Notes under the pieces: generated by a model
Database searches by the model: none
The model's input: the letters and a program-made list of their open reading frames with translations, nothing else
Told to the model about the DNA's origin: nothing
Shown here: piece by piece, positions 1 to 64,000 of the stretch
Layout of the letters: the number at the start of each line of letters is the position of its first letter
Numbering within the stretch: position 1 is the first letter of the stretch
Translations under genes and position numbers: made by a program
Origin: a virus
Taxonomy: Duplodnaviria > Caudoviricetes
Length of the DNA: 64,000 nucleotides
IMG/VR virus record: IMGVR_UViG_3300037418_002332
Reading direction: 5' to 3' (one strand)

Positions 1-1
1 G

Positions 2-2377
2 CAAGCTCTTGAGGCAGTTCAAGCTGGTTCACTTTCCGAAACAAAAGAATTCATTGATCGATACAAAAATGTAGATAATTTTGAAGTTTTTGGTCAAGAA
101 AACTGGATTTCCAACTACATAGTTGACAAGTATCCAGGGAAAATTGATTACAACTATGATTTGATCAATCTTGCATTTTTCGACATTGAAACCACGTGTG
201 AAGAAGGCTTCCCAAATGTTGAGACAGCCAATGAAGAAATTTTGATCATTTCATTCTGGAACCGTGGTACATATTACATTTTCTCAACTGAACGTTATGG
301 TAAATTCGTAACGGATAAACCAAATATTGTATCAGAAACTTTTCCAACTGAAGAACTCATGCTTCATGCTGTTGTTGACTTTTGGTCAAAGATGGCATTC
401 GACATCGTATCCGGTTGGTATTCTGACTTCTTTGATATTCCATATGTTGTAAACCGTATCAACCGAATTCTTGGTAAAGACAAGACCAAGAAGCTTTCGC
501 CATGGGGCATGATTCGTGATTTGACTATCCCAACTTTGAAAGGTGACCAAAAGTCATACACAATTGTTGGTGTTAATCATATCGACTACATGGCAGCTTA
601 CAAAAAGTTCTCTGGTGTTCAACTTGAAAATATGAAACTGGATACAGTTGGTAACCATGAACTTGGTTTGAAAAAGCTTGACTATTCAGAATTTGAATCA
701 ATGCGTGAGTTGTATCAAAAGGACTTTCAAAAGTTCTGCGAATACAACTTGAGAGACAACGAAATCCTAGTTGGTGTTGAAAAGAAACGTAACATCATCA
801 AGATGATTGTCAGCCTTGCTTTGAACGCAAAGGTGAACATGGTTGACACTTTCAAGCAAACTGTGATGTGGGATAATATCTTCTACAATCACTTGCTTGA
901 GAAGAATATCATCGTCCCAAGAAAAGAAAAGCATGCAAACAGCGCTCCTATTCCTGGTGGTTTCGTTCGTGAAGTAAATCCAGGAATGTTCAAGTGGATC
1001 GTTTCACTTGACCTTGACTCACTGTATCCTCACTTGATCATGGGTACAAATATCAGTCCTGAAACTTACAAAGGCATTTTCCAAGTTGATATTGAAGATT
1101 TGGCAAAAGGCAAAGATATCGACTTGCTTCGCTATTGTAAAAAAGAGAACTATGCGTTGGCCGGAAACGGTGCAATGTTCGATAGATCAATTCGTGGGTT
1201 CATTCCTGAACTCATGGACGTCATGTATAAAGAACGTAAACAGTTCAAGTCTGAAATGTTGAAGACACGTGATTATCTTGAAACTAATCGTGCAAATTTG
1301 TCAAAGGAAGAAATCAAGAAACTGGAAGATGAAATCTCCAGACTTGACATGTTCCAAAACGTTCGTAAGATTCAGCTGAACTCAGCCTATGGTTCATTGG
1401 CTCAGATCGGATTTAGGTTCTTTCAATATGAGTTGGCTTGTGCAATTACTTTGACAGGTCAAACAACGTTGAAATGGGCAGTTCGTAAGTTGAATGAATT
1501 CATGAACAAAATCCTTTCAACTAAGGATGTTGATTATGTGTTGGCGGCTGATACCGACTCAATCCACTTGAACTTTGAGCCTATTGTGAAACAGTATCAG
1601 TCTAAAAAGCCTGATGCTACACGTGAAGATATTACCAACTTCATCGACAAAATTGTTCAAAATAAGTTTCAACCATTCCTTGATGCAATTTATGAGGAAC
1701 TGGCTGAATATTTGAATTCATATGAACAAAAGATGAAAATGAAACGCGAAAACATCGTTGATGTGGGAGTGTATTTGGCCAAAAAGAAATATATTTACAA
1801 CGTGCTCGACTCAGAAGGCACTCGATATGCTGACCCAAAGTTGAAGGTCATGGGCCTTGAACTGGTTAAGTCAAACACTCCAGCTTTCTGTAGAAAGAAA
1901 ATGAAGGAAGCTTGTAAAATCGTACTTGAAAAAAGTGAATCAGATTTAATCAAGTTCATTGAGGAAACCAAAAAGGAATTCATGAAGTTGCCATTTGAGG
2001 ATATCGCTTATCCTCAAGGTGTAAATCACATTTCCAAATACACTGATGCTTCTGGTGATTATGTCAAAGGAACTCAGATTTATGCGCGCGGCTCTATCAT
2101 TTACAACAATTTGTTGAAAAAGAAGGGACTGACTAAGAAATATGAAACCATTGGTGATGGTGATAAAATCAAGTATTGTTACTTGAAAATGCCAAATCCA
2201 ATTTTTGAGAATATCATCAGCGTTCCATTTGCACTTCCGAAGGAACTTGGTCTTCATGAATATGTTGACTATGAAACTCAATTTGAAAAAACTTTCATGA
2301 GTGCAATCGGACGTATTTGTGCAGCCGTGAACTGGCAATTGACAAAAGTTGATTCATTGGAGGATTTTTTCAATTGA
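2..2377 (+). CDS. gp43: Family B DNA polymerase (T4 gp43-like), 5' end outside window
   Basis: Frame open from nt 2; ExoI FDIET, SLDLDSLYPH, KIQLNSAYG, AADTDS, KKKY motifs. Confidence 0.97.
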   Translation, partial: QALEAVQAGSLSETKEFIDRYKNVDNFEVFGQENWISNYIVDKYPGKIDYNYDLINLAFFDIETTCEEGFPNVETANEEILIISFWNRGTYYIFSTERYGKFVTDKPNIVSETFPTEELMLHAVVDFWSKMAFDIVSGWYSDFFDIPYVVNRINRILGKDKTKKLSPWGMIRDLTIPTLKGDQKSYTIVGVNHIDYMAAYKKFSGVQLENMKLDTVGNHELGLKKLDYSEFESMRELYQKDFQKFCEYNLRDNEILVGVEKKRNIIKMIVSLALNAKVNMVDTFKQTVMWDNIFYNHLLEKNIIVPRKEKHANSAPIPGGFVREVNPGMFKWIVSLDLDSLYPHLIMGTNISPETYKGIFQVDIEDLAKGKDIDLLRYCKKENYALAGNGAMFDRSIRGFIPELMDVMYKERKQFKSEMLKTRDYLETNRANLSKEEIKKLEDEISRLDMFQNVRKIQLNSAYGSLAQIGFRFFQYELACAITLTGQTTLKWAVRKLNEFMNKILSTKDVDYVLAADTDSIHLNFEPIVKQYQSKKPDATREDITNFIDKIVQNKFQPFLDAIYEELAEYLNSYEQKMKMKRENIVDVGVYLAKKKYIYNVLDSEGTRYADPKLKVMGLELVKSNTPAFCRKKMKEACKIVLEKSESDLIKFIEETKKEFMKLPFEDIAYPQGVNHISKYTDASGDYVKGTQIYARGSIIYNNLLKKKGLTKKYETIGDGDKIKYCYLKMPNPIFENIISVPFALPKELGLHEYVDYETQFEKTFMSAIGRICAAVNWQLTKVDSLEDFFN

Positions 2378-2769
2378 CACCTTTCTCGATAGCCGATGAA
2401 CATGATTTGTTTGAACAAATACAGGATGGAGTGATGGCATTTTGTCATTCAAATGTAGTTCCACCACTCCATCCACATGAACAACGAGTTATACAGTTGG
2501 CCCATGAAATGTATCATAGATTATTGACTTTCATTGACTTGGGTATGTTGGTCAAATATGATTCAAACATCGGACTTGCCGGATATAATTCAAATGTTAC
2601 TCCACTTTGTTCATATGATAGTGAACGGGTGATGGATTTCATTCATACCGATGTATGGAGAATGCAATACAAATGTGTAATATTTGTAGAAGACTTCGAA
2701 TTTTTGATTGAACCGTCGAGAGACAAAATACAGATGAGATTGAACTATGGCTATGAGCTTATCGACTAA
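2374..2769 (+). CDS. hypothetical protein
   Basis: 131-aa ORF overlapping pol stop (TTGA); no motif recognised. Confidence 0.6.
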   Translation: MTPFSIADEHDLFEQIQDGVMAFCHSNVVPPLHPHEQRVIQLAHEMYHRLLTFIDLGMLVKYDSNIGLAGYNSNVTPLCSYDSERVMDFIHTDVWRMQYKCVIFVEDFEFLIEPSRDKIQMRLNYGYELID

Positions 2770-3283
2770 CAACGGAACTACATGGTTAGACAATTGGGTG
2801 AATGGAATGCAATATGATGACGATGAAAAACGACGGGGAGATTTAGCAAATGACTATCCGTTGCTCACTGAAGAACAAATCACCCCATATATGTCAAAAT
2901 GTATGGAACCTTTGATGGAACTAAACAAAGGTTTGTTCGCAAACGTGCAAGACGTTATGATTGATGAATTTAAATACATTCGAAGAATGGTTAATTTCAT
3001 GGCAGATATGGGAAATGTCCATATAATTGCTGATCAAAAACGACAACATACTCCATCATCAGTTACTTGGTTTAAACAAAATGGTGATAAGATTTTTGTT
3101 AACTTCATTATTCAAAAAACTGAAGTTTTAGCAGATATTTACAATGCGGTGTATGACTCAATCCTTAATCATGAATCTATAATTATAGCAAATATCAAGC
3201 CACACGTATCAGAATACAACGCCATTACTGCTAGGGCAACAAAGGTAGAGTATCTATTTGCGATGGCATCGATACCAAAATAA
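2747..3283 (+). CDS. hypothetical protein
   Basis: 178-aa ORF in operon-like packing. Confidence 0.65.
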   Translation: MAMSLSTNNGTTWLDNWVNGMQYDDDEKRRGDLANDYPLLTEEQITPYMSKCMEPLMELNKGLFANVQDVMIDEFKYIRRMVNFMADMGNVHIIADQKRQHTPSSVTWFKQNGDKIFVNFIIQKTEVLADIYNAVYDSILNHESIIIANIKPHVSEYNAITARATKVEYLFAMASIPK

Positions 3284-3297
3284 CAAAAAGGATAAAA

Positions 3298-4347
3298 ATG
3301 ACAGACGACTTTTTCTTAGATCTACTAAACGACAATGACATCGAAGTTGTAGAAGACATTCCTGAAACTGGATTTGTTGATACAGGTTCATATGCGTTGA
3401 ACGGATTGATCTCTGCATCAATTTATGGCGGCATTCCAAATAATCGTGCAATCATGTGGGCTGGTGCGCCATCAGCAGGTAAAACATACTTCACACTTTC
3501 ATGTATCAAAACATATTTGGACAAAGATCCAATGAACAATGTGATTTTCTTTGATACTGAATTCGCACTTGAAAAAGAAATGATTGCGAAACGAGGCATC
3601 GATCCTAAGCGTTTCAAAATCGTTGACGCTGAATCTCTTCAAGACTTCAGAACAAAATCAGTCAAATTCTTGGATGCTTTTGAAGCTGCAAAGAAAAAAC
3701 CAAATGTCATGTTGGCATTGGATTCACTGAGCAACTTGGCAACCAATAAAGAAATCGCCGACGCTGCGGCTGGTAATGACGTTCGCGATATGACCAAAGC
3801 ACAGGTCATTCGTGGTATTTTCAGAATCATCACCCGTAAACTCGGCAAAAATCAAATTCCACTTTTGATGACAAACCATATCTACAGTTCAATGGATATG
3901 TATTCACCAGTTGTCATTTCAGGTGGTCAAGGCGCATTGTACGCAGCGTCAACGGTCGTAACTTTGAACAAGTCTAAACTCAAAGAAGGTGCTGATGTCA
4001 TCGGTAATATCATCAGGGCAACCACTTACAAGTCTAGATATTCAAAAGAAAACCAAAAGGTTGAATTGAAGTTGGACTATGACACCGGTCTAGATCGTTA
4101 CTATGGTCTGTTACCACTTGCTGAAAAATACAATGTCATCAAGAAAGTTTCAACACGTTATGAACTTCCTGATGGCGCTAAAGTATGGGGCAAGGAAATC
4201 AATGAAAATCCTGAACAAGTTTTTACAAAGGATATTCTTGATAAGCTGGATAAGGTAGCAAAGTTGGAATTTGGACTTGGTGGTTCAACGGATGGTGAAG
4301 AATTCATCATCAATGAGGAAGTTGCCAAACAACAAGAGGCAGAATAA
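3298..4347 (+). CDS. uvsX: RecA-like recombinase UvsX
   Basis: DTGSYALN, Walker A GAPSAGKT, DTEFA, LDSLSNL, ISGG motifs; between gp43 and gp41. Confidence 0.95.
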   Translation: MTDDFFLDLLNDNDIEVVEDIPETGFVDTGSYALNGLISASIYGGIPNNRAIMWAGAPSAGKTYFTLSCIKTYLDKDPMNNVIFFDTEFALEKEMIAKRGIDPKRFKIVDAESLQDFRTKSVKFLDAFEAAKKKPNVMLALDSLSNLATNKEIADAAAGNDVRDMTKAQVIRGIFRIITRKLGKNQIPLLMTNHIYSSMDMYSPVVISGGQGALYAASTVVTLNKSKLKEGADVIGNIIRATTYKSRYSKENQKVELKLDYDTGLDRYYGLLPLAEKYNVIKKVSTRYELPDGAKVWGKEINENPEQVFTKDILDKLDKVAKLEFGLGGSTDGEEFIINEEVAKQQEAE

Positions 4348-4350
4348 TAG

Positions 4351-5739
4351 TTGAAGACTACTTCACAAACTATCATATACAATCTAATCAATAATGAGGA
4401 TTTCCATAAGAAAGTAATTCCGTTTTTAATGTCTGACTATTTCGAAAATGCTGGCGAACAAGTCATGTTCGATCACATTTACGCTTACAGTCAGAAATAT
4501 GCCAAAGTTCCAACTTTGGAAGCTTTGTTCATTGAAATTGGTAACAATAAGAAAGTTACAGAAGGCCAGGCAGCGGAAGTTGATGGTCTTCTTAAAATCT
4601 TGAAGGAACCAAGTGAACCAGTGGACTTAACTTGGCTTGTTGAAAAGACGGAAGAATTTTGTAGAGATAGAGCAATCAACAACGCGGTGATGGAGGCAAT
4701 CTCCATCATCGACGGTGAAAACAAAAAGCTTGGAAAAGGTGCAATTCCTGATCTATTGAAACAAGCACTTGCGGTTGGTTTCGATACAAGCCTTGGTCAT
4801 GATATCTTTGAAAATGCTCCAGATCGTTGGGAATATTATCATCGAGTTCAAGAAAGAATTCCATTCAATCTTGACTATTTCAACAAGATTACCAAGAACG
4901 GATTTGCTAAGAAAACGTTGAATCTTTTCCTGGCCGGAACGCACGTTGGTAAAACTGCAATAATGATTCATCAGGCAGCTTCAAATCTGGCTGATGGCAA
5001 AACTATCGTCTATTTTACATTGGAAATGGCTGAAGAAGAAATTTCCAAAAGAATAGACGCAAACTTGATGGGCTTGGATATCACAGATATCGAAACCATT
5101 TCCAAAGACCAATATTTGAAAAAGATTGGTCAATTGAAAGCCAAACATACTGGTCGTTTGATCGTTAAGGAATATCCAGTCGGTCAAGCGAATATCAATC
5201 ACTTCAGACATTTTCTGAATGAGCTCAAACTCAAGAAGAATATCGTTCCTGATGTGGTGTATGTTGACTATTTGAATTTGTGTAACTCATTCAGATTGGT
5301 AGGCAACAATTCAGCCAATTCATATACCATGATGAAGGCGGTGTCGGAAGAACTCCGTGGTTTAGCTATGGAAATGAATCTTTGTATCGTATCCGCTTCT
5401 CAGTTCAATCGTGCAGGTGCGAATAACACTGACCCAGAAATGGGTGATATCTCTGAATCATTCGGTGTCGCGTTCACTGCCGATTTTATTGCGGCTTTGA
5501 TCGTCACAGACGAATTTAAGGAGCAGGACAAGATGATGGTCAAACAGTTGAAAAATCGATACGATGATATGAACAAAATCCCATCATTTTTCATAGGATA
5601 CAAACGATCTAAGCAAAAATTCTACGATGCGGACTTGACTCAATCGGATGAATCACCTATAGTGACAAAGGAGACGCCAGTGTTTGATGCTGGCAAATTC
5701 AACACCAAAAAACCGAATTTAGGAGATTGGAAGCTGTAA
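4351..5739 (+). CDS. gp41: Replicative DnaB-like helicase gp41
   Basis: AGTHVGKT, TLEMAEE, VDYLNL, SASQFNR, SESFG, KQLKNRY motifs. Confidence 0.96.
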   Translation: MKTTSQTIIYNLINNEDFHKKVIPFLMSDYFENAGEQVMFDHIYAYSQKYAKVPTLEALFIEIGNNKKVTEGQAAEVDGLLKILKEPSEPVDLTWLVEKTEEFCRDRAINNAVMEAISIIDGENKKLGKGAIPDLLKQALAVGFDTSLGHDIFENAPDRWEYYHRVQERIPFNLDYFNKITKNGFAKKTLNLFLAGTHVGKTAIMIHQAASNLADGKTIVYFTLEMAEEEISKRIDANLMGLDITDIETISKDQYLKKIGQLKAKHTGRLIVKEYPVGQANINHFRHFLNELKLKKNIVPDVVYVDYLNLCNSFRLVGNNSANSYTMMKAVSEELRGLAMEMNLCIVSASQFNRAGANNTDPEMGDISESFGVAFTADFIAALIVTDEFKEQDKMMVKQLKNRYDDMNKIPSFFIGYKRSKQKFYDADLTQSDESPIVTKETPVFDAGKFNTKKPNLGDWKL

Positions 5740-5927
5740 TGTACAAGATCATCAAAAATTCTGCTGGAAAATTCGATTTGATTGAGCTCGCTACTGAGCA
5801 AGTGGTCGGAGTGTTTGATGACCATGGTGCTGCAAAAAAGCAGTACAATCGGTTCAAGGGTGGAGTGGCGTTCAATGGATGGACGCCATCTTTCTTTTTG
5901 ATTAATGTAATGGAGTATACAAAATGA
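5739..5927 (+). CDS. small hypothetical protein
   Basis: ATG overlaps gp41 TAA; GGVAFNGWTPSFF motif. Confidence 0.6.
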   Translation: MYKIIKNSAGKFDLIELATEQVVGVFDDHGAAKKQYNRFKGGVAFNGWTPSFFLINVMEYTK

Positions 5928-6469
5928 AAACATATGCTGGTATTGGGTCAAGGGAAACACCAGAGGATGTTTGTTTGATCATGAAGAATTTGGCCACCAA
6001 GCTTGAAGCTTTTGGTTACACGCTTCGCAGTGGTGGTGCGGAAAAAGCTGATCAGGCATTCGCATCTGGCGTGACAAAGAAATCAAATATGCAAATCTTC
6101 CTCCCTTGGCGCGGCCATAATGCGATTGATTCGATTTACACCGAACCATCCGAGGAAGCTATGGAATTGGCGGAAGCTTATCATCCTGCTTGGAACAAGA
6201 TGGGTGAACGAGGCAAATTGCTTCAAGGTCGAAACAGCCATATCATCCTGGGTGAAAATCTCGATGATCCTGTTGATTTCGTGATCTGCTGGACCCAAAA
6301 TGGTGGAGTCATGGGCGGCACAGGCCAAGGGATGCGAATTGCCAATTCAAAGAAAATTCCAATTTATAATCTGCGTAATGAAGCAGACATTCAAAAACTG
6401 AGCGCATTCCTAGCAACTCTTACTGAACAAGCAGTCAAGGAAAAGGACGCCAAGAAAATTTGGGAATAA
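5924..6469 (+). CDS. SLOG/DprA-like Rossmann-fold protein
   Basis: YAGIGSRETP, LRSGGAEKAD, GGTGQGMRIA motifs. Confidence 0.7.
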   Translation: MKTYAGIGSRETPEDVCLIMKNLATKLEAFGYTLRSGGAEKADQAFASGVTKKSNMQIFLPWRGHNAIDSIYTEPSEEAMELAEAYHPAWNKMGERGKLLQGRNSHIILGENLDDPVDFVICWTQNGGVMGGTGQGMRIANSKKIPIYNLRNEADIQKLSAFLATLTEQAVKEKDAKKIWE

Positions 6470-7161
6470 AGTACATGCCAGTTTTGGGATACATTTCAGA
6501 CCTTCATCTTGAATTTAGGAAGGATATGGTCAAGGACGGAGTTTCATTTGATGATGTTGTAATTGATTATTTCAACAGCTTCACTGGAAAAATCGACTTT
6601 TTGATCATTGCAGGTGATATTCATTCGGATCAGAAAAAGCGTGAGAAATTTCTTTCACGTCTGACTGTACCTGTGAAATATGTCATGGGCAATCACGACT
6701 TTTTCAAACTGGAAGTGTATGACGATTTCTTTGATGAGGACGGAATCACCGGAGCAGGTCTCTGGACCAACTTCAATAACAATCCGTTGAATGAAATCAT
6801 TGCACGTGAACAGATTTGGGATTATCGTTGGATACCAAAATGGACCACTGAAAAATGCAAGGCACTGCATTTTGAGCAAATGCGAAAGATTATGGCCAGT
6901 CCATCTGAAATCGTAGTGACTCACTTTCCACCTTCATTCGGTTCAATCACTGATCGTTTTAAAGGTGATCCATTGAGCACCGCATATTTCTGTAACAATC
7001 TTGATTCTCAGATTTTAGGATCAAACAAAAAGTTGTGGATTCACGGTCACGTTCATTCGGATCACGATTATATGATCGGTGATTGTCGAGTGGTTTGTAA
7101 TGCGATGGGATATCCTAATGAGTTGCACAAAAGACAAGAGATAAAAATCATAGATATTTAA
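6460..7161 (+). CDS. Calcineurin-like metallophosphoesterase
   Basis: SDLHLE, AGDIH, GNHD, THFPP, WIHGHVH motifs. Confidence 0.9.
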   Translation: MGIKYMPVLGYISDLHLEFRKDMVKDGVSFDDVVIDYFNSFTGKIDFLIIAGDIHSDQKKREKFLSRLTVPVKYVMGNHDFFKLEVYDDFFDEDGITGAGLWTNFNNNPLNEIIAREQIWDYRWIPKWTTEKCKALHFEQMRKIMASPSEIVVTHFPPSFGSITDRFKGDPLSTAYFCNNLDSQILGSNKKLWIHGHVHSDHDYMIGDCRVVCNAMGYPNELHKRQEIKIIDI

Positions 7162-7198
7162 AGATTTTACTTTTCTTTTTGAATCAATTCAGCTACAA

Positions 7199-7438
7199 GT
7201 GAATTGTAAGGTGAATTTTAACTCGAAAGCGGAGTTTTTGAATATGTCGGTTGTTAATGCTGCTAAGCGCGAAAATGCTGAAGTCCAGGACCTGGTTCGT
7301 GACTTCGTTATGAACGGTGGAAAGATTTCTGTCGGCAAGTCGAAGCGTAAGCTTCCCAAGTATCTCCGCTACAATGGTGCTACCGCCAACGGTAAGAATC
7401 ATGCTCCGACTTTCAATCCTCTGAAGCACGCTGTCTGA
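7199..7438 (+). CDS. hypothetical protein
   Basis: 79-aa ORF with GC-richer codons. Confidence 0.55.
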   Translation: MNCKVNFNSKAEFLNMSVVNAAKRENAEVQDLVRDFVMNGGKISVGKSKRKLPKYLRYNGATANGKNHAPTFNPLKHAV

Positions 7439-7459
7439 GAATTGCGAACACTATATAAA

Positions 7460-7483
7460 GGGTGTCAGCTTCGGTTGACACCC
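7460..7483 (+). terminator. Hairpin with c(UUCG)g tetraloop
   Basis: gggtgtcagc-ttcg-gttgacaccc; weak U-tract. Confidence 0.5.
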
Positions 7484-7506
7484 TAAATCTTTAGGGGAAT
7501 CGCGTT

Positions 7507-7914
7507 GTGAGTAGACATCGTCGTCATATTGACGAACTTTTCATGATAGCTCAAGATGTTGCGCCGATCTCTGGATCGAGAATCGCAGCAAAGATAACAA
7601 TTAACAACAAAGAAGTTGGTTTCGGCGTCAACAGTTATAAGACCGATCCACTTCAGAAGAAATATGGCAAGAATGACGATGCAATTTGCATCCACGCTGA
7701 AATTCTTGCCATTAAGAACTCATTCCGTAGAATTGAAAGGGATGAATTCAAAAACGCAACTCTCTATATTGCGAGAGCCAAGCGTGATAGTGACAACAAG
7801 AATTATGTTTTTGGTATGGCTCGTCCCTGTAAGGGTTGTATGCGGGCAATAGCTGCCTTTGAGTTTTCAAGGGTTGTTTATACATGTGAAAATGGAGAGA
7901 TCGATATATTTTGA
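7507..7914 (+). CDS. Zinc-dependent (CMP/dCMP/tRNA-type) deaminase
   Basis: HAE and PCKGC zinc-binding motifs. Confidence 0.8.
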   Translation: MSRHRRHIDELFMIAQDVAPISGSRIAAKITINNKEVGFGVNSYKTDPLQKKYGKNDDAICIHAEILAIKNSFRRIERDEFKNATLYIARAKRDSDNKNYVFGMARPCKGCMRAIAAFEFSRVVYTCENGEIDIF

Positions 7915-7963
7915 GTGCAGTGAAAAGTTTCTCTAAAACATAAAAACAAAGGGAGAAAACTTT

Positions 7964-9157
7964 TTGTCAACCGTAGAAGAATTACATGAAGCATTTGAAG
8001 CATACATTAGATATGGGTCCTACACAAAAGCTGCGAAAAAGCTTGGTATTGATTCAAGAACCGTAAAGCGTCGCGCTGTCAAATACGAAAACAGTCCTGA
8101 ATATTCCACTTTCCGTCAAAACTGTCTCGACACTGGAACTGATCCAAACAAGGTTGCATATTATTGGTTAAAGACCGATGATGTGTCCTTGTTAATCAAG
8201 AACAACTCAATTCCAACATATGACGAAATCCGTGACGAAATGATTGCGGAATTCAAGAACCATGCTCCAGTTTACACACCAATCGTTCGCTCAAATGATG
8301 ATGGTGAGCATTTGTTAGTTGTTGATCCTGCTGATATCCACATTGGTAAATATTCAAAGATTCATGAAACTGGTGCAGATTATAATATTGAAACAGCTGT
8401 GGAAAGAGTCCGCAAAGGCGTGACTTCATTGTTGACCAAGGCTGTTGGTTTTGGTGTAAAGAAAATTGTATTCGTCATTGGTAATGACGTTCTGCACATT
8501 GATTCACCTCATCGCAAAACGACAGCAGGAACTCCCCAAGACACTGATGGTCAATGGTGGGAAATGTTTCTCGAAGCCAAGAAATGCTACATTGCGGCCA
8601 TTGAAGAAATGACCCAGGTTGCTGATGTCCATGTTGTGTTCTGCCCATCAAACCACGATTACACATCTGGTTGGATGTTGGCTGATACAATTTCATCATG
8701 GTTCAGAAACAATCGCAATGTTTCGTTCGGATTAAACAATCGCAATGTTTCAATCTCACATCGTAAGTATGTTGAGTATGGAAACAATATCATTGGCTTC
8801 ACCCATGGTGATGGTGCCAAGGAAAAAGATCTTCCAACATTGATGCAATTCGAAGCACGTGAAGCTTGGGGACGTGCAAAACATGCTTATTGGTATGTCC
8901 ATCACACCCATCACAAGAATCGTGCAACTTTAGGCTTGAATGCACAGAAGCTTGAAAAAGACCATATTGGTATCACTGTTCTTGAAACTGGTAAATCAAT
9001 TGATCCAGTCAATAACATTTACATTGAAACTGTTCGTTCGCCTTCACCAGCTGATGGATGGCATGATCGCAATGGCTACAAAAATTCTCAAGCGATTGAA
9101 GCATTCCTGCATCATCCAACTGATGGTCAAGTTGCAAGATTCACGCATTTCTTCTAA
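7964..9157 (+). CDS. N-terminal HTH plus metallophosphoesterase-like protein
   Basis: GSYTKAAKKLGIDSRTVKRR HTH; DPADIHIGK, GNDVLH, SNHD, HGD, HHTHH motifs. Confidence 0.75.
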   Translation: MSTVEELHEAFEAYIRYGSYTKAAKKLGIDSRTVKRRAVKYENSPEYSTFRQNCLDTGTDPNKVAYYWLKTDDVSLLIKNNSIPTYDEIRDEMIAEFKNHAPVYTPIVRSNDDGEHLLVVDPADIHIGKYSKIHETGADYNIETAVERVRKGVTSLLTKAVGFGVKKIVFVIGNDVLHIDSPHRKTTAGTPQDTDGQWWEMFLEAKKCYIAAIEEMTQVADVHVVFCPSNHDYTSGWMLADTISSWFRNNRNVSFGLNNRNVSISHRKYVEYGNNIIGFTHGDGAKEKDLPTLMQFEAREAWGRAKHAYWYVHHTHHKNRATLGLNAQKLEKDHIGITVLETGKSIDPVNNIYIETVRSPSPADGWHDRNGYKNSQAIEAFLHHPTDGQVARFTHFF

Positions 9158-9218
9158 GGAATGACTTTACTTAATGCGGCGGCCAATATAATGTATCTTC
9201 GGTAAATGGAGACAAAAT

Positions 9219-10007
9219 ATGGCCGCCGCAATTTCCAATATCACAAAATATAATGAGCGCATGCGTCGAGGAATGCTCGACAAGACGTTCTTTCTCCATC
9301 AAGTCAACGCCACGTCATATTTTGATTATGGCTGTGCTGACGGCTCAACTCTCGAGTTCATTGCTCACCTTTTCCCTGAACATCATTTCTTTGGTTACGA
9401 TATCGATCCCAAGATGATCGAATTGGCCAATGCCAAAAACATTCGCAACGCATTTTTCTCAACTGACTTCAATGAATTGCTAACAAAGAGCCGGGAAGTG
9501 GGCGGTGAATGCTGCCTCATTCTCAATTCGTTGATTCATGAGATTTATTCATATCTCGATCAAAATGGAATTGATGAATTTTGGGATCGTGTTTTGAACA
9601 GTGGTTTCCAATACATCTCAATTCGTGATATGTGCACCAGTCTGACGGTTGAACAAGAAGACCCAGCGGAAGTTAATAAAATTCGTGAACATGCTGATCG
9701 ACATTTGCTTGCTGATTTCGAGGATAAATACGGAAGCATCAGCAAAGTGAAGAATTTGGTTCATTATATCCTGAAGTGTCGATATGGAGATAATTGGGAA
9801 CGTGAACTCAATGAAGATTATCTGAAATGCGACGAAACTGAATTGATGAGCCGTATTGGCGTTTTCAATCAGGACAAATACAAATTCATTCATAATGAAC
9901 GATTCATCTTGCCGTTCATCAAACAATTCGCAAAGACCGAATTCAATTACGACTTGATTGACAGAACTCACGTCAAAATCATATTGGGGAAGAAGCTTGG
10001 TAAATAA
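9219..10007 (+). CDS. Class I SAM-dependent methyltransferase
   Basis: FDYGCADG motif I, GYDID motif. Confidence 0.75.
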   Translation: MAAAISNITKYNERMRRGMLDKTFFLHQVNATSYFDYGCADGSTLEFIAHLFPEHHFFGYDIDPKMIELANAKNIRNAFFSTDFNELLTKSREVGGECCLILNSLIHEIYSYLDQNGIDEFWDRVLNSGFQYISIRDMCTSLTVEQEDPAEVNKIREHADRHLLADFEDKYGSISKVKNLVHYILKCRYGDNWERELNEDYLKCDETELMSRIGVFNQDKYKFIHNERFILPFIKQFAKTEFNYDLIDRTHVKIILGKKLGK

Positions 10008-10365
10008 GAACTCACCTTGGTACAAAGAAACCGAACCTGAAAAAGTTGAACCATTGCCGCAAGAACAGGAAGCAATTTTCACATTTGAGTTTAACAACAT
10101 TGACGATCTCACAAAATTTCTCGACTTTTCAGGGGAATTGAGATCACTTGTTGAAAACGGTGAATTGTCAAAGCTTGAACAAGAGATCAAGGAAGCTGCC
10201 AATCGACCATTGGTGTATTGGTGTTTGAACTACGATCCAAAGTTTGACAAGGTTGAAATCATTTATGATGATCTCATTGAAGATTGGGTCCGAGTTCATT
10301 CCTCAAAAAGACTCAATTTTTTGGAATTTTCTTTGAAAAGGGACTTTACTTATCCAACGGAATAG
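9997..10365 (+). CDS. hypothetical protein
   Basis: ORF with TTG start overlapping upstream stop. Confidence 0.55.
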   Translation: MVNKNSPWYKETEPEKVEPLPQEQEAIFTFEFNNIDDLTKFLDFSGELRSLVENGELSKLEQEIKEAANRPLVYWCLNYDPKFDKVEIIYDDLIEDWVRVHSSKRLNFLEFSLKRDFTYPTE

Positions 10366-10373
10366 GCTATACT
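10345..10373 (+). promoter_or_regulatory. sigma70-like early promoter
   Basis: TTTACT-N17-TATACT; motif recurs at 55577, 56325, 62250, 62975, 63696. Confidence 0.7.
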
Positions 10374-10409
10374 GTTTGTATATGATGAGCTGAAAGAGAG
10401 AAACCTAAA

Positions 10410-11942
10410 ATGTCTTCCTCCTCTAATGCGCCTGTGAAGTCTACTCCTGAGCAAGAAGCCTACATGAATTTCTTCCTCGATCCCACCGAGAAGCGTTCCG
10501 GTGTTGTGATCGCCGTTGCCGGTTCAGGCAAAACCACTACCATTCTTTCCCCTCTCGATGACAAGCGTCTCGCCGGCAAGACCGTTGCGATGATCGCATT
10601 CAACAAGTCAATCGCCGGTGAGATCAAGGAAAAGCTCGCGAAGCGCGGCATCCCTTCGAACCGTGTTGAAGCCGGTACTTGCCACTCCTTCGGTCTTCGT
10701 GCTTATTCTGACGGCAACGGTCGTCCTCAGGTTGAAGGCAACAAGGTCTTCAAAATCACCGAAGATTACTTCGCGAATCATGGTGAGCTTCCTTTCGTGA
10801 TGAAGCCGATGGTTCGTAAGTTGGTTTCGATGGGTAAGCAGAACCTTGCCGGAATCGCCTTTCAGTTCAATGATATCGCAAAGTGGTGCGATTTTATCTA
10901 TCACTACGATATCAATACTTCCGATGCGATTATGGATGAGGAAATCGCCAAGGTTGCGATCGAAGTTCTCCGTATCTCGAACAATCAGCGGAAGGTCATC
11001 GACTTCGACGATATGATCTATCTTCCTATCCTCCAGAACCTGAAGTTTCAGAAATATGACTATGTCGTGATCGATGAAGCTCAAGATACCAATCCTGCCC
11101 GTCGTGAAATGGCGAAGCGTATGTTGGACCCTGAGACTGGTCGCTTGATGGCTGTTGGTGACGACAAGCAGGCGATCTACGGTTTCACTGGTGCTGGTGC
11201 TGATTCTCTGGAGCAGATCAAGAGGGATTTCGGCGCCACCGAAATGTCGCTGACCTACTGCTTCCGTTCCGGCAAGAAGATCGTTGAGTTCGCTAAGCAG
11301 TGGAATGAGAAGATTCAGCCTGCTCCGAACGCGATCGACGGCGAAGTGTCGAACCTTGAGATGGAGAAGTTCTACGCCGAGGAACTCACGGCCGAAAAGG
11401 TTATGCTTTGCCGTAACACCAAGCCTCTGATTGAGGTTGCCTTCACTCTGATCCGTAAGGGCATCCCGGCTTATGTTGAGGGACGCGATATCGGTGAGGG
11501 CCTGAAGAAGCTGGCCACCCGCTGGAAAATCAAGCGTATCGACCAGCTGATCGACAAGCTGGAGGCTTTCAAGGCTCGTGAGCTCAAGAAGGCTCGTGAC
11601 AAGAATGATGATAGCAAGGTCCAGTTCGTTGAGGATCAGGTTGCTACGCTGATGGTTATCATCGACCGATGCCAGAATGCTAAGCGTCATCTTATCGATG
11701 ATGTGGTCGCTGAGATCAATATCCTTTTCCGGGATACGGATGAAGGTCAGCGTCCCGCTTGCTTCACCCTCTCGACGATCCATAAGTCGAAGGGTCGCGA
11801 GTGGAATACGGTTTACTGGCTGGACCGTCTTGGTACCCTTCCTTCGAAGTATGCTAAGCAGGCCTGGCAGCTTCAGCAGGAAAGCAACCTGTGCTACGTC
11901 GCGGCAACCCGCGCGAAGCAGAAGCTGATCGAGGTTGCGTAA
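10410..11942 (+). CDS. UvrD/Rep-family SF1 helicase
   Basis: AVAGSGKTTT, IDEAQD, VGDDKQAIYGF, CFRS, TIHKSKGREW, YVAATRAK. Confidence 0.93.
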   Translation: MSSSSNAPVKSTPEQEAYMNFFLDPTEKRSGVVIAVAGSGKTTTILSPLDDKRLAGKTVAMIAFNKSIAGEIKEKLAKRGIPSNRVEAGTCHSFGLRAYSDGNGRPQVEGNKVFKITEDYFANHGELPFVMKPMVRKLVSMGKQNLAGIAFQFNDIAKWCDFIYHYDINTSDAIMDEEIAKVAIEVLRISNNQRKVIDFDDMIYLPILQNLKFQKYDYVVIDEAQDTNPARREMAKRMLDPETGRLMAVGDDKQAIYGFTGAGADSLEQIKRDFGATEMSLTYCFRSGKKIVEFAKQWNEKIQPAPNAIDGEVSNLEMEKFYAEELTAEKVMLCRNTKPLIEVAFTLIRKGIPAYVEGRDIGEGLKKLATRWKIKRIDQLIDKLEAFKARELKKARDKNDDSKVQFVEDQVATLMVIIDRCQNAKRHLIDDVVAEINILFRDTDEGQRPACFTLSTIHKSKGREWNTVYWLDRLGTLPSKYAKQAWQLQQESNLCYVAATRAKQKLIEVA

Positions 11943-11964
11943 TCTTTCAGCCGAACTAAGTAGT

Positions 11965-11992
11965 GGCGCTGGGGATGAAAGTTCCTGGCGCC
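11965..11992 (+). terminator. GC-rich hairpin after helicase
   Basis: ggcgctgggga-tgaaag-ttcctggcgcc. Confidence 0.5.
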
Positions 11993-12014
11993 ATCATTTG
12001 TTGAAAGGTGTTTA

Positions 12015-12212
12015 ATGGATTTCTTCGTTTATTTTTCTATCTGGTATTTCACAACCGGCTTGATCTTCGCGGTCACTTGTCTAGTCCTAACAGAAGACAT
12101 TGGTGATAGAAAGCGAGACGCTCGATATTGGATCACCCAATTCCCGTTGTTAGTGATTATCTGGCTTTATGTGTTTTTGACTCTTATCTCAGTATGGATG
12201 CGTTCTGAATGA
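12015..12212 (+). CDS. small membrane protein
   Basis: two hydrophobic segments. Confidence 0.55.
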   Translation: MDFFVYFSIWYFTTGLIFAVTCLVLTEDIGDRKRDARYWITQFPLLVIIWLYVFLTLISVWMRSE

Positions 12213-12862
12213 CCAACTTGCCTAATCCGATTGATGAATGCTTGATCATTCCGACTTCGTACAAAACTCATATTCGCGCTTTGTATAATAATCCAAATCG
12301 AGTTTATCATAATACGGAACACATTTGTAAAATTTGGCATTATTATCTGAACAATAATCCAGGTCATCACAGTTGGCATGAAAGAATTAAGATCACAACA
12401 ATTTTCCATGATGTGATCTACAATGTTGGTTCATCAACCAATGAAATTGATTCAGCCAATTATATGCTCACCGTTCTTGGTTTGAATACAATGGCCGGAA
12501 CTCCTCGGTATCAAGCACCAGCAGGTGTATTTGCTGAAATTTATGATACAATCATAGCAACCTGTGATCATACATTGGCTGAAAATTCTGATTTGCCTGA
12601 ATGGTCCAAAATGTTTCTGGATTTGGATTTGTTCGAACTTGGTTCCAGTCAAAACGTTTACGATGAAAACACTTTGAAAATCGCAGCTGAATATATGTCT
12701 AAATACTCTAAGGTGGAGATGCTTGCTGCTCGTAAACGTTGGGTCGTTAAAATGCTTGATGCTCCAAAAATATTTTGGCACTTTACTGACCGTGAAAACC
12801 AGGCTAGGTTAAATCTCGAGCATAGTTTGAAAGCTCTAGAATCAGTTGACTCAACACTTTGA
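12209..12862 (+). CDS. HD-superfamily metal-dependent phosphohydrolase
   Basis: RVYHNTEH, FHDVIY, FLDLDL motifs. Confidence 0.8.
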   Translation: MTNLPNPIDECLIIPTSYKTHIRALYNNPNRVYHNTEHICKIWHYYLNNNPGHHSWHERIKITTIFHDVIYNVGSSTNEIDSANYMLTVLGLNTMAGTPRYQAPAGVFAEIYDTIIATCDHTLAENSDLPEWSKMFLDLDLFELGSSQNVYDENTLKIAAEYMSKYSKVEMLAARKRWVVKMLDAPKIFWHFTDRENQARLNLEHSLKALESVDSTL

Positions 12863-13935
12863 AGGATTATTCAATGAAGCATGAATACAATTATGAGTTT
12901 TCGGCAAACTCAAGCACCAGTCATATGATGATAATGAGATTGACGAATGAGGTTTTGAACGGTGAAAAGCATATCGTTATGTCAGCAGGGTCCTGGGACC
13001 TTGAAAATAACGATTTGGTGGAGTACATTGTAGGTCTTGAACCAGACCTCAAGGTGAATTATGCTTCGAGTGCTGAGGCTGTTGTGTATGGTTCGAATGA
13101 TTGGTTTGCATTAATTAGTTTCCGTATGTCTTCATATGCTGATCCTTATTACCAGCCAACGTCATGCGTAGCGAGTGTCGCATTCCACGCAAGGACTTAC
13201 CAAAAAGCCTTCGATATGGCCCATGCCTTTGATATAAAATTTGAACCGGACAAGGTGGATGAAAATACCAATACAAATTGGGCAAGTTTGAACCCAAAGG
13301 GTGAAATCTCTTATACGACTTTGAACCTTAAGAAGTTTGAAACGTTCTATCCTGAATTTTATCCATACATTCGTGGTGGTGACGTTGACGGTTATATCGA
13401 TGATTTTATCAAATCAAAGTCCAGTATCCTAATTTTGATTGGCGATCCTGGGTTGGGCAAATCAAGCCTTATCAATTATCTGCTTCAACGCGCCAAATGG
13501 TCCTCAGTGGTTGCGTACGATGAATATGTGATGTCAATGGATTCATTCTATATTGATTTCGTTTCAAGTCACCGTAAGGCTATGATTCTTGAGGACGCGG
13601 ATATCTTGTTGGCTGGTCGTGCTGAGGCTGGTAACAAAACGATGTCCAAAATTCTGAATGTGTCTGACGGCATTATTGATTCAGGTAAGAAATATATTTT
13701 CTCAGCAAACCTTCAAAACATTTCTGATATCGATGATGCGTTGCGTCGTCCCGGTCGGTGTTTTGATATTTTGAACTTCCGTCCTTTGAATAAGGATGAA
13801 GCACTAGTGGCTGCGAAAGCCATTGGAAAGGATTTGCCTTTCCAAAATACCAGATATACAATGGCAGAAATATTCAACAGCAAAAGCGACGATGATAACG
13901 TCGTATCAATAAGAAGAAAAGTAGGATTTACATGA
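12859..13935 (+). CDS. AAA+ ATPase
   Basis: GDPGLGKS, ILEDAD, DDALRRPGR arginine finger. Confidence 0.88.
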   Translation: MKDYSMKHEYNYEFSANSSTSHMMIMRLTNEVLNGEKHIVMSAGSWDLENNDLVEYIVGLEPDLKVNYASSAEAVVYGSNDWFALISFRMSSYADPYYQPTSCVASVAFHARTYQKAFDMAHAFDIKFEPDKVDENTNTNWASLNPKGEISYTTLNLKKFETFYPEFYPYIRGGDVDGYIDDFIKSKSSILILIGDPGLGKSSLINYLLQRAKWSSVVAYDEYVMSMDSFYIDFVSSHRKAMILEDADILLAGRAEAGNKTMSKILNVSDGIIDSGKKYIFSANLQNISDIDDALRRPGRCFDILNFRPLNKDEALVAAKAIGKDLPFQNTRYTMAEIFNSKSDDDNVVSIRRKVGFT

Positions 13936-14153
13936 AAAACGTTTATTGGGTTGCCGTTCTAGGCATCCTAATTCTAGCAGGAAGCATGAAAATTTTTGAC
14001 CAAGGAAATCAGATCAAGGAGCTCACTAAGCAACCATCGCTTAGTGACCCTTGTGAAAAGAACAGATGTAAGGATAAAGTCAAGATAACTTTTGAAGCTC
14101 CTTCATCTAAAATATTGAAGGATTACTTTAGGAGTTTGCAACATCATGATTAA
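13932..14153 (+). CDS. membrane-anchored protein, possible i-spanin
   Basis: N-terminal TM; overlaps a lipoprotein gene. Confidence 0.4.
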   Translation: MKNVYWVAVLGILILAGSMKIFDQGNQIKELTKQPSLSDPCEKNRCKDKVKITFEAPSSKILKDYFRSLQHHD

Positions 14154-14592
14154 ATATGCAGCATTGGCGCTGTCTGTCGTATTGGCAGGCTGCGTTACAA
14201 ACACATCAGACGATTATCAGACGGTTTATAGACAACCATCCACCAATATTGTTTTGCCAGCACCAAGAATTGTTGACAAGCAACATACGGCAACGAAAGT
14301 TGCAGAAAAACCAAAACCAAAGACAAGGGTCGTAGAGAAGATCGTAACCGTTCCAGTGCCTTCTGAAAAGCCTGTCAACCCTAATCCATTGGTAGTTGAC
14401 CCAAAGCTTTTGGATTGTCCGTTGGTGGAAACTTTCCCTAATCCTGACACCTTGACTGATACGCAGGTCAAGGCAGTTTTGCAACAATTGATTGATCTAA
14501 ACAAAACCTGTCATTACAATTCAATTCAGGTTAAGGCAAAGATTGACCAATATAACAAATATCTTGAAATGGGAGACAAATTTGATGGCTGA
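14146..14592 (+). CDS. lipoprotein, possible o-spanin
   Basis: lipobox LAGC; Pro-rich; DCP...C C-terminal region. Confidence 0.5.
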   Translation: MIKYAALALSVVLAGCVTNTSDDYQTVYRQPSTNIVLPAPRIVDKQHTATKVAEKPKPKTRVVEKIVTVPVPSEKPVNPNPLVVDPKLLDCPLVETFPNPDTLTDTQVKAVLQQLIDLNKTCHYNSIQVKAKIDQYNKYLEMGDKFDG

Positions 14593-14761
14593 TTGGAAAG
14601 GAACAAGAGTCAGTATTCAAATTATGGATATGGATTTGAAATCAGTATATTCGGAAAAAGTGTTGCTTGATACTGATACGATGAATGATTTGTTTGATCG
14701 ATTTAATCCTGGCGAACATATCTATTCTATCATTCGTTTACGCGAAAATTTGGACAAATAA
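14585..14761 (+). CDS. small hypothetical protein
   Basis: ATG at 14585 preceded by GGAGA. Confidence 0.5.
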   Translation: MADWKGTRVSIQIMDMDLKSVYSEKVLLDTDTMNDLFDRFNPGEHIYSIIRLRENLDK

Positions 14762-14787
14762 AAAGGGGAGCCATGGCTCCCCTTTTT
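14761..14787. terminator. Bidirectional rho-independent terminator
   Basis: aaaaggggagccatggctcccctttt between convergent genes. Confidence 0.85.
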
Positions 14788-14789
14788 AG

Positions 14790-15695
14790 TTACTTTATTG
14801 GGCGACGCGCATATTTTCCTGAAGAACTGTAATTTGGGAAAGCATTAGGGAAGCTCTTTTTCTGATCCACAATAATGCCTCTCTTTTCCAATCCTTCCTT
14901 ATCATCATAATAGATGCACAAAATATTATCCGGATTCTTATTGAAAGTGCTGTAATCAGTAACAACTGCTGATTCAGTTTCAGCGCCCCAACCTGTACCC
15001 AGATTGTTTTGTGGTGCAGGTGCGGCAGCAGCCATAGCAATTGGAGCGTTTGATCCAACAACAGCAGTTGAGGTATGTATAGCATTCAATTCAGATGATT
15101 GAATCGGAGCACTTGCATTGAAACTGGTTGTTTCAGTTGTCAACCAGTCACCAGTTGTTGCTACAAATGTATTATCATACTCAGTTGCACTAACTCCTGG
15201 TGAAAGAAGTGAAGTGCCTCTACCAACTGAAGTTCCAACGCCATTAGTTGAATACCAAACACCTGCCGGAGAAGTTGTAGGTACGAATGTCAAATTGCTG
15301 TAATATGTTGGTTTCACTTCTTCAGCAAATACCATGATGCCGATAACACCAATGTTCTTATTATCTTCACCCATCTTCGCATTGTAGGACTTGCCTTTGC
15401 CTGAGAAGTAGAACTTGTTGACCGCAGTGTCAGAAACTCTCCAACCTTCAATTTCAATGGTTGAATAAGGATGGATGACGTAACCTTGGCTTTCTGCGCC
15501 GGCTGGTTTACCATCCATGACTGACAGGCCGTCAACGCTCATGACAACCTTTACTTTTTGCCAGCCGCGATTTCTGACTTCGATGGTGAAATCTGACTTC
15601 TTGCGTCCTTCAACGAAAAAATTGCCTTCATGGTAATATTCCTTCAGTGGTTTACCACCGACTTTTACGATTAGATCTTGATTACCCAATTGCAT
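14790..15695 (-). CDS. conserved hypothetical protein (vWA-associated)
   Basis: MSVDGLSVMDGKPA...GYV...IEGWR...F block seen in a bacterial/phage uncharacterised family. Confidence 0.7.
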   Translation of the reverse strand: MQLGNQDLIVKVGGKPLKEYYHEGNFFVEGRKKSDFTIEVRNRGWQKVKVVMSVDGLSVMDGKPAGAESQGYVIHPYSTIEIEGWRVSDTAVNKFYFSGKGKSYNAKMGEDNKNIGVIGIMVFAEEVKPTYYSNLTFVPTTSPAGVWYSTNGVGTSVGRGTSLLSPGVSATEYDNTFVATTGDWLTTETTSFNASAPIQSSELNAIHTSTAVVGSNAPIAMAAAAPAPQNNLGTGWGAETESAVVTDYSTFNKNPDNILCIYYDDKEGLEKRGIIVDQKKSFPNAFPNYSSSGKYARRPIK

Positions 15696-15697
15696 GA

Positions 15698-16480
15698 TTA
15701 TTCTCCCATTTCAGTCTTTTCAGCGTCAGTGTAAACTGCGTTTGATTCATAGATAGCTTGACCAGTGATACCTGATGATCTCAATGATTTCATACGTGAC
15801 AAACTTGAACTCATTGATTGATAAGTGCTTGCAGTTTTTGAAGTTGAATAGTTGCTTACAGCTGCGGTATTGATACCGATGCTATGTGCTTCACTGAATG
15901 AATCAACATTTGCCCCAACGTATGAAACAATCCAATCAGCCTTTTCACATGATTGAAGCATTTCCTTGATACGTTCACGATTGAACTTACGTGATTGATT
16001 TTCTTGACCATCGGTGATGATTTGGATAAAGATTGAAGGACGATCACGCTTTCTTGACTTGGTTGCCAAAAGTGCGTTTGCCTTTTCAATTGTATATCCA
16101 ACAGCATCCAAAAGGTTGGTGCCGCCGCGTGGTGAGTAATCTCTGAATTCACCCAATGAAGTTGCTTGAACACCATCGATTGGAGTCAAGATATTTCCGC
16201 CTTCAAACTTGATGACAGTTATCTTAGTACCATCGTTGTCTTTTGCTTGACTTTTGATGAGAGTATTGACGCCACCAATTGTATCCTTTGTCAAATCGGA
16301 CATGGAACCTGATTCATCCAAAAGTAGAAAGTAATGGAACCCATTGGTGCCGGCCTTCTTAGCTTTGAATGGTTTTGATGCAACCGGAGCAGGTGCTGCC
16401 GTTACAGGTTGTACAAAAGTAATTGATTGGTGAAAATTTGGGAATGCGTTTGGAAGTGTAGTTGTGATATGTCTGACCAT
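15698..16480 (-). CDS. von Willebrand factor A domain protein
   Basis: MIDAS LLDESGSM, GGTNLLDA, IITDGQEN. Confidence 0.9.
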   Translation of the reverse strand: MVRHITTTLPNAFPNFHQSITFVQPVTAAPAPVASKPFKAKKAGTNGFHYFLLLDESGSMSDLTKDTIGGVNTLIKSQAKDNDGTKITVIKFEGGNILTPIDGVQATSLGEFRDYSPRGGTNLLDAVGYTIEKANALLATKSRKRDRPSIFIQIITDGQENQSRKFNRERIKEMLQSCEKADWIVSYVGANVDSFSEAHSIGINTAAVSNYSTSKTASTYQSMSSSLSRMKSLRSSGITGQAIYESNAVYTDAEKTEMGE

Positions 16481-16585
16481 ATATGATCTCCTTTCGGTCT
16501 TAGACGGGCCAATCTTGCCCTAACTGCCATATGTAACCCAACTTGGTTACATTGTTATATAGTGCCTGACCAAGAACCTGAAACA

Positions 16586-16593
16586 AATAAATA
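16586..16593 (+). promoter_or_regulatory. T4-type late promoter variant
   Basis: AATAAATA about 27 nt upstream of a probable virion gene. Confidence 0.55.
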
Positions 16594-16619
16594 CTAAAAA
16601 TCTTAGAAAAAGGTGTAGG

Positions 16620-17588
16620 ATGACGAACAAGACTGAAATCGATGAAGGTATGTTCACGCCATACTCACAATTTTTTAAACAAACTAAGCCTGCTACTCAT
16701 GAAGATCATACTCATGAATATCACTGCGAAGTTAGCTTGTGGCATTATCAACCACGTGGTGTAACCTGCACTATTTACAAAGGCAGCAAAGTTGTTTGGG
16801 AACACAAATCAAATAATCCAAATACATTGATGGCTGATGAAGCTAAAATGTATCAAATGATTCGTTCCTTGAATCTCAATACAAATACAATTACCATCTT
16901 GAAGAAAATCAATGGTCGTGTTGTAGATGAAGTCGGTGAAAGCGTTGTACATGAAGCGAGACGTCCTGGGAGATTCAACGCAGTTGCCCCTACAAAAAGA
17001 AAAGGATTGACTGTTGGGGATACCAACCAAGTTGGTCCAAATCAAATTGAAATAGTTTTGCCACGTGATGATTTGGATAAGCGTAAGACTCTTCTAAAAC
17101 CATTGATCGATTCAGGTCATAAAATTATTAATACAGTCAGAAACGGAAGGATGGACATTGTGACCTTGAAAACTCCGAACATCGTAAGTGAAGATGTTAA
17201 GCTTGATGAACGCGTCATTGATTACCAAGAAAGACGCAAGAGAGCTATGACTATTCGCAAATACAAAAATAAGCTAAAATTAGCAAGAGTTCGTTCAGAA
17301 AAAAGATTGGCAGATTCTAGCCATCTTGAAGCACGTGCTCGTAAAGCAGCTATCATGTTAATCCGTAGAAAGTTTGCTGGTAAGCAGGGTGCAGACTATG
17401 CCAATCTCTCACCAAGCGCGAAAATTGCGGTTGATAAAAAGATTGAACCAAAGAAGCGTTTGATCGCTAAAATTGCTGCTCGTATCTTGCCTAAGATTAG
17501 ACAAAAAGAAATTGCTCGTTTCAGAGCTAGAAACAAGAGTGCGTCTGAACAATTGGCATCAGGTACAGTTCCTAATCCATTGTCATAA
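16620..17588 (+). CDS. probable internal head/prohead-core-type protein
   Basis: very basic C-terminus; repeated (I/V/L)xE putative gp21 sites; late promoter. Confidence 0.5.
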   Translation: MTNKTEIDEGMFTPYSQFFKQTKPATHEDHTHEYHCEVSLWHYQPRGVTCTIYKGSKVVWEHKSNNPNTLMADEAKMYQMIRSLNLNTNTITILKKINGRVVDEVGESVVHEARRPGRFNAVAPTKRKGLTVGDTNQVGPNQIEIVLPRDDLDKRKTLLKPLIDSGHKIINTVRNGRMDIVTLKTPNIVSEDVKLDERVIDYQERRKRAMTIRKYKNKLKLARVRSEKRLADSSHLEARARKAAIMLIRRKFAGKQGADYANLSPSAKIAVDKKIEPKKRLIAKIAARILPKIRQKEIARFRARNKSASEQLASGTVPNPLS

Positions 17589-17598
17589 AGGTTGAATT

Positions 17599-18078
17599 AT
17601 GCTGAAGTTTTCTGAATTTAACAATGCTCCATTAGCCAAAAAATTCGTTGGCTTATTTGTGGATAAAGAAAGTCAAACAAAGCTTGATTTTTGGGCTCGT
17701 TCCATGAACTTTGATTTGACTAAAGATCATGATGGTCAAGATATTGGAATGTTTCCATTTCATGCCACTTTGTTCTATACTAATAACGAAGTGAGATACA
17801 TCAATATGGATTTTGTTTTTCCAAAAATTGAAGCCCAATTCAAGGGCATCGAACTATTCGGTGAAAACAATGATATTCCTGTTTTGACAGTACATAAATC
17901 AGACAAATTACTTGGATTGCGTGAATATTTTGAAGATCAAGGTTTTACTGATAGCAGACCATGGTCTCCTCATGTGACTTTGTCATATAACTGGAGCCCA
18001 ATCAATCCAATTAGCAACATGGTGTTGCCAAACTTTTCAATTTATTTCAACCGTCTTGTAATAGAGGATCAAGGATGA
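17599..18078 (+). CDS. 2H phosphoesterase, T4 57B/Acb1-like
   Basis: two HxT motifs (FHATLFY, PHVTLSY); N-terminus MLKFSEF similar to 57B. Confidence 0.75.
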   Translation: MLKFSEFNNAPLAKKFVGLFVDKESQTKLDFWARSMNFDLTKDHDGQDIGMFPFHATLFYTNNEVRYINMDFVFPKIEAQFKGIELFGENNDIPVLTVHKSDKLLGLREYFEDQGFTDSRPWSPHVTLSYNWSPINPISNMVLPNFSIYFNRLVIEDQG

Positions 18079-18785
18079 AAAACATAGCAGTAATGAAAGA
18101 CTCAAAAATGAGCGACATCTTCGATCCAGAAGATAAAGTTATCAATATCATGACACCAAATACATTTTCAGCTAGAAAATATGGGTTGCCTGAAAAAGGT
18201 GCGTTCTTGTACAAAGGTTATCCAATGTACTTGGATAGAACCGTCATTCACGCACGTAAGGAAGACAAAGCAAAGGTAGATGAATTGTTGAAAGAAGATA
18301 TTCAACTAATTGAAATTTCAAACAAGTTGCTTAACAACTATATGAAAAAATCTGGTGATGACATGGTTTCAGCTATGCATAAGCAAAAGGCTGGCCGTCC
18401 TGTGGATTGGAAAAAAGTGAATAAAAGATCAGCTGGTTATAACAAAGCCCATAGCAAAGTTAACACAGGTCGGTATTCAGATAAGAATTCGAAATCAAAG
18501 CTTGAAGTTGAATCAGTCCAACCAATCGATGAAATTTCAGTGAAGAAGCTTAGCAATTATATGAAAAAGGCTGATGATGAAATGCATTTGGCAAAAGATC
18601 AAATGAAGCATGCTGGAAGTAAAGAAGAACACGACAGCGGCAAAAAGTGGTTCAACAAACGTTCCAAAGGTTACAGCAAGGCTCACCAAAAGCTTGATGC
18701 GAAAGTCAATGCTCGTAGAACTGATGAAAATTTGTCACTATTCGCAAGGCTAAATAATCTTAGAAAGACGTTTGGAGACAAGTAA
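18075..18785 (+). CDS. repeat-containing basic protein, probable internal head protein
   Basis: two about 60-aa repeats EIS.K.L.NYMKK..D.M...NKRS.GY.KAH.K. Confidence 0.6.
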   Translation: MKNIAVMKDSKMSDIFDPEDKVINIMTPNTFSARKYGLPEKGAFLYKGYPMYLDRTVIHARKEDKAKVDELLKEDIQLIEISNKLLNNYMKKSGDDMVSAMHKQKAGRPVDWKKVNKRSAGYNKAHSKVNTGRYSDKNSKSKLEVESVQPIDEISVKKLSNYMKKADDEMHLAKDQMKHAGSKEEHDSGKKWFNKRSKGYSKAHQKLDAKVNARRTDENLSLFARLNNLRKTFGDK

Positions 18786-19192
18786 TGAAGATTTCAGAAT
18801 ATCCTGCATATTCAAATCTACAACCTAATGATATTCTGCTGGTTGTAGCAAACACAGACACTGATCCTGCAACTAAGTCTGTCCGTTACAAGGACATTCT
18901 AGCTCATCTATCAGCAAACACTTCAATTACTGCAAATTTTACAGTTACTGGTGATGTAACTGTAAGTGGTAACAATTACAATGTGACTTCTACTCATGTG
19001 AATTACACAAACTTGTCCATCCAAAATCTTAAAGTTTCATCAAACGGTTTCATCGTTAGCACGAAATATACACCGGCAAACTCCTCAATCAGTGAGGCAG
19101 GAAGTGCGGGCAAGTTCTCATTTGACGACGATTATATTTATGTGAAAACTGCTAACAATGTGACCAAAAGAGTAGCATTGTCAACATTCTAA
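18785..19192 (+). CDS. probable virion structural protein
   Basis: C-terminal FDDDYIYVKTANNVTKRVALSTF motif typical of phage fibre/virion proteins. Confidence 0.55.
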   Translation: MKISEYPAYSNLQPNDILLVVANTDTDPATKSVRYKDILAHLSANTSITANFTVTGDVTVSGNNYNVTSTHVNYTNLSIQNLKVSSNGFIVSTKYTPANSSISEAGSAGKFSFDDDYIYVKTANNVTKRVALSTF

Positions 19193-19596
19193 TGATTCTG
19201 ACTGAAAGTAATTTTACCCTTTTCGCTGCAAAATACTATGAAAATCATAATTGTGAGTCGCTAGAAGAGTTTGAAAAAGATATTGCAATTTTCAAATATC
19301 TGAAAAAACTGTTCTTCGTGTATGAGAATAAAAGCGACCTCCGTGAGCGTTTGATATTGAACCATCTAATAGTTCTGTACAACGTGTTTGAAGCGAAAGC
19401 TTGTACTAAAATGTTAGTGATGAAAATGAAAGAGTATCACTCGTTCCTTTTCCCGTTTTTATTGTTCCTTGGCTATTTGCCTCAGGATAAAATTACCGGA
19501 ATCTATAATGATCAATTTGTCATTAATGTGAGTGACATTCCTCTCAATGAGGAGATAATCAAAAAGCTTCGCGAAATTAAGGCCAATGTTAGATAG
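19192..19596 (+). CDS. conserved T4-like phage protein
   Basis: LTESNFTLFAAKYY...EEF...ERLILNHLIVLYNVF family. Confidence 0.75.
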   Translation: MILTESNFTLFAAKYYENHNCESLEEFEKDIAIFKYLKKLFFVYENKSDLRERLILNHLIVLYNVFEAKACTKMLVMKMKEYHSFLFPFLLFLGYLPQDKITGIYNDQFVINVSDIPLNEEIIKKLREIKANVR

Positions 19597-19834
19597 AGCT
19601 TCGCTCTTCGGTTAACCGGCCAGTAACCTTTGTTAACGAGTCAGTTGACCAAGGGAAGTAACGACTTGTTGGGAAGATTTTTCGACATTTCATGTCTCAA
19701 AACTTCTCGCGAGCGCGAGGAATAATTTTATCGCTATTTTCTTGATGTTAATCAAGGGTCTATAAAAATAAATCTAATGGTTTTCGAGAAGAATTTCTTG
19801 ATGCGTAACCGAAACAACTCTAGAATGGACGAAA

Positions 19835-20443
19835 ATGGCTTCTTTCGGAATTTGGGATACATTTTTTGTATATCAATTCGTTAAAAGACTTGTCAAACCT
19901 TTTGACAAGTGGGAAGCTTACAAAACTGGCGTCATTGATAAATCAGGGAACATAGTTGTTCCCTATGATGACAGAAATGAAGAACAACGTAAGTCATTCA
20001 GATACTTTGATTTGCTCGTATTGAATCTCAAAAAAGTTCTAGCCAAAATTCCAGGTGGTTCCACCAAAATTGCCACATACGCAGCTGCAATCTGGTTGCT
20101 CCGTGAAGACGTCAACAAATTCAATCTTGAAACCCTTGAAGAAGATTTCATAACTTTTCTTAAAGAAGACATTGCTAATACCGCAAATCCGGCGCATATT
20201 GCTGGATTGGATAATCCACCTAAGTTCATGAACCATAAGGTGTATAATGTTAAGATGAGTACATTGATGAAGATTCGTCACGGTAAAAAGCCAAAAGACA
20301 GATATGCAAAATATCTGGATGAGGAAGAAAACGCCGAAGAAATTCGTCAATATTGCCGATCCAATCCAAATGAATCAGTGATCTTGCAACATCAACCGTC
20401 AGGACAAATGATGTTTCTAAGACGAAAGCCACAAAGGAATTAA
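19835..20443 (+). CDS. conserved T4-like protein (probable virion protein)
   Basis: YQFVKRLVKPFDKWEAYKTGVIDKSGN block. Confidence 0.7.
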   Translation: MASFGIWDTFFVYQFVKRLVKPFDKWEAYKTGVIDKSGNIVVPYDDRNEEQRKSFRYFDLLVLNLKKVLAKIPGGSTKIATYAAAIWLLREDVNKFNLETLEEDFITFLKEDIANTANPAHIAGLDNPPKFMNHKVYNVKMSTLMKIRHGKKPKDRYAKYLDEEENAEEIRQYCRSNPNESVILQHQPSGQMMFLRRKPQRN

Positions 20444-20446
20444 GAT

Positions 20447-20680
20447 ATGGGTGATAATGCATATGAAGAACGTGTTGATAATGTTGTTGAAACTTTGATG
20501 AATATGAATCCAGATGGAATACCAAATAAGGAAATTGAATCAAAACTTTTATTCGTATGCGAAGGAATGTTGGAATTCAGACTTGGTGGTAAAGCATGGA
20601 AAGATTTTGCAGGTGATGTGAAAAAGAAACTTGTTCCGCTTTTAAAAGAAGCAAAAGCCGAAAAGAAGAAAGATGCCTAA
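20447..20680 (+). CDS. hypothetical protein
   Basis: 77-aa ORF. Confidence 0.55.
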   Translation: MGDNAYEERVDNVVETLMNMNPDGIPNKEIESKLLFVCEGMLEFRLGGKAWKDFAGDVKKKLVPLLKEAKAEKKKDA

Positions 20681-21089
20681 ACATATGATGACCTTGTCCG
20701 AATACATCGAACAAATGCCGATTTCAGATGCTGACTTAAAAAAGGTCGAAGCATACCTTGATGCTGTGTTTGCGAAACTTGGAATTGACGTTGAGTTCGG
20801 AAAGCATTTCAAGGACCGTCTGAATGATGCTCGTAATGGAAAACAAATTTCCAAAACCGAGTTGATTAATCTTTTCACTAAGGAATACGAAAGATACGGA
20901 AAGGTCATTGCCCAAATGGGCCCTGATAAGGAAGCGTTGCTAACTGACCTTTCGTCTGATGTTAATACACCAATTATTTTAAAATGGAATCGTGGTACTC
21001 AAAAGCTAGAAATGGCTGTTAAGACCATTATGAGAAAGAAAAATTTCAAACCTAACGACTCGAGAGAAAAACACTTTAAAGTGACCTGA
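20673..21089 (+). CDS. conserved T4-like hypothetical protein
   Basis: FGKHFKDRLNDARN...KTIMRKKNF block. Confidence 0.65.
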   Translation: MPKHMMTLSEYIEQMPISDADLKKVEAYLDAVFAKLGIDVEFGKHFKDRLNDARNGKQISKTELINLFTKEYERYGKVIAQMGPDKEALLTDLSSDVNTPIILKWNRGTQKLEMAVKTIMRKKNFKPNDSREKHFKVT

Positions 21090-21096
21090 GGCTACT

Positions 21097-21582
21097 ATGT
21101 TTACAACCACGATCCTATCCACGCTCATTGGTATTTTCGGAAGTGCGATCCCTGATGTGATCAGCATTTTCAAATCACGACAGGATACGATTAATGAAGT
21201 CAAACTCCTTGAAGCCAAAACAGAATACAACAAAATCGCCTCTCAGCTTAAGATCGATGAGCTCAATACTCAGGCTGATATTTCAGAGACCGAATCAATT
21301 CATGATTCTGATGCTGCTCTTGATGGTGGAAAGTTTGTTAACGCTTTTAGAGCAATTATCCGTCCCTTTATCACCGTGGTTTTCTTTATTACATTCATGG
21401 CAATAAAAGCATATGCTGTATATTATGGGACACATGTTCAAGGTTTGGATATAATTAATATGTTACCAATCATCTGGGATGACGAAACCTCCGCAATTTT
21501 TGGTGCCGTCATGGGCTTTTGGTTTGGTAATCGGAACATCGAAAAGTATTATGCTCGAAAAAATAATAACAAGACGAGCTAA
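21097..21582 (+). CDS. holin (GTA 3TM-type)
   Basis: AFRAIIRPFIT...WDDETSAIFGAVMGFWFGNR; multiple TMs. Confidence 0.7.
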   Translation: MFTTTILSTLIGIFGSAIPDVISIFKSRQDTINEVKLLEAKTEYNKIASQLKIDELNTQADISETESIHDSDAALDGGKFVNAFRAIIRPFITVVFFITFMAIKAYAVYYGTHVQGLDIINMLPIIWDDETSAIFGAVMGFWFGNRNIEKYYARKNNNKTS

Positions 21583-21591
21583 GGAACAGAA

Positions 21592-21918
21592 ATGCCCGAT
21601 TCAAATCAACAACAAGTATCAAATAAGGAAATTTTACAAATCCTCAAATCAATGCAGGATAAAAGTGAATCCATCATTGTGTTGACTCCAACTGAAATTC
21701 AAACATTTAGAGATATCCTTAAGACGATAACTGTTGATGATCTTCGATACATCAAAGAATACTCAGAAGACCGTAAAGCTGTTACACGTGTTCTTGGTAA
21801 AGTGAAAAACTTCATTTTGGTTACAGCTGCAATTGTTGTAGCATACTTCGCTATTATTAGAAACGTTCTACCACCATTGCGTGAACTGCTTCTTAAATTT
21901 CTGCAAGGCGGAGGATAA
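21592..21918 (+). CDS. membrane protein
   Basis: C-terminal TM segment. Confidence 0.55.
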   Translation: MPDSNQQQVSNKEILQILKSMQDKSESIIVLTPTEIQTFRDILKTITVDDLRYIKEYSEDRKAVTRVLGKVKNFILVTAAIVVAYFAIIRNVLPPLRELLLKFLQGGG

Positions 21919-21921
21919 TCA

Positions 21922-22425
21922 TTGATTAAGTTTGTTCGCACTCAAGTTCTATGGATTATAGCTGCTTGCATCACTGGCATGATGATTGCATCCGCCATAA
22001 ATTTTTTCATTGATTCATCTAATCAGCTTGATACGATTGCCGACAAAGATAAGCCTGTGCTAATAAACGTTTCAATCGTAGATTACGAAAAATCAAATGG
22101 CAAACTTTACGTCAATGTGGTTGGTGAAAAGGTCAGAGAGGATTGCGGTGCTCCTCTGAAAATTTCTGGATTTTATGGTTCTCCATTGATTCCCTTAGAC
22201 TCAGTTGAAATTGTCAAAAGCATTGAAACTAAGGAAATTGTCCATGCTCCATATGTTCAACGTCCATCAATTCCTGGTGTTCAACAAAATTTTGGATGGT
22301 GGGAAATTATTCCAATACCAAATGGGCCTTTCTATCTGTATGTAGATTACCTGTGCGGACAAAATATCCAAGGTCAAGAACCTTACATCAAAAAGAGTAT
22401 TCTAGGACCATATTCAATAGAATAA
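21922..22425 (+). CDS. membrane-anchored hypothetical protein
   Basis: N-terminal TM/signal. Confidence 0.55.
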   Translation: MIKFVRTQVLWIIAACITGMMIASAINFFIDSSNQLDTIADKDKPVLINVSIVDYEKSNGKLYVNVVGEKVREDCGAPLKISGFYGSPLIPLDSVEIVKSIETKEIVHAPYVQRPSIPGVQQNFGWWEIIPIPNGPFYLYVDYLCGQNIQGQEPYIKKSILGPYSIE

Positions 22426-22471
22426 TTTTTGTCAGTATTTTCTTTTTGGTGCCAACCTTTAGAATGAACCT

Positions 22472-23440
22472 ATGAATTGGCTTGATACAAAATACGCTTC
22501 ATTAATTACTCCATATGTACGCAATTTCAGAGTGAAAGGAACTTCACTCTGGAACTTCAGTTGTCCCATTTGTGGTGATAGTCAATCGCGCAAGCATTTG
22601 GCACGTGGTTATCTTTACGAGGATGATCATGAACTCAAGTACAAATGCCATAATTGCGGATTCAATTCCAAATTTTGGTTTTTTCTCAAGACATTGAATG
22701 CTGGTTTGTATAAGCAATACAAACTTGAGAAAATGAAAACTGAAGGCAAAATGCCAAAAAAGGCTGAAGTCAAGTATGTCAAGCCTGAGATGCCTGTTAA
22801 ATCGGACATTGAAAAACAATTTCTTCCTTTGAATGATGCAGCATTAGCATATCTGAAAAGCAGAGAAATAACTAAGATTGATGATATCAAGTATACAGAT
22901 GATTTGTTCAAACTTACTAAATTCTTTCCCGATAAATCCTTGCCTGAAGGTGAACGCATCATCTTCCCTATTCGCAATCGTCGGAAGGAACTGGTTGGGA
23001 TAAGTGCTCGATCGATCAATCCAGCAAATAAGCTGCGATATGTTCTACTAAAAATATTGAATGAACCATTGATATTTGGATTGGATAAAGTTGATATATC
23101 GAAGGATGTTTATGTTCTTGAAGGTGCAATTGATAGTCTTCATTTAGATAATGCAATTGCGGTGAATGGTTCAGATTTGATCAAAGTGTCAGAAATAATT
23201 CCAAAAGATCGTCAAATATTAGTTTTCGATAATCAGCCTCGAAATCGAGAAATCGTCAACAAAATGTTAGCAGCTTGTGATAATGGTTATCGAATAGTCA
23301 TATGGCCAAAAAATATTCCAGAAAAGGATGTTAATTTGATGGTTCGTACATATGGACTTGCTAAAGTAATTGAATGGTTGGGTAATACATACAAAGGAAT
23401 GAGTTGCAAAGTCAAGATCAACGATTGGAAAAGAATATGA
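22472..23440 (+). CDS. gp61: DNA primase gp61
   Basis: CPICGDS...CHNC zinc finger; toprim EGAIDS, FDNQPRNREI. Confidence 0.95.
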   Translation: MNWLDTKYASLITPYVRNFRVKGTSLWNFSCPICGDSQSRKHLARGYLYEDDHELKYKCHNCGFNSKFWFFLKTLNAGLYKQYKLEKMKTEGKMPKKAEVKYVKPEMPVKSDIEKQFLPLNDAALAYLKSREITKIDDIKYTDDLFKLTKFFPDKSLPEGERIIFPIRNRRKELVGISARSINPANKLRYVLLKILNEPLIFGLDKVDISKDVYVLEGAIDSLHLDNAIAVNGSDLIKVSEIIPKDRQILVFDNQPRNREIVNKMLAACDNGYRIVIWPKNIPEKDVNLMVRTYGLAKVIEWLGNTYKGMSCKVKINDWKRI

Positions 23441-23658
23441 TGTTTCAAATGAATGAAAAACTACCACCTGAAATGTGGTTGCAAATTTTAGTTGCATATG
23501 TTGAAGAGAACTATAAAGAACACTTTGATACATGGGAAATTTTCACCAGAAATTATGCCAACATGGAAATTTGGCAAGAAGCATACGACGCGGACATTGA
23601 GCCTGAAGATGCTTGGGAAGACGAAATGAGTTATTGGACAGTAGGAGAAAACAGTTGA
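23437..23658 (+). CDS. acidic hypothetical protein
   Basis: ATG overlaps primase stop. Confidence 0.55.
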   Translation: MMFQMNEKLPPEMWLQILVAYVEENYKEHFDTWEIFTRNYANMEIWQEAYDADIEPEDAWEDEMSYWTVGENS

Positions 23659-24050
23659 GCGATACAGAAATTGTAGAAGGAAATTTGGAACAAGGTAATT
23701 TTGATGTGACAGAATTCAAATCAGCATTAGCTAATGGTTCGATAAATTCAGCTTTATTTCAATTCAATTTTGATAATGAGTCAACAATGCCGAACATTCC
23801 ATATTTGGCATTCAAGTATAAATTGTCCCAATCCAAGTTGAAAATTTGGTTTTATGAAACTGAAGATGGTATTTGGATTGACGGTGAAAATACTAAACTG
23901 ATTAAATTGAGTGTTTTCAAGGCTGATGGCACCAAAGCATATACAATTTCACTTGATGTTGAATTTGCGAAAGCTTCAACCAAAGGAAGTTGGGCAACTG
24001 GAAATAAGATTAAAGAATATAAGTTTACATACAGGGTATTGTCCAATTGA
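23655..24050 (+). CDS. degenerate tail-tube (gp19/gp54-like) paralogue
   Basis: FDVTEFKSALANG..SALFQF and SWATGNKIKEYKFTY resemble gp19 N- and C-terminal motifs (recalled). Confidence 0.5.
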   Translation: MSDTEIVEGNLEQGNFDVTEFKSALANGSINSALFQFNFDNESTMPNIPYLAFKYKLSQSKLKIWFYETEDGIWIDGENTKLIKLSVFKADGTKAYTISLDVEFAKASTKGSWATGNKIKEYKFTYRVLSN

Positions 24051-24904
24051 TTAGTGCTAAAATAATTCTCGGTTCTGAGTATAACGGAAAACGCATCACA
24101 ACCTTTGAATTGACATATCCACGTTTCATTCATGCTGAATTCATGACACATCGTGTATTCAGCCGAAATGCTGCCTCATCAAGAGCAATTCCGGTTCTTA
24201 AGATGTTGAAGATGATTTGGAATGATATGGCTATGCCTATCCATTGGGGTGCTAACCAATCAGGCATGCAGGCAAAGCAAGAACTTTCTCCAATGAGAAA
24301 GTGGTTCGTTCGAAAAATTTGGCGCGGTGCAGGACGAACTGCTTTGGCTGCTGCTTGGTTAATGAATAAGTTTGGTGCGCATAAGCAAATTGTTAATCGT
24401 ATAGTTGAACCATGGTCACATATCACTGTTATCATGACTACAACTGAACTTGATAATTGGTTTGAACTTCGTGATCATCCTGATGCCCAACCTGAAATTC
24501 ATGAACTCGCAAAACAAATGCGCGAAGCAGTTCGAACATATTACTATGATAAGCTCAAGGCTGATGAATGGCATTTGCCATATGTTAAAGACTATGAAAA
24601 AGCAAAGTATTCATTGTTAAAATGTATTCAAGTGTCGGTTGCGCGTTGTGCACGTGTGTCATATCTGACTCATGATGGTCAATTGTCTTTGTTTGAAAAG
24701 GATGTTCAACTTTACGAACGTCTAGTTGGATCAGTTCCACTTCATGCATCACCAGCTGAACATCAAGCTGCTCCTGTGTTGAATGCAGGTGAGAAGAAAT
24801 ATCAAGGTAACTTTTTTGGCTGGAAACAGTTTAGAAAAATTCTTGAAGAAAAGATGGCAGGCGGTAATTCAACCCTTGTTCAAACGACGTTCGCCTATAA
24901 ATAG
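24047..24904 (+). CDS. thyX: FAD-dependent thymidylate synthase
   Basis: THRVFSRNAASSRAIP, ARCARVSY, HASPAEHQA. Confidence 0.9.
   Translation: MISAKIILGSEYNGKRITTFELTYPRFIHAEFMTHRVFSRNAASSRAIPVLKMLKMIWNDMAMPIHWGANQSGMQAKQELSPMRKWFVRKIWRGAGRTALAAAWLMNKFGAHKQIVNRIVEPWSHITVIMTTTELDNWFELRDHPDAQPEIHELAKQMREAVRTYYYDKLKADEWHLPYVKDYEKAKYSLLKCIQVSVARCARVSYLTHDGQLSLFEKDVQLYERLVGSVPLHASPAEHQAAPVLNAGEKKYQGNFFGWKQFRKILEEKMAGGNSTLVQTTFAYK
24896..24903 (+). promoter_or_regulatory. T4 late promoter
   Basis: exact TATAAATA upstream of nrdA. Confidence 0.7.
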
Positions 24905-24957
24905 TGTTCCTTACAATGAGCCTGTTCATGGCTCATTTTCCATTTCCAGGAGTTTAA

Positions 24958-27255
24958 ATGTCCATAACAATCAAGAAGCGCAGTGGCGCCGACGAAATTC
25001 TACAAATTGACAAAATCCATAAACAACTTGAATTTGCCTGCGAAGGCATTCACAATGTTTCCGTTTCAGAAATCGAGTTGAGATCGGAACTACAGTTCTA
25101 CAACAACATGACGACTGAAGAAATTCAAGAAACGTTGATTAAGACAGCTGCGGATTTGATCACTGAAGAAACACCAAATTATCAATATGTTGCTTCACGT
25201 TTGATCAACTTCGATTTGAGGAAGAAAGTTTTCGGTGATACTGAACCAAAATCAATCTACGAAATCGTAAAAGCTGGTGTTGCAGCAGGGTTCTATGAAC
25301 CTGGATTGCTAGACTGGTACACTGAATCCGAATGGGATTCTATGAATCGTATGTTGAGACATGAACGTGACTTCAACATTGTTTACGCTGGAATGGAACA
25401 ATTCAGACGAAAGTATCTCGTCAAAAATAAAATCACCGACCAATACTATGAAACACCTCAAATGGTTTACATGTTGATCGCAGCAACAGCTTTCAATATG
25501 GAAGAAAAATCAAAAAGACTAAAGCTGATCAAGGAGTTTTATAATGCAGTTAGTAATTTCGACATTGGCTTGCCTACTGCTATTTTGGCTGGAGTTAGAA
25601 CTCCTATTCGCCAGTTCTCCAATTGTACTCTTATTGACGTGGGCGATAGTCTTGATTCCATTAATGCAGCTGCATCATCTATCGTCAAATACGCTAGCAA
25701 GAGAGCTGGTATTGGTTTCAACGTTGGTCGTCTTCGTGCTATTGGGTCTCCTATTCGTAATGGAGAAGTCACCCACACCGGTGTTCTTCCCTTCATTAAG
25801 TATCTCACTGCTGCATTAAAATCATGTAATCAAGGTGGCATTCGTAATGCTTCCGCAACATGTAATTTCCCAATGTGGCACTATGAATATGAAGACTTGG
25901 TTGTTTTGAAGAATAACAAGGGTGTTGAAGAAGCACGTAATCGTTCAATTGACTATGTCATTCAAATCAATCAAGTTCTACTACAAAGATTGATTGACGG
26001 CAAAGACATTACATTGTTCTCACCATCTGATGTTCCTGATTTGTATGAAGCATTTTTCAGATCAAATGCTGAATTTGAATATCTTTACAACAAGTATGAA
26101 AAAGATAAATCAATTCGTCATCGTAAGATTTCCGCATTGGAAGCTTTCAGCCAATTGATCCTTGAGCGTAAGGAAACAGGTCGTATCTATATTCAATTTG
26201 TTGATAATACCAATGAACATGGTGCATATGATAGTTCAAAGCAAATCATTACCATGACTAACCTTTGTGTTGAAATCACTCCAATCACCAAGCCTCTTGA
26301 TGATGTGAATGATCCAAATGGTATTGTTTCACTATGTACTTTGGCTTCATACAATTTGGGTAATGTAAAGACACCATCTGACTTTGAACGTATGTCTTCA
26401 ATCTTGGTTCGCTTCCTTGATAACATTCTAACATATCAAGATTATTTGCTTCCAGCTGCGAAACATTCAACTGATCTTTACAGAAACATTGGTATTGGCT
26501 TGACCAACTTGGCATATTTCCTTGCTAAGCATAACCAAAAATATACTGATGAATCAACTACTGAGTTTCTTGCTCCGTTCTTTGAAGCATACTCATATTA
26601 CACGATCAAAGCTTCAATGGAATTGGCTAAGGAACGCGGTGCTTGCTTGGGCATCGATGATACCAAATGGAAGCAAGGGTTGACTCCGGTTGATACATAC
26701 CGCAAAACTCTTGACGAATACACCAAAAACGATTTACTTCTTGATTGGAATCAGCTAAAAAGTGATTTGAAAGAGTTTGGTGTTCGTAATGCTAATCTCA
26801 TGGCACAAATGCCTAATGAGACCAATTCTCAGGTCATTAACTCAACCAACGGCATTGAACCACCGCGTTCACTAGTTTCCGTTAAGAGTTCCAAGGATGG
26901 TGCTCTTAAGCAGGTCGTGCCTGAAATTTCAAGATTGAAGAAGCGATATGAACTTCTTTGGGATCAAAAGTCTCCCGAAGGATATCTGAAAATCTGCGGT
27001 CTTTTGACTAAGTTCATTGATCAAAGTATTTCAACAAACACTTCTTACAATCCTGAGTTCTATGAAGACAAAATCATTCCTATGTCAGTGTTGATCAAGG
27101 ATTTAATTACTGCCTATCGTATGGGTATCAAGACCTTGTACTATCACCAAGAAAATGACATGGCTGGTGAAATTGAAATCAAAGCTGAAGTTCCAATCTT
27201 TGTTGAATCAACTGATTCGTTGGAAGATGAGTTCTGCGAAAGTTGTGCCATTTAA
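24958..27255 (+). CDS. nrdA: Ribonucleotide reductase class Ia alpha
   Basis: ATP cone, FSNC, NQGGIR, TNLCVE, NSTNGIEPPR, C-terminal CESCAI. Confidence 0.97.
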   Translation: MSITIKKRSGADEILQIDKIHKQLEFACEGIHNVSVSEIELRSELQFYNNMTTEEIQETLIKTAADLITEETPNYQYVASRLINFDLRKKVFGDTEPKSIYEIVKAGVAAGFYEPGLLDWYTESEWDSMNRMLRHERDFNIVYAGMEQFRRKYLVKNKITDQYYETPQMVYMLIAATAFNMEEKSKRLKLIKEFYNAVSNFDIGLPTAILAGVRTPIRQFSNCTLIDVGDSLDSINAAASSIVKYASKRAGIGFNVGRLRAIGSPIRNGEVTHTGVLPFIKYLTAALKSCNQGGIRNASATCNFPMWHYEYEDLVVLKNNKGVEEARNRSIDYVIQINQVLLQRLIDGKDITLFSPSDVPDLYEAFFRSNAEFEYLYNKYEKDKSIRHRKISALEAFSQLILERKETGRIYIQFVDNTNEHGAYDSSKQIITMTNLCVEITPITKPLDDVNDPNGIVSLCTLASYNLGNVKTPSDFERMSSILVRFLDNILTYQDYLLPAAKHSTDLYRNIGIGLTNLAYFLAKHNQKYTDESTTEFLAPFFEAYSYYTIKASMELAKERGACLGIDDTKWKQGLTPVDTYRKTLDEYTKNDLLLDWNQLKSDLKEFGVRNANLMAQMPNETNSQVINSTNGIEPPRSLVSVKSSKDGALKQVVPEISRLKKRYELLWDQKSPEGYLKICGLLTKFIDQSISTNTSYNPEFYEDKIIPMSVLIKDLITAYRMGIKTLYYHQENDMAGEIEIKAEVPIFVESTDSLEDEFCESCAI

Positions 27256-27623
27256 TGAACAATTTCGATAAAACCCAATTGACATTGCAAATGCTCGAAA
27301 AATTTGATCGGGCAATTGCTTTGGGTGGTAAACATGTTGCCACTGAATATTTGTATTCAGGATTGGGAACCCATAATCGTGATGGCACGTTAACTAAGGA
27401 ATATGGTGGTCAAAGAACAGATGATGATCACCCTGTTCATTCTAAAAAGGTAGAACCACCTGCTGCGAAAATTTCAAATCCAATTTTCACTGTTGAAATA
27501 GAACTTGAATTGGTTCAAGATTTGAAAGCAATAAGCCATCTAAATTGGAAAGATGAATTAGCAAAGGTTCTTGGTACTGAACTGGTGGTACAATACGAAG
27601 AATGGGAAAGAAACAATCCTTAA
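27255..27623 (+). CDS. small protein ending in a major-capsid (gp23) fragment
   Basis: LELVQDLKAISHLNWKDELAKVLGTEL resembles gp23 IELAQDLRAVHGMDADAELSGILATEI (recalled). Confidence 0.65.
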   Translation: MNNFDKTQLTLQMLEKFDRAIALGGKHVATEYLYSGLGTHNRDGTLTKEYGGQRTDDDHPVHSKKVEPPAAKISNPIFTVEIELELVQDLKAISHLNWKDELAKVLGTELVVQYEEWERNNP

Positions 27624-27886
27624 GAGGTACAATTATGCCTACAATCTATTTGGGTGTTTTTGGACTGGCAATCTCAATTTTTCTCGCAGTGATGAGAAAT
27701 ACTGATGTGAATGAGGAAAATAAAGATGGACAAAAAAGCGACGGCGATAACGCTGAGAGCGATCGCAGCGATGGCGGAAAAGCTGGCTGACGATCTTACT
27801 GGCAATCGTTTGTGGGAAGGCGAATTCAATGAGGCTGCATCACAAATCAAAAAGTATGCAGCCTCATTGCCAGATGAAAAAGGAAG

Positions 27887-28441
27887 ATGGTAATGAAACT
27901 TTATACAGCACCCGATGACATTTCGGAAACAAGAAAAATCAAGGGAAACTATGATTTCAAAGTTTTTCTTGGTGGCTCGATTGAAATGGGAAAGGCTGTT
28001 GATTGGCAAAATGAAGTGGTTGATTACTTCAAGCACCAAGACCGCTTAGTGCTCTTCAATCCTCGTCGTCCTGATTGGGACTCAACTTGGAAGCAAGACC
28101 CAACTCCCGGAACTCCATTTCATGAACAGGTGAATTGGGAACTTGATGCTCTCAATGATTCAGATTATGTTTTGTTCTATTTTGATCCAAACACCGTCAG
28201 TCCTATCACTTTGTTGGAATTGGGCATCTATTCACAACACAAAGATAAAGTTATCGTGGTCGTTTGTCCTCCCGATTATTTCAGGTATGGAAATGTTAAG
28301 ATCGTTTGTAATCGTGAACGACTCATCCACTTTACGTCATTGAAGCCTGCCTTGGAATGGCTTGGCACCGATATTCATGACGTTATCGCTTTGTCTGATC
28401 CAGACTATGAAGAAAAACAATTGAAGCCTTTGGAGAAATAA
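27887..28441 (+). CDS. nucleoside 2-deoxyribosyltransferase-like protein
   Basis: VFLGGSI..DWQ, QVNWE, SPITLLELG. Confidence 0.8.
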   Translation: MVMKLYTAPDDISETRKIKGNYDFKVFLGGSIEMGKAVDWQNEVVDYFKHQDRLVLFNPRRPDWDSTWKQDPTPGTPFHEQVNWELDALNDSDYVLFYFDPNTVSPITLLELGIYSQHKDKVIVVVCPPDYFRYGNVKIVCNRERLIHFTSLKPALEWLGTDIHDVIALSDPDYEEKQLKPLEK

Positions 28442-29556
28442 TGGAAATCAATGTTGACTACACCAAGAGAAAAATGTTTCTCAATGGTGACGTTTCAATC
28501 GCTCGTTATGATCAATTGAAATATCCAATGCTTGACACATTGGTCAAGCGTCAAAGAAGCTTCTTCTGGCAACCTGAAGAAATTCAAGATATTGGTCGTG
28601 ATAAATCCGACTTCAATCTTCTTCAACCTCATGAAAAGCACATTTTCGTTTCAAACCTTTTGAGACAAACGCTTTTGGATTCAATCCAAGGTCGAGCTCC
28701 TTCTGAAGTTTTCACTCCAATCACCTCAGTTCCTGAGGCTGAAATTTGGACGCAAACTTGGGCTTTCTCTGAAACAATCCATTCATATTCATACACTTAC
28801 ATTGTCAGAAATATTTTTGCCAATCCAAGTGAAGTGTTTGACAAAATGCCGTCCATTCAAGAAGTTGTAGATTGCGGTGTTGATATTTCCAAATTTTATG
28901 ATGAATTAGCAATTTACAATAAATTGGTTGATATTTATGGCTATGATGCAGATGTTGGCCATCACGAAATAACTCTCGATCCATTGAATGAGTATGAGCA
29001 TAAGAAACGTCTTTGGAAGTGTTTGATGTCAGTTAACATTCTTGAAGGCATCCGTTTCTATGTTTCATTTGCTTGCTCATGGGCTTTTGCCGAACGTAAG
29101 ACTATGGAAGGCAATGCAAAAATCATTAAGTTGATTGCGCGTGATGAAAATCTTCATCTGGCTTCAACACAATACATGCTTCGTGAATTGAAGAAAGAAG
29201 ATGCTGACTTTGCACAAATTGCAGAAGAAACTGAATCTGAATGTATTCAAATGTTCAATGAAGCTATTCGACAAGAAAAGGAATGGGCTGATTATCTGTT
29301 CAAAGATGGATCGATGATCGGGTTGAATGCAAACATTCTCAAGCAATACGTGGACTATATAGCAAAACAAAGAATGAAGGCTGTTGACCTACCTTGTGAA
29401 CTAGAAGTGAAAACCAACCCACTTCCATGGACAAATAAATGGATCGGTGGTAAGGAAGTACAAAATGCACCACAGGAAGTTAATATCACCAGTTATCAAG
29501 TTGGTGCTATTAAATCAGATCTTGATTCTGATTCCTTGAAAGGTTTCAAACTTTAA
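28441..29556 (+). CDS. nrdB: Ribonucleotide reductase class Ia beta
   Basis: FFWQPEEI, DSIQGR, ETIHSYSY, EGIRFYVSF, RDENLH, APQE. Confidence 0.97.
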   Translation: MEINVDYTKRKMFLNGDVSIARYDQLKYPMLDTLVKRQRSFFWQPEEIQDIGRDKSDFNLLQPHEKHIFVSNLLRQTLLDSIQGRAPSEVFTPITSVPEAEIWTQTWAFSETIHSYSYTYIVRNIFANPSEVFDKMPSIQEVVDCGVDISKFYDELAIYNKLVDIYGYDADVGHHEITLDPLNEYEHKKRLWKCLMSVNILEGIRFYVSFACSWAFAERKTMEGNAKIIKLIARDENLHLASTQYMLRELKKEDADFAQIAEETESECIQMFNEAIRQEKEWADYLFKDGSMIGLNANILKQYVDYIAKQRMKAVDLPCELEVKTNPLPWTNKWIGGKEVQNAPQEVNITSYQVGAIKSDLDSDSLKGFKL

Positions 29557-29783
29557 TGCCAACTGCAAATACAGTTTTAAATATCAAGCAATATTTTGAT
29601 GTAGAAAATTATGAACCAACTGTTATCTATGACAACAAAATCCATGTGGTCGGTAGATTAAAAAGAACTTACAATGATGTTGCATTTATCTATGCGCCAT
29701 ACATTCCATTGCAAATGGTTGGAGCACCAGCAAATACTGCAATAAAAACGGTTGGATTTAAAACGAGATACGGCATTGTCTGA
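29556..29783 (+). CDS. 75-aa protein carrying gp23 C-terminal block
   Basis: AFIYAPYIPLQMVGA...VGFKTRYGIV resembles gp23 AGIYYAPYVAL...MGFKTRYGI (recalled). Confidence 0.75.
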   Translation: MPTANTVLNIKQYFDVENYEPTVIYDNKIHVVGRLKRTYNDVAFIYAPYIPLQMVGAPANTAIKTVGFKTRYGIV

Positions 29784-30030
29784 GTGGCCAAAAGATACTA
29801 TCTATGATCCACAAATACATGTTATCGGACGAATTGAACAAAATCAATATGATCCAGTTTTGCTTGGCATAGTCAGAAGAACGTGGCCAACGTTGCTTGC
29901 TAATTCAATTATTGGATCGCAAAATATGATGAATCCTTCAGGACAAGTATTTTCACTGAGATCAAAATACAGTGGAGCAACTTCAAATACCCAAACAGTT
30001 ATAATAAAGGACGAAATAGATGGCGAGTGA
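29776..30030 (+). CDS. 84-aa protein carrying gp23 Gol-region block
   Basis: PVLLGIVRRTWPTLLANSIIGSQNMMNPSGQVFSLRSKY resembles PAVMGMVRRAIPNLIAFDICGVQPMNSPTGQVFALRAVY (recalled). Confidence 0.75.
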   Translation: MSEWPKDTIYDPQIHVIGRIEQNQYDPVLLGIVRRTWPTLLANSIIGSQNMMNPSGQVFSLRSKYSGATSNTQTVIIKDEIDGE

Positions 30031-30196
30031 TTATTACAGCAGAGAACTTAGACAAAGAGCAATTGAACTTGCAGTTATGGTAACACGAGATTCAACAACT
30101 GATATTAAAATTGTGTTGAGCGCTGCAAAAGAAATTGAAAAATACATCATGGATGGTGATGAAGAAAAAGCAAAGCTAGACCTACTAGAAGAGTAA
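30020..30196 (+). CDS. 58-aa hypothetical protein (not in ORF track)
   Basis: MASDYYSRELRQRAIELAVMV...LLEE*; fills gap before topoisomerase. Confidence 0.6.
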   Translation: MASDYYSRELRQRAIELAVMVTRDSTTDIKIVLSAAKEIEKYIMDGDEEKAKLDLLEE

Positions 30197-30198
30197 GC

Positions 30199-32061
30199 AT
30201 GACAGACGGAATTAAAAAACTTTCAGACTATGAGCACGTGAGATTGAGAACTGAGATGTATCTTGGTTCTCGTTCACCGCATACTCAAGAAATCATTTCC
30301 TACAATGAAGGTGTTCCAGTTCTAAAAGAATACACTTGGACACCAGCAGCATTCACAGCTTTCCGTGAAGTGTTGGACAACTCATTGGATGAAATAATCG
30401 GTCATGGTTTCGGCTCAAGAATCGATGTAGAGTACGATGAAGCTAATAAGATTTTTTCAGTGAAAGATAATGGTCGTGGCATTCCAATCACATGGGATGA
30501 CAAGGAAGAAATGCACAAGGCAACTTTGGTGTTGACTCATACTCGTGCAGGTCGTAACTTCGGTGAACGGCAAGAAGTTGCTGGTACAAATGGTATTGGC
30601 GCGTCGGCTGTGAATTTTTGTTCAGAATTTTTTGAAGTCACAATCAATCGTGATAACACCAAGTTCGAACAAAAATTCGTTGAAGGTGAACATGAGTTGA
30701 AAATTGATCCGCCTAAGATGCGTGAAGTGAAAAGTGATGCATCAGGCACCGCAATTCGCTTTAAACTTTCATCAAAGGTGTTCAGTTCAATTCTACTTCC
30801 ACTGGAATTCATACGTGATCGCCTTTATGAAGTTGCTGTATTCAATCCTCAGTTGACTGTTTACTTCAACAAGGAAAAGATCAAGGTTGGTGCGACGATT
30901 GAACGTTCCCTTTTCAACAAGGAAAAGGTGATCAAATTTGATATCAACGAAGATGGTTTCCGTTCAACTTTCTTTGTCAAACCAAATTTCCAATTGAATT
31001 CATCTGAATATATGTTCTCGTTCGTGAACAACGTTCCAGCTTTCAATGGTGGAACTCATATGGATACATTTCGTCGTCAATTCATTTCAGGTGTTTTGGA
31101 TGCTTTGACTCGCGAAGGCAAGAAACGTAAATTGACTCCAAATCGATCTGATGTCAATGAAGGTTTGTTGATTCTAAATCACACAAAGATGAGAGCGCCG
31201 AACTTCGACAGTCAGTCCAAAACTCGTTTGATTAACGAAGAACCTGCAAAGATCATCACAGCTGCAATTGATGCTAAGGAAATCGCTAAGATGCTCCGTA
31301 AGCATGAAGATTGGGTTGAACAAATCTTTGAACGTTGCGCATTCCGTACAAACAAGCAAGACCAAAAGGATTTGGAAAAGGAATCAAAGAAGCTTTCACG
31401 TCGAAAAATTCCAAAACTTCGTGACGCAACCTCAAGTAATCGTCAAGATTGTATCTTGTTGCTAGCTGAGGGAGATTCAGCTATCTCCGGTTCAGCTGCG
31501 GTTCGCGATCCAAAAATCCATGCTGGATTGCCATTGCGCGGTAAAGTTCTAAACGTCAATGGTGAGTCACCAAAAACCGTCATTGACAATAAAGAACTGG
31601 CTGATATCATGTCTGCAATAGGCTTGGCCATCGGCAAAAAAGCAGTGAGAGATGATTTGCGATATGGTAGAATTTATTTGGCCCATGACGCTGATCCTGA
31701 CGGTGCAAACATCGGTGCTTTATTGGTGAATTTTTTCCATACATTTTGGCCTGAACTATTTACCGATGAAAAGAATCCATTTATAAGTGTATTCATGACT
31801 CCGTTCATCATTGCTCAAAAAGGCAAGGAACGTCGTTATTGGTATTCAGATAATTATGCTGAATTCAAGCCTGAAGATTATAAAGGCTGGTCAATCACCA
31901 GAGCCAAGGGTCTTGGTACTCTTGAAGAACCCGATTGGGAACATTCTCTGAAGTCACCAAAACTTTTCCATATAGTTGATGACGGTAAGATGAAAGAAGC
32001 TTTGGATTTGATTTTCAATGGTTCAAAGGCTGACGATCGGAAATTGTGGATGGGAATTTAG
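30199..32061 (+). CDS. gp39: Type II topoisomerase large subunit (gp39+60 fused)
   Basis: HVRLRTEMYLGS, DNGRGIP, GTNGIGAS, AEGDSA, PLRGKVLN, DADPDG, KGLG. Confidence 0.96.
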   Translation: MTDGIKKLSDYEHVRLRTEMYLGSRSPHTQEIISYNEGVPVLKEYTWTPAAFTAFREVLDNSLDEIIGHGFGSRIDVEYDEANKIFSVKDNGRGIPITWDDKEEMHKATLVLTHTRAGRNFGERQEVAGTNGIGASAVNFCSEFFEVTINRDNTKFEQKFVEGEHELKIDPPKMREVKSDASGTAIRFKLSSKVFSSILLPLEFIRDRLYEVAVFNPQLTVYFNKEKIKVGATIERSLFNKEKVIKFDINEDGFRSTFFVKPNFQLNSSEYMFSFVNNVPAFNGGTHMDTFRRQFISGVLDALTREGKKRKLTPNRSDVNEGLLILNHTKMRAPNFDSQSKTRLINEEPAKIITAAIDAKEIAKMLRKHEDWVEQIFERCAFRTNKQDQKDLEKESKKLSRRKIPKLRDATSSNRQDCILLLAEGDSAISGSAAVRDPKIHAGLPLRGKVLNVNGESPKTVIDNKELADIMSAIGLAIGKKAVRDDLRYGRIYLAHDADPDGANIGALLVNFFHTFWPELFTDEKNPFISVFMTPFIIAQKGKERRYWYSDNYAEFKPEDYKGWSITRAKGLGTLEEPDWEHSLKSPKLFHIVDDGKMKEALDLIFNGSKADDRKLWMGI

Positions 32062-32385
32062 TGTGACATGGCGAATTGGTAGATTATGGATTGTTTGGAT
32101 TGGTTTACGCATGCCCATAATTTGGTGGGCATGCAAGGACTATAAACTTAGACGCATACCATCGGCATTTCGCCGATATTTTTCAATGAAATGGAATGTA
32201 ATATGCAGGGAATTCTCACTTTTCAGGTTTCGATTGATATTGGCAATGATGAATTCTGGGAAGATGTCACTCGTGCCGAAACGATTGATCTTAACATGGT
32301 ATCCGAGGAAATTCAAGATGCACTTGAAAATCGAGGATTTGAAGTAAAGGTCAAGTTCTCGGAGGCAAATCTGAGGAACTAAGTA

Positions 32386-32634
32386 ATGAAGAAGATCATT
32401 CACGTTAACAGACAATTCATCGCCAACAATGCTAAAGATGGTGGTAAGCGGCCAGTTTACACAATTAAGGCATCTGGCAAAACTCGATACGGTCGTGAAG
32501 TCATTATCAATGGTCCATCAAAACTTGTATATGATGGAACTCAATTGAAGTGCGGTGCACGTGCTTGGATTGAAACGGATAGTGATATTGAAATCGTTGA
32601 TGAAATGTCATTTTCAGAAGCAAAGGTAGCATGA
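32386..32634 (+). CDS. conserved phage hypothetical protein
   Basis: IHVNRQ...GPSKLVY...LKCGARAWIET family. Confidence 0.7.
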   Translation: MKKIIHVNRQFIANNAKDGGKRPVYTIKASGKTRYGREVIINGPSKLVYDGTQLKCGARAWIETDSDIEIVDEMSFSEAKVA

Positions 32635-32909
32635 TACAACATCTAAAATCCTGGCCAAGATACTTTGATGCTATTTTGGCAGGAACCAAAAAACATGATA
32701 TCCGTAAAATGGATCGTCGATTTGAAATTGGCGATATTATCATGTTGGAAGAATTCGATCCAAAAACATCAAATTATACAGGCCGAAAGCTGAAAGCAAA
32801 AATTACATGGATTTCATCAAGTGATGAACCTTGTTCTATTGCTGAAGATGCTTTGAGTTCTGATTTCTGCGTGTTGAGTTTGGAAGTTCAATATCAAGGG
32901 ATTGTATGA
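32631..32909 (+). CDS. DUF3850/ASCH-like protein
   Basis: HLKSWPRYFDAILAGTKKHDIRKMDRRFEIGD..LEEF. Confidence 0.8.
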   Translation: MIQHLKSWPRYFDAILAGTKKHDIRKMDRRFEIGDIIMLEEFDPKTSNYTGRKLKAKITWISSSDEPCSIAEDALSSDFCVLSLEVQYQGIV

Positions 32910-33130
32910 AGGCATACATAATTTCTAATAAAGAATGGTCTGAAAAAATTTTACTTGAAATGGGATTGAAAACTCTTTCAACCACAATTGGTGAAGCTTG
33001 GCGTCGTCATGTTGGAAATAATCATAATCCAATAGATTATCCAATCATTGTTCAACGTTGGAGTGACAAAGGTTACAAACCATTTGAAGTTGAAGTCAAT
33101 TTGGTAAAGGAAAAAAATGACAAAAGATGA
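32906..33130 (+). CDS. hypothetical protein
   Basis: overlapping-start ORF. Confidence 0.55.
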   Translation: MKAYIISNKEWSEKILLEMGLKTLSTTIGEAWRRHVGNNHNPIDYPIIVQRWSDKGYKPFEVEVNLVKEKNDKR

Positions 33131-33374
33131 TATTATAGCAACGCTTGACGCAAAGTGGCATAATAAAGAAAGACCAAAAACTCCATATGCTACACGTGAC
33201 GGCATTGAAGATCAATATAAAGCTGGATTGATGACAAATAAAAAATTCATGATCTTTTATCTGGTTCCGAGAGATATTCCCCATGATAATGAACTTGGAT
33301 TTTCTATTTACAAAGCTTGCTTTAACGATTTGGGCATTCCTATAACAAACAGTGAATATAACAATAATGTTTGA
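33117..33374 (+). CDS. hypothetical protein
   Basis: overlapping-start ORF. Confidence 0.55.
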   Translation: MTKDDIIATLDAKWHNKERPKTPYATRDGIEDQYKAGLMTNKKFMIFYLVPRDIPHDNELGFSIYKACFNDLGIPITNSEYNNNV

Positions 33375-33750
33375 CGGTAAAAAAGAATTAGAGCAAGACA
33401 AACTTGCTTCTCAATGGGATGAACGAAAAACATTCGATTGGGATAGAAGTGGACTTGATTACGAAGATAAATGGACAACCCTTGAAGCTGGTCAACGTTT
33501 GAAACGAGCAGGTGTTGATGTCAATTATGTTTATTATCCCTGCAATCTAGTATTCAACGATCATGATCAAAAGGTTGCTAAAACTGTAGCATCAAGGCCA
33601 GTTCAAGATCTCGATGAAGTTGTTTCTTTTATGTTGAGAACACCATTGTTTGGTACTTCAATATTTTTGATGGCATTTCTTGATCAACGAAAACATTATG
33701 GTTGTTACAAAATCCGTTATTTCACATTTGATCCGAAAGTAAAACTTTGA
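33352..33750 (+). CDS. hypothetical protein
   Basis: 132-aa ORF before gp52. Confidence 0.55.
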   Translation: MNITIMFDGKKELEQDKLASQWDERKTFDWDRSGLDYEDKWTTLEAGQRLKRAGVDVNYVYYPCNLVFNDHDQKVAKTVASRPVQDLDEVVSFMLRTPLFGTSIFLMAFLDQRKHYGCYKIRYFTFDPKVKL

Positions 33751-35084
33751 CACAAAAAGCATCTGAATATATCCTAGATACATCAAAAGACTATTCCATT
33801 TATGTGGCTCAAAATAGAGCAATTCCATCTGTAACTGATGGATTGAAAGATGGTCAGCGTAAAGCAATGTGGCTTTTGCGCAATAAATCAAGTAAAATCA
33901 AAACAGTTTCCCTCGCCGGTGAATTGATCAGTTCAAACCTATATCTTCACGGTGATGCATCAGCATCGGGAACGATTTCCCTATTGGCTGCGCCTTTCGT
34001 CAACAATGTTCCATTGGTTCATGGTATTGGATCATTTGGAACACGTGTTGCTCCTCAATCTGGTATTGGTGCACCACGTTACACCTATGTGGAAAAATCC
34101 AAGGCAGCTGATTCAATTCTGTACAAGGACATGAATCTGCTTCCAATGAAAGAAAATTATGATGGTTCAACTCAAGAACCTGTCACTTTCCTTCCATTGA
34201 TTCCATTGGTGCTTTTGAACGGTGTATCAGGCATCGCGGTTGGTTGGTCAACAGATATTTTGCCAAGAAGCTTGACTGATTTGAAACAGGCTGTCATCGA
34301 TGTTCTGGATGGTAAGGAACCAAAGGAAATCAAACCAACTTATTCCTATCTGAACGTGACTACCAAAAAGCTTGAAGAAAATTCTTGGGAGTTCACAGGT
34401 AAGATTGAATACATCGATACATCAACTTTGAGAATTGTTGAACTTCCTCCTGAAGTGGATTTTGAAAAGTTTAAAGATAAGCTTGATAAAATGCAGGATG
34501 CAGGTACAATTGTTGATTACGAAGATAATTCAACCAAGACAATTGATATCACTATCAAGTTCAAACGTGGTTCATTGAAAGACTATGTTGAAGATGATTA
34601 TTTGAATCTGTTGAAGTTGAAAACCAAAAAGACAGAACGTATCGTTGTTCTGGATTGGAATGGTAAGTCAATTCGTCAATATGATTCAGCAACAAAGTTG
34701 ATCAAAGATTTCGTAGCTTGGCGTTTCAACTATTATGTTGAACGTTACAAAGTTCAGTTGCAAGAACGTGAAGCTGATTTGCAATATGTCTTGGCATTGA
34801 AAGACTGTTACGAGCAAGGTCTTCCAAATGAAGCTTTGAAGTTGAAAGACAAAAAGGCAATTGATCAAAAGGTTCGTGATTTCACTAAAACAAGAACTAT
34901 CACTGATAGTGATGTTGATCGAATTGTATCTCTTCCAATTTATCGTTGGACTGTTGAATATTACAACAAGCTAAAGGAAGAAGAAAAAGATTTGATCAAG
35001 GAAATCGCATACATCAAGTCTCTATTGGCAAAGCCTGCTCTGATCAAAAATATTTACAAAGATGAGGTGAAAGCTATTGGCTGA
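33747..35084 (+). CDS. gp52: Type II topoisomerase medium subunit gp52
   Basis: RAIPSVTDGLKDGQRK, YLHGDAS, APRYT catalytic Tyr, GIAVGWST. Confidence 0.96.
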   Translation: MTQKASEYILDTSKDYSIYVAQNRAIPSVTDGLKDGQRKAMWLLRNKSSKIKTVSLAGELISSNLYLHGDASASGTISLLAAPFVNNVPLVHGIGSFGTRVAPQSGIGAPRYTYVEKSKAADSILYKDMNLLPMKENYDGSTQEPVTFLPLIPLVLLNGVSGIAVGWSTDILPRSLTDLKQAVIDVLDGKEPKEIKPTYSYLNVTTKKLEENSWEFTGKIEYIDTSTLRIVELPPEVDFEKFKDKLDKMQDAGTIVDYEDNSTKTIDITIKFKRGSLKDYVEDDYLNLLKLKTKKTERIVVLDWNGKSIRQYDSATKLIKDFVAWRFNYYVERYKVQLQEREADLQYVLALKDCYEQGLPNEALKLKDKKAIDQKVRDFTKTRTITDSDVDRIVSLPIYRWTVEYYNKLKEEEKDLIKEIAYIKSLLAKPALIKNIYKDEVKAIG

Positions 35085-35751
35085 GCATTTGGGTGGTCAT
35101 AATTGGGTAACTCATGTTGACCATGGTGCAATGGAATTCATTTTCAAACAAGGTTATAAGACCATGATTGATGTTGGTTGCGGTCCTGGCGGGGCTGTAA
35201 CCGATGCTAGAGGAATTGGTTTCAAAGCAATTGGTATTGATGGTGATATAAAACTCGATCACATCAACCAAGAGAAATTCAATAAATCACCCGAATCATT
35301 ACCTTTCATTCTATTCCATGATTATACTCAAGGTGTATTGCCCGATCATTTAAGTTGGGGAAATTTGACAAATACAGATTTGACTGAGTTTGATGTTGGA
35401 TGGTGTGTTGAATTTCTTGAACATGTTGAAGAAAAATATATTCCAAATATCATGGATACGTTTAGACGTTGTAAAATTGTAGTCGCAACGCATGCACTTC
35501 CTGGTGATACAGGTGGTTGGCATCATGTCAATTTACAGTCACCTGAATATTGGATAAAAAAGTTTGAAGATGAAGGTTTCATCTATGATGAATTGAAAAC
35601 CTTAAGACTCAAAAAACATTCAACCATGGGCCGTGATTTTCTCAGAAAAACTGGCAAAGTGTTTGTTCGATTTGACGAAAAATTCAAGTGGTATGAAAGC
35701 GTTGATTCTCAAAATGACCTTGATAGAGTTCGTCGAGATAATTGGACATGA
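35077..35751 (+). CDS. Class I SAM-dependent methyltransferase (glycan-type)
   Basis: IDVGCGPG, CVEFLEHV, GGWHHVNLQ..EYW. Confidence 0.85.
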   Translation: MAEHLGGHNWVTHVDHGAMEFIFKQGYKTMIDVGCGPGGAVTDARGIGFKAIGIDGDIKLDHINQEKFNKSPESLPFILFHDYTQGVLPDHLSWGNLTNTDLTEFDVGWCVEFLEHVEEKYIPNIMDTFRRCKIVVATHALPGDTGGWHHVNLQSPEYWIKKFEDEGFIYDELKTLRLKKHSTMGRDFLRKTGKVFVRFDEKFKWYESVDSQNDLDRVRRDNWT

Positions 35752-36440
35752 AAGCATACTTCATCACTAATATAGAGAATGATGAAGCTGCCGCAGTTGG
35801 TCACAGACATGTTAATCTGGTGAACTCAAAAGGATCGTTCGAAGCTGAAATATATGAAGCTGTCAAAGGCAAAGAAGCTTATGACATTTTCAAAACTTAC
35901 AACATCAAGTTTTTGGATGAAAAATATCAAACTGGTGAATTTGTTGAACGTAATCGTCAAATGACATATGATAAGAAGGAAGGCGTGGCCGGTTGCTTCG
36001 CTTCTCATTATATGCTTTGGCAACGTTGCGTGGCTGCTGATGAATCAATTGGTATTTTTGAATACGATGCAAAACAGATTGCTGATATGCCAGCAGTTGA
36101 ATTTGACAATGTTTTGTATTTGAGTGCATGGCGAAATTGGGATGGAACTGATTCGGACAAATATTTCGAAAAACGAACTGAACAAGGTATTCATGATTAC
36201 ATTGGATACAATCGTTGGGGATATAACAATTGTATGTCAGGCACTCATGCATATTTGATTAAGCCGCATGCAGCACAAAAATTGATTGATGTTGCACATA
36301 AGAAAGGTTGGTTTCCGGTTGATAGATTTTTCTCAACTGATTTAACCAATATGTCAAAACAAACATTGAATCCTGCGGTTTTTAAGGTGGCATGTAGTTT
36401 GAATTTATCATATCAATACAGAGTGGTGAAAATAACATGA
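35742..36440 (+). CDS. Glycosyltransferase family 25-like
   Basis: GCFASHYMLW, IFEYDA, GTHAYLIKPHAAQKL. Confidence 0.8.
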   Translation: MDMKAYFITNIENDEAAAVGHRHVNLVNSKGSFEAEIYEAVKGKEAYDIFKTYNIKFLDEKYQTGEFVERNRQMTYDKKEGVAGCFASHYMLWQRCVAADESIGIFEYDAKQIADMPAVEFDNVLYLSAWRNWDGTDSDKYFEKRTEQGIHDYIGYNRWGYNNCMSGTHAYLIKPHAAQKLIDVAHKKGWFPVDRFFSTDLTNMSKQTLNPAVFKVACSLNLSYQYRVVKIT

Positions 36441-36649
36441 GAGAACGCAAAGCAATACCAGCAACTCATTGCGATTATTTGATTCGAATGCATATGAAAT
36501 CAATTGAAGCAATCAGTAAATATATGGCAGGTGGTTGTGGAACTGGCGCATTGAATGGACCTATGATGGTTTGTGTTGAATTGATCAGAATGCGTGATAT
36601 GATACAGAAATCATTGGAGGAATATAGTGACAAGCCGAAAGAAAGTTAA
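36437..36649 (+). CDS. hypothetical protein
   Basis: 70-aa ORF. Confidence 0.5.
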   Translation: MRERKAIPATHCDYLIRMHMKSIEAISKYMAGGCGTGALNGPMMVCVELIRMRDMIQKSLEEYSDKPKES

Positions 36650-37064
36650 TCGACAAAAGGTCGAAGAATCATTGGAAAAGGCCAGTGTTGAAACTCACGC
36701 TTTCCAAGATAGTGGTCATACTGACGAATTTTTGGAACAACAATATGGTATAAAGCCGAAAGATAATACTGAGTTTCTAAATGAACTTGAAAATTATTTG
36801 AAATCACCACCATTGTATGAGTTTCAAAATAGAATCAAAGATACACCAACTAAAACTTGGTTAGAACTCAATAAAACTGTAGTGGATGTGCTACATCCAA
36901 AACCAAAAGAAGAAGTTACCGCTGATCCAGCGAAACAACGCATTATTCTGACTGTTGATTTGACTGATTTTAGGGACCTGTTAATAAATATTCGTGCTAA
37001 AATCCAAGATAGCATTGTAAAACTTAACCAAATTTGGAACGAAAAAAATGAAAGAAAAGATTAA
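36627..37064 (+). CDS. hypothetical protein
   Basis: 145-aa ORF. Confidence 0.55.
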   Translation: MTSRKKVNRQKVEESLEKASVETHAFQDSGHTDEFLEQQYGIKPKDNTEFLNELENYLKSPPLYEFQNRIKDTPTKTWLELNKTVVDVLHPKPKEEVTADPAKQRIILTVDLTDFRDLLINIRAKIQDSIVKLNQIWNEKNERKD

Positions 37065-37230
37065 CCAAATCCTCCGTGAACACGCAGGTGATCCAGCAAA
37101 AGCAACCGCTGAAATCAGAAAAATCACTTCACAAAATTTCAGCCTTTACAATGAAGGCGGTTCACTGTATGTTGAATTTGATGATCCAACTGACTCTACT
37201 GACTTCGGAATTTCCCTCCTAGAGGAGTAA
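37048..37230 (+). CDS. hypothetical protein
   Basis: 60-aa ORF. Confidence 0.55.
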   Translation: MKEKINQILREHAGDPAKATAEIRKITSQNFSLYNEGGSLYVEFDDPTDSTDFGISLLEE

Positions 37231-37241
37231 TACACTCCTCA

Positions 37242-37310
37242 CTTCTTCTTAGCTAGTCAAAGATAATAAATACCAAATATAAGAAATCTTAAACACTAGC
37301 TAAGAAGAAG
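37242..37310 (+). promoter_or_regulatory. 16-bp inverted repeat enclosing late promoter AATAAATA and covering the RBS
   Basis: cttcttcttagctagt (37242-57) / actagctaagaagaag (37295-310); AATAAATA at 37265-72. Confidence 0.75.
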
Positions 37311-37313
37311 AGC

Positions 37314-38975
37314 ATGACAATCAATTTCACACAATTCCTTACTGAAGCTTCCTTCTCACCGCAAGCTGTTGAAAAGGTGTTGACCATTCTTGTTCGTTTG
37401 ATCGAAAAGAAAATCGGTCAACGTCTATACAGATATGCAGGTGCGAATGGTTTCCAAGAAGTTGAAATCAAGAACCATCCAGGCAAGGGCAAAGGTTTCT
37501 TATATTTCACCACCAAGCAAGTCGCTATCCGTTTCAATTTCGTCAAAGGTGATTTCGTATCAATGAACTTTTGGCAACATTGGGAAATTGGTAAAGCATC
37601 AGATATGTACATCGATTTCGGTGGTGCAAATATCGTTCGAATTGCAAATATCATCGTTGACAAACTGACTTCAGCCGTTCATGGCCAGATCAAAAAAGAA
37701 GTCATTCCAGCCTATCTTCCAGAACAAGCTATTCCTGAAGGTGCTGAACTCATCACTGAACAAGCAGCGAAAAGAGTTACTCCTGAAGAATTCTTTCAAA
37801 TCATGCAAAGCACTTATCCAAATGCTGACTATTCAGAAATGCATTGGAGAGATATTGCAAATGCAGGTGCTGCTGCTGGTGTAGCTGGTATTCCTGGTTT
37901 CGTTAAAGCACAAGCTGTTCCTAACAAGAAGGGTTATTACTCAGTCATCCCTCCTTCTGCTGGCTCTCCTGGTGCTACGGCAGCTGTTTCTGCAAAGCCT
38001 GATCCAATCCTTTACATCAAAGTTACTGCCCAAGACCCAGTTTCAAAGAAGTTCCTTTCAGCTGGTGAATCAAAGCAAGCACAAGACATGTATAACCAAA
38101 TTCAAAATGCTTTGAGTGACAACAGTGCTAACATGGCTAAGAAAGAAATTGAAAACCCAGATACTTTGTTCGGTGCTTTGTCCAACCTTGTTAAGTTGGT
38201 CATCAAAGGAACTAACAAAGCTTTGATGATTTACGGTGGTCCTGGTACAGGTAAATCATTCACAGTCACCAGTGCTATTGAGCAAGCTGGTTTGGTTAAG
38301 AATCGTGATTGGTATCACGTCAAAGGCAAAATCACCACCCAAGCATTGTATGAACTTCTATTCATCCACCGTGATGATAAGATCATTGTATTCGACGATG
38401 CTGACTCAGTTTTCAATAACGAAGATTCAGGTAACATCTTGAAGGCAGCACTTGATTCATACGATGAAAGAATTATCTCATGGCTTTCACCAAGAACTCA
38501 AAACATCGCTAGATTGAACGATGCGCAACGTGAAGCGTTCAATAAGGAAGTTGATAAGAGACTTGCTGAAGACCCATTGGGTGAAGATGAAGTTGAATAC
38601 GATGAAGATACAGGTAAGAGCAAGGTTGTCAAGAAAAAACCTTTGAAGTATCCTTCTGAATTCAGATATGACGGTAGAATTATCTTCATCTCAAACCTTG
38701 GTTTGAAAGATATCGATAGTGCTGTTTTGACTCGTTCATTCAAGATTAACATGGACTTGACTGATGAACAAATGTTCATGCGTATGGAATCAATTATTGA
38801 GCATCTTGGTAATCCAAATTTGACCAAGGAAGAAAAGCTTGACACTTTGAGAGTTTTGAAAGAACGTCATTTGTTGGGTCAACTGAAAAATCCACAAATG
38901 AGAACGTTCGTTGCGGCTTCTAACATCCGTGCTTCCGGTGTACCAAACTGGATTGAACTTTTGAAATATTCATAA
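37314..38975 (+). CDS. P-loop (AAA-like) ATPase with capsid-targeting-like N-terminus
   Basis: GGPGTGKS, IIVFDDAD, IIFISN; N-terminus MTINFTQFLTEA. Confidence 0.75.
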   Translation: MTINFTQFLTEASFSPQAVEKVLTILVRLIEKKIGQRLYRYAGANGFQEVEIKNHPGKGKGFLYFTTKQVAIRFNFVKGDFVSMNFWQHWEIGKASDMYIDFGGANIVRIANIIVDKLTSAVHGQIKKEVIPAYLPEQAIPEGAELITEQAAKRVTPEEFFQIMQSTYPNADYSEMHWRDIANAGAAAGVAGIPGFVKAQAVPNKKGYYSVIPPSAGSPGATAAVSAKPDPILYIKVTAQDPVSKKFLSAGESKQAQDMYNQIQNALSDNSANMAKKEIENPDTLFGALSNLVKLVIKGTNKALMIYGGPGTGKSFTVTSAIEQAGLVKNRDWYHVKGKITTQALYELLFIHRDDKIIVFDDADSVFNNEDSGNILKAALDSYDERIISWLSPRTQNIARLNDAQREAFNKEVDKRLAEDPLGEDEVEYDEDTGKSKVVKKKPLKYPSEFRYDGRIIFISNLGLKDIDSAVLTRSFKINMDLTDEQMFMRMESIIEHLGNPNLTKEEKLDTLRVLKERHLLGQLKNPQMRTFVAASNIRASGVPNWIELLKYS

Positions 38976-39002
38976 TATAATAGGTCTGAAAGGAAAACTC
39001 GT

Positions 39003-39494
39003 ATGAGCATCAGAAAGCGTATCGTCGATGGGGTCATGGAAACTTTTTCCGAAGGCACTCATTATGCCGTTCATCATGCTACCATGGGATATTACGGTCA
39101 AAAGCATCCAAGTCATGAAGCAGCTGTTTCAAAAACTTTGAATCCAAAGTTGATTCGACCAGAAGATTACACTGTTGTGAAAATCGAAAATGGTCGTAAG
39201 AAAGAAGCAACTGATTTGCATGGCAACAAGCGTGAAATTCCTAAGGGAAGACACGATAAATTGAGTGAATCAACCAATCATGAAGGACATGTGATTCAAC
39301 TTCACAGTAAGCATTACACAAAACCACACTACAAGGGTGAAAACAATATTGTGAATCACCCAAAAAGTGCAAAGAAATATGCAACACCTGAGGAAGCTGA
39401 AAAGGCGGCCAGCAAAACTCATTTCATGGGTGATTGGACGCATAAAGTTGTTTCAACCAAAGATGCATATGATGCACATAAGAGGTCATATTAA
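39003..39494 (+). CDS. probable internal head protein
   Basis: His/Lys-rich; MSIRKRI..ETFSE leader. Confidence 0.5.
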   Translation: MSIRKRIVDGVMETFSEGTHYAVHHATMGYYGQKHPSHEAAVSKTLNPKLIRPEDYTVVKIENGRKKEATDLHGNKREIPKGRHDKLSESTNHEGHVIQLHSKHYTKPHYKGENNIVNHPKSAKKYATPEEAEKAASKTHFMGDWTHKVVSTKDAYDAHKRSY

Positions 39495-39844
39495 TGTCAA
39501 TTAGAGAAAAAATTATTGAAAGTGTGAAGGAAAAATTTGTCATGACTGAATCAGTGAATTTGAAAGACTTGTCAAAAGAGCATCAACACGCTTATAAAAA
39601 TTTGAAGGCCCATCTAAATAAAATTGGATCAAAACATTCAATCAAATATGATGAACACGGCAAATCTTTGGAAGTTGCTTGGGGATATGATCATCGTAAA
39701 GACAAAAAGCTTTTGAAGAAAGAAGAAGACCTGACACAAAAGGCTTTTTATGATAAAGATTTCAAAGAAAAGAAACTGAAGAATGCCAAAGTTGGATTTC
39801 AAGCGGATATTTCCGGTCATGGAATTCATGACATAAGGGAATAA
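39494..39844 (+). CDS. probable internal head protein
   Basis: MSIREKIIE..MTE leader; basic. Confidence 0.5.
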   Translation: MSIREKIIESVKEKFVMTESVNLKDLSKEHQHAYKNLKAHLNKIGSKHSIKYDEHGKSLEVAWGYDHRKDKKLLKKEEDLTQKAFYDKDFKEKKLKNAKVGFQADISGHGIHDIRE

Positions 39845-40221
39845 TGATGATTAGAGATCGTATCCTTAAAAAGCTTGAGGAAACCCATGTAGCTATCGCC
39901 CAAATGGAAAAGGCGATGACTCGTGGACCTGAAAAATCCAAGAAAAAGCTTGATGCGATCAAGCTCAATTGGAAGCCATTGAGCGATAAGGAATATCAAA
40001 CGCTTTCAAGATTCCACGACAAAAAGGCTGAAGGTTTCACCAACGAAAAGACTCAAAAAGTCACTTACACGACAACTGATGGACATCATGTAGAAAAGAC
40101 GTCCAATAGTCTTTTGCCAACTCTCCATAAGGTTACAACCAAAGATGGTAAAGTTGAGCACTACATTGACTCAAAAGCTTACAGTGAAAAGAAAGCAAAA
40201 AATAGAAAGAATCAACAATGA
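39844..40221 (+). CDS. probable internal head protein
   Basis: MMIRDRILKKLEE leader; basic. Confidence 0.5.
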   Translation: MMIRDRILKKLEETHVAIAQMEKAMTRGPEKSKKKLDAIKLNWKPLSDKEYQTLSRFHDKKAEGFTNEKTQKVTYTTTDGHHVEKTSNSLLPTLHKVTTKDGKVEHYIDSKAYSEKKAKNRKNQQ

Positions 40222-40424
40222 AAAAATTCACAGAGTTCGTAACTGAAGGTAAAAATATGACAGTCAAACATACTGTTGTATACACTGACACCAATGGTCA
40301 AAAACGTGAAGTTGTCAAATATGGTATGTCAGATCAAAAGGCAATGGCTCATGTTCAGAAATTGCCTGATTTCAAAAGCCATCATCATGTTCGCACCACA
40401 ATGGTGCCTAAGCTTTCTAAGTGA
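40218..40424 (+). CDS. probable internal head protein (IP-like)
   Basis: MKKFTEFVTE resembles T4 CTS MKTYQEFIAE. Confidence 0.6.
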   Translation: MKKFTEFVTEGKNMTVKHTVVYTDTNGQKREVVKYGMSDQKAMAHVQKLPDFKSHHHVRTTMVPKLSK

Positions 40425-40869
40425 AGTGTTCACGTATTTCGGAAAGACTGGTGTAACGTTTTACATTGGTCTTTTTCCATTTATTGATTGATTCATTCAA
40501 CCAATCTTCGGATTCAAGAACTCCCACCAAAACTTGTGCTAGAACTTCACCAAAGTTCACTTCTCCTCTGGTCTTTCCCAAACAAACAATTTCTCGTTTG
40601 AAATTTTCTCGTCCATGGACTTCAACAAGCTTGTTGACTGTCTCTGAAGAACCATAATAATCCTTCCAGTCCGAGTCGAATTTGACTCGCTTCCCCTTCT
40701 TCTTCCGTGAATGTACAAAATATTTTCGGCCGATGTAACGCTTGCCAGTGGTGAGATCGGTGATGCAGTACACGAAGCCTGCATTCTTGCCGATCAGCTT
40801 CTCATCGAATGGAATACCCTTGTAAAGCCATGGAATATATAGAACGTCATCAGTAATCGTAGTCGTCAT
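40417..40869 (-). CDS. GIY-YIG family nuclease
   Basis: GFVYCITDLTTGKRYIGRK, YYGSS, FKREI. Confidence 0.85.
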   Translation of the reverse strand: MTTTITDDVLYIPWLYKGIPFDEKLIGKNAGFVYCITDLTTGKRYIGRKYFVHSRKKKGKRVKFDSDWKDYYGSSETVNKLVEVHGRENFKREIVCLGKTRGEVNFGEVLAQVLVGVLESEDWLNESINKWKKTNVKRYTSLSEIREHFT

Positions 40870-41017
40870 CTTCTTCATCCTCATCGAGTGGAACATCGTC
40901 GATACGAATTCCACAGAATGGGCAAAAGAATTCTTCCGCCGCTTCATCGCACTCATAACGGATGACAAAATCTACATCTGAACAGCTGCAGCTGCTTTCA
41001 AATTTATGTTTAGGCAC
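40850..41017 (-). CDS. 55-aa zinc-ribbon protein with acidic tail (not in ORF track)
   Basis: GTG start, GGAG SD; CSCS...CPFCG...DEDEEDDDYDY. Confidence 0.65.
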   Translation of the reverse strand: MPKHKFESSCSCSDVDFVIRYECDEAAEEFFCPFCGIRIDDVPLDEDEEDDDYDY

Positions 41018-41037
41018 TGTTAGTATTACTCCAAGGA

Positions 41038-41301
41038 TTGAATGAAATGTTGATATCCAGTATAATTAAAAAAGAATATTATGAGTCTATCATAGTGGTA
41101 GACTTGAACGAATTATCCCACGCTGAATATATCAATGATATTGCCGCGTTCTATCTTAAGAACAATGGCTGCATTGAACTCATTCGTAATGCCAAGGATG
41201 CTAATAACGATCTCAAGAAAATGTTTCTCGACATATATAGCTCCTGGAAAAAATACAATGAAAATATCAACATAATCACCCAAGTCATGGAGAATCAATG
41301 A
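41038..41301 (+). CDS. hypothetical protein
   Basis: 87-aa ORF. Confidence 0.45.
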   Translation: MNEMLISSIIKKEYYESIIVVDLNELSHAEYINDIAAFYLKNNGCIELIRNAKDANNDLKKMFLDIYSSWKKYNENINIITQVMENQ

Positions 41302-41858
41302 GTTACGGAAATGTAACCGTTTTCGCTGGACCAATGTTCTGCGGAAAAACATCACATTTGCTACAACAATACATCTGGAAAAATCACGCCAAAGATTACT
41401 CGCTTCTAATCAAACCTGCTTTTGATGATCGTTATTCAATGACGGAAGTCGTTACGCATCTTGGATTGAAAGCAACTGCTGCAAATATTACAGATGCGGC
41501 AAGGATCATGGATTATTTCCAAAACGATCAATATCGAAACTTGATGATCGATGAATGTCAATTTTTCACTGCACCGCACGTTCGCGGTGACATTTTTCCA
41601 TATCTGAAACTGCTTCTCAATCGCGGTGTCAATATATACGCATCGGGACTTGATATGGATTGGATGGGCGAACCATTCGAAGTTACGGCAAAGCTTTTGG
41701 CTATGGCAGATAACGTCCATAAGCTCAAATCAGTTTGTAATTATTCAGGCAAAGAAGCCTCAAAGACATATAAAAAGAGCTTATCTGGTGGATCAGTGGA
41801 ACTTGGTGAAACTGATAAATATGAAGCCAGAAATAACGAATTTTGGAGATACGAATGA
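41298..41858 (+). CDS. tk: Thymidine kinase
   Basis: GPMFCGKT, IDECQFF, GLDMDW.GEPF, KYEA. Confidence 0.93.
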   Translation: MSYGNVTVFAGPMFCGKTSHLLQQYIWKNHAKDYSLLIKPAFDDRYSMTEVVTHLGLKATAANITDAARIMDYFQNDQYRNLMIDECQFFTAPHVRGDIFPYLKLLLNRGVNIYASGLDMDWMGEPFEVTAKLLAMADNVHKLKSVCNYSGKEASKTYKKSLSGGSVELGETDKYEARNNEFWRYE

Positions 41859-42193
41859 CCAACTTTACAAAAGAAGAAACATTGGGTGCTATCAAATGGT
41901 TTCTTCTTGATTTGACAAGAGAACAATTTGCTGAATTCAATGATAAGGAAACAAGATCAAAATTCGTTGAAGTGACAAATGAGTTTTTGGAACGTATGAA
42001 GTTTCATGAAATGATTGAAAACTATATTGTTATTTGCGATGAAACAAATAACACAGAACCTCAAATTGATGCAAATGAATTTAGATCATCGACTTATTTG
42101 AAATTTTCAAACGATCCGGAATTTACATGTTTGAATACTGTGTATGCAAGAACTGGAATTGAATTGGAGCATATAAAGGGGATGATGCCTTGA
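41855..42193 (+). CDS. stand-alone tail-sheath (gp18) C-terminal domain
   Basis: EFNDKETRSKF...YIVICDETNNTEPQIDANEF...LNTVYARTG resembles gp18 C-terminus (recalled). Confidence 0.8.
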   Translation: MTNFTKEETLGAIKWFLLDLTREQFAEFNDKETRSKFVEVTNEFLERMKFHEMIENYIVICDETNNTEPQIDANEFRSSTYLKFSNDPEFTCLNTVYARTGIELEHIKGMMP

Positions 42194-42522
42194 CATATGG
42201 ACAAGCTCTTGCCATAGACGTAAAATTACATTTATCTTTGGAATGGAATAAGCTATTCTTAGCTGAAAATTCCTCAGTAAATAGGGCGATTGTAACCTCA
42301 ACAGCCTGTTCCGTCCTTGATGGAATGGTGATGACTGATGACATTTATGATTTCAAGGTTGTTTGTGATCAAACGAACAATCTGCCTGGCGAAGATAAAA
42401 TCATTGTTGATGTTTATGTGAAACCGAAAAAAGTTGTGCAGTTTGTACATATGTCATGTGTCCTACCTGCTGATGATGGGTATATAATGGGAAGAAAAGT
42501 ATGCAGCAAGAGAGACTTGTAG
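42190..42522 (+). CDS. second stand-alone tail-sheath C-terminal domain
   Basis: IYDFKVVCDQTNN...VDVYVKPKKVVQFV. Confidence 0.75.
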   Translation: MTYGQALAIDVKLHLSLEWNKLFLAENSSVNRAIVTSTACSVLDGMVMTDDIYDFKVVCDQTNNLPGEDKIIVDVYVKPKKVVQFVHMSCVLPADDGYIMGRKVCSKRDL

Positions 42523-43052
42523 AATTATTCAAACATGTAGATCAATTGGCCAGTCAAGAACTTTGGTATTCATTGGACCAAAATCTTCGTGACATGAAAA
42601 CAATGACGCATTCTAGAAATGATCATGAAAGAATTTTGGCAGTTGCGATGGCCAGAGCCTGTTTTCGTTTCAGATCAAAATTGACATATTTTGAAACGTT
42701 TGTTGCGAATGGTATTCATAATTTCCATGACGAAAAACCATGGAGGGGATTACTCACATCAAATGTTATTCATAGCACTGAAATTCCTATGAATGTGCGA
42801 AAATTTTTGAAATCTGATATTGAAAAATTGATAAGCATTCCTCAACGTGTTCTATCAGTCATGGCCGTTCCGCCGGGTGGTAACATACCTCAGATTTTCG
42901 CATTTGAATTGATGAAATCTGAATGGACAACTGGTACTGCATTGCTCAAAGATGCATGGTTTGTATCTCCAGAACGTGATTCAGATCGAATAGAAATTGA
43001 ACGTATGTCAAACCAAATGTATGAATACGAAAAGGAACAAGGAAAGAAATGA
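42501..43052 (+). CDS. hypothetical protein
   Basis: 183-aa ORF. Confidence 0.55.
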   Translation: MQQERLVELFKHVDQLASQELWYSLDQNLRDMKTMTHSRNDHERILAVAMARACFRFRSKLTYFETFVANGIHNFHDEKPWRGLLTSNVIHSTEIPMNVRKFLKSDIEKLISIPQRVLSVMAVPPGGNIPQIFAFELMKSEWTTGTALLKDAWFVSPERDSDRIEIERMSNQMYEYEKEQGKK

Positions 43053-43825
43053 TTAAAGTTTTCGTGGGGACGGATGTAAACGGTGGTTGTGCTGAATGCC
43101 AGATGGTGTTTGAGTACAGCCTTCGCAAACATTCATCTGAACCTGTTGAACTAACTTGGATGAAAATTTCAGATGATCCGGCATCATTTTGGTATGGATG
43201 GAATACAGCAAGGTGGTCAACACCATTCTCAGGTTTCCGATATGGAATTGCAGAATATTGTGGATATCAAGGCAAAGCAATTTACTGTGATGACGATCAA
43301 GTTTGGCTAGACGATCCAGCGAAACTTTGGAACACAGAAATCGCATCCGATAAAATCATGACTGGAAAACAGTTGCCAAACGGTGAAATTCGCCATTGTG
43401 TCTCATTGATTGATTGTGAAAAATGGAGAACTCTTCCACCAGCCTCCAGACGTAAGGCAAATGAAAATTTCACCGAGGCATTTAAGTCCTTGACTTTCCC
43501 TAAAACACAAATTATAAGTGATTCGTGGAATTGCTACGATGGCGAGGATATGGCTTTGTCTGATATCCAATTGCTCCATCTAACAGATATGTCGTCCAAT
43601 CCGGGTGTGCATCTGGCAATCAAGCGTCTTGGTGATCAAGCCAAACATTGGTACGATGGTCCGCTTCGCGATCACCGTCGTCCTGATGTTGTGGAGTTGT
43701 TTCAACAATATTATGATGAAGCATTGGCTGCTGGCTATTCAGTTGCTGATTATATTCCAAATGAACAATTAAATTATGTGAAACAAACGCAGCGAGGATA
43801 TGCAGCGAACAATGGTTGGGAATGA
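43049..43825 (+). CDS. GT-A glycosyltransferase (GT8-like)
   Basis: IKVFVG, STPFSGFRY, AIYCDDDQ DxD motif, LLHLTDM. Confidence 0.75.
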   Translation: MIKVFVGTDVNGGCAECQMVFEYSLRKHSSEPVELTWMKISDDPASFWYGWNTARWSTPFSGFRYGIAEYCGYQGKAIYCDDDQVWLDDPAKLWNTEIASDKIMTGKQLPNGEIRHCVSLIDCEKWRTLPPASRRKANENFTEAFKSLTFPKTQIISDSWNCYDGEDMALSDIQLLHLTDMSSNPGVHLAIKRLGDQAKHWYDGPLRDHRRPDVVELFQQYYDEALAAGYSVADYIPNEQLNYVKQTQRGYAANNGWE

Positions 43826-44231
43826 CGATACTAGTCCGCGTTATGTTACCTATGATGTTGAATTTAACAACTACGAACAACAATACTATTTTGAAAATGT
43901 GTTCAATATCCTTTCAGGACGCATCGATGTAATCTTCAATATTCACAAAATGACACTGTTTAAATGTATCTATCACTACAATAGATTGCATCAAAAAGCA
44001 TTTGATTTTTGGTGTCAAAATGAAAATGAACGCGAAGAATTGAAATCCGCATATGATTATGTTTTCAAATATAAAAATGCTGAAAACAATACGGATTTGT
44101 TCAATTGGTGGGTTGCGGATTTGTCAAAACGCAGTCCAAGACGTAATTTGATTCTCTTGAGTACAAGTAAATCTTTGCTTCAAACTATGAAACCAACACT
44201 CAATGGTTTCTCATTTGTGGTTAATATGTGA
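43800..44231 (+). CDS. paralogous family member 1
   Basis: YDVEF...LFKCIYHY..FDFW. Confidence 0.6.
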   Translation: MQRTMVGNDDTSPRYVTYDVEFNNYEQQYYFENVFNILSGRIDVIFNIHKMTLFKCIYHYNRLHQKAFDFWCQNENEREELKSAYDYVFKYKNAENNTDLFNWWVADLSKRSPRRNLILLSTSKSLLQTMKPTLNGFSFVVNM

Positions 44232-44273
44232 TGAATAAATGGTATTGGGTGAAATTATCAATTTCATATTTGG

Positions 44274-44696
44274 ATGGCGCAACTGATGTCCTACAAATCA
44301 AAATATGTGAATGATGTTGAATGTAAGGATGAGCTTGAGGCTGAAAACTTCAAGGATGTCATAGATTTTCTTGGCCGATTGCACAATCCACCAATTCATA
44401 CATATGACTTCTTCGATGCATTATTTTTCAAAGCTTGCTATCATTATCAACGATGGAGCGGAATAATATTCAATGCTCTGGTGGAAAAAACCATTTTTGT
44501 AGGCGGACCAGCTTTCGTCTGGTATGAAGACATTTATATTCAACGCAACACAGAAAATAACACCAGATTAAGAATTAAACTGCATTTAGAAAAACCATCT
44601 TTGTCAAAAATAGATTTTATTTTGGGAACAAGTGGGGAATTTTTGGATCATTTTCATGGGCATATGATAGCAAGGGTGCGTTTGCATGAGGAATGA
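44274..44696 (+). CDS. paralogous family member 2
   Basis: NDVEC...FFKACYHY. Confidence 0.6.
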   Translation: MAQLMSYKSKYVNDVECKDELEAENFKDVIDFLGRLHNPPIHTYDFFDALFFKACYHYQRWSGIIFNALVEKTIFVGGPAFVWYEDIYIQRNTENNTRLRIKLHLEKPSLSKIDFILGTSGEFLDHFHGHMIARVRLHEE

Positions 44697-45096
44697 AGTA
44701 AGATACACTTCTTATGACATTGAGTTTGAAAGTCAAGAACAAAAAATGACATTCGAAACTGTTCTTGATATGATCACAAATGATGTACCAGGATATTATG
44801 TAATTCCAAGAATGAGGCTATTCAAGTGCACTTATCACTTGAATAGAATTTTTGGTATGGAATTTGATTTTTGGCCAATGTCTGATATTGATCGAGATAG
44901 TATGATGAAAGCATATTCATACGTATATCAAAAGAAAAATGATGCTAATGGTACAACATGTTCAAACCGTTGGCCAAACGAATATGATCGAATTAATTCG
45001 CACAACTCATTGATAATTATGAGTGAGTCCAAATTGAAGATTCAAGATTACGCATCAAACGGATTACTCAAGTGTCATAGATTTTTGGTGGAATAA
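44686..45096 (+). CDS. paralogous family member 3
   Basis: YDIEF...LFKCTYHL..FDFW. Confidence 0.6.
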   Translation: MRNEVRYTSYDIEFESQEQKMTFETVLDMITNDVPGYYVIPRMRLFKCTYHLNRIFGMEFDFWPMSDIDRDSMMKAYSYVYQKKNDANGTTCSNRWPNEYDRINSHNSLIIMSESKLKIQDYASNGLLKCHRFLVE

Positions 45097-45554
45097 TGTC
45101 AGAAGATTTTTCGATACATTACAAAGATATTGAGTTCAAATCCAACTCCATGCGCGTTTGGTATGAAAAATCCGAAAATTATTTTGATGACTCACGTTTA
45201 CAGAAGATTGGCAAATTTGTTAAAGCGTCACCAGAAGTGTTTGCGAAATTTTTGTATCACTACGTTGATTGGCACCTTCAAACAGATATTTTGTTGATAA
45301 TAGCACCGACGGAACCTGATTTCATTACAATCAAAGAAAAAATAGAAAATGTTTTTTATGGCAAATGCAATGAATATGGTCAATTAGATGGTGCTAAAGT
45401 TGCATTTTTCCTTCCAAAAAAGCCAAAAGATGTTAAGTTGGTTCTTGATAGCAGAAAAGCTGGTAATAAATTGACCGTAAGTTTACGACGTGATGTCGCA
45501 ATGTTTGTTGAACAAATTGAACATAGTCATCCAAAAGTGGAGTTGACTCCTTGA
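45096..45554 (+). CDS. paralogous family member 4
   Basis: KDIEF...FAKFLYHY. Confidence 0.6.
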   Translation: MSEDFSIHYKDIEFKSNSMRVWYEKSENYFDDSRLQKIGKFVKASPEVFAKFLYHYVDWHLQTDILLIIAPTEPDFITIKEKIENVFYGKCNEYGQLDGAKVAFFLPKKPKDVKLVLDSRKAGNKLTVSLRRDVAMFVEQIEHSHPKVELTP

Positions 45555-46015
45555 GCAAATTTCATCAAACATTTAAAGATTTGTGTTTTGATGATTCAGA
45601 TCGATTCAAAAGATTCATGGACCATTGGTGGTGGTTGGAACAATCAGATTACCATGACTATCAACCAGTTAGTGATATGGTTTTCTTTGGAAGCGTATTT
45701 TTCGAATGGCTAAGAATCACAGGAAACAAACCGACTGTTTGGTGGGGCAATCACCTACTAAATCAGACTGATTATTTGAAAAGTTTTGTGATGGGATTTG
45801 AGACAAGAGAGCTATCTTGGTGTGAGGACGGCGTCAAAATGCTTGACACTTTCAATACTGGTGAATTAAAAGAATTGATGGAAAATGAACACGGATTCAC
45901 TTTCAACTCACAAAATAAAATGAGTGAGCAACATTTTATAATATATGATGGACAAGAAGTTTTGCCTGATTGGTTAATACAACAAGTTAACATAGGAATA
46001 ATAGAAACCATATGA
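45551..46015 (+). CDS. paralogous family member 5 (divergent)
   Basis: KDLCF...FFGSVFFEW. Confidence 0.5.
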   Translation: MSKFHQTFKDLCFDDSDRFKRFMDHWWWLEQSDYHDYQPVSDMVFFGSVFFEWLRITGNKPTVWWGNHLLNQTDYLKSFVMGFETRELSWCEDGVKMLDTFNTGELKELMENEHGFTFNSQNKMSEQHFIIYDGQEVLPDWLIQQVNIGIIETI

Positions 46016-46755
46016 TCGTTTACGCCGCAGCTGATACCAACTATTTTATGGAACATGGCCTTGAGTTTATCAACTCATGTGTAGCCAATGAGAATTTTTG
46101 TCACATAACTGTGTTCCTAAATTTTATGGAAGACGTAGATGATCAAGTTCGAAAAGTCCAAGCATTCATGACCGCGAATGAATCAAAGCTTCATCCTAAT
46201 GCGAAGAAATATTTGATTCCGCCGGAATTTTTCACTCAAATGTACAAATGTCAAATTGATGATAATCGTGCATACTATGCTTCTTTCAGATTCATGCATT
46301 TGCCTTATGTGATGAGTCAGTTTCCAACTGAAGATATTTTGGTTTTGGATATTGATTCTGTTGTGAAGAAAAAACTTCCTGATATCAAAGCTGATATGGG
46401 TGTGTATTTACGTTTGGACAATATTGCTGGGGCAAATTTGTATGAACAAATGGGCATGTTGGTGGCTGCTGGAATATTGTATATTCCGTGGCATAAAAGA
46501 GAGTTGGCTGAAATTTTGAAAGCTGAACTTCTTAATCAACCAATCCGTTGGTTCTGCGATCAGCATGCAATTTTGAAAGTGTATCGTGCATTAACCCAAG
46601 AAACTCAACCACCTGTGATCTATGATTTTGCAGTAACTGAATGGTTGGATTGGGAATTTGTCGAAGATTCCTACATTTGGACCGGCAAGGGCGATCGCAA
46701 ACATAGTGAAAAATATTTGAACGAGAAATCAAAGCACAATGGCATCAGTGGGTGA
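46012..46755 (+). CDS. nucleotide-diphospho-sugar transferase-like protein
   Basis: AYYASFRF, LVLDIDS DxD motif, WFCDQ. Confidence 0.7.
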   Translation: MIVYAAADTNYFMEHGLEFINSCVANENFCHITVFLNFMEDVDDQVRKVQAFMTANESKLHPNAKKYLIPPEFFTQMYKCQIDDNRAYYASFRFMHLPYVMSQFPTEDILVLDIDSVVKKKLPDIKADMGVYLRLDNIAGANLYEQMGMLVAAGILYIPWHKRELAEILKAELLNQPIRWFCDQHAILKVYRALTQETQPPVIYDFAVTEWLDWEFVEDSYIWTGKGDRKHSEKYLNEKSKHNGISG

Positions 46756-47239
46756 TCTATACGATCTTCAAATCATCAAAGATGAAATTTCATTTGACGA
46801 TACACTTGATCAAACAAATTTCAATAATTTTCTTAATGCTGCTTGGTATGGTAAGAAATCCAAATGGCATCTTGGTGGCGATGTTGTTTATGCTCGAGAC
46901 TTTCTTTGCGGAGCAATGTATCAATATTACATTTTGATGCATGAACATCCTGAATGGTTTGATGAAAAAATCAATGTTTTGATAAGATTTAGCACTGATG
47001 ATGCTTCTGATATAGTTGTAAATCAGATATGTGAATTCATAGGGAGCGTTCGACCTGTTCCTCAAGAACTTATCGAAAAACATGGTCCACGTATCATTCA
47101 CTATCATTCCCACATCCCCCATGATGCAGATGTAATTGATATGGCTTTGTATATTCAACCTGAAGGATCTAAACGAGTATTTAAACGTGCTGAATATGTT
47201 TCGCGTATTGATATGACAATGGAGTATTTCAGTCCATGA
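46739..47239 (+). CDS. paralogous family member 6
   Basis: DEISF...DFLCGAMYQY. Confidence 0.55.
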   Translation: MASVGDLYDLQIIKDEISFDDTLDQTNFNNFLNAAWYGKKSKWHLGGDVVYARDFLCGAMYQYYILMHEHPEWFDEKINVLIRFSTDDASDIVVNQICEFIGSVRPVPQELIEKHGPRIIHYHSHIPHDADVIDMALYIQPEGSKRVFKRAEYVSRIDMTMEYFSP

Positions 47240-47697
47240 CAAATGATGAAATTTGGGAAATTTTAAGCAGTATTGATTTTGAAGATTGTAAATCGTCGTA
47301 TAAATCTCATTATTTCGATTTATTTAGAACTATGACACATTGGGAAAATCGTGAAATAGTTACAAGAATGAGTCAAGATGAATGTCATGAATGGCTTGCA
47401 CGATCAATGTATCAATATTCATTATTTCTTGGTGAAATTAATCCACAACTTTATCGTAAAATTCTGTTCGTATTTCGCGAATATATTACAACGAAATCTT
47501 TCACCATAACTCTCGAAGAATTTTTCAAGTTGCGCGGATTTCCAGATGATAGTGGAAGTCACTTGTTGATATATGATGAATATGATGACAACAATCATTA
47601 CGATGTAGTGATTAACGTCATGAGTCGTACAGCCAATTTTATTCCCGAAAACTTCAAAAATGCAAAATGCATCATCGCGGTGATTCACAATGATTGA
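47236..47697 (+). CDS. paralogous family member 7
   Basis: SIDF...WLARSMYQY. Confidence 0.55.
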   Translation: MTNDEIWEILSSIDFEDCKSSYKSHYFDLFRTMTHWENREIVTRMSQDECHEWLARSMYQYSLFLGEINPQLYRKILFVFREYITTKSFTITLEEFFKLRGFPDDSGSHLLIYDEYDDNNHYDVVINVMSRTANFIPENFKNAKCIIAVIHND

Positions 47698-48169
47698 AAT
47701 GAAAGAAGAAATTAAGTGGATTATGTTTCCTGACCATGACACAAGTTCAAAATTTTTTCAATTTTCAGAATTGATGACTGGTGTCAGGCGTAACATTTCA
47801 CCTTGTAATTTGTACTTTGAATCATTGTTTGATTTGAAAGATTTTCTCGCAAGATCGTTGTATCAAATCCATTTGCTGCTTGCCGAACACAAAATAGATT
47901 CTCGACAAATAAAGATTGAGGGTGTTGATTTCGAAAACGACACAATTTCTCAACTTATAAATTTAGTAGATGATTTTATTCTTGGTAAAAACCAAGTACC
48001 GTTCAGCGAGTGTCGCATTAAATTGTGGCACAAAAATGGGATTGGGACATTGTACCAAAATGTCAAGTTTACCGATCACATTATCATAGTTCGAGAAGAA
48101 ACAGCTTTGAATGAAATACCGTTCCCTGATGCTGAACATTTCTATCATTGCATATTGCCTAAAAGATGA
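47690..48169 (+). CDS. paralogous family member 8
   Basis: WIMF...DFLARSLYQI. Confidence 0.55.
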   Translation: MIEMKEEIKWIMFPDHDTSSKFFQFSELMTGVRRNISPCNLYFESLFDLKDFLARSLYQIHLLLAEHKIDSRQIKIEGVDFENDTISQLINLVDDFILGKNQVPFSECRIKLWHKNGIGTLYQNVKFTDHIIIVREETALNEIPFPDAEHFYHCILPKR

Positions 48170-48178
48170 AGGAGACAT

Positions 48179-48802
48179 ATGACCGCCGCATTTACTGAGA
48201 TTCAGACTGCGACTGGTGAATTTTTTGATTATGCGCATTTTTCTGAAACCGATATCCATGAAGAAGATATCGCCCATGCTTTGAGTATGATTTGCAGATT
48301 CAATGGACACTGCTTGAAATTTTACTCAGTAGCAAAGCACCTTTGTTTGGTGCATGATTTGATGGAGTACGATCGTGTCGAAATGAAAAAACCATTGACA
48401 CGTGAAGATGTTTTCCACGGACTAATTCATGATGTTGGTGAAGCATATCTCACCGATATTCCAAGACCATTGAAGAATTACTTTACACAAAGCACTGAAT
48501 TCACTGCTTTCATGGATGACTACATCGATATTGAAAATAGAATCATTGAAGGCTTTGCGCGCAAATATCCATATGGTAAACATGCGCCTCATGCGGCAAC
48601 TGTGAAATACTATGACACATGGGCTTTGTTGCTTGAACAAAAATATCTGATGACCAAAACAAAGAAGGAATGGTCAATAAGTATTGCTGATTATCCTGAT
48701 GAACCTCATTTCGTTAAAGGCATGATGAATCCATTTTTGTATGAAAAAGATTGGGCACGTGAGTTCATGAATAGATTGGAATATTACAATGAAGTTGCTT
48801 GA
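48179..48802 (+). CDS. HD-domain 5'-deoxynucleotidase (YfbR-like)
   Basis: EDIAHALSMICRFNGH, YSVAKH, LIHDVGEAYLTDIPRPLK. Confidence 0.88.
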   Translation: MTAAFTEIQTATGEFFDYAHFSETDIHEEDIAHALSMICRFNGHCLKFYSVAKHLCLVHDLMEYDRVEMKKPLTREDVFHGLIHDVGEAYLTDIPRPLKNYFTQSTEFTAFMDDYIDIENRIIEGFARKYPYGKHAPHAATVKYYDTWALLLEQKYLMTKTKKEWSISIADYPDEPHFVKGMMNPFLYEKDWAREFMNRLEYYNEVA

Positions 48803-49502
48803 CAAAGTCAAGAAATTTTTCAAGAACACTTTTCCTGAGGTCAAAATCGATCCTGAAGTTCAATCAATGGTTGATTTGGGATTGATTTCACCAACACAAG
48901 CCTCGAATGTAACGCAGGTTCCGTTTCAAATTCAAAAGATTCAAGTGACTGCTAAATCAAGAACAATGGTTGCTCAATGGAACCATGAACCTGATTTATC
49001 TGATGAATGGTATTCTGAACGATACAATTTAGATTTTAGCGAATGTCCACAATGGAACAAAGAAATTTATGCAACTGTCTACGATCACTTCGCTGATACA
49101 CAAACTTCCATGTATCCTGTAACATTGACTCGTGAGCTTCCACGTGGATCAGGCAAATCAACCTTTTTCAGAAAGTTGATTGAGAATCTCTACGAAGCCA
49201 TGAGAAATGATCCGAAGTTGATGGTGAATAAAGTTGTTTACATTGGAGCAAATACGACTCAATGCAGAGAATTTTGCAAGTATTTTCTGCAAACCCAAAC
49301 TAACAACTTTCATCAAACAGGATTTTTGGTTTGGACTGCAAATTTGGCTCAAGCTTTGGATAATTCAAAGCTTTATCCGGCTGGCAAAAACATTCTCTAT
49401 ATTTTGGATGATGCTCTCGATGATCCAAATAGCTTCACCACTCAATCAATTAAAGACCGTCATGATAAAGTTATGATAGTCAAACTTTACACACCAAGAT
49501 AA
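48789..49502 (+). CDS. chimera: gp23 fragment plus terminase-like P-loop remnant
   Basis: PFQIQKIQVTAKSRTMVAQW; ELPRGSGKST; YILDD. Confidence 0.55.
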   Translation: MKLLDKVKKFFKNTFPEVKIDPEVQSMVDLGLISPTQASNVTQVPFQIQKIQVTAKSRTMVAQWNHEPDLSDEWYSERYNLDFSECPQWNKEIYATVYDHFADTQTSMYPVTLTRELPRGSGKSTFFRKLIENLYEAMRNDPKLMVNKVVYIGANTTQCREFCKYFLQTQTNNFHQTGFLVWTANLAQALDNSKLYPAGKNILYILDDALDDPNSFTTQSIKDRHDKVMIVKLYTPR

Positions 49503-49511
49503 GGAATAGGA

Positions 49512-50468
49512 ATGCACGTAACAATCGTTGAACCAAGACTTGATTTGTCATTCAAAGATCCTGGTCCGGGATTTGTTGTTCCTGACAAAATTGGCGAATT
49601 CACCCATCCAATCAGAGAACATTGGCATAAGTTCACTTTGAAATTGGCTGCAGTCCATACAGCCATGGATGATAAAGTTGTTGTTAATACAATTCCTGGT
49701 TGGGAAATAACAATGGCTGCTATGTCAGTTTTGTCTGCAACGACTGACATATTGTATTTGCCCCATCGTCAAAGATTTGAATTTCCAATTCCTAATGCAA
49801 GATTTTATATGCAAACTGTGTTTCCTGAATATTTCACTATCGATGATAATGGTTGGGGAGCATATCTTTCTTATTTGCCAATCAATGTTGATGATGTTCA
49901 ACCAAATGAAGTTTTGTGGCAAAAGCTTCAAAAGCGCATCACAAACAATGAATCCAAATTTGACCAACCAAACTCAAGTATATTATTCAAGCATAATTTG
50001 AACTCAATGGCAGGAAACTTTTTACTGTTTGTTTGCCAAATTCCACACGATCAAGTCATCATTCAAAGCTCAGCGGTTTCAGTCGCAACAGCATTGAGAG
50101 AAACTATCAATTATGCCAGATATAACGGTTACAAAGTGGTCGTAAAAGGTCATCCAGTTAATCCTGGCGCTATGAGTGAATTGAAAGCAATCACTTTTGA
50201 TAACAAGGATATAGCCACATGGGTTGATACAGGATTATCAATTCATACTCTTCTTAGTCACTGTAAAGCAGCATTCATGGTCAATTCCGGTGTAGGATTT
50301 GAAGCCATGCTTCATGGTAAACCTATCGTTACTTTTGGCAATTCTGAATATAAAGAATATGTCAATCAATGGTCAGGCTTTAGCACTCCGCTAAATATGG
50401 ACTACGATAAGTACAAAAGATTCATGACGGCATTCTTCAATAAGCTGTTCTACACCGGAGAGACTTAA
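49512..50468 (+). CDS. capsular polysaccharide export/biosynthesis (KpsS/KpsC-like) GT-B protein
   Basis: CQIPHD, VVKGHP, SIHTLL, VNSGVGFEAMLHGKPIVTFG. Confidence 0.75.
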   Translation: MHVTIVEPRLDLSFKDPGPGFVVPDKIGEFTHPIREHWHKFTLKLAAVHTAMDDKVVVNTIPGWEITMAAMSVLSATTDILYLPHRQRFEFPIPNARFYMQTVFPEYFTIDDNGWGAYLSYLPINVDDVQPNEVLWQKLQKRITNNESKFDQPNSSILFKHNLNSMAGNFLLFVCQIPHDQVIIQSSAVSVATALRETINYARYNGYKVVVKGHPVNPGAMSELKAITFDNKDIATWVDTGLSIHTLLSHCKAAFMVNSGVGFEAMLHGKPIVTFGNSEYKEYVNQWSGFSTPLNMDYDKYKRFMTAFFNKLFYTGET

Positions 50469-51907
50469 TGGCAGATTTCTCAACTATTCTTCCCATCGTA
50501 TTGGTATGGGAAGGAACAACCTACACTGACGATCCAGCTGATAATGGTGGTGCCACAAGATATGGCATCACACAAGGAACATTGTCAAACTATCTTGGTC
50601 GTCAAGCATCCAAAGACGAAGTTCGTAATCTCAAGATGGACGTTGTACAAGCGATCTATCGCAAAAAATATTGGGATGTGATCAATGGTGATAAACTCGG
50701 TAACGGATTATCATTGATGTTGCTTGATGCAGCTATCAATCACGGAACCTCAAAAGCAATTCAATTTCTTCAACAAGCATTGAAAATTACAATTGACGGT
50801 GGGTTTGGACCAAAAACACTTCAAGCTGTTAACGATGCTCCAAGCCAATACAATTTGATTTTGTCAATTTCAAATCTCAGACGTGCTCGTTATCAAAGCC
50901 TTGATGATTTCCCTAGATTTGGTAAAGGCTGGTTGAATCGTCTGAATGACATCACTAACAAAGCTTTGGCATATGAAAACAAATATGTTGTCAAAAAGCC
51001 CGAAGTTGTAATTCCGGCCGATCCAGTTCCTGCTACTGCACCTGTTCCTGCTGCGCCAGTTTCCAACTCAGTTCCAAACATTCCTGACGTTGACTCAACG
51101 TTGTCAAATGAAACAATTCAAAAGCTTTTGACGAGCCAATCACTTTACAGTGGTGCTATTGATGGTTTGATTGGTCCAAAAACCATGTCCTCAATCAATC
51201 TTTTGCTTGCACAAGAAGTTGGTGGTCAAACTGCTGCTTGGTCAAATGATCGTAAGAAAGTTGCAGTTGGTCAAGTTTTCGCTAAGAAAAACAATATTGA
51301 AGTTGGAACTGTCGATGGTCTAGTTGGACCGCAAACTCGACAAGCTTTCAAGGAACTCAACTATCTTGTATTGACTGGTAAAGAACTCCCAAAATGGCGT
51401 GACGTCATCACAAAGCCAGATGTGATCAGCAAAGAAGCAGTCAATGATTGGCCTTTGCAGAAAGACGTCGAAAAATTTTATGGCAAGGTTGGTGAAAACC
51501 AAGCAACCTTGATTACTCCATATAAGATGAAGCTTGCTTGGGATACATCAACAGTTGTATCCAAATTTTCTTGTCATGAAAAAGTCCACGATTCATTGGC
51601 CAGAATTTTCCAAAAAACTTTGGATGAATACGGTGAAGCGAAGATTGCCGACCTCAAACTTGACTATTTTGGTGGTTGCTTGAATATCCGTAAGATGCGT
51701 GGTGGTTCATCTTGGTCAATGCACTCATGGGGCATCGCGGTTGATTTGGACCCTGAACGAAACCAACTTGAAATGCATAAGGATGTAGCGACCTTTGCTA
51801 AGGCAGATTACGTTCCTTTCTGGAGAATTGTTGAAAGTGAAGGATGGGTAAGTCTTGGGCGATCTCGAGATTATGACTGGATGCATTTCCAAGCCGCTCG
51901 ACTATAA
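50468..51907 (+). CDS. modular endolysin: GH108 plus PG-binding plus M15 peptidase
   Basis: EGTTYTDDPADNGGATRYGIT; DGGFGPKT/DGLIGPKT/DGLVGPQT; RKMRGGSSWSMHSWGIAVD...DWMHFQ. Confidence 0.88.
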   Translation: MADFSTILPIVLVWEGTTYTDDPADNGGATRYGITQGTLSNYLGRQASKDEVRNLKMDVVQAIYRKKYWDVINGDKLGNGLSLMLLDAAINHGTSKAIQFLQQALKITIDGGFGPKTLQAVNDAPSQYNLILSISNLRRARYQSLDDFPRFGKGWLNRLNDITNKALAYENKYVVKKPEVVIPADPVPATAPVPAAPVSNSVPNIPDVDSTLSNETIQKLLTSQSLYSGAIDGLIGPKTMSSINLLLAQEVGGQTAAWSNDRKKVAVGQVFAKKNNIEVGTVDGLVGPQTRQAFKELNYLVLTGKELPKWRDVITKPDVISKEAVNDWPLQKDVEKFYGKVGENQATLITPYKMKLAWDTSTVVSKFSCHEKVHDSLARIFQKTLDEYGEAKIADLKLDYFGGCLNIRKMRGGSSWSMHSWGIAVDLDPERNQLEMHKDVATFAKADYVPFWRIVESEGWVSLGRSRDYDWMHFQAARL

Positions 51908-51922
51908 GGAATTAAACGTTCT

Positions 51923-52330
51923 GTGAAATTCACTGGAATATTAGAGAAATTCATAGATGATGAAATTTTGATTGAGGAATTGAATATCAGAGGATACGGA
52001 AAATCCTCTGATCCAGTGATTCAATATCTTATTACCAATCACATTATGTTTCTATCAAGCGTGAGAAGTTTGAATGAGGTTAAATTAAAGCTTGACTTTT
52101 ATCGCCTGATGGAGCATTATTCAGTACGCATGCTATTGGGAGAAGATGATCAATTTTACGAATTGGTCGATGTAATCTCCGATGGCACCTGCACATTATA
52201 TTTTCAAAATTCAAAGCAAAAATTTTGGTATGGATTAAAGAAAACCCGATCTATCACTCTTCGTTGTGACAGTAAAGTTCATTTGATTGATTTTGTTGGA
52301 TGGAAAGGCATTTTTGGGGATGGCGTATAA
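51923..52330 (+). CDS. hypothetical protein
   Basis: 135-aa ORF. Confidence 0.5.
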   Translation: MKFTGILEKFIDDEILIEELNIRGYGKSSDPVIQYLITNHIMFLSSVRSLNEVKLKLDFYRLMEHYSVRMLLGEDDQFYELVDVISDGTCTLYFQNSKQKFWYGLKKTRSITLRCDSKVHLIDFVGWKGIFGDGV

Positions 52331-52727
52331 GGTCTATCTAACTAAGCAATTTGATAGATTGATGACAATCTCAGAAATGAGAGACACCGAATTACCATTC
52401 AAATATTGGTTCAATCATAAACTTCTTGCTAGAAATATCTTTCTCGAGGGTTCACCAACATCTTATAGAACTCTTTTCAAATTTGATGCTAATTCACTGT
52501 TAAATCATTACAAAATGCGATATGGTATGACAACAGAAGATATCATGAGACTAAGATCAGTGGATCGCTTTAACCAACACGAAATGGTATTGTTTGATCC
52601 AATTCAACAGCAACAAGAACGATTCACGTATCTTAATCACGCAAAATACATATTCACATTGAGAAATACAGAGCATGGAATAATTGTTCTCGAAGATTGG
52701 AAAATATGGGTGGATTTTGATGAATGA
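52287..52727 (+). CDS. hypothetical protein
   Basis: 146-aa ORF. Confidence 0.5.
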   Translation: MILLDGKAFLGMAYKVYLTKQFDRLMTISEMRDTELPFKYWFNHKLLARNIFLEGSPTSYRTLFKFDANSLLNHYKMRYGMTTEDIMRLRSVDRFNQHEMVLFDPIQQQQERFTYLNHAKYIFTLRNTEHGIIVLEDWKIWVDFDE

Positions 52728-53070
52728 TTATGTTCTTTACAAGTCAATGGACTATGATTTATTCAAATCTTTAGTTGTTGACAGTTATGCTGGAATCCCT
52801 TTTCAATTTTGGAAAGCCAAAGGCGCTGTAACCACTTATCTTGATGGAAAATATAATTCAATTTCAATTTATCTTGACGTCTCAAAATTTGAGATGATCT
52901 ATGGATATTTCTACTATTATCCAGAGACTGTTGAAAATCGACTCCCAATATTAAATTGGGAACCAATGGTTGATGAAGACCGTTTATATAATCTATACAT
53001 AGAAGACAGTCATGATAATATCATGTTTCATGAATGGAAAGTTAGACACGCAAAGGCAAATAGCAATTGA
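52684..53070 (+). CDS. hypothetical protein
   Basis: 128-aa ORF. Confidence 0.5.
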   Translation: MFSKIGKYGWILMNDYVLYKSMDYDLFKSLVVDSYAGIPFQFWKAKGAVTTYLDGKYNSISIYLDVSKFEMIYGYFYYYPETVENRLPILNWEPMVDEDRLYNLYIEDSHDNIMFHEWKVRHAKANSN

Positions 53071-53273
53071 CAAAACAATACATGAAAGAACCATCAGACA
53101 TTGCTTTGGAACGTGCAATGTATCTGATTTCCAGAGGATACGTTCCTGCTGACACCAACGTTGAAGAATTGGCCGAACAGATTCAAACCACATTGGAAAA
53201 AAACTCGGACAACCCGCAGAAACAGGTCACAAACGATATCAATACAGTTTATATTGATCGCACAGGAAGATAA
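53067..53273 (+). CDS. hypothetical protein
   Basis: 68-aa ORF. Confidence 0.5.
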   Translation: MTKQYMKEPSDIALERAMYLISRGYVPADTNVEELAEQIQTTLEKNSDNPQKQVTNDINTVYIDRTGR

Positions 53274-53331
53274 TGCTTTACGAAGCGATTGAGTTAAGGT
53301 AAATTGTAATCCTTAACGAGGAAACTGAGGT

Positions 53332-53568
53332 TTGGGAATGCTGGAATTCACTATTGCTCAATACGCATCAAATCTTTTCTATCAGTCGCAGTCAGTTTTT
53401 TATGTCGATCTGTTGAACCGTGAATTTGAAATCATCGGAATTCGGCCATGGGGTGCTGATTATGAGCTCACCATGATGAATGAATATGATGAGGTCGTTC
53501 ATCGCGTTCTTGGCGATCATGAAATGCTATTCGTTGATCTCGAACTGGAGACCGCAGATGATCTATGA
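53332..53568 (+). CDS. hypothetical protein
   Basis: 78-aa ORF after putative promoter. Confidence 0.5.
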   Translation: MGMLEFTIAQYASNLFYQSQSVFYVDLLNREFEIIGIRPWGADYELTMMNEYDEVVHRVLGDHEMLFVDLELETADDL

Positions 53569-54796
53569 AATCTTCGAACGACTTCTCGCTGATAACGGTC
53601 GCTTGGCCAAGGAAGCAGTGCTTCGCAGTGAAGTCAACAACGAAGTTTTGAAGCGAGTTTTCACGCTTGCTTTGAATCCCTACATTCGCTTTCATGTTCG
53701 CAAAATTCCTTACACATTTCTCGGACATGGAACAATCACGTTGGAACAGGCTATGGACGAACTGTCTAAGCTTTCCGGTCGTGAAATCACCGGCAACGCT
53801 GCCGTCGCATTTTTGGAAAATTTGTTCAATGAACTGACTGAAGACGACGCAAAGGTTCTTCAGAAAATCGTAGAAAAAGATTTGAAGTGCGGTGTTTCCA
53901 CAGCAACCGTCAACAAAATTTGGCCAAAGCTGATTCCCGAGTTTGAAATTCAGCTGGCACTTCCATATGAATCCAAGAAGCGTCCGGCACGTTTTGCTCT
54001 CGAACCAAAGATCGACGGCATGCGTGTTTTTGTAATGAACGAAGGCTCAGTCTTCTCTTTCATGACTCGTGGTGGTCGCGAACTTGAAACTCTCGATCAC
54101 ATGATTCCTGAAATCAACCGGCTGATGAATGATCGTACAGATTACTTCATCGACACGGAAGTTATCGCAGGCACTGGTGTTGAAGATACAACCAGTGCTG
54201 TGAAGCGCAAAGGCAAGGCCAAAGGCAATCCAAAGTTGGTTGTGTTTGATATTGGTACGATGGAAGAATTTCATACCAAAAAATCATTTAAGACCTATGA
54301 TGAACGCCGCGCTGAATTGGTAGAGTTGTTTTCGAAACATGAAGCCAAAGATTTGGTTTTGAATGATTCCATTCCGTGGGATGGCGAAGACGATCCAGAA
54401 AAATTCATCACAGACAAGTTCAACGAATGGCGCGCGCAGAAAATTGAGGGTGCTATCGTGAAGGATCGTGACTCACTTTATGAGTTCGACCGCACTGAAG
54501 CTTGGATGAAAGTCAAGCCATTAGATCATACGGATGTCGTGATCACTGGATATTATCCCGGCAAGAAAGGCACTCGTAACGAACATCGCCTTGGCGGTTT
54601 TACGTTTGAAATTGATGGTGTTGAAAGTCGTGTTGGTGGTGGCTTTAGTGATAAGCAGCGCGATGAGTTCTGGGCTATCAAAGACGAAATGATTGGAACT
54701 ACGATCGAAATTGAATTCATGGAACCAACCGCAAAGGGCGCAACTCGTCATTGCAACTTTATCATGGTTCGGTCATATAAGGGTGAACGGACATAA
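53558..54796 (+). CDS. gp30: ATP-dependent DNA ligase gp30
   Basis: KDLKCGVS, EPKIDGMR (KxDG), EGAIVK, WMKVK, VGGGFSD. Confidence 0.95.
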   Translation: MIYEIFERLLADNGRLAKEAVLRSEVNNEVLKRVFTLALNPYIRFHVRKIPYTFLGHGTITLEQAMDELSKLSGREITGNAAVAFLENLFNELTEDDAKVLQKIVEKDLKCGVSTATVNKIWPKLIPEFEIQLALPYESKKRPARFALEPKIDGMRVFVMNEGSVFSFMTRGGRELETLDHMIPEINRLMNDRTDYFIDTEVIAGTGVEDTTSAVKRKGKAKGNPKLVVFDIGTMEEFHTKKSFKTYDERRAELVELFSKHEAKDLVLNDSIPWDGEDDPEKFITDKFNEWRAQKIEGAIVKDRDSLYEFDRTEAWMKVKPLDHTDVVITGYYPGKKGTRNEHRLGGFTFEIDGVESRVGGGFSDKQRDEFWAIKDEMIGTTIEIEFMEPTAKGATRHCNFIMVRSYKGERT

Positions 54797-55566
54797 TGGG
54801 TGACGAAATAGAAGACGAGTTCGAGGATAAACTTCTAAATGTTTTGGACATTGAAGTTGATAACTGGTGGGAACCTGCTGGACTAACCAAAGGCAAACTC
54901 AATGGTTTGTATGGTACTGCTGGAACAGGCAAATCCACTCTAGTTTATCAACATATGATACAAGCATTGAAATCTGTGGCTGCTCAAGTTTCGGCAGTTA
55001 CGACCAACGGAACAACCGTTATGTATGGATACAACGACGAAGACATTCGTGATGAACCAAACGAAATTACATATGGTGATTTCGGTATTGGACATCTTCC
55101 GAAATACCAACGAACATTGATTCGTAGAATTTTCTCAAAGCTTGGTGGAACAGCAATTCCAAAAGATTTGAAAATTTTCTTGAACACCGTTGAAGAACAT
55201 GATTTGATTATGTCAATCGTAAATAACATGGTTGACGTATTGCCACAAAAATCTCTGTTCTTCAACTACGATATTGATATGAATAAAACGCTTATCGGTA
55301 AGAGATCAACGGGTTCCAGGGAACTTAATTTTCTTCACATTCCAACTAAACATATGGTTGATCTGACTGATAAGGCTGACTTTTTTAGCGATCATAATCT
55401 ATCCTTCTCCTCAGTGGTGAAGGCTCGAACAGAACCATGTGCGGAATATCCTTTTCCGATTATTCTAACAGTGATTCATAAAGAAAAATTGAATCGTATC
55501 AAGCCTTGGCTTCGATGGCTTGTCGAACAACGTTACGATCCGATAACGATTGTTTTGACAGACTAG
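54796..55566 (+). CDS. protein with RecA/DnaB-like Walker A fragment
   Basis: GLTKGKLNGLYGTAGTGKSTL; remainder unrecognised. Confidence 0.5.
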   Translation: MGDEIEDEFEDKLLNVLDIEVDNWWEPAGLTKGKLNGLYGTAGTGKSTLVYQHMIQALKSVAAQVSAVTTNGTTVMYGYNDEDIRDEPNEITYGDFGIGHLPKYQRTLIRRIFSKLGGTAIPKDLKIFLNTVEEHDLIMSIVNNMVDVLPQKSLFFNYDIDMNKTLIGKRSTGSRELNFLHIPTKHMVDLTDKADFFSDHNLSFSSVVKARTEPCAEYPFPIILTVIHKEKLNRIKPWLRWLVEQRYDPITIVLTD

Positions 55567-55653
55567 AAGAAAATGCTTTACGACAATCAAAAAACAATAT
55601 ATAAATGAATTGTAAGTTAGATAACAATCCTGGATTTACCAAAGGAGATTAAA

Positions 55654-55809
55654 ATGCAGGGTTCTGTTGCTGTTGTGAAGACGGTGAAGACCAAAATGCG
55701 TGATTATCGCGACAACGATAAGAAGCGCGATCGTGATTCATTCAAGAAGCACCGCAAGGGTCAGCTTCGTGATAAGAGGCGTTTCGACTTTGACGATGAC
55801 AAAGACTAA
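55654..55809 (+). CDS. 51-aa highly charged protein (not in ORF track)
   Basis: AAGGAG SD; MQGSVAVVKTVKTKMRDYRD... Confidence 0.55.
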   Translation: MQGSVAVVKTVKTKMRDYRDNDKKRDRDSFKKHRKGQLRDKRRFDFDDDKD

Positions 55810-55812
55810 TTA

Positions 55813-55890
55813 GCTCTCGTATCGGCACAGTTTCCTAAACTGTCGCACCGTAATGGACCGATGCGGGTTCGATTCCCGCCGAGAGCTCCA
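55813..55890 (+). ncRNA. tRNA-Arg(CCT)-like RNA lacking a D-arm
   Basis: acceptor gctctcg/cgagagc, anticodon arm acagt-ttCCTaa-actgt, T-arm gcggg-ttcgatt-cccgc, CCA. Confidence 0.7.
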
Positions 55891-55903
55891 ACGGGAGGCA
55901 ATA

Positions 55904-56314
55904 ATGGAAAAATTGTATCGACAAAACGAAAGCATCGTCGCAAAGATTGGCGCAGCATTGTTCAATTACATCAGCGTGTCTGACAAGATTCGCGCTGATT
56001 ATGCTAAGCTTGTTCATGATAAACTTTCCAATAAAAAGAAATTTCTTTTCTTCAAGGCTCACAAGTCTCTTCCTGAGCCATCTTCAATCACCCTTGATAT
56101 GCTGTTGAAAATTGCGGACTGTCCAATGCCACCGCACATTGATCGTTTGCGTCGTATTGGCATCACATTGCACAATTTGCATATCATGGCTCAAAAATCC
56201 ACAAGACTTCCCCAATTTTTGTTTTCAATTACGCAATTAGAAACGGAATTGATTGACAAATGGTCACAAAATACAATCAACAAAGAATCATCATTTTCTC
56301 CATACAATTGGTAG
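55904..56314 (+). CDS. hypothetical protein
   Basis: GGAGG SD, ATG 55904. Confidence 0.6.
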   Translation: MEKLYRQNESIVAKIGAALFNYISVSDKIRADYAKLVHDKLSNKKKFLFFKAHKSLPEPSSITLDMLLKIADCPMPPHIDRLRRIGITLHNLHIMAQKSTRLPQFLFSITQLETELIDKWSQNTINKESSFSPYNW

Positions 56315-56324
56315 AAGAAAGTTC

Positions 56325-56353
56325 TTTACTTTCCAATTCATTTCAGCTATAAT
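56325..56353 (+). promoter_or_regulatory. sigma70-like early promoter
   Basis: TTTACT-N17-TATAAT. Confidence 0.75.
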
Positions 56354-56379
56354 GTATGTATGGTTGAAAGGGAAATAAG

Positions 56380-56595
56380 ATGAAAAAGTTTCGTTCTGAA
56401 CCTAAAGCTGAAGTTTTCGCTGACAAGTGTCGTGAAGTTTCTGAAAACGACAAGTTCGATTTTGTTGTTGTTCCACGATACTTTCATCTGAAGAACAGCC
56501 TTCGGACGAAACGGAGCTTCGTGGTTGAAATCTACAAATTCGGCCACTTCATCGCCTATGCTGATCGTATCGAAAACAACGATGTGAGATATTGA
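56380..56595 (+). CDS. early hypothetical protein
   Basis: directly after early promoter. Confidence 0.6.
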   Translation: MKKFRSEPKAEVFADKCREVSENDKFDFVVVPRYFHLKNSLRTKRSFVVEIYKFGHFIAYADRIENNDVRY

Positions 56596-56723
56596 GATGA
56601 CCGACCTTGAAGCTGAACTGCTTCGCCTTAAGACGAAGCGTGACCTCGCTCATTTTTCGCTCTCAAACTGCAAAAATTCATCCCATCGTCTGATATTGGA
56701 TAAATCCATTGAAGACCTGACTC

Positions 56724-57050
56724 GTGAAGTGGATCGTTTGGAAGCTTGGAGGGAAGCTGTTACCCATGGTTAAGATGCTCACGGACAAGAATGGTCGAAA
56801 GTTCCAGGAACGGAACTCGATTGTCGATGAGGAAAATCATCGAATTCTGACTGAGGAAGGCTGGAAGTATTGGAAGATCAACTTCTGGGGCCATCGCGTG
56901 TCACCAAATGGTGAACGGCTCCACTGGTTCAATTCTCTTCGCGATGCAGAACTTTTCGTGCTGATCACGGAATATCCTCGCAGCATTGAACGTTTCGCAT
57001 TTCCTTACAATTATACCATCTACGATGGTCAGCTGACGGAGATTTTCTAA
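56724..57050 (+). CDS. hypothetical protein
   Basis: ORF; true start likely downstream (MVKMLTDK). Confidence 0.55.
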   Translation: MKWIVWKLGGKLLPMVKMLTDKNGRKFQERNSIVDEENHRILTEEGWKYWKINFWGHRVSPNGERLHWFNSLRDAELFVLITEYPRSIERFAFPYNYTIYDGQLTEIF

Positions 57051-57451
57051 TGGCTGGGTGGACAAAGTCTAAGAACAAGTGGACGTTTCATTCAATTGTC
57101 AATGACGGAACTGAAGTTAGCGCAACGATCACCGCTGTTCCATATGGCATTGAATGGATTGTTCGTGAATTCAATGTCAAAGCAGCCGAAGGATTTATTT
57201 CTTTCGATGATTGTCCTCCAACTGATGATCATGTTGTTGATGAAAAGTGGGCTTGGAACAAGGCAAAACTGAAAGCAGAAGATGCAATTTGCTACATTCC
57301 TGGTCTCCCTCGGATTATGTGGCCTGAGCAGTATTCACTCGGCGCCATCCTCGAGAAGGCTCGTGAAAGACTGCTTGAACGTTGCCGCGAAGCAATTGCA
57401 AACTCGAATTTCGAAATTACCGAATTCAAGGTTCTGAACGGAGACAAGTGA
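57050..57451 (+). CDS. hypothetical protein
   Basis: 133-aa ORF. Confidence 0.55.
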   Translation: MAGWTKSKNKWTFHSIVNDGTEVSATITAVPYGIEWIVREFNVKAAEGFISFDDCPPTDDHVVDEKWAWNKAKLKAEDAICYIPGLPRIMWPEQYSLGAILEKARERLLERCREAIANSNFEITEFKVLNGDK

Positions 57452-57657
57452 TGACCGCTGGTGAAATTTTGAAGTATATTGTCGATAACATGGGTTGGTA
57501 TCTTCTCGCAGCGCCATTTGGTGTTTCGGGTATCTATGCCCTGCTATTGGCGTTTGAAACCGGCTTGCGTCGCGGTTATCGACCCATGGCTGATCGTGTT
57601 GGTCTGGTCTGGGTTGGCTTGTTTCTGCTGTGGATTACTTATTGTATGGTGACTTAA
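57451..57657 (+). CDS. membrane protein
   Basis: two TM segments. Confidence 0.55.
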   Translation: MTAGEILKYIVDNMGWYLLAAPFGVSGIYALLLAFETGLRRGYRPMADRVGLVWVGLFLLWITYCMVT

Positions 57658-58046
57658 TGTATACTCGTGAAGAAATCACCTTTGCAACTTATTTGTTCTG
57701 GTATCAAAACATTGATGATCCGAACATTGTGTTGACTGCTGATCAGATTGAAGTTATGTACGCTGAAGCTCGCAAGTTTATGCCAACTGTGCCTGATTTG
57801 GTTTCGAGGCTTCGCTCAACAGATGCATCAACTTCAGCCGATATCATGGTTCATTTTTATGATGTTGGCAAGCAGTATTTTGGTGAAGAGAAACAACAGC
57901 TGTTTCGTTTCTTTGCATTGTTGTATCTGGTGATTTGGGGCAAGTCAGCTGGACCAAGGTTTGGTGAGTTTGCCGTTCTTTATGGTCGTGACAACTTTGC
58001 CAATCTCATTGAAGAAAAGTTTGCAGAAGCAAAGACTTTCATTTAA
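57657..58046 (+). CDS. stand-alone class I lysyl-tRNA synthetase C-terminal (anticodon-binding) domain
   Basis: FYDVGKQYF...FFALLYLVIWGKSAGPRFGEFAVLYG resembles LysRS-I WFKALYEVLLGxSQGPRFGxFIALYG (recalled). Confidence 0.75.
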   Translation: MYTREEITFATYLFWYQNIDDPNIVLTADQIEVMYAEARKFMPTVPDLVSRLRSTDASTSADIMVHFYDVGKQYFGEEKQQLFRFFALLYLVIWGKSAGPRFGEFAVLYGRDNFANLIEEKFAEAKTFI

Positions 58047-58057
58047 GGAATTGATTG

Positions 58058-58681
58058 ATGAACGCACCAGTGAATCTTGATGAAATTCAACGTGAAACCT
58101 ATCGTGAAGATATTGCTGGACTGAATGTCCACAATCATCTCAAGGACAAGTCTGTTCCTGAGCTTCGCGACATTTCAATGTCCGATCGGTTCCCATTTGC
58201 AGTCATGGCTTTGTCTTTGACTGGTGATGGCAACGTTGGTGGCATTGTTCGTTCGGCTGTTCTTCACGGTGCTGAAAAGGTTTGGATTTACGGTCGTCGA
58301 AAGTTCGACAAGCGTCCAACCGTCGGTTCGTTGAATTACATCGATCATGAAATCATCGATGGATTTGAAGATAACAAGCCTGGAATTTTCGATGTTCAGA
58401 AGTTTATGACGATTATCGCTGAAAACGAATATTTTCCAGTATTTGTTGAACAAGGCGGAACTTCTCTTGAAGAATTCGATTGGAATGCATTGCCTGATAT
58501 GAAAATTCTATTGGTGTTGGGAAACGAAACCAACGGCATTCCAGAAGAATTTATGAAGGTGATGGAAGACCTTTCGGAGATCGTATCAATTCCTCAACGC
58601 GGAGTGATTCGTTCATTCAATGTTTCCAACGCAATGAATATTGTCACATGGGATATGAGAATGAAGAAAAAGTGGTTCTGA
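58058..58681 (+). CDS. SPOUT RNA methyltransferase (TrmH/SpoU family)
   Basis: GNVGGIVRSA, LVLGNETNGIP, SIPQRGVIRSFNVSNA. Confidence 0.92.
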   Translation: MNAPVNLDEIQRETYREDIAGLNVHNHLKDKSVPELRDISMSDRFPFAVMALSLTGDGNVGGIVRSAVLHGAEKVWIYGRRKFDKRPTVGSLNYIDHEIIDGFEDNKPGIFDVQKFMTIIAENEYFPVFVEQGGTSLEEFDWNALPDMKILLVLGNETNGIPEEFMKVMEDLSEIVSIPQRGVIRSFNVSNAMNIVTWDMRMKKKWF

Positions 58682-58714
58682 AGGCTTTACTTTAGAACCA
58701 CTTTCAATTAGGAA

Positions 58715-59131
58715 TTGTATATGGAAAAAATTGCTGAAGTTGATTATAATGATTTGGAATTTGTTTGGGTGAGTTCCCATTACGATGTCCATTTGGCTGG
58801 TCTTTGTCGATATCAAGGTCAACTGTGCAAATTTACAACCGACATGCAAGATAATCCCAATTGGGATCGTGAACGTGCAAGAAACGATGATGATTATGAA
58901 GAGGATTTGTATATCCTCACATGCACAGTTTACAAACTTTCCTTTGTTGAAAAATTAAAAGAACTGTATTCAAAGAAAAAATTTGAATGGTGCGTTGGTT
59001 ATCATTGGTCATATCCTGATCGTGGTAATTTTTACATTCGTAAACCAAAGTGGTTGTTCAGAGCACTGTTCAACTGGCATTATTATGGGTTTGATTTTTC
59101 TAAATGGAGAAATCGCTCAATATTGAGATAA
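58715..59131 (+). CDS. hypothetical protein
   Basis: 138-aa ORF. Confidence 0.55.
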   Translation: MYMEKIAEVDYNDLEFVWVSSHYDVHLAGLCRYQGQLCKFTTDMQDNPNWDRERARNDDDYEEDLYILTCTVYKLSFVEKLKELYSKKKFEWCVGYHWSYPDRGNFYIRKPKWLFRALFNWHYYGFDFSKWRNRSILR

Positions 59132-59208
59132 GCTTCCGTAGCTCAGTTGGTTAGAGCAGGGATCTCTAAAATCCTGTGTCGTGGGTTCGAGTCCCACCGG
59201 TCGCGCCA
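59132..59208 (+). tRNA. tRNA with CUA anticodon (amber suppressor-type)
   Basis: D-arm gctc-agttggtta-gagc; gggat-ctCTAaa-atcct; T-arm gtggg-ttcgagt-cccac; CCA; two acceptor mismatches. Confidence 0.8.
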
Positions 59209-59223
59209 TTTTTCATGAGGTAA

Positions 59224-59877
59224 GTGATGGATGATGAAGACAAATACGATGAAGCTCTTGAGGAAGCTGAAGATAAAAAGGCTCTGAAGCTTCTCAAACA
59301 AATTTGTAATTCGGAATTCAAATCATACAAAAAATATATTGCTGAAGACAAATATCATGACACCTTTGGTGCTGGTGATATTCTCCATTCTAAAAAGTGG
59401 ACACCTGAAGAAATGTGTAAGCAGTTCATTTGGGCTTACATGATTCGCGGTGCAATCCAAGATTGGGGATTGTTTGGTGAAGAAGCTGTTGATCAAAAGT
59501 TCGAAGACCTCTATTATCAAATTGCGGCAATGAATATTGGTACTGACGAATTCGATGATAAATATCGACCATTGATCATCGAAGTTGAAAATATCATTCG
59601 CAATCGTAACAGTGACAAACGATTAGATCGTTTATATCCTGGCGTTTTTAGGCGCAGTGAATATAATCGTCCAACATTGGTTTGGACTGTGTTGAGTTCT
59701 GACATTGGATTGAATTATGGTCCATTCTTTGTTGAAAAAGAAGAAGCCGAAACCTTTCAAAAAGAACATTTCAGTCATGAACTGTCAAAACATCCTCTAC
59801 AAAGAGTGTTGATCACGCCAGTAAAAGAAGAATGGTTAGAACAAAACCGAATTGTTGAAAACGAGGAAGATGACTAA
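59224..59877 (+). CDS. hypothetical protein
   Basis: 217-aa ORF. Confidence 0.6.
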   Translation: MMDDEDKYDEALEEAEDKKALKLLKQICNSEFKSYKKYIAEDKYHDTFGAGDILHSKKWTPEEMCKQFIWAYMIRGAIQDWGLFGEEAVDQKFEDLYYQIAAMNIGTDEFDDKYRPLIIEVENIIRNRNSDKRLDRLYPGVFRRSEYNRPTLVWTVLSSDIGLNYGPFFVEKEEAETFQKEHFSHELSKHPLQRVLITPVKEEWLEQNRIVENEEDD

Positions 59878-60598
59878 AACTGTAGCAATTTTATCGACTC
59901 TTTTATTTGTATGGATCACATTAACTGTTGGATTGGCAATAAGCAATCAACATCCTACTCTTGAAGACAATATCAATTCCACCGTTGTGATCGTTTCCGG
60001 CAACGGTAGTGGTTCCGGTGTTTTGATCAATCCCAATCAAGTGTTGACTGCGTTTCATGTGCCAATGGCTGACGCAAACAGTCCTGATTATGTTATCTTC
60101 AAAAATTCAGGTCGCGCAACAATCAAAACGAAAATCGTCGCATCAAGCTATGAACAAGATTTGATTGTGATGAATTTGGATAAACCAAACACAAAAGTGA
60201 AACCTGTCAATATCGATTGTGGATTGCCTGATGTTGGTGATGAAGTATATGCAGTTGGCGAGCCTGAAGGTTTTTGGTGGATGGTGAGATGGGGTCATGT
60301 TGTTGATCCTGAAAATTCAATCATTCGTGAAGGTGAATTCAGATTGCCTTCAGACTACATCAAGGAAGAATTTTTATTCACCATTGATTTGAACATGATG
60401 CACGGTAATTCGGGTGGTGGTATTTTCAATCAAGATACAGGTAATTTAATCGGAATTGCATCCCAAATGTGGTTGAAGCAATTTGCGGATAAGACTGGTG
60501 AAACGCAACAATTATACATGCAAATGGGCTTTCCCGTTCGCGGAAATGTGATTTGTAAATTTTTAGACGACAACAAAATTTCATATACAAAGGGTTGA
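59870..60598 (+). CDS. membrane-anchored trypsin-like serine protease
   Basis: N-terminal TM; GSG, LTAFHV, DLIV, HGNSGGG triad motifs. Confidence 0.88.
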   Translation: MTKTVAILSTLLFVWITLTVGLAISNQHPTLEDNINSTVVIVSGNGSGSGVLINPNQVLTAFHVPMADANSPDYVIFKNSGRATIKTKIVASSYEQDLIVMNLDKPNTKVKPVNIDCGLPDVGDEVYAVGEPEGFWWMVRWGHVVDPENSIIREGEFRLPSDYIKEEFLFTIDLNMMHGNSGGGIFNQDTGNLIGIASQMWLKQFADKTGETQQLYMQMGFPVRGNVICKFLDDNKISYTKG

Positions 60599-61149
60599 TA
60601 ATGAATATTGAAGCAGCAATGGAACGACTGAAAGCTGAGGGTGGATTTCATCATTGGTTCAAGAAAGATGAACGTTCTCTTGAAGAATGGAAAAATGAAG
60701 ACCCCATTGGGTTTGACGAATTTGCTGCCGTTGCTGAACGCATTGTTCGGGCCGGCACTGGTTATCTACCAACAGTCGTTTGTTGTTTGGTTTTGGAAGA
60801 ATCAGGTGGGTTGATTCTTGTGAAACGCAGTGATTGGAATAAATGGGCATTGCCAGGTGGCATTCAAGACCCAGGCGAATCATGGCAAATGACTGCTGTT
60901 CGTGAGGTTTTTGAAGAAACCGGACACCAAATCAATCAAGTCACAATCATTGACGTGGCAACTGTTCCAGAATGCAACATTATTTTTTGTTATTCTAATC
61001 ACATAAAGTACGATTCTACTTTACTTTTTGATCAAAATGAAATAGAGTTGGTGGCGTTGATGAATTCGGCCCCTGCGGAAGATAAAATTGCTTTTCCAAC
61101 TCATGCCCAAATCATCAAAAGATATTTTGATCAAATGAATGGAAATTGA
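60595..61149 (+). CDS. Nudix hydrolase
   Basis: GGIQDPGESWQMTAVREVFEETG Nudix box. Confidence 0.9.
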   Translation: MIMNIEAAMERLKAEGGFHHWFKKDERSLEEWKNEDPIGFDEFAAVAERIVRAGTGYLPTVVCCLVLEESGGLILVKRSDWNKWALPGGIQDPGESWQMTAVREVFEETGHQINQVTIIDVATVPECNIIFCYSNHIKYDSTLLFDQNEIELVALMNSAPAEDKIAFPTHAQIIKRYFDQMNGN

Positions 61150-61152
61150 TTT

Positions 61153-61575
61153 ATGACACCAGTGCTGTACATTCTGATGCGTTCCGATCTGGATTCAATG
61201 AATCCTGGTAAGGCTATGGCGCAAGCTTCACATGCTGCCAACGCTATGGTTGCCAAGTTCCATGATCTGGATAAGAAGAATGAACTGACCGACGATGAGA
61301 AGGCTTTGTTTTACACGTGGCAGAGTTCCACTCCACAAGGCTTTGGCACTGCTATCGTTCTGGATGCTCTGAATGAAGAAGGCATCAACGATATCATTTT
61401 CGACGCAACTGTGAAGCATAAAAACAACGATTTTTTCGCAGATATTATTAATGATCCTACTTATCCTGTTAGAGACGGTGCTGTAACTCACTATATATCA
61501 GTGAATACATGCGGCTATGTTTTTGCTAATACGGAAAAGTGGAAGCCGAACAAGAAATATTCACTGCACAAATAA
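61153..61575 (+). CDS. PTH2-like peptidyl-tRNA hydrolase
   Basis: YILMRSDL.SMNPGKAMAQASHA. Confidence 0.75.
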   Translation: MTPVLYILMRSDLDSMNPGKAMAQASHAANAMVAKFHDLDKKNELTDDEKALFYTWQSSTPQGFGTAIVLDALNEEGINDIIFDATVKHKNNDFFADIINDPTYPVRDGAVTHYISVNTCGYVFANTEKWKPNKKYSLHK

Positions 61576-61668
61576 TGGAGAAAGTTATGTCCTAGCTTGC
61601 ACAACCACCGTAAAGTCTCTTTTGATTTTTGGAATATCTAATCAATCAAATCTCAAAGGAGAACTACA

Positions 61669-62022
61669 ATGGAAAATATTTTTATCAAGTACAACGAAAT
61701 TTCAAAGCGCGATACTGCAAATTGGGACCATAAGTTCCTAACAGTTATCCACCAATTCTTGGCTAATGAACCAAAGGATTTGGATGAATACAGCGCTTGG
61801 GTCTATCAATGGAAGTCTTACGAAAAGGAATTGGTCAAGGCCATTCAGTATTTCCGTAAGATGAGAATTGACAGCGAAGGCGATCTCGCTCACAGTTATC
61901 AATTGTCAAAGCTTCAGCTGAGACCACTTGCTCGTCGCTTCTATGAAGCACGTGCTCGTAACAAGGAACTTTACAAGTCAAAGATTCTACCTGAAGCTTT
62001 GGCAGAAAAAGTTGCGGCCTAA
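61669..62022 (+). CDS. hypothetical protein
   Basis: AAGGAG SD; 117 aa. Confidence 0.6.
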   Translation: MENIFIKYNEISKRDTANWDHKFLTVIHQFLANEPKDLDEYSAWVYQWKSYEKELVKAIQYFRKMRIDSEGDLAHSYQLSKLQLRPLARRFYEARARNKELYKSKILPEALAEKVAA

Positions 62023-62066
62023 CGAAGAATTTCTTCAAAAAGTGTGGCATTTTCTTGTTGCTTGAT

Positions 62067-62074
62067 TATAAATA
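62067..62074 (+). promoter_or_regulatory. T4 late promoter
   Basis: exact TATAAATA upstream of tRNA region. Confidence 0.65.
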
Positions 62075-62208
62075 CAAGTGTAATTTTAAAAGGATATAGC
62101 AAGTTCAAATGTCACACTTTTATGGTTTGTCAATCGAATTAAGAAATTTTGTACGTAAAGTACAAGATAATGGACAAACATAAGCGCATTCCGGCATTAG
62201 CATCCAAC

Positions 62209-62238
62209 AAAAGCCGGGAAGAAATTCTCGGCTTTTTT
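62209..62238 (+). terminator. rho-independent terminator
   Basis: aaaagccgggaa-gaaa-ttctcggctttttt. Confidence 0.8.
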
Positions 62239-62458
62239 GTTATTAGTACTTTACTTCTTGAAATTTAAGATTTATATTGATTCTACGATTAATTTGAGGA
62301 AACGGAAAATGATTCCTTGGATTTACTGGGATAAGGAAACCAATTCGTTGAATTGGACGTTATTGTCACCGTGGGCACCAACGCAAGATGTATGGTGCGC
62401 TGTGATAATGACTGAATTGCTTCTTTTGGAAGCATTCTTCCGTCACTAAGAAATTTAT

Positions 62459-62541
62459 GTGCTCGTGGGCTTAGGGAAACGGCACACTCAGGGGACTTAA
62501 AATCCTTGCCTTTGTGGGTTCGAGTCCCACCGAGCATACCA
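62459..62541 (+). tRNA. tRNA-Leu(TAA)
   Basis: gtgctcg/cgagcat, loop ctTAAaa, T-arm, ACCA. Confidence 0.8.
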
Positions 62542-62581
62542 AATTTCCTTTGTTATGAGGAATCAAACAAAGGAGAGTAAA

Positions 62582-62749
62582 ATGCACTTGTTACCTGTAT
62601 TGATCGCCGTCTTGGTGATCGTAGCTTTGATAATTGCTGTTGATTGGGTTGGATTTCCAAATCCACTTAATTGGATTGTCAAAGCAATTCTATTCTTGAT
62701 TGGCGCAGCTTATGTGCTTCAAGCATTAGGATTTGGTGGAATATTGTAA
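62582..62749 (+). CDS. small two-TM membrane protein
   Basis: AAGGAG SD; hydrophobic. Confidence 0.6.
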   Translation: MHLLPVLIAVLVIVALIIAVDWVGFPNPLNWIVKAILFLIGAAYVLQALGFGGIL

Positions 62750-62861
62750 TCCAGATGCGCTGCTGGGCGCCATTATAGCTGTGTGAACACAGCACCAGTG
62801 AACTTGAGGTAGTGGGTTGTAGGTGACTATCCAGAACAAAAATGGAACCTTCATTAATTAT

Positions 62862-62944
62862 GGATCGGTGACCCGAGTGGCGAAGGGCGCGGGCTTTTAA
62901 TCCGCTATACAACACCGTGGGTTCGAGTCCCACCCGATTCACCA
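62862..62944 (+). tRNA. tRNA-Lys(TTT) with 11-nt variable region
   Basis: gcggg-ctTTTaa-tccgc; T-arm; ACCA. Confidence 0.8.
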
Positions 62945-62974
62945 AATTTTAAGAAGAATTTTCAAAGAAAGTTC

Positions 62975-63003
62975 TTTACTTTTTGAATCGTTGAAATTAT
63001 ACT
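62975..63003 (+). promoter_or_regulatory. sigma70-like early promoter
   Basis: TTTACT-N17-TATACT. Confidence 0.7.
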
Positions 63004-63091
63004 GAATGTCTTGAGTCGGTTGACTCCGTTCTTTGATAATTGAATACGATTTTCTCAAGCGGTCATTGACCGTTTTGGAAATTTGTATAAT

Positions 63092-63165
63092 GACCATATT
63101 GCCGTCAGGGAAGGCTGTGCGCTGTCTACGCATAAAGGCGGGTTCGAGTCCCGTTATGGTCGCCA
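63092..63165 (+). tRNA. tRNA-Asp(GTC)
   Basis: gaccata/tatggtc; loop ctGTCta; GCCA. Confidence 0.8.
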
Positions 63166-63221
63166 TATTGGATCAATCAGTAATTCGCAGTAGCAACTGT
63201 GTTTGGTCGGTCCTAATCCTT

Positions 63222-63311
63222 TGCGGGATTGAGAAGTCAGGTCTATCTCCCCGGTCTCATAAGCCGGTGCACCGAAAGTGCTCAGTGGTTCAAATCCACT
63301 TCCCGCAACCA
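63222..63311 (+). tRNA. tRNA-Met(CAT), fMet-like, with extra variable arm
   Basis: ccggt-ctCATaa-gccgg; T-loop ttcaaat; ACCA. Confidence 0.8.
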
Positions 63312-63346
63312 TTTCGATTGGAGTTATGAACCAATCAATGAAATAT

Positions 63347-63429
63347 TGGAGTGTGACTGAAAGGTAAAGTGCCCGGCTGTTAACCGGAGGCCCCATGTGG
63401 AGCAGGATCGTTACCTGCCACTCCAGCCA
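63347..63429 (+). tRNA. tRNA-Asn(GTT), atypical
   Basis: tggagtg/cactcca; loop ctGTTaa; T-loop atcgtta. Confidence 0.7.
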
Positions 63430-63441
63430 ATTCTATAATTT

Positions 63442-63499
63442 GGGCTCACGCTAGGACGCATCCCGGGAATAAGGGGTTCGAATCCCCATGAGTCCACCA
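63442..63499 (+). ncRNA. 58-nt tRNA-like RNA without anticodon loop
   Basis: gggctca/tgagtcc acceptor, gggg-ttcgaat-cccc T-arm, ACCA. Confidence 0.65.
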
Positions 63500-63515
63500 A
63501 TTTGAAGTGTTATAT

Positions 63516-63593
63516 TCCGGTGAGGCGAGCAAGGTGCACGCAGCTGACTGTTAATCAGATTTCAGGTAGGTTCGATTCCTATCTCCGGAGCCA
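63516..63593 (+). tRNA. tRNA-Asn(GTT)
   Basis: loop ctGTTaa; T-loop ttcgatt; GCCA. Confidence 0.8.
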
Positions 63594-63597
63594 ATTT

Positions 63598-63674
63598 ACT
63601 GCGATCTGCTAATGGACGAGGCGATCTGGTTCTCAGCCAGGGAAATGCGGGTTCGAGTCCCGTTCGCAGTACCA
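63598..63674 (+). tRNA. tRNA-Glu(CTC)
   Basis: actgcga/tcgcagt; tctgg-ttCTCag-ccagg; ACCA. Confidence 0.82.
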
Positions 63675-63695
63675 AAAGAATTTAGAAGAAAGTGC

Positions 63696-63724
63696 TTTAC
63701 TTATCTGTAACAATCCAATATAAT
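63696..63724 (+). promoter_or_regulatory. sigma70-like early promoter
   Basis: TTTACT-N17-TATAAT. Confidence 0.75.
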
Positions 63725-63914
63725 GATTGTAGTTGATAAGGAACGGTGAAATGAAAAACGTCGCTGCCAAATCGCTTCAGTTGAAGATTTTTGCGGGCAA
63801 GAAAATTGCTTCGAAGAAAATCTATAACCGAAAGAAGAAGAGCTTTTAATTCCTCAATGGTCATTGATAGACGGGTATGGTCTATCGAATGTTCCGAAGT
63901 TAGTTTCATAGGGA

Positions 63915-63961
63915 AATATCACTTCACTGCCTCGTTAGGAAAGAGGCAGTGAAGTGATATT
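63915..63961. repeat. perfect 19-bp inverted repeat
   Basis: aatatcacttcactgcctc / gaggcagtgaagtgatatt with 9-nt loop. Confidence 0.9.
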
Positions 63962-64000
63962 GAGACCAATGGACGACTGAGAAAAATGGTTCCCTCCATG

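What the first reader, a model, noticed from the sequence alone, without database searches (positions are those of the whole stretch)
23655..49502. Dispersed repertoire of mini-genes carrying isolated conserved blocks of virion and packaging proteins (candidate immune-decoy or assembly-interference system)
Seen: at least seven small ORFs in non-structural regions, each keeping one recognisable block. These are four different gp23 capsid blocks (27255, 29556, 29776, 48789), two gp18 sheath C-terminal domains (41855, 42190), a gp19-like tube (23655) and a terminase-like P-loop (in 48789). The ORFs are intact, tightly packed with neighbours and diverged mainly at amino-acid level, which suggests maintenance rather than fresh debris. 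Known: capsid, tube and terminase are triggers for defence systems (Lit via Gol, CapRel via capsid, DSR2 via tail tube, Avs via terminase/portal). Inference: the fragments are non-activating decoys for such sensors, or dominant-negative subunits against co-infecting relatives. Matches are by eye to recalled T4 sequences.
Basis: partly seen in the sequence, partly recalled or inferred. Interest (0 to 1): 0.92.

Follow-up and report, generated by a model that had tools for sequence, protein, structure and literature searches.

The report
Capsid and sheath fragment mini-genes
A soil jumbo phage carries small genes among its DNA-replication genes that each encode only one conserved piece of a T4-type capsid or tail-sheath protein; related phages keep similar pieces under selection, so they probably do something, but what is unknown.

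Summary
The window is the replication and nucleotide-metabolism arm of an uncultured soil/rhizosphere jumbo phage of the T4 superfamily. Its nearest named relatives are Sinorhizobium phage Phosso and Agrobacterium phage Atu_ph07.

Six of the seven ORFs really carry isolated virion-protein blocks:
- **Strong:** 29776-30030 matches T4 gp23 residues 89-132, the Gol region. 29556-29783 matches the gp23 C-terminal strands. 41855-42193 and 42190-42522 match the last ~90 residues of the gp18 sheath.
- **Weaker but specific:** 27255-27623 (spine helix) and 48789-49502 (strand before the spine helix, plus a terminase-like P-loop).
- **Unsupported:** the "gp19-like" ORF 23655.

Thirty neighbouring small ORFs hit no virion family. 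No small ORF is a fragment of the window's own large genes.

Relatives (Phosso, three IMG/VR genomes, weakly Atu_ph04) carry similar isolated blocks. T4, GAP32, RaK2 and S-SM2 do not. In the relatives, synonymous sites are saturated while the block's amino acids are kept, which indicates purifying selection.

Most likely these are exapted partial paralogues that mimic their parent's binding surface. The decoy and dominant-negative readings stay untested. Other first-stage notes of this scan on the same genome flagged the same ORFs.

The parts
29776..30030 (+). 84-aa ORF (TTG start 5 nt before the stop of the preceding ORF; the stop-to-stop frame opens at 29746). It encodes the gp23 N-arm/'Gol' block only.
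   Evidence: PF07068 positions 3-48, E 8.4e-12. T4 gp23 residues 89-132, E 2.9e-6. 50% identity to T4 gp23 90-131. Coding score is positive only in this frame.
29556..29783 (+). 75-aa ORF whose ATG overlaps the nrdB stop (TAATG). It encodes the gp23 C-terminal P-domain strands, ending at the GFKTRYG motif.
   Evidence: PF07068 positions 301-349, E 3.7e-7. T4 gp23 residues 445-479, 43% identity. It shares the leader IYD..IHV.GR with ORF 29776, with pS 0.77 and pN 0.21.
27255..27623 (+). 122-aa ORF directly after nrdA. Its C-terminal ~30 aa resemble the gp23 spine-helix block; its N-terminal 85 aa match nothing.
   Evidence: PF07068 positions 153-183, E 0.016; phrog_138 E 0.011. T4 gp23 residues 272-301, 37% identity. 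Weak.
48789..49502 (+). 237-aa orphan ORF. Residues 37-67 resemble the gp23 strand just before the spine helix. Residues ~88-237 are a P-loop NTPase domain, possibly like the terminase large-subunit ATPase.
   Evidence: PF07068 positions 127-157, E 0.016; phrog_2 E 0.0015. Atlas leads to short Terminase_6N clusters. No homologue among 1.84 billion representatives.
41855..42193 (+). 112-aa stand-alone copy of the last ~90 residues of a T4-type tail sheath (conserved C-terminal domain including the C-terminal arm). It has a good RBS.
   Evidence: PF17482 E 8.7e-7; phrog_23 E 1.1e-11. T4 gp18 residues 571-657 of 659, ungapped. AF2 model pLDDT 80.7; best Foldseek matches are T4, KP1, pyocin, AFP and PVC sheaths.
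42190..42522 (+). 110-aa second, strongly diverged stand-alone sheath C-terminal domain. It is translationally coupled to the first (TTGA overlap).
   Evidence: phrog_10581 E 2.3e-7; PF17482 E 0.033. It keeps the VVCD.TNN core in alignment A1. 24 of 96 residues are identical to ORF 41855.
23655..24050 (+). 131-aa ORF proposed as a gp19-like tube paralogue. This is not supported, and the ORF is listed only because the finding names it.
   Evidence: No family hit at E<=1. No link to T4 gp19. AF2 pLDDT 39.6. Coding score is positive.
40417..40968 (-). SegE-like GIY-YIG homing endonuclease gene, 0.9 kb upstream of the tk and mini-sheath array. This is context and a possible mobilising agent.
   Evidence: PF19835 SegE_GIY-YIG E 5.8e-36; homing-endonuclease PHROGs.

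Best explanation
These are old partial paralogues of a T4-type major capsid protein (gp23) and tail sheath (gp18) that have been exapted as small, separately translated proteins. They sit inside the early/middle-type operons for ribonucleotide reductase, topoisomerase and thymidine kinase.

Each keeps one interaction-competent element of its parent and lacks everything needed to build a capsid or a sheath:
- the N-arm/Gol segment;
- the C-terminal P-domain strands;
- the spine helix;
- the strand before the spine helix;
- the sheath C-terminal domain with its C-terminal arm.

The most likely mode of action is competitive mimicry. The mini-protein occupies the site that normally binds that element, but cannot polymerise or signal. 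That site could be a neighbouring subunit, EF-Tu in the case of the Gol segment, or a host sensor of capsid or sheath.

**Shown:** homology; intact, coding-like ORFs; restriction to virion-protein sources; recurrence in relatives; purifying selection in relatives.

**Inferred:** that the window's own copies are functional, that they act by mimicry, and what the target is.

My ranking within mimicry is: anti-abortive-infection or EF-Tu/Gol competition about 0.2, interference with assembly of co-infecting T4-like phages about 0.2, other new functions about 0.15.
For: **Homology and extent.** establish the matches.

**Specificity.**
- 0 of 30 neighbouring small ORFs hit virion families.
- No fragments of the window's own 17 large genes occur among its 86 small ORFs.
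- In relative G004, only 6 partial paralogues exist among 742 ORFs. Two come from the capsid gene, plus a third found by HMM.

**Recurrence.** Isolated Gp23 blocks occur in:
- Phosso (N-block and C-block);
- IMG/VR genomes G001 and G004 (strong), G003 and G005 (weak);
- Atu_ph04 (weak).

An isolated sheath C-domain occurs in G003. None occur in T4, GAP32, RaK2 or S-SM2.

**Selection.**
- G001 versus G004 N-block genes: pS 0.73 (saturated), pN 0.42 overall and 0.31 in the block.
- Fragment versus own capsid gene in G001 and G004: 57-60% amino-acid identity, but only 6-9 identical codons among 21-22 conserved residues.
- The window's shared leader motif: pS 0.77, pN 0.21.
- The G003 mini-sheath is 78% identical in DNA to its own sheath, with mostly synonymous change.

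**Gene-like features.** Coding score is positive only in frame. RBSs and coupled starts are present.

**Literature.** The Gol region of gp23 is the most conserved part of gp23 and binds EF-Tu domains II/III (PMC3014915).
Against: - No orthologue of any window mini-gene exists in 5.8 billion clustered proteins or 1.84 billion representatives. Selection on the window's own copies is therefore inferred from relatives and from one 12-codon motif.
- The phage's own gp23 and gp18 lie outside the window and could not be fetched. Recent neutral decay from the phage's own genes cannot be formally excluded for the window copies.
- The universally conserved GVQPM motif is altered to GSQNM in the window's N-block, which could mean relaxed constraint.
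- ORFs 29776 and 42190 have only marginal coding scores (0.05-0.08 bits per codon) and non-ATG starts.
- Contexts differ between phages, so several copies may have arisen independently. That is also what a recurrent mutational process would give.
- The G003 mini-sheath carries a Tat-like signal peptide. That fits a new periplasmic role better than cytoplasmic mimicry.
- A Gol peptide alone activates Lit in E. coli (PMC3014915), so a Gol-like mini-protein could harm rather than help.
Confidence: 0.5

Rival explanations
1. Immune decoys. The fragments bind capsid-, sheath- or terminase-sensing abortive-infection proteins (Lit-type protease with EF-Tu, CapRel, Avs) non-productively and so shield the late virion proteins.
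For: - The N-block is exactly the Gol region (PMC3014915).
- The fragments sit among early/middle-type genes, have a patchy distribution and turn over fast, as accessory arms-race genes do.
- Source proteins (capsid, terminase-like ATPase, and a weak PolB motif-B-like tail in G004) overlap the known targets of Avs sensors (bioRxiv 10.64898/2026.01.04.697583).
Against: - No binding or phenotype data exist, and I found no precedent in the literature searches.
- The Gol peptide alone and truncated Avs targets are reported to activate their sensors.
- In G001 and G004 the fragments resemble consensus T4-type capsid proteins (60-72% identity) more than their own capsid protein (57-60%). That is the wrong direction for shielding the phage's own protein.
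- These source proteins are also simply the most conserved phage proteins, which are the easiest to recognise as fragments.
Confidence: 0.2
2. Dominant-negative assembly poisons aimed at co-infecting T4-like phages, or at host tailocins or T6SS. A fragment holding a polymerisation interface caps or disrupts the competitor's capsid or sheath, while the phage's own diverged proteins are spared.
For: - Both parent proteins polymerise, and the retained pieces are interface elements. The sheath piece reaches the very C-terminus.
- The window's N-block is closer to T4 gp23 (50%) than to the capsid proteins of its nearest relatives' clade (37-46%).
- The window's mini-sheath aligns without gaps to T4 gp18, whereas it is only 20-26% identical to that clade's sheaths.
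Against: - The window phage's own capsid and sheath sequences are unknown.
- 40-aa pieces of an HK97-fold protein may not bind stably.
- The G003 copy appears to be exported.
- There are no experimental data.
Confidence: 0.18
3. Non-functional debris. These would be remnants of partial duplications, of a decayed second capsid/sheath module, or of flanks carried along by homing endonucleases or introns, still open by chance in a hyperplastic region.
For: - A SegE-like homing endonuclease lies 0.9 kb from the mini-sheaths.
- In T4, segD lies between genes 23 and 24. A junction of the gene 23 3' end with the start of a second capsid gene would give the observed order, C-block then N-block.
- The window copies are orphans.
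- PHROGs holds short 'major head protein' families that end in the N-block (phrog_12830), perhaps pieces of split genes.
Against: - Saturated synonymous sites with retained amino acids in relatives and in the window's leader motif.
- In-frame codon usage adapted to the phage.
- Coupled starts.
- No Rfam intron in the window.
- No comparable fragments of non-virion genes.
Confidence: 0.2
4. Virion-targeting tags or minor virion components. The capsid-derived peptides direct the small proteins, or domains fused to them, into the prohead or onto the tail by co-assembly.
For: In G004 a glutaredoxin directly after nrdB starts with the capsid protein's own N-terminal peptide (MSKLFES.W..ATK.AL.E). 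The peptide is kept with different serine codons, so the conservation is at protein level. T4 internal proteins use N-terminal capsid-targeting sequences (established knowledge).
Against: The window's ORFs are little more than the block itself, with no cargo domain except in 48789. They lie among replication genes, with late-promoter-like TATAAATA at only two sites in the window.
Confidence: 0.08

Closest known systems
Gol region of T4 gp23 (Gol-Lit-EF-Tu exclusion system)
   Same: ORF 29776 aligns to T4 gp23 residues 89-132 at 50% identity. That covers the short, most conserved stretch that binds EF-Tu and licenses Lit cleavage (PMC3014915). The residue numbers 93-122 for Gol come from my own knowledge.
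   Different: Here the segment is a free-standing 84-aa gene among replication genes, not part of the capsid protein. The GVQPM core is changed to GSQNM. EF-Tu binding and any Lit-type partner are untested.
gp23/gp24 paralogy in T4 (full-length capsid paralogue)
   Same: Duplication of the capsid gene with divergence and a new role.
   Different: gp24 is a complete HK97-fold protein. These are 30-50-aa blocks in unrelated or minimal contexts. The relatives searched have a single full-length Gp23 hit and no gp24.
Conserved C-terminal domain of contractile sheaths (PF17482), with the sheath-initiator and terminator proteins that dock on it (gp25/TssE, gp15)
   Same: ORFs 41855 and 42190 are that domain, by sequence and predicted fold. 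Small proteins that plug into the sheath lattice are an established principle.
   Different: They are truncated sheath copies, not gp25- or gp15-family proteins. They sit next to thymidine kinase rather than in the tail module. There are two diverged tandem copies.
Genes in pieces and flank co-conversion by free-standing homing endonucleases in T4-like phages (split nrdA of Aeh1, T4 genes 39/60, segD between genes 23 and 24)
   Same: Fragments of conserved genes lie near nrd, topoisomerase and tk genes, with a Seg-type endonuclease nearby.
   Different: The pieces are not collinear parts of one working gene. The blocks are diverged at synonymous sites.
Capsid-assembly hijackers of phage satellites (P4 Sid, SaPI CpmB, PLE TcaP)
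   Same: Small proteins that bind a capsid protein to alter or block assembly of a competitor.
   Different: Those are not derived from the capsid protein itself and belong to satellites, not to the phage.

Membership tests
Major capsid protein Gp23 (PF07068) | Sequence match above the curated Pfam cut-off (24.4 bits) | tested here: met
   ORF 29776: 45.6 bits. ORF 29556: 30.3 bits. ORFs 27255 and 48789 score only 15.1 bits each, below the cut-off.
Major capsid protein Gp23 (PF07068) | Complete HK97-type fold (N-arm, E-loop, P- and A-domains) able to form capsomers | tested here: not met
   Each ORF covers only 30-50 of the 376 model positions: 3-48, 127-157, 153-183 and 301-349. The ORFs are homologous fragments, not capsid proteins.
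Gol peptide (Lit activator / EF-Tu ligand) | Corresponds to the Gol stretch of T4 gp23 | tested here: met
   Ungapped alignment to T4 gp23 residues 89-132, 21 of 42 identical.
Gol peptide (Lit activator / EF-Tu ligand) | Binds EF-Tu domains II/III and enables Lit cleavage | not testable with these tools
   This needs biochemistry or genetics.
Tail sheath C-terminal domain (PF17482) | Sequence match above the cut-off (26.9 bits), and the fold | tested here: met
   ORF 41855: 29.4 bits, T4 gp18 residues 571-657, AF2 pLDDT 80.7 with sheath proteins as best Foldseek hits. The model's alignment contained sheath homologues. ORF 42190 is below the Pfam cut-off (14.7 bits) but hits phrog_10581 at 2.3e-7.
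Functional tail sheath protein (gp18-like) | N-terminal arm and the domains preceding the C-terminal domain | tested here: not met
   The ORFs are 110-112 aa and match only the last ~90 residues of a 659-aa sheath.
Tail tube protein (gp19-like) | Profile or fold similarity to tube proteins | tested here: inconclusive
   ORF 23655 has no Pfam or PHROG hit and no phmmer or jackhmmer hit from T4 gp19. T4 gp19 also failed to find the tube protein of relative G004, so that test is insensitive. The AF2 model was unusable.
Terminase large subunit ATPase | Walker A/B ATPase domain with a TerL-specific profile match, followed by a nuclease domain | tested here: inconclusive
   A P-loop (GSGKS) is present. 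phrog_2 gives E 0.0015 over 68 profile positions. Generic AAA hits are comparable. Atlas offers leads only. There is no nuclease domain.
Anti-defence decoy | Binds an immune sensor without activating it and rescues infection | not testable with these tools
   No host, sensor or assay is available.

The most novel reading that the evidence does not exclude
A clade of soil jumbo phages encodes a repertoire of stand-alone 'epitope' mini-proteins. These comprise a free Gol-like EF-Tu-binding peptide, capsid P-domain pieces, sheath C-terminal domains and a terminase-like ATPase. In relatives the capsid pieces (N-block, C-block) and a possible polymerase motif are displayed on a repeated FKLTW scaffold. 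The mini-proteins would act as competitive inhibitors of host sensors, or of EF-Tu/Lit-type recognition, that detect the most conserved phage proteins. That would be a trigger-mimic class of anti-defence.
Probability: 0.18. Interest if true: 0.85.

Novelty: new variant of a known kind. Interest (0 to 1): 0.6.

Why it matters
It has been an open question for over two decades why the Gol stretch is the most conserved part of T4-type capsid proteins, and whether its EF-Tu binding serves the phage. Free-standing, selected copies of exactly that stretch give a handle on the question, and one carrier, Phosso, is cultured: delete or express the mini-gene without touching the essential capsid gene.

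More generally, small proteins made from single interface elements of capsid and sheath would be a simple, evolvable route to molecular mimicry. That could serve against host sensors or against rival phages. It would also change how tiny "hypothetical" ORFs in large phages are read.

If they prove inert, they still record how partial copies of virion genes spread and persist in jumbo genomes.

Tried and rejected
- **Whole genome of the window:** not held.
- **Window DNA or mini-ORF in collections:** the exact DNA pattern is absent from IMG/VR. The mini-ORF has no relative in IMG/VR or JGI metagenome contigs.
- **The look-up of encoding contigs:** not on record for P0001. For nrdB it found Logan contigs but no DNA. 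The phage's own gp23 and gp18 could therefore not be compared.
- **Searching with the Atu_ph07 capsid protein for the window's own capsid protein:** 8000 hits, none identifiable as this phage's.
- **Small homologues:** none for ORFs 29752 or 41855 in 5.8 billion clusters. ORF 48789 is an orphan in 1.84 billion representatives, and its one marginal hit (P0125) is an unrelated PPR protein.
- **Complex prediction of ORF 29776 with Agrobacterium EF-Tu residues 200-391:** no verdict, score 0.00, partner fold uncertain. This is not evidence either way.
- **AF2 of ORF 23655:** pLDDT 39.6, not searched further.
- **Sequencing runs:** no RNA holder listed. Contigs of four soil runs are identical to the window, so no population variants were available for pN/pS.
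- **Rfam:** no intron or ribozyme, only tRNAs.
- **Megablast to GenBank phages:** no match.
- **The search for related loci with the G004 N-block protein:** the 79 matches other than the query's own locus all lie in full-length capsid genes, or ones cut by the locus end; no further mini-genes.
- **gp24 origin of the N-block:** no support, since T4 gp24 gave no hit while gp23 did.
- **A Pfam hint of an NrdA fragment in a G004 ORF:** rejected. That stretch looks more like PolB motif B, and only weakly.
- **Literature searches for capsid-fragment genes or trigger decoys:** nothing specific.

Full report
**What the window is.** Large ORFs on the + strand encode:
- DNA polymerase, UvsX, gp41-type helicase, gp46/47-type exonuclease, and primase;
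- ThyX, NrdA, NrdB, and both topoisomerase II subunits;
- thymidine kinase, a dNMP phosphatase, and an endolysin.

The topoisomerase large subunit is 55-59% identical to those of Sinorhizobium phage Phosso (469 kb), Agrobacterium phage Atu_ph07 (490 kb) and five IMG/VR contigs, four of them 417-517 kb and one a 182-kb fragment. It is about 46% identical to RaK2/GAP32-type phages. There is no near-identical DNA in GenBank phages. The sequence occurs in Logan assemblies of soil and rhizosphere metagenomes, and the contigs of four soil runs laid on it are identical to it. The window is therefore the replication and nucleotide-metabolism arm of an uncultured soil jumbo phage of the T4 superfamily. 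The virion genes lie outside it, and no whole genome is held.

**Check of the observation.** Profile searches of the seven named ORFs confirm four clearly.
- ORF 29776-30030 carries Gp23 model positions 3-48 (E 8e-12).
- ORF 29556-29783 carries positions 301-349 (E 4e-7).
- ORF 41855-42193 is a Phage_sheath_1C domain (Pfam 9e-7, PHROG 1e-11).
- ORF 42190-42522 hits a sheath PHROG at 2e-7.

Against solved structures, ORF 29776 aligns to T4 gp23 residues 89-132. ORF 41855 aligns without a gap to T4 gp18 residues 571-657 of 659. An AlphaFold2 model of ORF 41855 has pLDDT 80.7; its alignment included sheath homologues. Its best Foldseek matches are the T4, KP1, pyocin, AFP and PVC sheaths.

Two further capsid blocks are weak:
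- ORF 27255 matches positions 153-183;
- ORF 48789 matches positions 127-157;
- E is about 0.01-0.016 in both libraries, below Pfam's cut-off, and a clade-specific HMM did not recover them.

Because those E-values already carry a factor of about 25,000-39,000 models, the match to the one predicted family stays unlikely by chance, even over all 683 six-frame ORFs. I treat these two blocks as probable.

The P-loop of ORF 48789 is a generic NTPase with a slight preference for terminase ATPase (phrog_2 at 0.0015; Atlas leads). The protein has no homologue in 1.84 billion representatives.

The "gp19-like" ORF 23655 has no support.

**Specificity.**
- None of 30 other small ORFs between 23 and 52 kb hits a virion family at E<=0.05.
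- Self-comparison finds no small ORF that is a fragment of any of the window's 17 large proteins.
- In the complete relative G004, only six partial paralogues exist among 742 ORFs. Two derive from the capsid gene, and an HMM adds a third.
- The enrichment for virion-protein pieces is therefore real and does not come from a general litter of gene fragments.

**Gene-like properties.**
- All mini-ORFs are open and abut or overlap their neighbours: TAATG with nrdB at 29556, TTG five bases before the preceding stop at 29776, TTGA at 42190.
- ORFs 41855, 42190 and 23655 have good Shine-Dalgarno sequences.
- A codon-usage score trained on 16 long genes is positive in frame and negative out of frame for every one. 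It is marginal for 29776 and 42190.
- Late-promoter-like TATAAATA occurs at only two sites in the window, and the ORFs sit inside tight arrays with nrd, topoisomerase and tk genes. From this I infer co-expression with these genes.

**What the blocks are.**
- T4 gp23 residues 93-122, read from NC_000866, are the stretch I know as the Gol peptide. The residue numbers come from my own knowledge.
- The review PMC3014915 states four things. A 29-residue region of gp23 defines Gol. It binds EF-Tu domains II/III and inhibits the EF-Tu GTPase. It licenses cleavage by the Lit protease. It is the most conserved part of gp23.
- ORF 29776 is 50% identical to T4 gp23 over residues 90-131.
- From general knowledge of the HK97 fold (not tested here), the four capsid blocks correspond to the end of the N-arm with the first E-loop strand, the returning E-loop strand, the spine helix, and the C-terminal P-domain strands. 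Together these are the P-domain/E-loop shell, without the A-domain.
- These are also the most conserved blocks, so they are the only ones a short fragment would still reveal.

**Relatives.** Searching whole records with PF07068 finds the full capsid gene in each record. It also finds these isolated blocks.

| Genome | Isolated block | Evidence |
|---|---|---|
| Phosso | N-block in a 226-aa ORF; C-block in a 126-aa ORF | |
| G001 | N-block, E 2e-12 | |
| G004 | N-block, E 1e-15; weak C-block | |
| G003, G005 | weak spine-helix block (G003); weak block just before the spine helix (G005) | |
| Atu_ph04 (a different family) | weak N-block ORF right after its nrd and glutaredoxin-like genes | |
| G003 | 115-aa mini-sheath | |
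| T4 | only gp23 and gp24 | |
| GAP32, RaK2, S-SM2, Atu_ph07 | only the capsid gene | |

**Evidence for selection.**
- In G001 and G004 the isolated N-block is 57-60% identical in protein to the genome's own capsid protein. Only 6-9 of 21-22 conserved residues use the same codon.
- Between the two orthologous mini-genes, pS is 0.73 (saturated). pN is 0.42 overall and 0.31 in the block.
- The C-block ORFs of G004 and Phosso share their local context and 10 of 13 residues.
- The G003 mini-sheath is 78% identical in DNA to G003's own sheath, mostly through synonymous change, so it is a younger, independent duplication.
- In the window, ORFs 29556 and 29776 share a 12-residue leader (IYD..IHV.GR) with pS 0.77 and pN 0.21.
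- These data argue for protein-level maintenance. For the window's own copies the argument is indirect, because they have no orthologues and the phage's own gp23 and gp18 were out of reach.
- An earlier first-stage note says that a full gp23 lies about 45 kb upstream and matches the N-block at 20 of 41 residues. I could not check this.

**Origin.**
- The fragments keep T4-consensus residues, such as P.G.[IV]F.[LM]R and YAPY, where the Atu_ph07-like capsid proteins have derived states (PVAQIHTLR and YCPY).
- G004's block is 60-72% identical to ordinary T4-like capsid proteins.
- Either the copies predate those changes, or they came from another T4-like lineage, or an external conserved partner holds them to the consensus.
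- The order C-block then N-block is what a junction between the end of one capsid gene and the start of a second would give. T4 has segD exactly there, and a SegE-like endonuclease lies 0.9 kb from the mini-sheaths. Homing-endonuclease-assisted spread is therefore a reasonable origin, but it does not explain the retention.

**Mechanism.**
- I favour exapted partial paralogues acting by mimicry of their parent's binding surface (confidence about 0.5).
- I cannot separate the sub-cases: competition at EF-Tu/Gol or at capsid- or sheath-sensing defences (about 0.2), poisoning of rival T4-like assemblies (about 0.2), and other new roles.
- The Tat-like signal peptide on G003's mini-sheath, and the glutaredoxin of G004 that begins with the capsid protein's N-terminal peptide encoded by different serine codons, show that such pieces can be put to varied uses.
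- Neutral debris keeps about 0.2.

**Novelty and verdict.**
- Literature searches found no description of capsid- or sheath-fragment genes or of trigger-mimic decoys in phages.
- The phenomenon is a new variant of a known kind: paralogy and domain exaptation.
- It has an unusually suggestive member, a free Gol-region gene.
- It is testable in the cultured phage Phosso.

Noticed in passing
L011, L012, L013, L015, L001 (relatives, between the two topoisomerase genes) and about 50 ORFs of G004: Relatives carry a very large family of ~90-130-aa ORFs in tandem arrays. Each ends in the motif ..F.....DA..FKL.WGG. The family has no Pfam match and is absent from the window. The three G004 members with long tails after the motif carry a capsid N-block, a capsid C-block and a weak PolB motif-B-like stretch.
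   Followed up: partly
G004 259626-260009 (L050:19626-20000, - strand): The glutaredoxin (PF00462) directly downstream of nrdB begins with the capsid protein's own N-terminal peptide (MSKLFES.W..ATK.AL.E). It is encoded with different serine codons and has no upstream DNA similarity, so the peptide is conserved at protein level. Capsid-derived ORFs also follow nrd genes in the window and in Atu_ph04. This association is unexplained.
   Followed up: partly
L035:1480-1815 (- strand), relative G003: A 112-aa stand-alone sheath C-terminal domain starts with a textbook twin-arginine-like signal peptide (MKRRQFF...AFA). This suggests export.
   Followed up: no
window 40417-40968 (-): SegE-like GIY-YIG homing endonuclease (PF19835, E 6e-36). 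It is the only minus-strand gene in this stretch and is followed by a 613-bp gap before ORF 41038.
   Followed up: partly
window 55813-63671 (+): Seven tRNA genes by Rfam, five of them clustered at 62.8-63.7 kb.
   Followed up: no
window 43800-44231 and 44686-45096 (+): This is the only clear paralogue pair inside the window (37% identity over 115 aa, E 4e-25). Neither has a family match.
   Followed up: no
window 49512-50468 (+): A 318-aa protein with a capsule-polysaccharide-biosynthesis-like domain (PF05159, E 2e-12) sits next to the endolysin gene.
   Followed up: no
window 26761 / 39831: One low-depth contig of run X5 joins 26761 to 39831. It skips 13 kb, including nrdB, the capsid mini-genes and topoisomerase, with 35 other letters in between. 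The shorter side is only 21 letters, so it may be an assembly artefact or another organism.
   Followed up: no
window 24047-24904 (+): The thymidylate synthase is of the flavin-dependent ThyX type (PF02511; phrog_85), not the ThyA type of T4.
   Followed up: no

What the first reader, a model, noticed from the sequence alone, without database searches (positions are those of the whole stretch)
27255..27623. Capsid ELAQDL block fused to an unrelated N-terminus between nrdA and nrdB
The C-terminal LELVQDLKAISHLNWKDELAKVLGTEL matches gp23 (I/L)ELAQDL(R/K)A(V/I)HG(M/L)DA..EL..IL.TEI. In gp23 this directly follows the AKSR block, which here sits in another ORF 21 kb away.
Basis: partly seen in the sequence, partly recalled or inferred. 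Interest (0 to 1): 0.68.

Follow-up and report, generated by a model that had tools for sequence, protein, structure and literature searches.

The report
Small phage gene carrying a capsid-protein piece
A 122-codon gene wedged between the two ribonucleotide-reductase genes of an uncultured T4-like phage joins a complete small phage protein to a real ~45-residue piece of the major capsid protein (the helix that contacts neighbouring capsomers); it is one of several such capsid-piece genes in this phage lineage, and their function is untested.

Summary
ORF 27255-27623 (+, 122 aa) ends in a block (aa 79-113) homologous to T4-type major capsid protein gp23. Evidence: hhalign probability 93.7%; an HMM built here gives E 1.9e-5 against all 1,847 six-frame ORFs of the window; the real tail scores 20.7 bits against at most 7.2 for 5,000 shuffles; all 40 listed of 562 weak tblastn hits lie on capsid genes. 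The Pfam hit alone is below threshold.

The block maps to T4 gp23 residues 267-301: strand end, short acidic P-domain helix and first part of the spine helix.

The "unrelated N-terminus" is a full copy of an unnamed family of stand-alone 56-94 aa proteins, present in Agrobacterium phage Atu_ph07 and a T4-like IMG/VR contig. None of the others has the capsid tail, so the gene is a chimera.

It looks like a working gene: normal in-frame codon usage, and its ATG overlaps the nrdA stop. It lies in a 1.2-kb insertion at a junction that is under 200 nt in 45 of 74 related loci.

Two sister mini-genes after nrdB carry two other gp23 blocks, and a weak fourth lies 21 kb away. The scan had already followed up those sisters on this same genome. 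Sinorhizobium phage Phosso has two capsid-piece genes.

Function is unknown. I favour a capsid-interface mimic or docking tag; an immune decoy or a neutral relic remain open.

The parts
24958..27255 (+). nrdA, class Ia ribonucleotide reductase large subunit. Its stop TAA shares its last A with the ATG of the target gene.
   Evidence: Pfam ATP-cone, Ribonuc_red_lgN and lgC, E 4e-117. Sequence ...TTTAATG....
27255..27623 (+). Target gene, 122 aa (P0001): a chimera of a small-protein module, a linker and a gp23 piece.
   Evidence: ORF. Codon-usage score 0.36 per codon in frame against 0.40+-0.09 for long genes, negative in the other five frames. No whole-length homologue.
27255..27449 (+). aa 1-65: a complete copy of an unnamed family of stand-alone 56-94 aa proteins (two helices plus a conserved Gly/Asp/His-rich loop).
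   Evidence: phmmer against 1.84e9 proteins: 7 relatives, all matching aa 10-71 only. Profile search: 16 members. Invariant N41 D43 G44 Y50 G51 G52 T55 H59 P60. AF2 pLDDT 83-94 for aa 11-60.
27450..27488 (+). aa 66-78: Pro-rich linker, predicted disordered. Possibly a decayed remnant of the gp23 strand that precedes the block.
   Evidence: pLDDT below 50 for aa 68-79. Ungapped BLAST alignments to gp23 extend back to aa 52-66.
27489..27593 (+). aa 79-113: gp23-homologous block, equal to T4 gp23 residues 267-301 (strand end, short acidic P-domain helix, loop, start of spine helix).
   Evidence: hhalign 93.7%. HMM E 1.9e-5. Shuffle test. T4 numbering from the alignment. Structural roles from PMC9546572.
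27594..27620 (+). aa 114-122: continuation of the amphipathic helix, weakly like T4 gp23 302-307, then the end of the protein.
   Evidence: AF2 helices 98-106 and 108-120. Tail codon score 0.34, within the range of real genes.
27635..27790 (+). 51-aa ORF with one hydrophobic helix, preceded by AAGAGG. Part of the same insertion.
   Evidence: No Pfam hit.
27711..27893 (+). 60-aa ORF of unknown function; overlaps the previous ORF in another frame.
27887..28441 (+). Nucleoside 2-deoxyribosyltransferase-like gene, the last gene of the insertion.
   Evidence: Pfam PF15891, E 5.7e-31.
28441..29556 (+). nrdB, ribonucleotide reductase small subunit.
   Evidence: Pfam PF00268, E 9e-42.
29556..29783 (+). 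Sister mini-gene B (75 aa): gp23 C-terminal block, about T4 424-480 including the P loop. Its ATG overlaps the nrdB stop in the same TAATG arrangement.
   Evidence: Pfam Gp23 30.3 bits, above cut-off. HMM E 3.3e-8..
29752..30030 (+). Sister mini-gene C (84-92 aa): gp23 'Gol' block, about T4 92-130.
   Evidence: Pfam Gp23 45.6 bits. HMM E 5.6e-14..
48789..49502 (+). Possible fourth piece D: a 237-aa ORF whose aa 38-67 weakly match the gp23 strand just before block A; the rest is P-loop NTPase-like.
   Evidence: Pfam E 0.016, PHROG 138 E 0.0075, HMM E 0.1. Shuffle test 11.8 against at most 7.2 bits.

Best explanation
ORF 27255-27623 is a real, expressed chimeric gene. A complete small phage protein, which stands alone in other phages, is joined by a floppy linker to about 45-55 residues derived from a T4-type major capsid protein. 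The derived part is the end of a P-domain strand, the short acidic P-domain helix and the first two-thirds of the spine helix (T4 gp23 267-307).

The gene sits in a 1.2-kb insertion in the normally tight nrdA-nrdB junction and is translationally coupled to nrdA. I infer that it is therefore made together with the nucleotide-metabolism genes, before the capsid protein itself. It belongs to a dispersed set of capsid-piece genes (A here, B and C after nrdB, perhaps D) that also occurs in a related cultured phage.

Favoured mechanism (inferred, not shown): the capsid piece acts as a docking element that imitates the capsomer-edge helix. In T4 that helix makes charge contacts with P-domain strands of neighbouring capsomers at the quasi-threefold axes. 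The tail would bind that complementary surface on free or assembling capsid protein, or on sister pieces B and C, which supply P-domain strands and the P loop. This would bring the N-terminal module to the capsid protein, either to tune or cap capsomer association or to hitch a ride into the prohead.

Shown: the homology, the chimeric build, the gene-like properties, the insertion context and the recurrence. Inferred: any binding, the timing and the effect. I put about 0.85 on 'real chimeric gene with a gp23-derived tail' and about 0.35 on this mechanism.
For: Homology of the tail.

The N-module is a separate and complete family. It is a stand-alone gene in Atu_ph07 (AUZ94912, HMM E 1.7e-13), in a T4-like IMG/VR contig and in a 435-kb metagenome contig.

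Gene-likeness: the codon score of the tail alone is 0.34, against 0.42+-0.14 for in-frame 57-codon windows and -0.77 off-frame. The chance that 57 random codons stay open is 0.017. The start is a TAATG overlap with nrdA, as for mini-gene B with nrdB.

Insertion context: nrdA is directly upstream of nrdB in 74 of 80 related loci, and the gap is under 200 nt in 45 of them.

Recurrence: Phosso has two extra gp23-piece ORFs, carrying the Gol block and the C-terminal block. They are only 41% and 33% identical to Phosso's own gp23, so they are old and not fresh copies. Atu_ph04 has a weak one. In Phosso and in P0001 the piece is joined to an unrelated partner domain, which fits a tag or adaptor role.

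Structural mapping: P0001 aa 79-113 equals T4 267-301. That stretch holds the short negatively charged P-domain helix that contacts neighbouring capsomers, and the head-length mutation cluster 268-287. Pieces B and C hold the other two clusters (457-461; 94, 97) (PMC9546572). The acidic residues of the short helix are kept in P0001 (E83, E85, D89).

The AF2 model gives helix-loop-helix for the tail without any alignment depth there.
Against: - No binding, expression or phenotype data exist.
- No homologue of the whole chimera or of piece A was found anywhere, so selection on the tail cannot be measured.
- The phage's own gp23 lies outside the window and could not be fetched. A very recent neutral copy therefore cannot be excluded.
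- The match of the three pieces to the three length-mutation clusters is not independent evidence. These are also the most conserved gp23 blocks, the only ones an HMM could still detect.
- The two acidic loop residues D285 and D287 of T4 are N and K here.
- Mini-genes B and C have no partner domain, which does not fit a pure 'tag' role.
- Complex prediction could not be run with the tools on hand.
Confidence: 0.35

Rival explanations
1. Neutral relic. A stretch of a capsid gene was pasted by illegitimate recombination or double-strand-break repair into the recombination-prone nrdA-nrdB junction, just behind a resident small gene. That gene's stop codon was lost, so the piece is translated as a passenger tail with no function of its own.
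For: The nrdA-nrdB gap is a variable insertion site: 29 of 74 related loci carry 250-3,700 nt there. The chimera is unique and every other member of the N-module family ends at about aa 65. The linker looks decayed and disordered. Only the most conserved gp23 blocks are detectable, as expected for old fragments.
Against: One phage has three or four separate pieces, each in an intact and well-packed ORF with normal in-frame codon usage. A 57-codon open tail has a chance probability of 0.017. Two pieces are retained in Phosso at only 33-41% identity to its own gp23 yet still fit the consensus, which implies long maintenance. The consensus residues of the helix are kept.
Confidence: 0.3
2. Immune decoy or antagonist. 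Host defence sensors that recognise conserved surfaces of unassembled capsid protein would be pre-loaded with non-activating capsid pieces made early in infection. Lit with the Gol block of gp23 is one such sensor, and some Avs/STAND sensors bind capsid proteins. The real capsid protein made later would then not trigger abortive infection.
For: An isolated 29-residue gp23 block (Gol) is by itself biologically active on EF-Tu and Lit (PMC3014915). STAND sensors that bind major capsid proteins are reported (bioRxiv 10.64898/2026.01.04.697583). Competition for a sensor by a phage protein has a precedent in DSAD1 against the tail tube at DSR2 (PMC11087589, abstract). The pieces are the most conserved and thus most 'recognisable' gp23 blocks, and they are coupled to nucleotide-metabolism genes rather than late genes.
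Against: A faithful copy of a trigger should activate the sensor rather than block it, and the Gol peptide alone activates Lit. No sensor is known for the 267-301 block. No paper describing capsid-fragment decoys was found. This reading does not explain why the piece is fused to another protein.
Confidence: 0.18
3. Weapon against co-infecting T4-like phages. The pieces would act as dominant-negative caps on the capsomers of rival phages whose capsid protein has the canonical motif.
For: The tail resembles cyanophage/T4-type gp23 (31-40% over 48-88 aa) much more than the gp23 of the nearest cultured relatives Phosso and Atu_ph07 (19% for Atu_ph07, no hit for Phosso).
Against: The phage's own gp23 is unknown and may itself be of the canonical type. 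There is no precedent and no data.
Confidence: 0.1
4. Chance resemblance: an amphipathic acidic helix that merely looks like gp23.
For: The Pfam score is below the gathering threshold. phmmer against PDB sequences finds nothing.
Against: 0 of 5,000 shuffles come near the real score. E is 1.9e-5 within the window, and there are 0 hits in 18,043 control ORFs. hhalign gives 93.7%. All 40 listed tblastn hits are capsid genes. Two neighbouring ORFs carry other gp23 blocks above the Pfam threshold.
Confidence: 0.02

Closest known systems
T4-type major capsid protein gp23 (Pfam PF07068; T4 structures 6UZC, 7VS5, 5VF3)
   Same: aa 79-113 are homologous to T4 gp23 267-301 (strand end, short acidic P-domain helix, start of the spine helix), with 49% identity to the consensus of eight T4-like capsid proteins.
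   Different: Only about 10% of a capsid protein is present. There is no A domain, no P-domain sheet and no N-arm. The score is below the Pfam threshold. The gene lies among nucleotide-metabolism genes and is fused to an unrelated module, so it cannot form a shell.
Gol peptide of T4 gp23 with the e14 Lit protease and EF-Tu (PMC3014915)
   Same: It is a precedent that a short isolated block of gp23 has an activity of its own. Sister mini-gene C carries that very block.
   Different: P0001 carries a different block (267-301, not 93-122). Gol is an experimental fragment of gp23, not a separate natural gene. No EF-Tu or Lit link was tested here.
Unnamed family of 56-94 aa proteins (for example Atu_ph07 AUZ94912; session proteins P0002-P0019)
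   Same: aa 1-65 align end to end with the family and all invariant residues are present.
   Different: P0001 alone continues for 57 more residues. The family has no Pfam or PHROG model and no known function.
Free-standing insertions between nrdA and nrdB of T4-like phages (the mobE homing endonuclease in T4, from my own knowledge)
   Same: Same insertion site, in an otherwise tight gene pair.
   Different: No endonuclease domain was found in the target gene, the deoxyribosyltransferase-like gene, the 51-aa ORF or the 60-aa ORF.
Phage proteins that compete with a structural protein for a host sensor (DSAD1 against the tail tube at DSR2, PMC11087589)
   Same: A possible logic: a small early protein occupies a site meant for a late structural protein.
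   Different: DSAD1 is not derived from the structural protein. No sensor is known here.

Membership tests
Major capsid protein Gp23 (PF07068) | Whole-protein score above the Pfam gathering threshold (24.4 bits) | tested here: not met
   15.2 bits, E 0.015.
Major capsid protein Gp23 (PF07068) | Full HK97-type fold: N-arm, P-domain sheet, spine helix and A domain, about 400-520 aa | tested here: not met
   The ORF is 122 aa and only profile positions 153-183 of 376 are matched. The AF2 model shows helices only.
Major capsid protein Gp23 (PF07068) | [quoted passage not shown] | tested here: met
   hhalign 93.7%, HMM E 1.9e-5, shuffle test.
Major capsid protein Gp23 (PF07068) | Position in the head-gene cluster after the scaffold gene gp22 | tested here: not met
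   The gene lies between nrdA and nrdB. In the reference phages gp23 follows gp22.
Unnamed small-protein family (N-module) | End-to-end alignment with the invariant N, D, G, Y, G, G, T, H and P positions | tested here: met
   Profile E 1.6e-26. HMM E 2.6e-27.
Unnamed small-protein family (N-module) | Stand-alone protein of about 56-94 aa that ends just after the conserved loop | tested here: not met
   P0001 has a 57-aa extension. 13 of the 15 other members end within a few residues of the loop and none has a gp23 tail.
Gol peptide (T4 gp23 residues about 93-122) | Corresponds to the Gol region of gp23 | tested here: not met
   The tail maps to T4 267-301. The Gol block is in ORF 29752-30030 instead.
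Gol peptide (T4 gp23 residues about 93-122) | Binds EF-Tu and activates the Lit protease | not testable with these tools
   Biochemical property (PMC3014915).
Homing endonuclease inserted between nrdA and nrdB | GIY-YIG, HNH or similar nuclease domain | tested here: not met
   No such Pfam or PHROG hit for the target ORF. The deoxyribosyltransferase-like gene matched only PF15891 and the 51-aa and 60-aa ORFs had no nuclease hit.

The most novel reading that the evidence does not exclude
This phage lineage keeps a dispersed tool-kit of small genes. Each encodes one isolated contact element of the major capsid protein: the N-terminal Gol block, the short acidic helix with the spine helix, the P loop with the C-terminal strands, and perhaps the preceding strand. 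Some are fused to other modules. Made before the capsid protein, they act on capsid protein, or on host sensors of capsid protein, by mimicking its own interfaces. That would be a class of phage-encoded 'self-fragment' regulators or decoys not described before. P0001 would be the member that couples such a mimic to a second small effector module.
Probability: 0.4. Interest if true: 0.82.

Novelty: new variant of a known kind. Interest (0 to 1): 0.64.

Why it matters
Short pieces of structural proteins kept as separate genes are not part of the standard picture of phage genomes. If they are maintained, they point to a way of controlling capsid assembly, or of blinding capsid-sensing immunity, with fragments of the capsid protein itself.

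The tail of this gene is the element that, in T4, links neighbouring capsomers and where head-length mutations cluster. The idea is therefore directly testable with a tail deletion, head morphology, virion proteomics and binding assays.

It also shows that annotation pipelines miss such pieces. The Phosso examples are labelled hypothetical, and one lies partly in an unannotated gap.

If the pieces prove to be scars, they still document how fragments of the most conserved late gene are scattered into early regions at recombination hot spots.

Tried and rejected
- **Whole-ORF homologues.** None were found by word-index search, in IMG/VR or in JGI metagenome contigs. Full HMMER against 1.84e9 proteins found only N-module relatives.
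- **The phage's own genome and own gp23.** A 'longer' search with sister ORF C found nothing. Earlier scan notes place the head genes before the window start, so own-gp23 identity could not be measured.
- **Structure.** Foldseek against the PDB, phmmer against PDB sequences and the ESM Atlas gave nothing usable for the N-module or the whole protein.
- **gp23 pieces or N-modules near nrdB in 80 related loci.** None.
- **A spine-helix piece in Phosso, Atu_ph07, ACP17, Atu_ph04, ORM_20, V45v66, Hallingskeid or GAP32.** None.
- **Synteny with the nearest relatives.** Phosso and Atu_ph07 lack orthologous nrdA/nrdB. I therefore do not count the closeness of the Atu_ph07 N-module gene to a gene annotated as RNR as synteny.
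- **Promoters and terminators.** Nothing above chance. One TATAAATA lies upstream of nrdA, but 2 occur in the window against 2 expected.
- **DNA repeats around the gene.** Chance level only.
- **N-terminus of P0001 resembling the gp23 N-terminal propeptide.** Rejected: no HMM alignment at all.
- **Literature on capsid-fragment genes or decoys.** Nothing found.
Full report
**What is there.** The stretch 27255-27623 is one ORF on the + strand: ATG at 27255, TAA at 27621-27623, 122 aa. It lies in a same-strand run of genes: thyX (24047-24904), nrdA (24958-27255), the target, a 51-aa hydrophobic ORF (27635-27790), a 60-aa ORF (27711-27893), a nucleoside 2-deoxyribosyltransferase-like gene (27887-28441), nrdB (28441-29556), two mini-ORFs (29556-29783 and 29752-30030), a 58-aa ORF, and the topoisomerase II large subunit (30199-32061). 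The window is the replication and nucleotide-metabolism region of a T4-like phage with no close relative in the phage collection: megablast finds nothing and nrdA is at most 51-53% identical. By the topoisomerase, the nearest cultured phages are Sinorhizobium phage Phosso (57%) and Agrobacterium phage Atu_ph07 (55%).

**Is the capsid resemblance real?** Yes.
- Pfam Gp23 hits aa 81-111 with E 0.015, below its threshold. PHROG 138, 'major head protein', gives E 0.01.
- I built an HMM from eight annotated T4-like capsid proteins and ran it against all 1,847 six-frame ORFs of at least 20 aa in the window. Three ORFs stand out: 29746-30027 (E 5.6e-14), 29532-29780 (E 3.3e-8) and the target (E 1.9e-5). 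The next is 48771-49499 at E 0.1, and everything else is above E 2.
- The same HMM finds nothing at E<=1 in 18,043 ORFs from 80 related nrdB neighbourhoods, 686 kb in all.
- The real tail scores 20.7 bits. The best of 5,000 composition-preserving shuffles scores 7.2.
- tblastn of the protein against 50,697 phage records returns 562 weak hits, one per record. All 40 listed fall on major capsid genes.

**Which part of the capsid protein.** I used the RB16-to-T4 alignment from the PDB sequence search. Its numbering reproduces G292, D285, D287, A275 and A268 as named in PMC9546572. On that numbering, P0001 aa 79-113 correspond to T4 gp23 267-301, and the helix runs on to about residue 307. According to PMC9546572, this stretch has three features:
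- It contains the short, negatively charged P-domain helix at the capsomer edge, which makes charge contacts with P-domain strands of neighbouring capsomers near the quasi-threefold axes.
- It holds one of three clusters of head-length mutations (A268V, A275T, D285V, D287V/N).
- It includes the start of the spine helix, where the gp31-bypass positions 292, 306 and 307 lie.

P0001 keeps the acidic and hydrophobic pattern of the short helix (E83, E85, D89) and the start of the spine helix. The loop residues matching D285 and D287 are N and K. The AF2 model predicts helix 77-92, a loop, then helices 98-106 and 108-120 for the tail (pLDDT 67-85), although the alignment gives no depth there.

**The N-terminus.** A full HMMER search of 1.84 billion representatives found seven relatives, all matching only aa 10-71. 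A profile search raised this to 16 proteins of 56-94 aa. They align with P0001 from residue 1 to about 65 with nine invariant residues, and 13 of the 15 others end within a few residues of the conserved loop. The family has no Pfam or PHROG model. The model of this part is confident, with pLDDT 83-94 for aa 11-60, but it has no PDB or Atlas match.

Members stand alone in three contexts:
- in Atu_ph07 (annotated hypothetical AUZ94912, HMM E 1.7e-13);
- in a T4-like IMG/VR contig, between the two halves of a split DNA polymerase gene;
- in a 435-kb metagenome contig.

None of them has a capsid tail. P0001 is therefore a chimera: a complete small protein, a Pro-rich linker predicted to be disordered (aa 66-78), and a gp23 piece. 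BLAST alignments hint that the linker is a decayed continuation of the gp23 strand.

**Is it a gene?**
- Its codon-usage score is 0.36 per codon in frame, against 0.40+-0.09 for long genes, and is negative in the other five frames.
- The tail alone scores 0.34. In-frame 57-codon windows of real genes score 0.42+-0.14 and off-frame windows -0.77. Fifty-seven random codons would stay open with probability 0.017.
- The ATG overlaps the nrdA stop (TAATG). Mini-gene B starts on the nrdB stop in the same way.
- No convincing promoter or terminator separates it from nrdA.

Expression together with nrdA is thus likely but not shown.

**Synteny.** In 74 of 80 related loci, nrdA lies directly upstream of nrdB. 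The gap is under 200 nt in 45 of them, including eight of the nine closest, and 250-3,700 nt in the rest. The 1,185-nt, four-gene stretch here is therefore an insertion at a variable site. None of the other insertions carries an N-module or a gp23 piece. Phosso and Atu_ph07 lack orthologous nrdA/nrdB genes.

**The wider set.**
- ORF 29556-29783 matches gp23 profile positions 301-349 (30.3 bits), about T4 424-480. This includes A455 and the P loop 457-461.
- ORF 29752-30030 matches profile positions 3-48 (45.6 bits), about T4 92-130, the Gol block with A94 and G97. Both are above the Pfam threshold.
- ORF 48789-49502 weakly matches the strand just before block A.
- Pieces C, A and B thus contain, respectively, the three head-length clusters named in PMC9546572. 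This is striking, but these are also three of the four most conserved gp23 blocks, so it is not independent evidence.
- Scans of whole genomes show that Phosso has, besides its real gp23, two extra pieces in ORFs annotated as hypothetical. One carries the Gol block (182169-182852, E 1e-7) and one the C-terminal block (113926-114360, minus strand, E 7e-5). They are only 41% and 33% identical to Phosso's own gp23 and are joined to unrelated sequence.
- Atu_ph04 has one weak Gol-type piece.
- Atu_ph07, ACP17, ORM_20, V45v66, Hallingskeid and GAP32 have none.
- Piece A has no counterpart outside this phage.

**Interpretation.**
- Chance is excluded.
- The chimeric build, intact frame, adapted codon usage, translational coupling, the number of pieces in one genome, and the old but still consensus-like pieces in Phosso favour maintained genes. 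That is my main reading.
- Because the piece is an inter-capsomer contact helix, and pieces recur fused to unrelated partners, I favour a role as a docking element or interface mimic acting on capsid protein. This is inference only (about 0.35).
- A neutral scar at a recombination hot spot remains a serious rival (about 0.3).
- An immune-decoy role (about 0.18) has the Gol/Lit precedent that a gp23 fragment can be active, and capsid-sensing STAND proteins are reported. However, a true mimic of a trigger should activate rather than block.
- Use against rival phages (about 0.1) is suggested only by the tail being closer to canonical gp23 than to Phosso/Atu gp23.

**Relation to earlier scan notes.** The scan had already noted and followed up the two sister mini-genes and the idea of a 'dispersed repertoire' on this same genome. 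I used those notes as leads and re-tested the gp23 hits myself. One note said that mini-gene B has no counterpart in the nearest relatives. The Phosso C-terminal-block ORF qualifies that: it is the same block in a different gene.

**Literature.** No paper in the held library describes capsid-fragment genes in phages.

Noticed in passing
window 29556-30030: Two overlapping mini-ORFs right after nrdB carry the gp23 C-terminal block and the Gol block, both above the Pfam threshold. Their N-terminal parts resemble each other (32% over 34 aa, E 3e-5).
   Followed up: partly
window 48789-49502: A 237-aa ORF pairs a weak gp23 strand block (aa 38-67) with a P-loop NTPase-like part. Weak PHROG hits are to the terminase large subunit (E 0.0015) and thymidylate kinase.
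   Followed up: partly
window 27827-27869: Perfect 14-nt inverted repeat with a 15-nt spacer inside the 60-aa ORF 27711-27893. Its meaning is unknown.
   Followed up: no
window 24896-24937: A TATAAATA (T4 late-promoter consensus) sits 55 nt upstream of nrdA, followed by a terminator-like hairpin at 24915-24937. The motif count in the window equals chance.
   Followed up: partly
window 27635-27893: The 51-aa hydrophobic ORF and the 60-aa ORF overlap by 80 nt in different frames, and both have positive coding scores.
   Followed up: no
L100 (Phosso PV764938 182169-182852): The Gol-type capsid piece lies mostly in an unannotated 265-nt gap upstream of the annotated start of hypothetical protein XYS97433. 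An in-frame ATG further upstream would include it, so the annotated start is probably too late.
   Followed up: partly
L164 (Atu_ph04 MF403007 10524-10610, minus strand): Weak extra Gp23 match (15.7 bits, profile positions 3-31) in a 149-aa open frame far from the real capsid gene. Possibly another Gol-type piece.
   Followed up: no
L089 2972-6339: A T4-like IMG/VR contig has its DNA polymerase in two ORFs. They are separated by a metallophosphatase gene and a 61-aa member of the N-module family.
   Followed up: partly
L009-L088: The nrdA-nrdB junction is usually 9-160 nt, but 29 of 74 loci carry insertions of 250-3,700 nt, so it is a recurrent insertion site.
   Followed up: partly
P0004, P0005: Two relatives of the N-module carry it twice in tandem (137 aa and 337 aa), so the module can be repeated and combined with other sequence.
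   Followed up: no

Follow-up and report, generated by a model that had tools for sequence, protein, structure and literature searches.

Why should a phage carry, immediately behind a gene of nucleotide metabolism, a small reading frame that reproduces one piece of a T4-type major capsid protein? The question is raised by 64,000 nucleotides of DNA from a large, T4-like phage from soil (this whole stretch is called the window below). Inspection of the sequence had led to the original prediction that a 75-aa frame (ORF1) directly after nrdB consists largely of the conserved C-terminal block of gp23, and that its translation is coupled to that of a following frame (ORF2) bearing the Gol-type segment of the same protein. 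The features involved are collected in the table. The first part of this prediction is strongly supported by the analysis described here; the coupling is not.

Table. Features of the window related to T4-type gp23, with the adjoining nrdB gene
Feature	Coordinates	Strand	Description
Small ORF after nrdA	27255..27623	+	C-terminal part (~27495-27587) copies the gp23 short P-domain helix and spine-helix start (ELAQDL block)
nrdB (ribonucleotide reductase small subunit)	28441..29556	+	371-aa ORF; PF00268 on identical product
ORF1	29556..29783	+	ATG 29556 to TGA 29781-29783, 75 aa; stand-alone C-terminal fragment of T4-type major capsid protein
ORF1 leader, residues 24-41 (IYDNKIHVVGRL...)	29625..29678	+	Repeated in ORF2; in a gp23 HMM alignment it pairs with the strand that precedes YAPY in gp23
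ORF2 frame	29752..30030	+	92 codons from TTG 29752, 81 from Trp 29785; +1 relative to ORF1
Leader copy in ORF2	29800-29853	+	Fused to the Gol-type block of the gp23 N-terminal region
Gol-type block in ORF2	29842-29973	+	gp23 N-terminal block
237-aa ORF	48789..49502	+	Residues 34-67 (~48888-48989) copy the gp23 strand before the short P-domain helix (TAKSR block)

ORF1 has the features of a genuine small gene, with normal codon usage. Its frame is intact from ATG to TGA, and its codon score of 0.38 compares with 0.46 +/- 0.09 for the genes of the 64-kb window and with about -0.7 to -1.0 for the other two frames at the same place. Public gene calls predict it as a gene on six Logan contigs. As had been supposed, it lies directly 3' of nrdB, which is identified by its family match (Ribonuc_red_sm) and shares 55-59% identity with its counterparts in IMG/VR phages. 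The nrdB stop and the ORF1 start share one A (TAATG, 29554-29558), an AAGG lies about 12 nt 5' of the ATG, and no promoter-like or terminator-like site was seen on the + strand at the nrdB-ORF1 junction. The surrounding genes are thyX, nrdA, nrdB and topoisomerase II subunits rather than a head-morphogenesis module, and the T4 late-promoter motif TATAAATA does not occur near ORF1, its only occurrences in the window being at 24896 and 62067.

The kinship of ORF1 with gp23 (PF07068, HK97 fold; PDB 5VF3, 6UZC and 7VS5 for the T4 protein) was recovered by profile and pairwise searches alike. In the profile search against Gp23 that had been proposed as a check, ORF1 scores 30.3 bits (E 3.7e-7), above the curated gathering cut-off of 24.4, with residues 28-75 aligned to profile positions 301-349 of 376; the outcome named as refuting the prediction, a missing gp23 match, thus did not occur. 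It also matches PHROG 138 (major head protein; E 2e-5), and tblastn against 50,697 phage records gave matches in 422 records; among the matches listed, all fall in major capsid genes, covering ORF1 residues 8-75 at 36-40% identity. When seven gp23 proteins served as the blastp panel, the alignment extended over residues 3-75 (E 2.7e-10), and overall identity to the gp23 proteins tested is 26-42%. The counterpart in T4 gp23 itself, for which structures have been solved, is residues 443-479, aligned to ORF1 residues 39-74 in a match that is weak when taken alone (E 0.5). The phage's own gp23 was found neither within the 64-kb window by tblastn nor among the 120 best relatives of the gp23 of Sinorhizobium phage Phosso, and the phage itself was found neither in phage records by megablast nor in IMG/VR by a search for an exact pattern.

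The block that ORF1 copies is well defined. It comprises the P-domain strand with the YAPY-PL motif, the position of the P loop and the strand GFKTRYG, and it retains the family-invariant residues D41, Y46, P48, P51, L52, F68 and R71 (alignment A2). ORF1 ends two residues past GFKTRYG, and the C-terminal tail of gp23 is absent. In T4 the strand and loop of this region join capsomers at the quasi-threefold axes. Residue 455 of T4 gp23, in the P-domain sheet, is a gp31-bypass site, and residues 457, 460 and 461 belong to the P loops that join three capsomers and are sites of head-length mutations (PMC9546572); all four positions lie inside the stretch copied by ORF1. With only about 48 of the 376 profile positions, ORF1 has no complete HK97-type architecture, which would comprise an N-arm, E-loop or insertion-domain linkers, a P domain with its spine helix and an A domain; it is a homologous fragment that is too short for that fold, and it is not a capsid protein. 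The comparison with gp24, the T4 vertex paralogue of gp23, makes the point: both are second capsid-derived genes in the same genome, but gp24 is a full-length HK97-fold protein built into the shell, whereas ORF1 is a fragment of 75 aa.

Ahead of the YAPY strand lies a leader that recurs in ORF2. The local alignment of the two frames scores 53, compared with 22.9 +/- 4.2 in shuffled sequences, and none of 2000 shuffles reached 53. Eight of the 11 core residues are the same in both copies, five of the eight being specified by different codons, and at the DNA level the two leaders show no repeat beyond short chance matches; the similarity resides at the protein level. The ORF1 leader also resembles a Kelch-blade motif and matches Kelch repeats. 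A Kelch origin is unproven, with no Kelch family in Pfam at E <= 1 and only one blade-like motif in ORF1, and no further copy of the motif was found elsewhere in the window; phmmer E-values for Kelch proteins reach 6e-17 because one query segment of 20-30 residues is matched 2-10 times per target. A match of ORF1 residues 6-41 to the PFU domain of yeast Doa1 (PDB; E 0.04) was taken as chance. Structure prediction gave ORF1 alone a mean pLDDT of 43 with AlphaFold2 (from a shallow alignment of 13 rows) and a pLDDT of 0.27 in the ESM Atlas model. A predicted complex of ORF1 with ORF2 scored 0.00, with both chains at a pLDDT of about 30, which speaks neither for nor against binding.

The Gol-type block 3' of ORF1 was correctly recognized: ORF2 matches the Pfam Gp23 profile at positions 3-48 (E 8.4e-12) and T4 gp23 at residues 89-132 (E 2.5e-6). 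Whether the frame is translated is uncertain. Its sole start is the TTG, 32 nt within ORF1, with no ATG or GTG in the frame and no Shine-Dalgarno sequence found for the TTG; its codon score is 0.08, compared with 0.46 +/- 0.09 for the window's genes, and it is passed over in the public gene calls of two contigs. At the junction of the two frames (GTC-TGA-G) there is no slippery sequence, no upstream stimulator resembling a Shine-Dalgarno sequence and no stable RNA structure (z 0.21), and no Rfam family was found between 24000 and 33000. The proposed translational coupling is therefore not supported.

The Gol peptide of T4, approximately residues 93-122 of gp23, binds EF-Tu and triggers the e14 Lit protease. 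It is the one well-known instance of an isolated stretch of gp23 with a biological activity of its own, and it is exactly this stretch that the ORF2 frame copies. ORF1 lacks the Gol segment, whose equivalent lies in the adjoining frame, and copies the opposite end of gp23. Unlike the product of a mini-gene, the Gol peptide has no gene to itself, being part of gp23, and in free form it switches a host defence on.

ORF1 and ORF2 are not the only capsid fragments here. In total the window holds four gp23 blocks in four ORFs, all best matched by the same type of gp23. The ELAQDL block behind nrdA matches Pfam Gp23 at profile positions 153-183 (E 0.016) and is found by tblastn with residues 188-219 of Melnitz gp23 (E 0.002); in blastp its ORF is 55% identical to a cyanophage-type gp23 over 33 aa (E 5e-7). 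The TAKSR block is the weakest of the four, with a Pfam match at profile positions 127-157 (E 0.016), a tblastn E of 0.1 and a blastp E of 0.001. The window also has small ORFs that copy the C-terminal domain of the tail sheath (PF17482, E 8.7e-7).

Capsid-fragment mini-genes also occur in other phages. The complete 371.5-kb genome IMGVR_UViG_3300032157_000001 likewise carries the four gp23 blocks of the window (the N-terminal block, the TAKSR-type strand, the helix and the C-terminal block), each in a small open frame of its own, 85-120 aa long and far from the capsid gene. Each of these is close to, and best matched by, that phage's own gp23; they differ from the window ORFs in their flanks and genomic places, and none lies beside nrdB. 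Phosso has two gp23-fragment ORFs, one of which is an unannotated gene with the N block that lies upstream of gene 276. The other, gene 170, defines a family of hypothetical proteins (XYS97328.1, P0122-P0125) of 120-126 aa, found in synteny in four phages whose copies are 65-86% identical. Like ORF1, it encodes a stand-alone C-terminal part of gp23, lies apart from the head module and belongs to a huge T4-like phage whose hosts are soil bacteria; it begins at the GYKG strand and contains YAPY-PL. It differs from ORF1 in that it contains an insertion and continues as far as the gp23 C-terminus; its neighbourhood (ClpP, NUDIX, IF-1) is different too. The dN/dS of the family is 0.07-0.13, with synonymous sites near saturation, and by this measure the family is under strong purifying selection. 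In the negative controls, stray small-ORF fragments of gp23 (E <= 1) were not found: in Atu_ph07, in three Rak2-like genomes (~360 kb) or in KVP40, where the extra gp23 match is a 302-aa paralogue.

Two features of these comparisons bear on how the class should be read. Four genomes gave 11 fragment matches, and not one of these covers the well-conserved A-domain core of gp23 (profile positions ~200-300). The four recurring blocks rank with the most strongly conserved stretches of the Gp23 profile, and the recurrence of the same four could therefore partly be detection bias. ORF1 has the design of these mini-genes, being a small stand-alone ORF with a single gp23 block outside the head module, and it probably belongs to the recurrent type by that design and not by close sequence kinship. 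It is 28-39% identical to P0122-P0125, compared with 34-40% to the gp23 segments, and the Phosso family gives no sign of shared mini-gene descent; because ORF1 is no closer to that family than to gp23, the class may represent several independent events.

No orthologue of ORF1 emerged from large collections. Nothing besides ORF1 itself was found among 5.8 billion clustered proteins or among 1.84 billion representatives, no relative was found in JGI metagenome contigs, and none of 80 phage nrdB loci has a gp23 fragment beside nrdB. ORF1 is identical in all seven metagenome runs that carry it, and contigs of four soil or rhizosphere runs are identical over ORF1 and ORF2 together, with no insertion or deletion. 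None of the runs that carry the stretch is an RNA run. One rhizosphere metatranscriptome contained 0.04 of the sampled words, a value that has no bearing on expression.

What might such a gene do? The reading we prefer, to which we assign about even probability, is that ORF1 is a genuine small gene made from the last conserved ~70 residues of gp23 and that it most likely acts by mimicry. Its source would be the part of gp23 that runs from the A-domain hairpin through the P-domain strand and the P loop to the strand behind it, and this capsid piece would have been relocated to an early-type cluster of nucleotide-metabolism and replication genes. There it would share a transcript with nrdB, and its translation would begin at the overlapping TAATG. 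Each mini-gene of the recurrent type would carry one conserved block of the capsid N-arm or P domain. ORF1 is too short for the HK97 fold, and structure prediction suggests that it does not fold by itself. As a best guess, held with low confidence, it would imitate the capsomer edge, presenting edge strands and the P loop to their usual docking partner, which might be another subunit of gp23 as the head assembles, a factor involved in folding, or some host protein by which gp23 is recognized; in so doing it could block, delay or divert a normal gp23 contact.

One competitor is an inert relic: illegitimate recombination would have left part of a capsid gene next to nrdB, where it is still open and read through with nrdB. 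This is possible, though clearly less probable than the preferred reading. ORF1 is an orphan with no confident predicted fold, large phage genomes tolerate spare DNA, and the adjoining ORF2, with its lack of a proper start and its weak codon usage, looks half-dead. However, a neutral fragment that has diverged to 26-42% identity with gp23 would be expected to have lost its frame: at 39% G+C stops should arise at ~6.5% per codon, and 75-92 open codons have a chance of only ~0.2-0.7%. Decay would also not be expected to spare the family-invariant residues, the gene-like codon usage and a start fused to the nrdB stop, or to keep the leader paralogue at the protein level through synonymous changes, and the analogous fragment genes elsewhere are under strong purifying selection. 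A quite different doubt is whether ORF1 is a complete gene at all. The two frames abut, lie +1 apart with a 32-nt overlap, and ORF2 has no start of its own, as if C-terminal block, leader copy and N-terminal block formed one circularly permuted mini-capsid gene, read through a +1 shift or broken by a recent frameshift. We regard this as very unlikely: the junction offers none of the signals for a shift, several assemblies agree in calling the 75-aa product, the contigs of four runs have no indel there, and ORF1 stops so soon after the gp23 block that it forms a clean unit.

A more specific form of mimicry would make ORF1 an immune decoy or antagonist, an early fragment that occupies a defence sensor for the capsid edge and so silences the response to gp23 made late. 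Sensors of this kind include the Lit protease with the Gol peptide, CapRel and capsid-sensing STAND proteins. That capsid-sensing defence systems exist is documented (PMC13581612). The placement of ORF1 in an early-type cluster and not in the head module, away from any T4 late-promoter motif, would suit a decoy, as would the tail-sheath copies in the window, by which the copied proteins are abundant virion proteins and known sensor targets. Yet where such sensing is known (Gol with Lit, the capsid protein with CapRel), the defence is turned on and not off by the free piece or protein. The C-terminal block has no known sensor, the sensors studied so far recognize folded shapes, and ORF1 alone has no confident fold. 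A literature search found no paper on natural capsid-fragment genes or on capsid decoys, and the decoy is, in our judgement, highly improbable. Decidedly unlikely, too, is a broader reading in which ORF1, the Gol-type frame, the helix ORF behind nrdA and the ORF with the TAKSR block would make up a purposeful set of capsomer-edge peptides derived from the phage's own capsid protein. Huge T4-like phages would use such sets to determine the place and time of polymerization of their very large shells, or to titrate a host factor that recognizes the copied elements. If true, the set would span the elements that in T4 serve quasi-threefold capsomer joining, gp31 dependence and head length, and it would define a new class of virus-encoded regulators built from pieces of the virus's own capsid protein.

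The capsid proteins of tailed phages are usually regarded as single-purpose building blocks. Several unrelated huge T4-like phages appear to keep small, early-region genes for single capsid blocks, and the one family in which selection could be measured is strongly selected. The copied blocks are those that in T4 hold capsomers together and set head length and chaperonin dependence, and they include Gol, the one segment known to engage a host defence. From this it would seem that parts of the capsid protein have acquired new roles, as regulators, as aids to assembly or as means of counter-defence. ORF1 itself would be of modest value here, as one more, orphan example known from its sequence; the question is directly testable in Phosso, which grows on Sinorhizobium meliloti and has two genes of this kind. 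As a separate observation, 93 of the 100 ESM Atlas clusters nearest to ORF1 are short Gp23-domain proteins, some of them named fragments, which may be contig-end pieces.

ORF1, the 75-aa ORF that carries the gp23 YAPY...GFKTRYG block, is related to the T4-type major capsid protein well beyond that block. The HMM search against gp23 suggested with the original prediction aligned residues 28-75 to positions 301-349 of the Pfam Gp23 profile (E 3.7e-7, above the curated cut-off), and PHROG 138 (major head protein) is matched with E 2e-5. In tblastn against 50,697 phage records, 422 records match; among the matches listed, each falls at a single place in the major capsid gene and spans ORF1 residues 8-75 with 36-40% identity. 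Against seven gp23 proteins used as a panel, the alignment extends to residues 3-75 (E 2.7e-10), and ORF1 ends two residues past GFKTRYG. Because these matches cover residues 3-75, they argue that all of ORF1 is derived from the last conserved stretch of the capsid protein. Residues 443-479 of the solved T4 gp23 correspond to ORF1 39-74 in an alignment that is weak alone and agrees with the profile matches. In T4 gp23, residues 457, 460 and 461 are sites of head-length mutations and belong to the P loops, at which three capsomers come together (PMC9546572). This correspondence argues that ORF1 is a copy of capsomer-edge strands and a P loop.

The predicted location directly after nrdB was also borne out: the nrdB stop and the ORF1 ATG have one base in common (TAATG), with AAGG about 12 nt 5' of the ATG and no promoter-like or terminator-like site found on the + strand between the two genes. 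ORF1 has a codon usage score of 0.38, which is within the spread seen for long genes of the window (0.46 +/- 0.09); the other two frames score -0.7 and -1.0. The exact product is predicted in public gene calls on several assemblies, and the family-invariant gp23 residues are kept. The source is a large T4-like phage, so far recorded only in soil and rhizosphere metagenomes (longest contig on record, 250,291 bp); the topoisomerase large subunit shares 57% identity with its counterpart in Sinorhizobium phage Phosso and 55% with the one in Agrobacterium phage Atu_ph07. ORF1 lies among co-directional replication and nucleotide-metabolism genes, namely DNA polymerase, UvsX-like recombinase, helicases, thyX, nrdA, a nucleoside deoxyribosyltransferase-like gene, nrdB and both topoisomerase II subunits. 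In some T4-like phages the nrdA-nrdB gap holds mobile endonuclease genes. No complete capsid gene was found within the 64-kb window.

Features of the window discussed in the text
Feature	Position	Strand	Remarks
TATAAATA, T4 late-promoter-type	24896-24903	+	55 nt before nrdA start; 2 matches per 64-kb window, the chance expectation
ORF with gp23 ELAQDL-type block	27255-27623	+	short P-domain helix and start of spine helix; just after nrdA; Pfam E 0.016
Nucleoside 2-deoxyribosyltransferase-like gene	27887-28441	+	between nrdA and nrdB; PF15891, E 5.7e-31
ORF1	29556 (ATG)-29783 (TGA)	+	75 aa; gp23 C-terminal block
ORF2	29752-30030	+ (+1 frame)	open frame; N-terminal conserved gp23 block
Tail-sheath C-terminal domain ORF	41843-42193	+	PF17482, E 8.7e-7 (above cut-off)
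Tail-sheath C-terminal domain ORF	42190-42522	+	PF17482, E 0.033
ORF with gp23 TAKSR-type strand	48789-49502	+	strand preceding the ELAQDL-type helix; Pfam E 0.016

The adjoining frame, ORF2, matches Pfam Gp23 positions 3-48 (E 8.4e-12) and aligns to T4 gp23 89-132 (E 2.5e-6), a stretch that includes the Gol region. Its capsid block is preceded by a copy of ORF1 residues 24-41, the leader (29625-29678, VIYDNKIHVVG...YNDV). The two copies align with a score of 53, against 22.9 +/- 4.2 in shuffles (0 of 2000 shuffles reach 53), and 8 of the 11 core residues are identical, five of them through different codons, which argues that the duplication is old and conserved as a peptide rather than as DNA. 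The leader strikingly resembles one Kelch-repeat blade, and when 1.84 billion representatives were searched exhaustively, the top non-self matches were Kelch-repeat proteins, with the leader matching every blade. This likeness is probably convergent, since ORF1 matches no Pfam Kelch model and its copy of the segment aligns with the strand of gp23 that precedes YAPY.

Translational coupling of ORF2 to ORF1, as originally predicted, is unsupported, because no usable start, ribosome-binding or slippery signal was found. Neither ATG nor GTG occurs in the frame; the sole start is a TTG that lies 32 nt inside ORF1 and lacks a Shine-Dalgarno sequence. The frame scores 0.08 for codon usage, gene callers omit it, and the junction shows no slippery site, no stimulatory RNA structure (z 0.21) and no Rfam element. 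ORF2 may be TTG-initiated, a recently disabled gene or a frame formerly fused to ORF1. That the two frames form a single permuted gene is improbable; no insertion or deletion at the junction was found in contigs of four runs.

How might the ORF1 product act? Its length is insufficient for an HK97 fold, and alone it gives no confident model (predicted pLDDT 43; ESM Atlas 0.27), so it could hardly act except through the contacts that its strands make in the parent gp23. It could pair with the P-domain and N-arm strands next to it, contact other P loops at the threefold junction, or be bound by a host sensor or by whatever recognizes this region of gp23 as it folds. The favored mode of action is mimicry of the capsomer edge toward a putative partner, though its chance of being right falls well short of even. 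The whole account, a genuine gp23-derived gene beside nrdB acting by putative capsomer-edge mimicry, is about evenly balanced between right and wrong. ORF1 could instead be an inert relic, which is unlikely but a real prospect; the frame open despite deep divergence, the invariant residues, normal codons, nrdB-fused start and protein-level conservation of the leader are indirect signs of function in a gene that is probably real. A specific immune decoy has a slim chance, as free capsid pieces such as Gol switch defense on rather than block it. ORF1 is itself no Gol peptide; it is homologous to gp23 but lacks the architecture and context of a capsid protein, and it is like gp24 solely as a retained capsid-gene derivative.

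Other ORFs in the window carry further pieces of gp23 (see table). The one after nrdA is 55% identical to gp23 over 33 aa in blastp (E 5e-7), and one gp23 type is the best match for all four window blocks. The TAKSR-type ORF further contains a P-loop-like GSGKST motif, with weak AAA-type Pfam matches (E about 0.1). Two small adjacent ORFs just after thymidine kinase match PF17482, which argues that the fragment mini-genes extend beyond the capsid protein.

ORF1 has no orthologue besides itself in a 5.8-billion-protein collection (within the length range searched), no small homologue among the 1.84 billion representatives, no relative in JGI metagenome contigs and no counterpart beside nrdB in 80 phage loci. 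The literature searched held no description of natural capsid-fragment genes, and they go unmentioned in the Atu_ph07 paper. The Gp23 profile was scanned across whole phage records for stray fragments. Phosso has two extra matches, an N-terminal block and a C-terminal block that is the first half of gene 170, a stand-alone fragment gene. The former (PV764938.1, about 182235-182852, +) is in frame upstream of gene 276, in a stretch labelled intergenic; gene 276 probably begins further upstream than its deposited start, which would give a product of about 205 aa with an N-terminal capsid block. The complete 371.5-kb IMG/VR phage IMGVR_UViG_3300032157_000001 has four (positions 12-49, 125-177, 172-199 and 307-349). 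The open frames that carry them are 85-120 aa long, the blocks are the four that the window also has, and each is far closer to the gp23 of that phage than to any other gp23. These ORFs and gene 170 are like ORF1 in design, not in close sequence. Atu_ph04 has a weak candidate N-block (MF403007.1, 10524-10610, -; Gp23 positions 3-31, E 7e-4); the 149-aa open frame that encloses it is distant from the capsid gene. At E <= 1, Atu_ph07 (490 kb), three Rak2-like genomes (about 360 kb each) and KVP40 have only full-length capsid genes or paralogues, which argues that the fragments are not noise expected of any large genome. A 302-aa KVP40 open frame far from gene 23 (AY283928.2, 36321-37145, +) covers most of the profile (E 2.6e-41) and, rather than holding a single block, is a capsid paralogue of reduced length. 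The conserved A-domain core (profile positions about 200-300) is absent from all 11 fragment matches, a hint that N-arm and P-domain elements are preferred, with detection bias possible. The capsid-fragment design recurs. ORF1 itself, an orphan, is probably a member of this undescribed but recurrent type.

Homologues of gene 170 occur in metagenomic Phosso-like phages (86, 73 and 65% identity) in the same neighborhood, beside ClpP, NUDIX and IF-1 genes. Their pairwise dN/dS values fall at 0.07-0.13 and synonymous sites are close to saturated, in both the capsid-derived half and the tail. These ratios and the kept neighborhood argue that in this one family gp23-fragment genes are functional.
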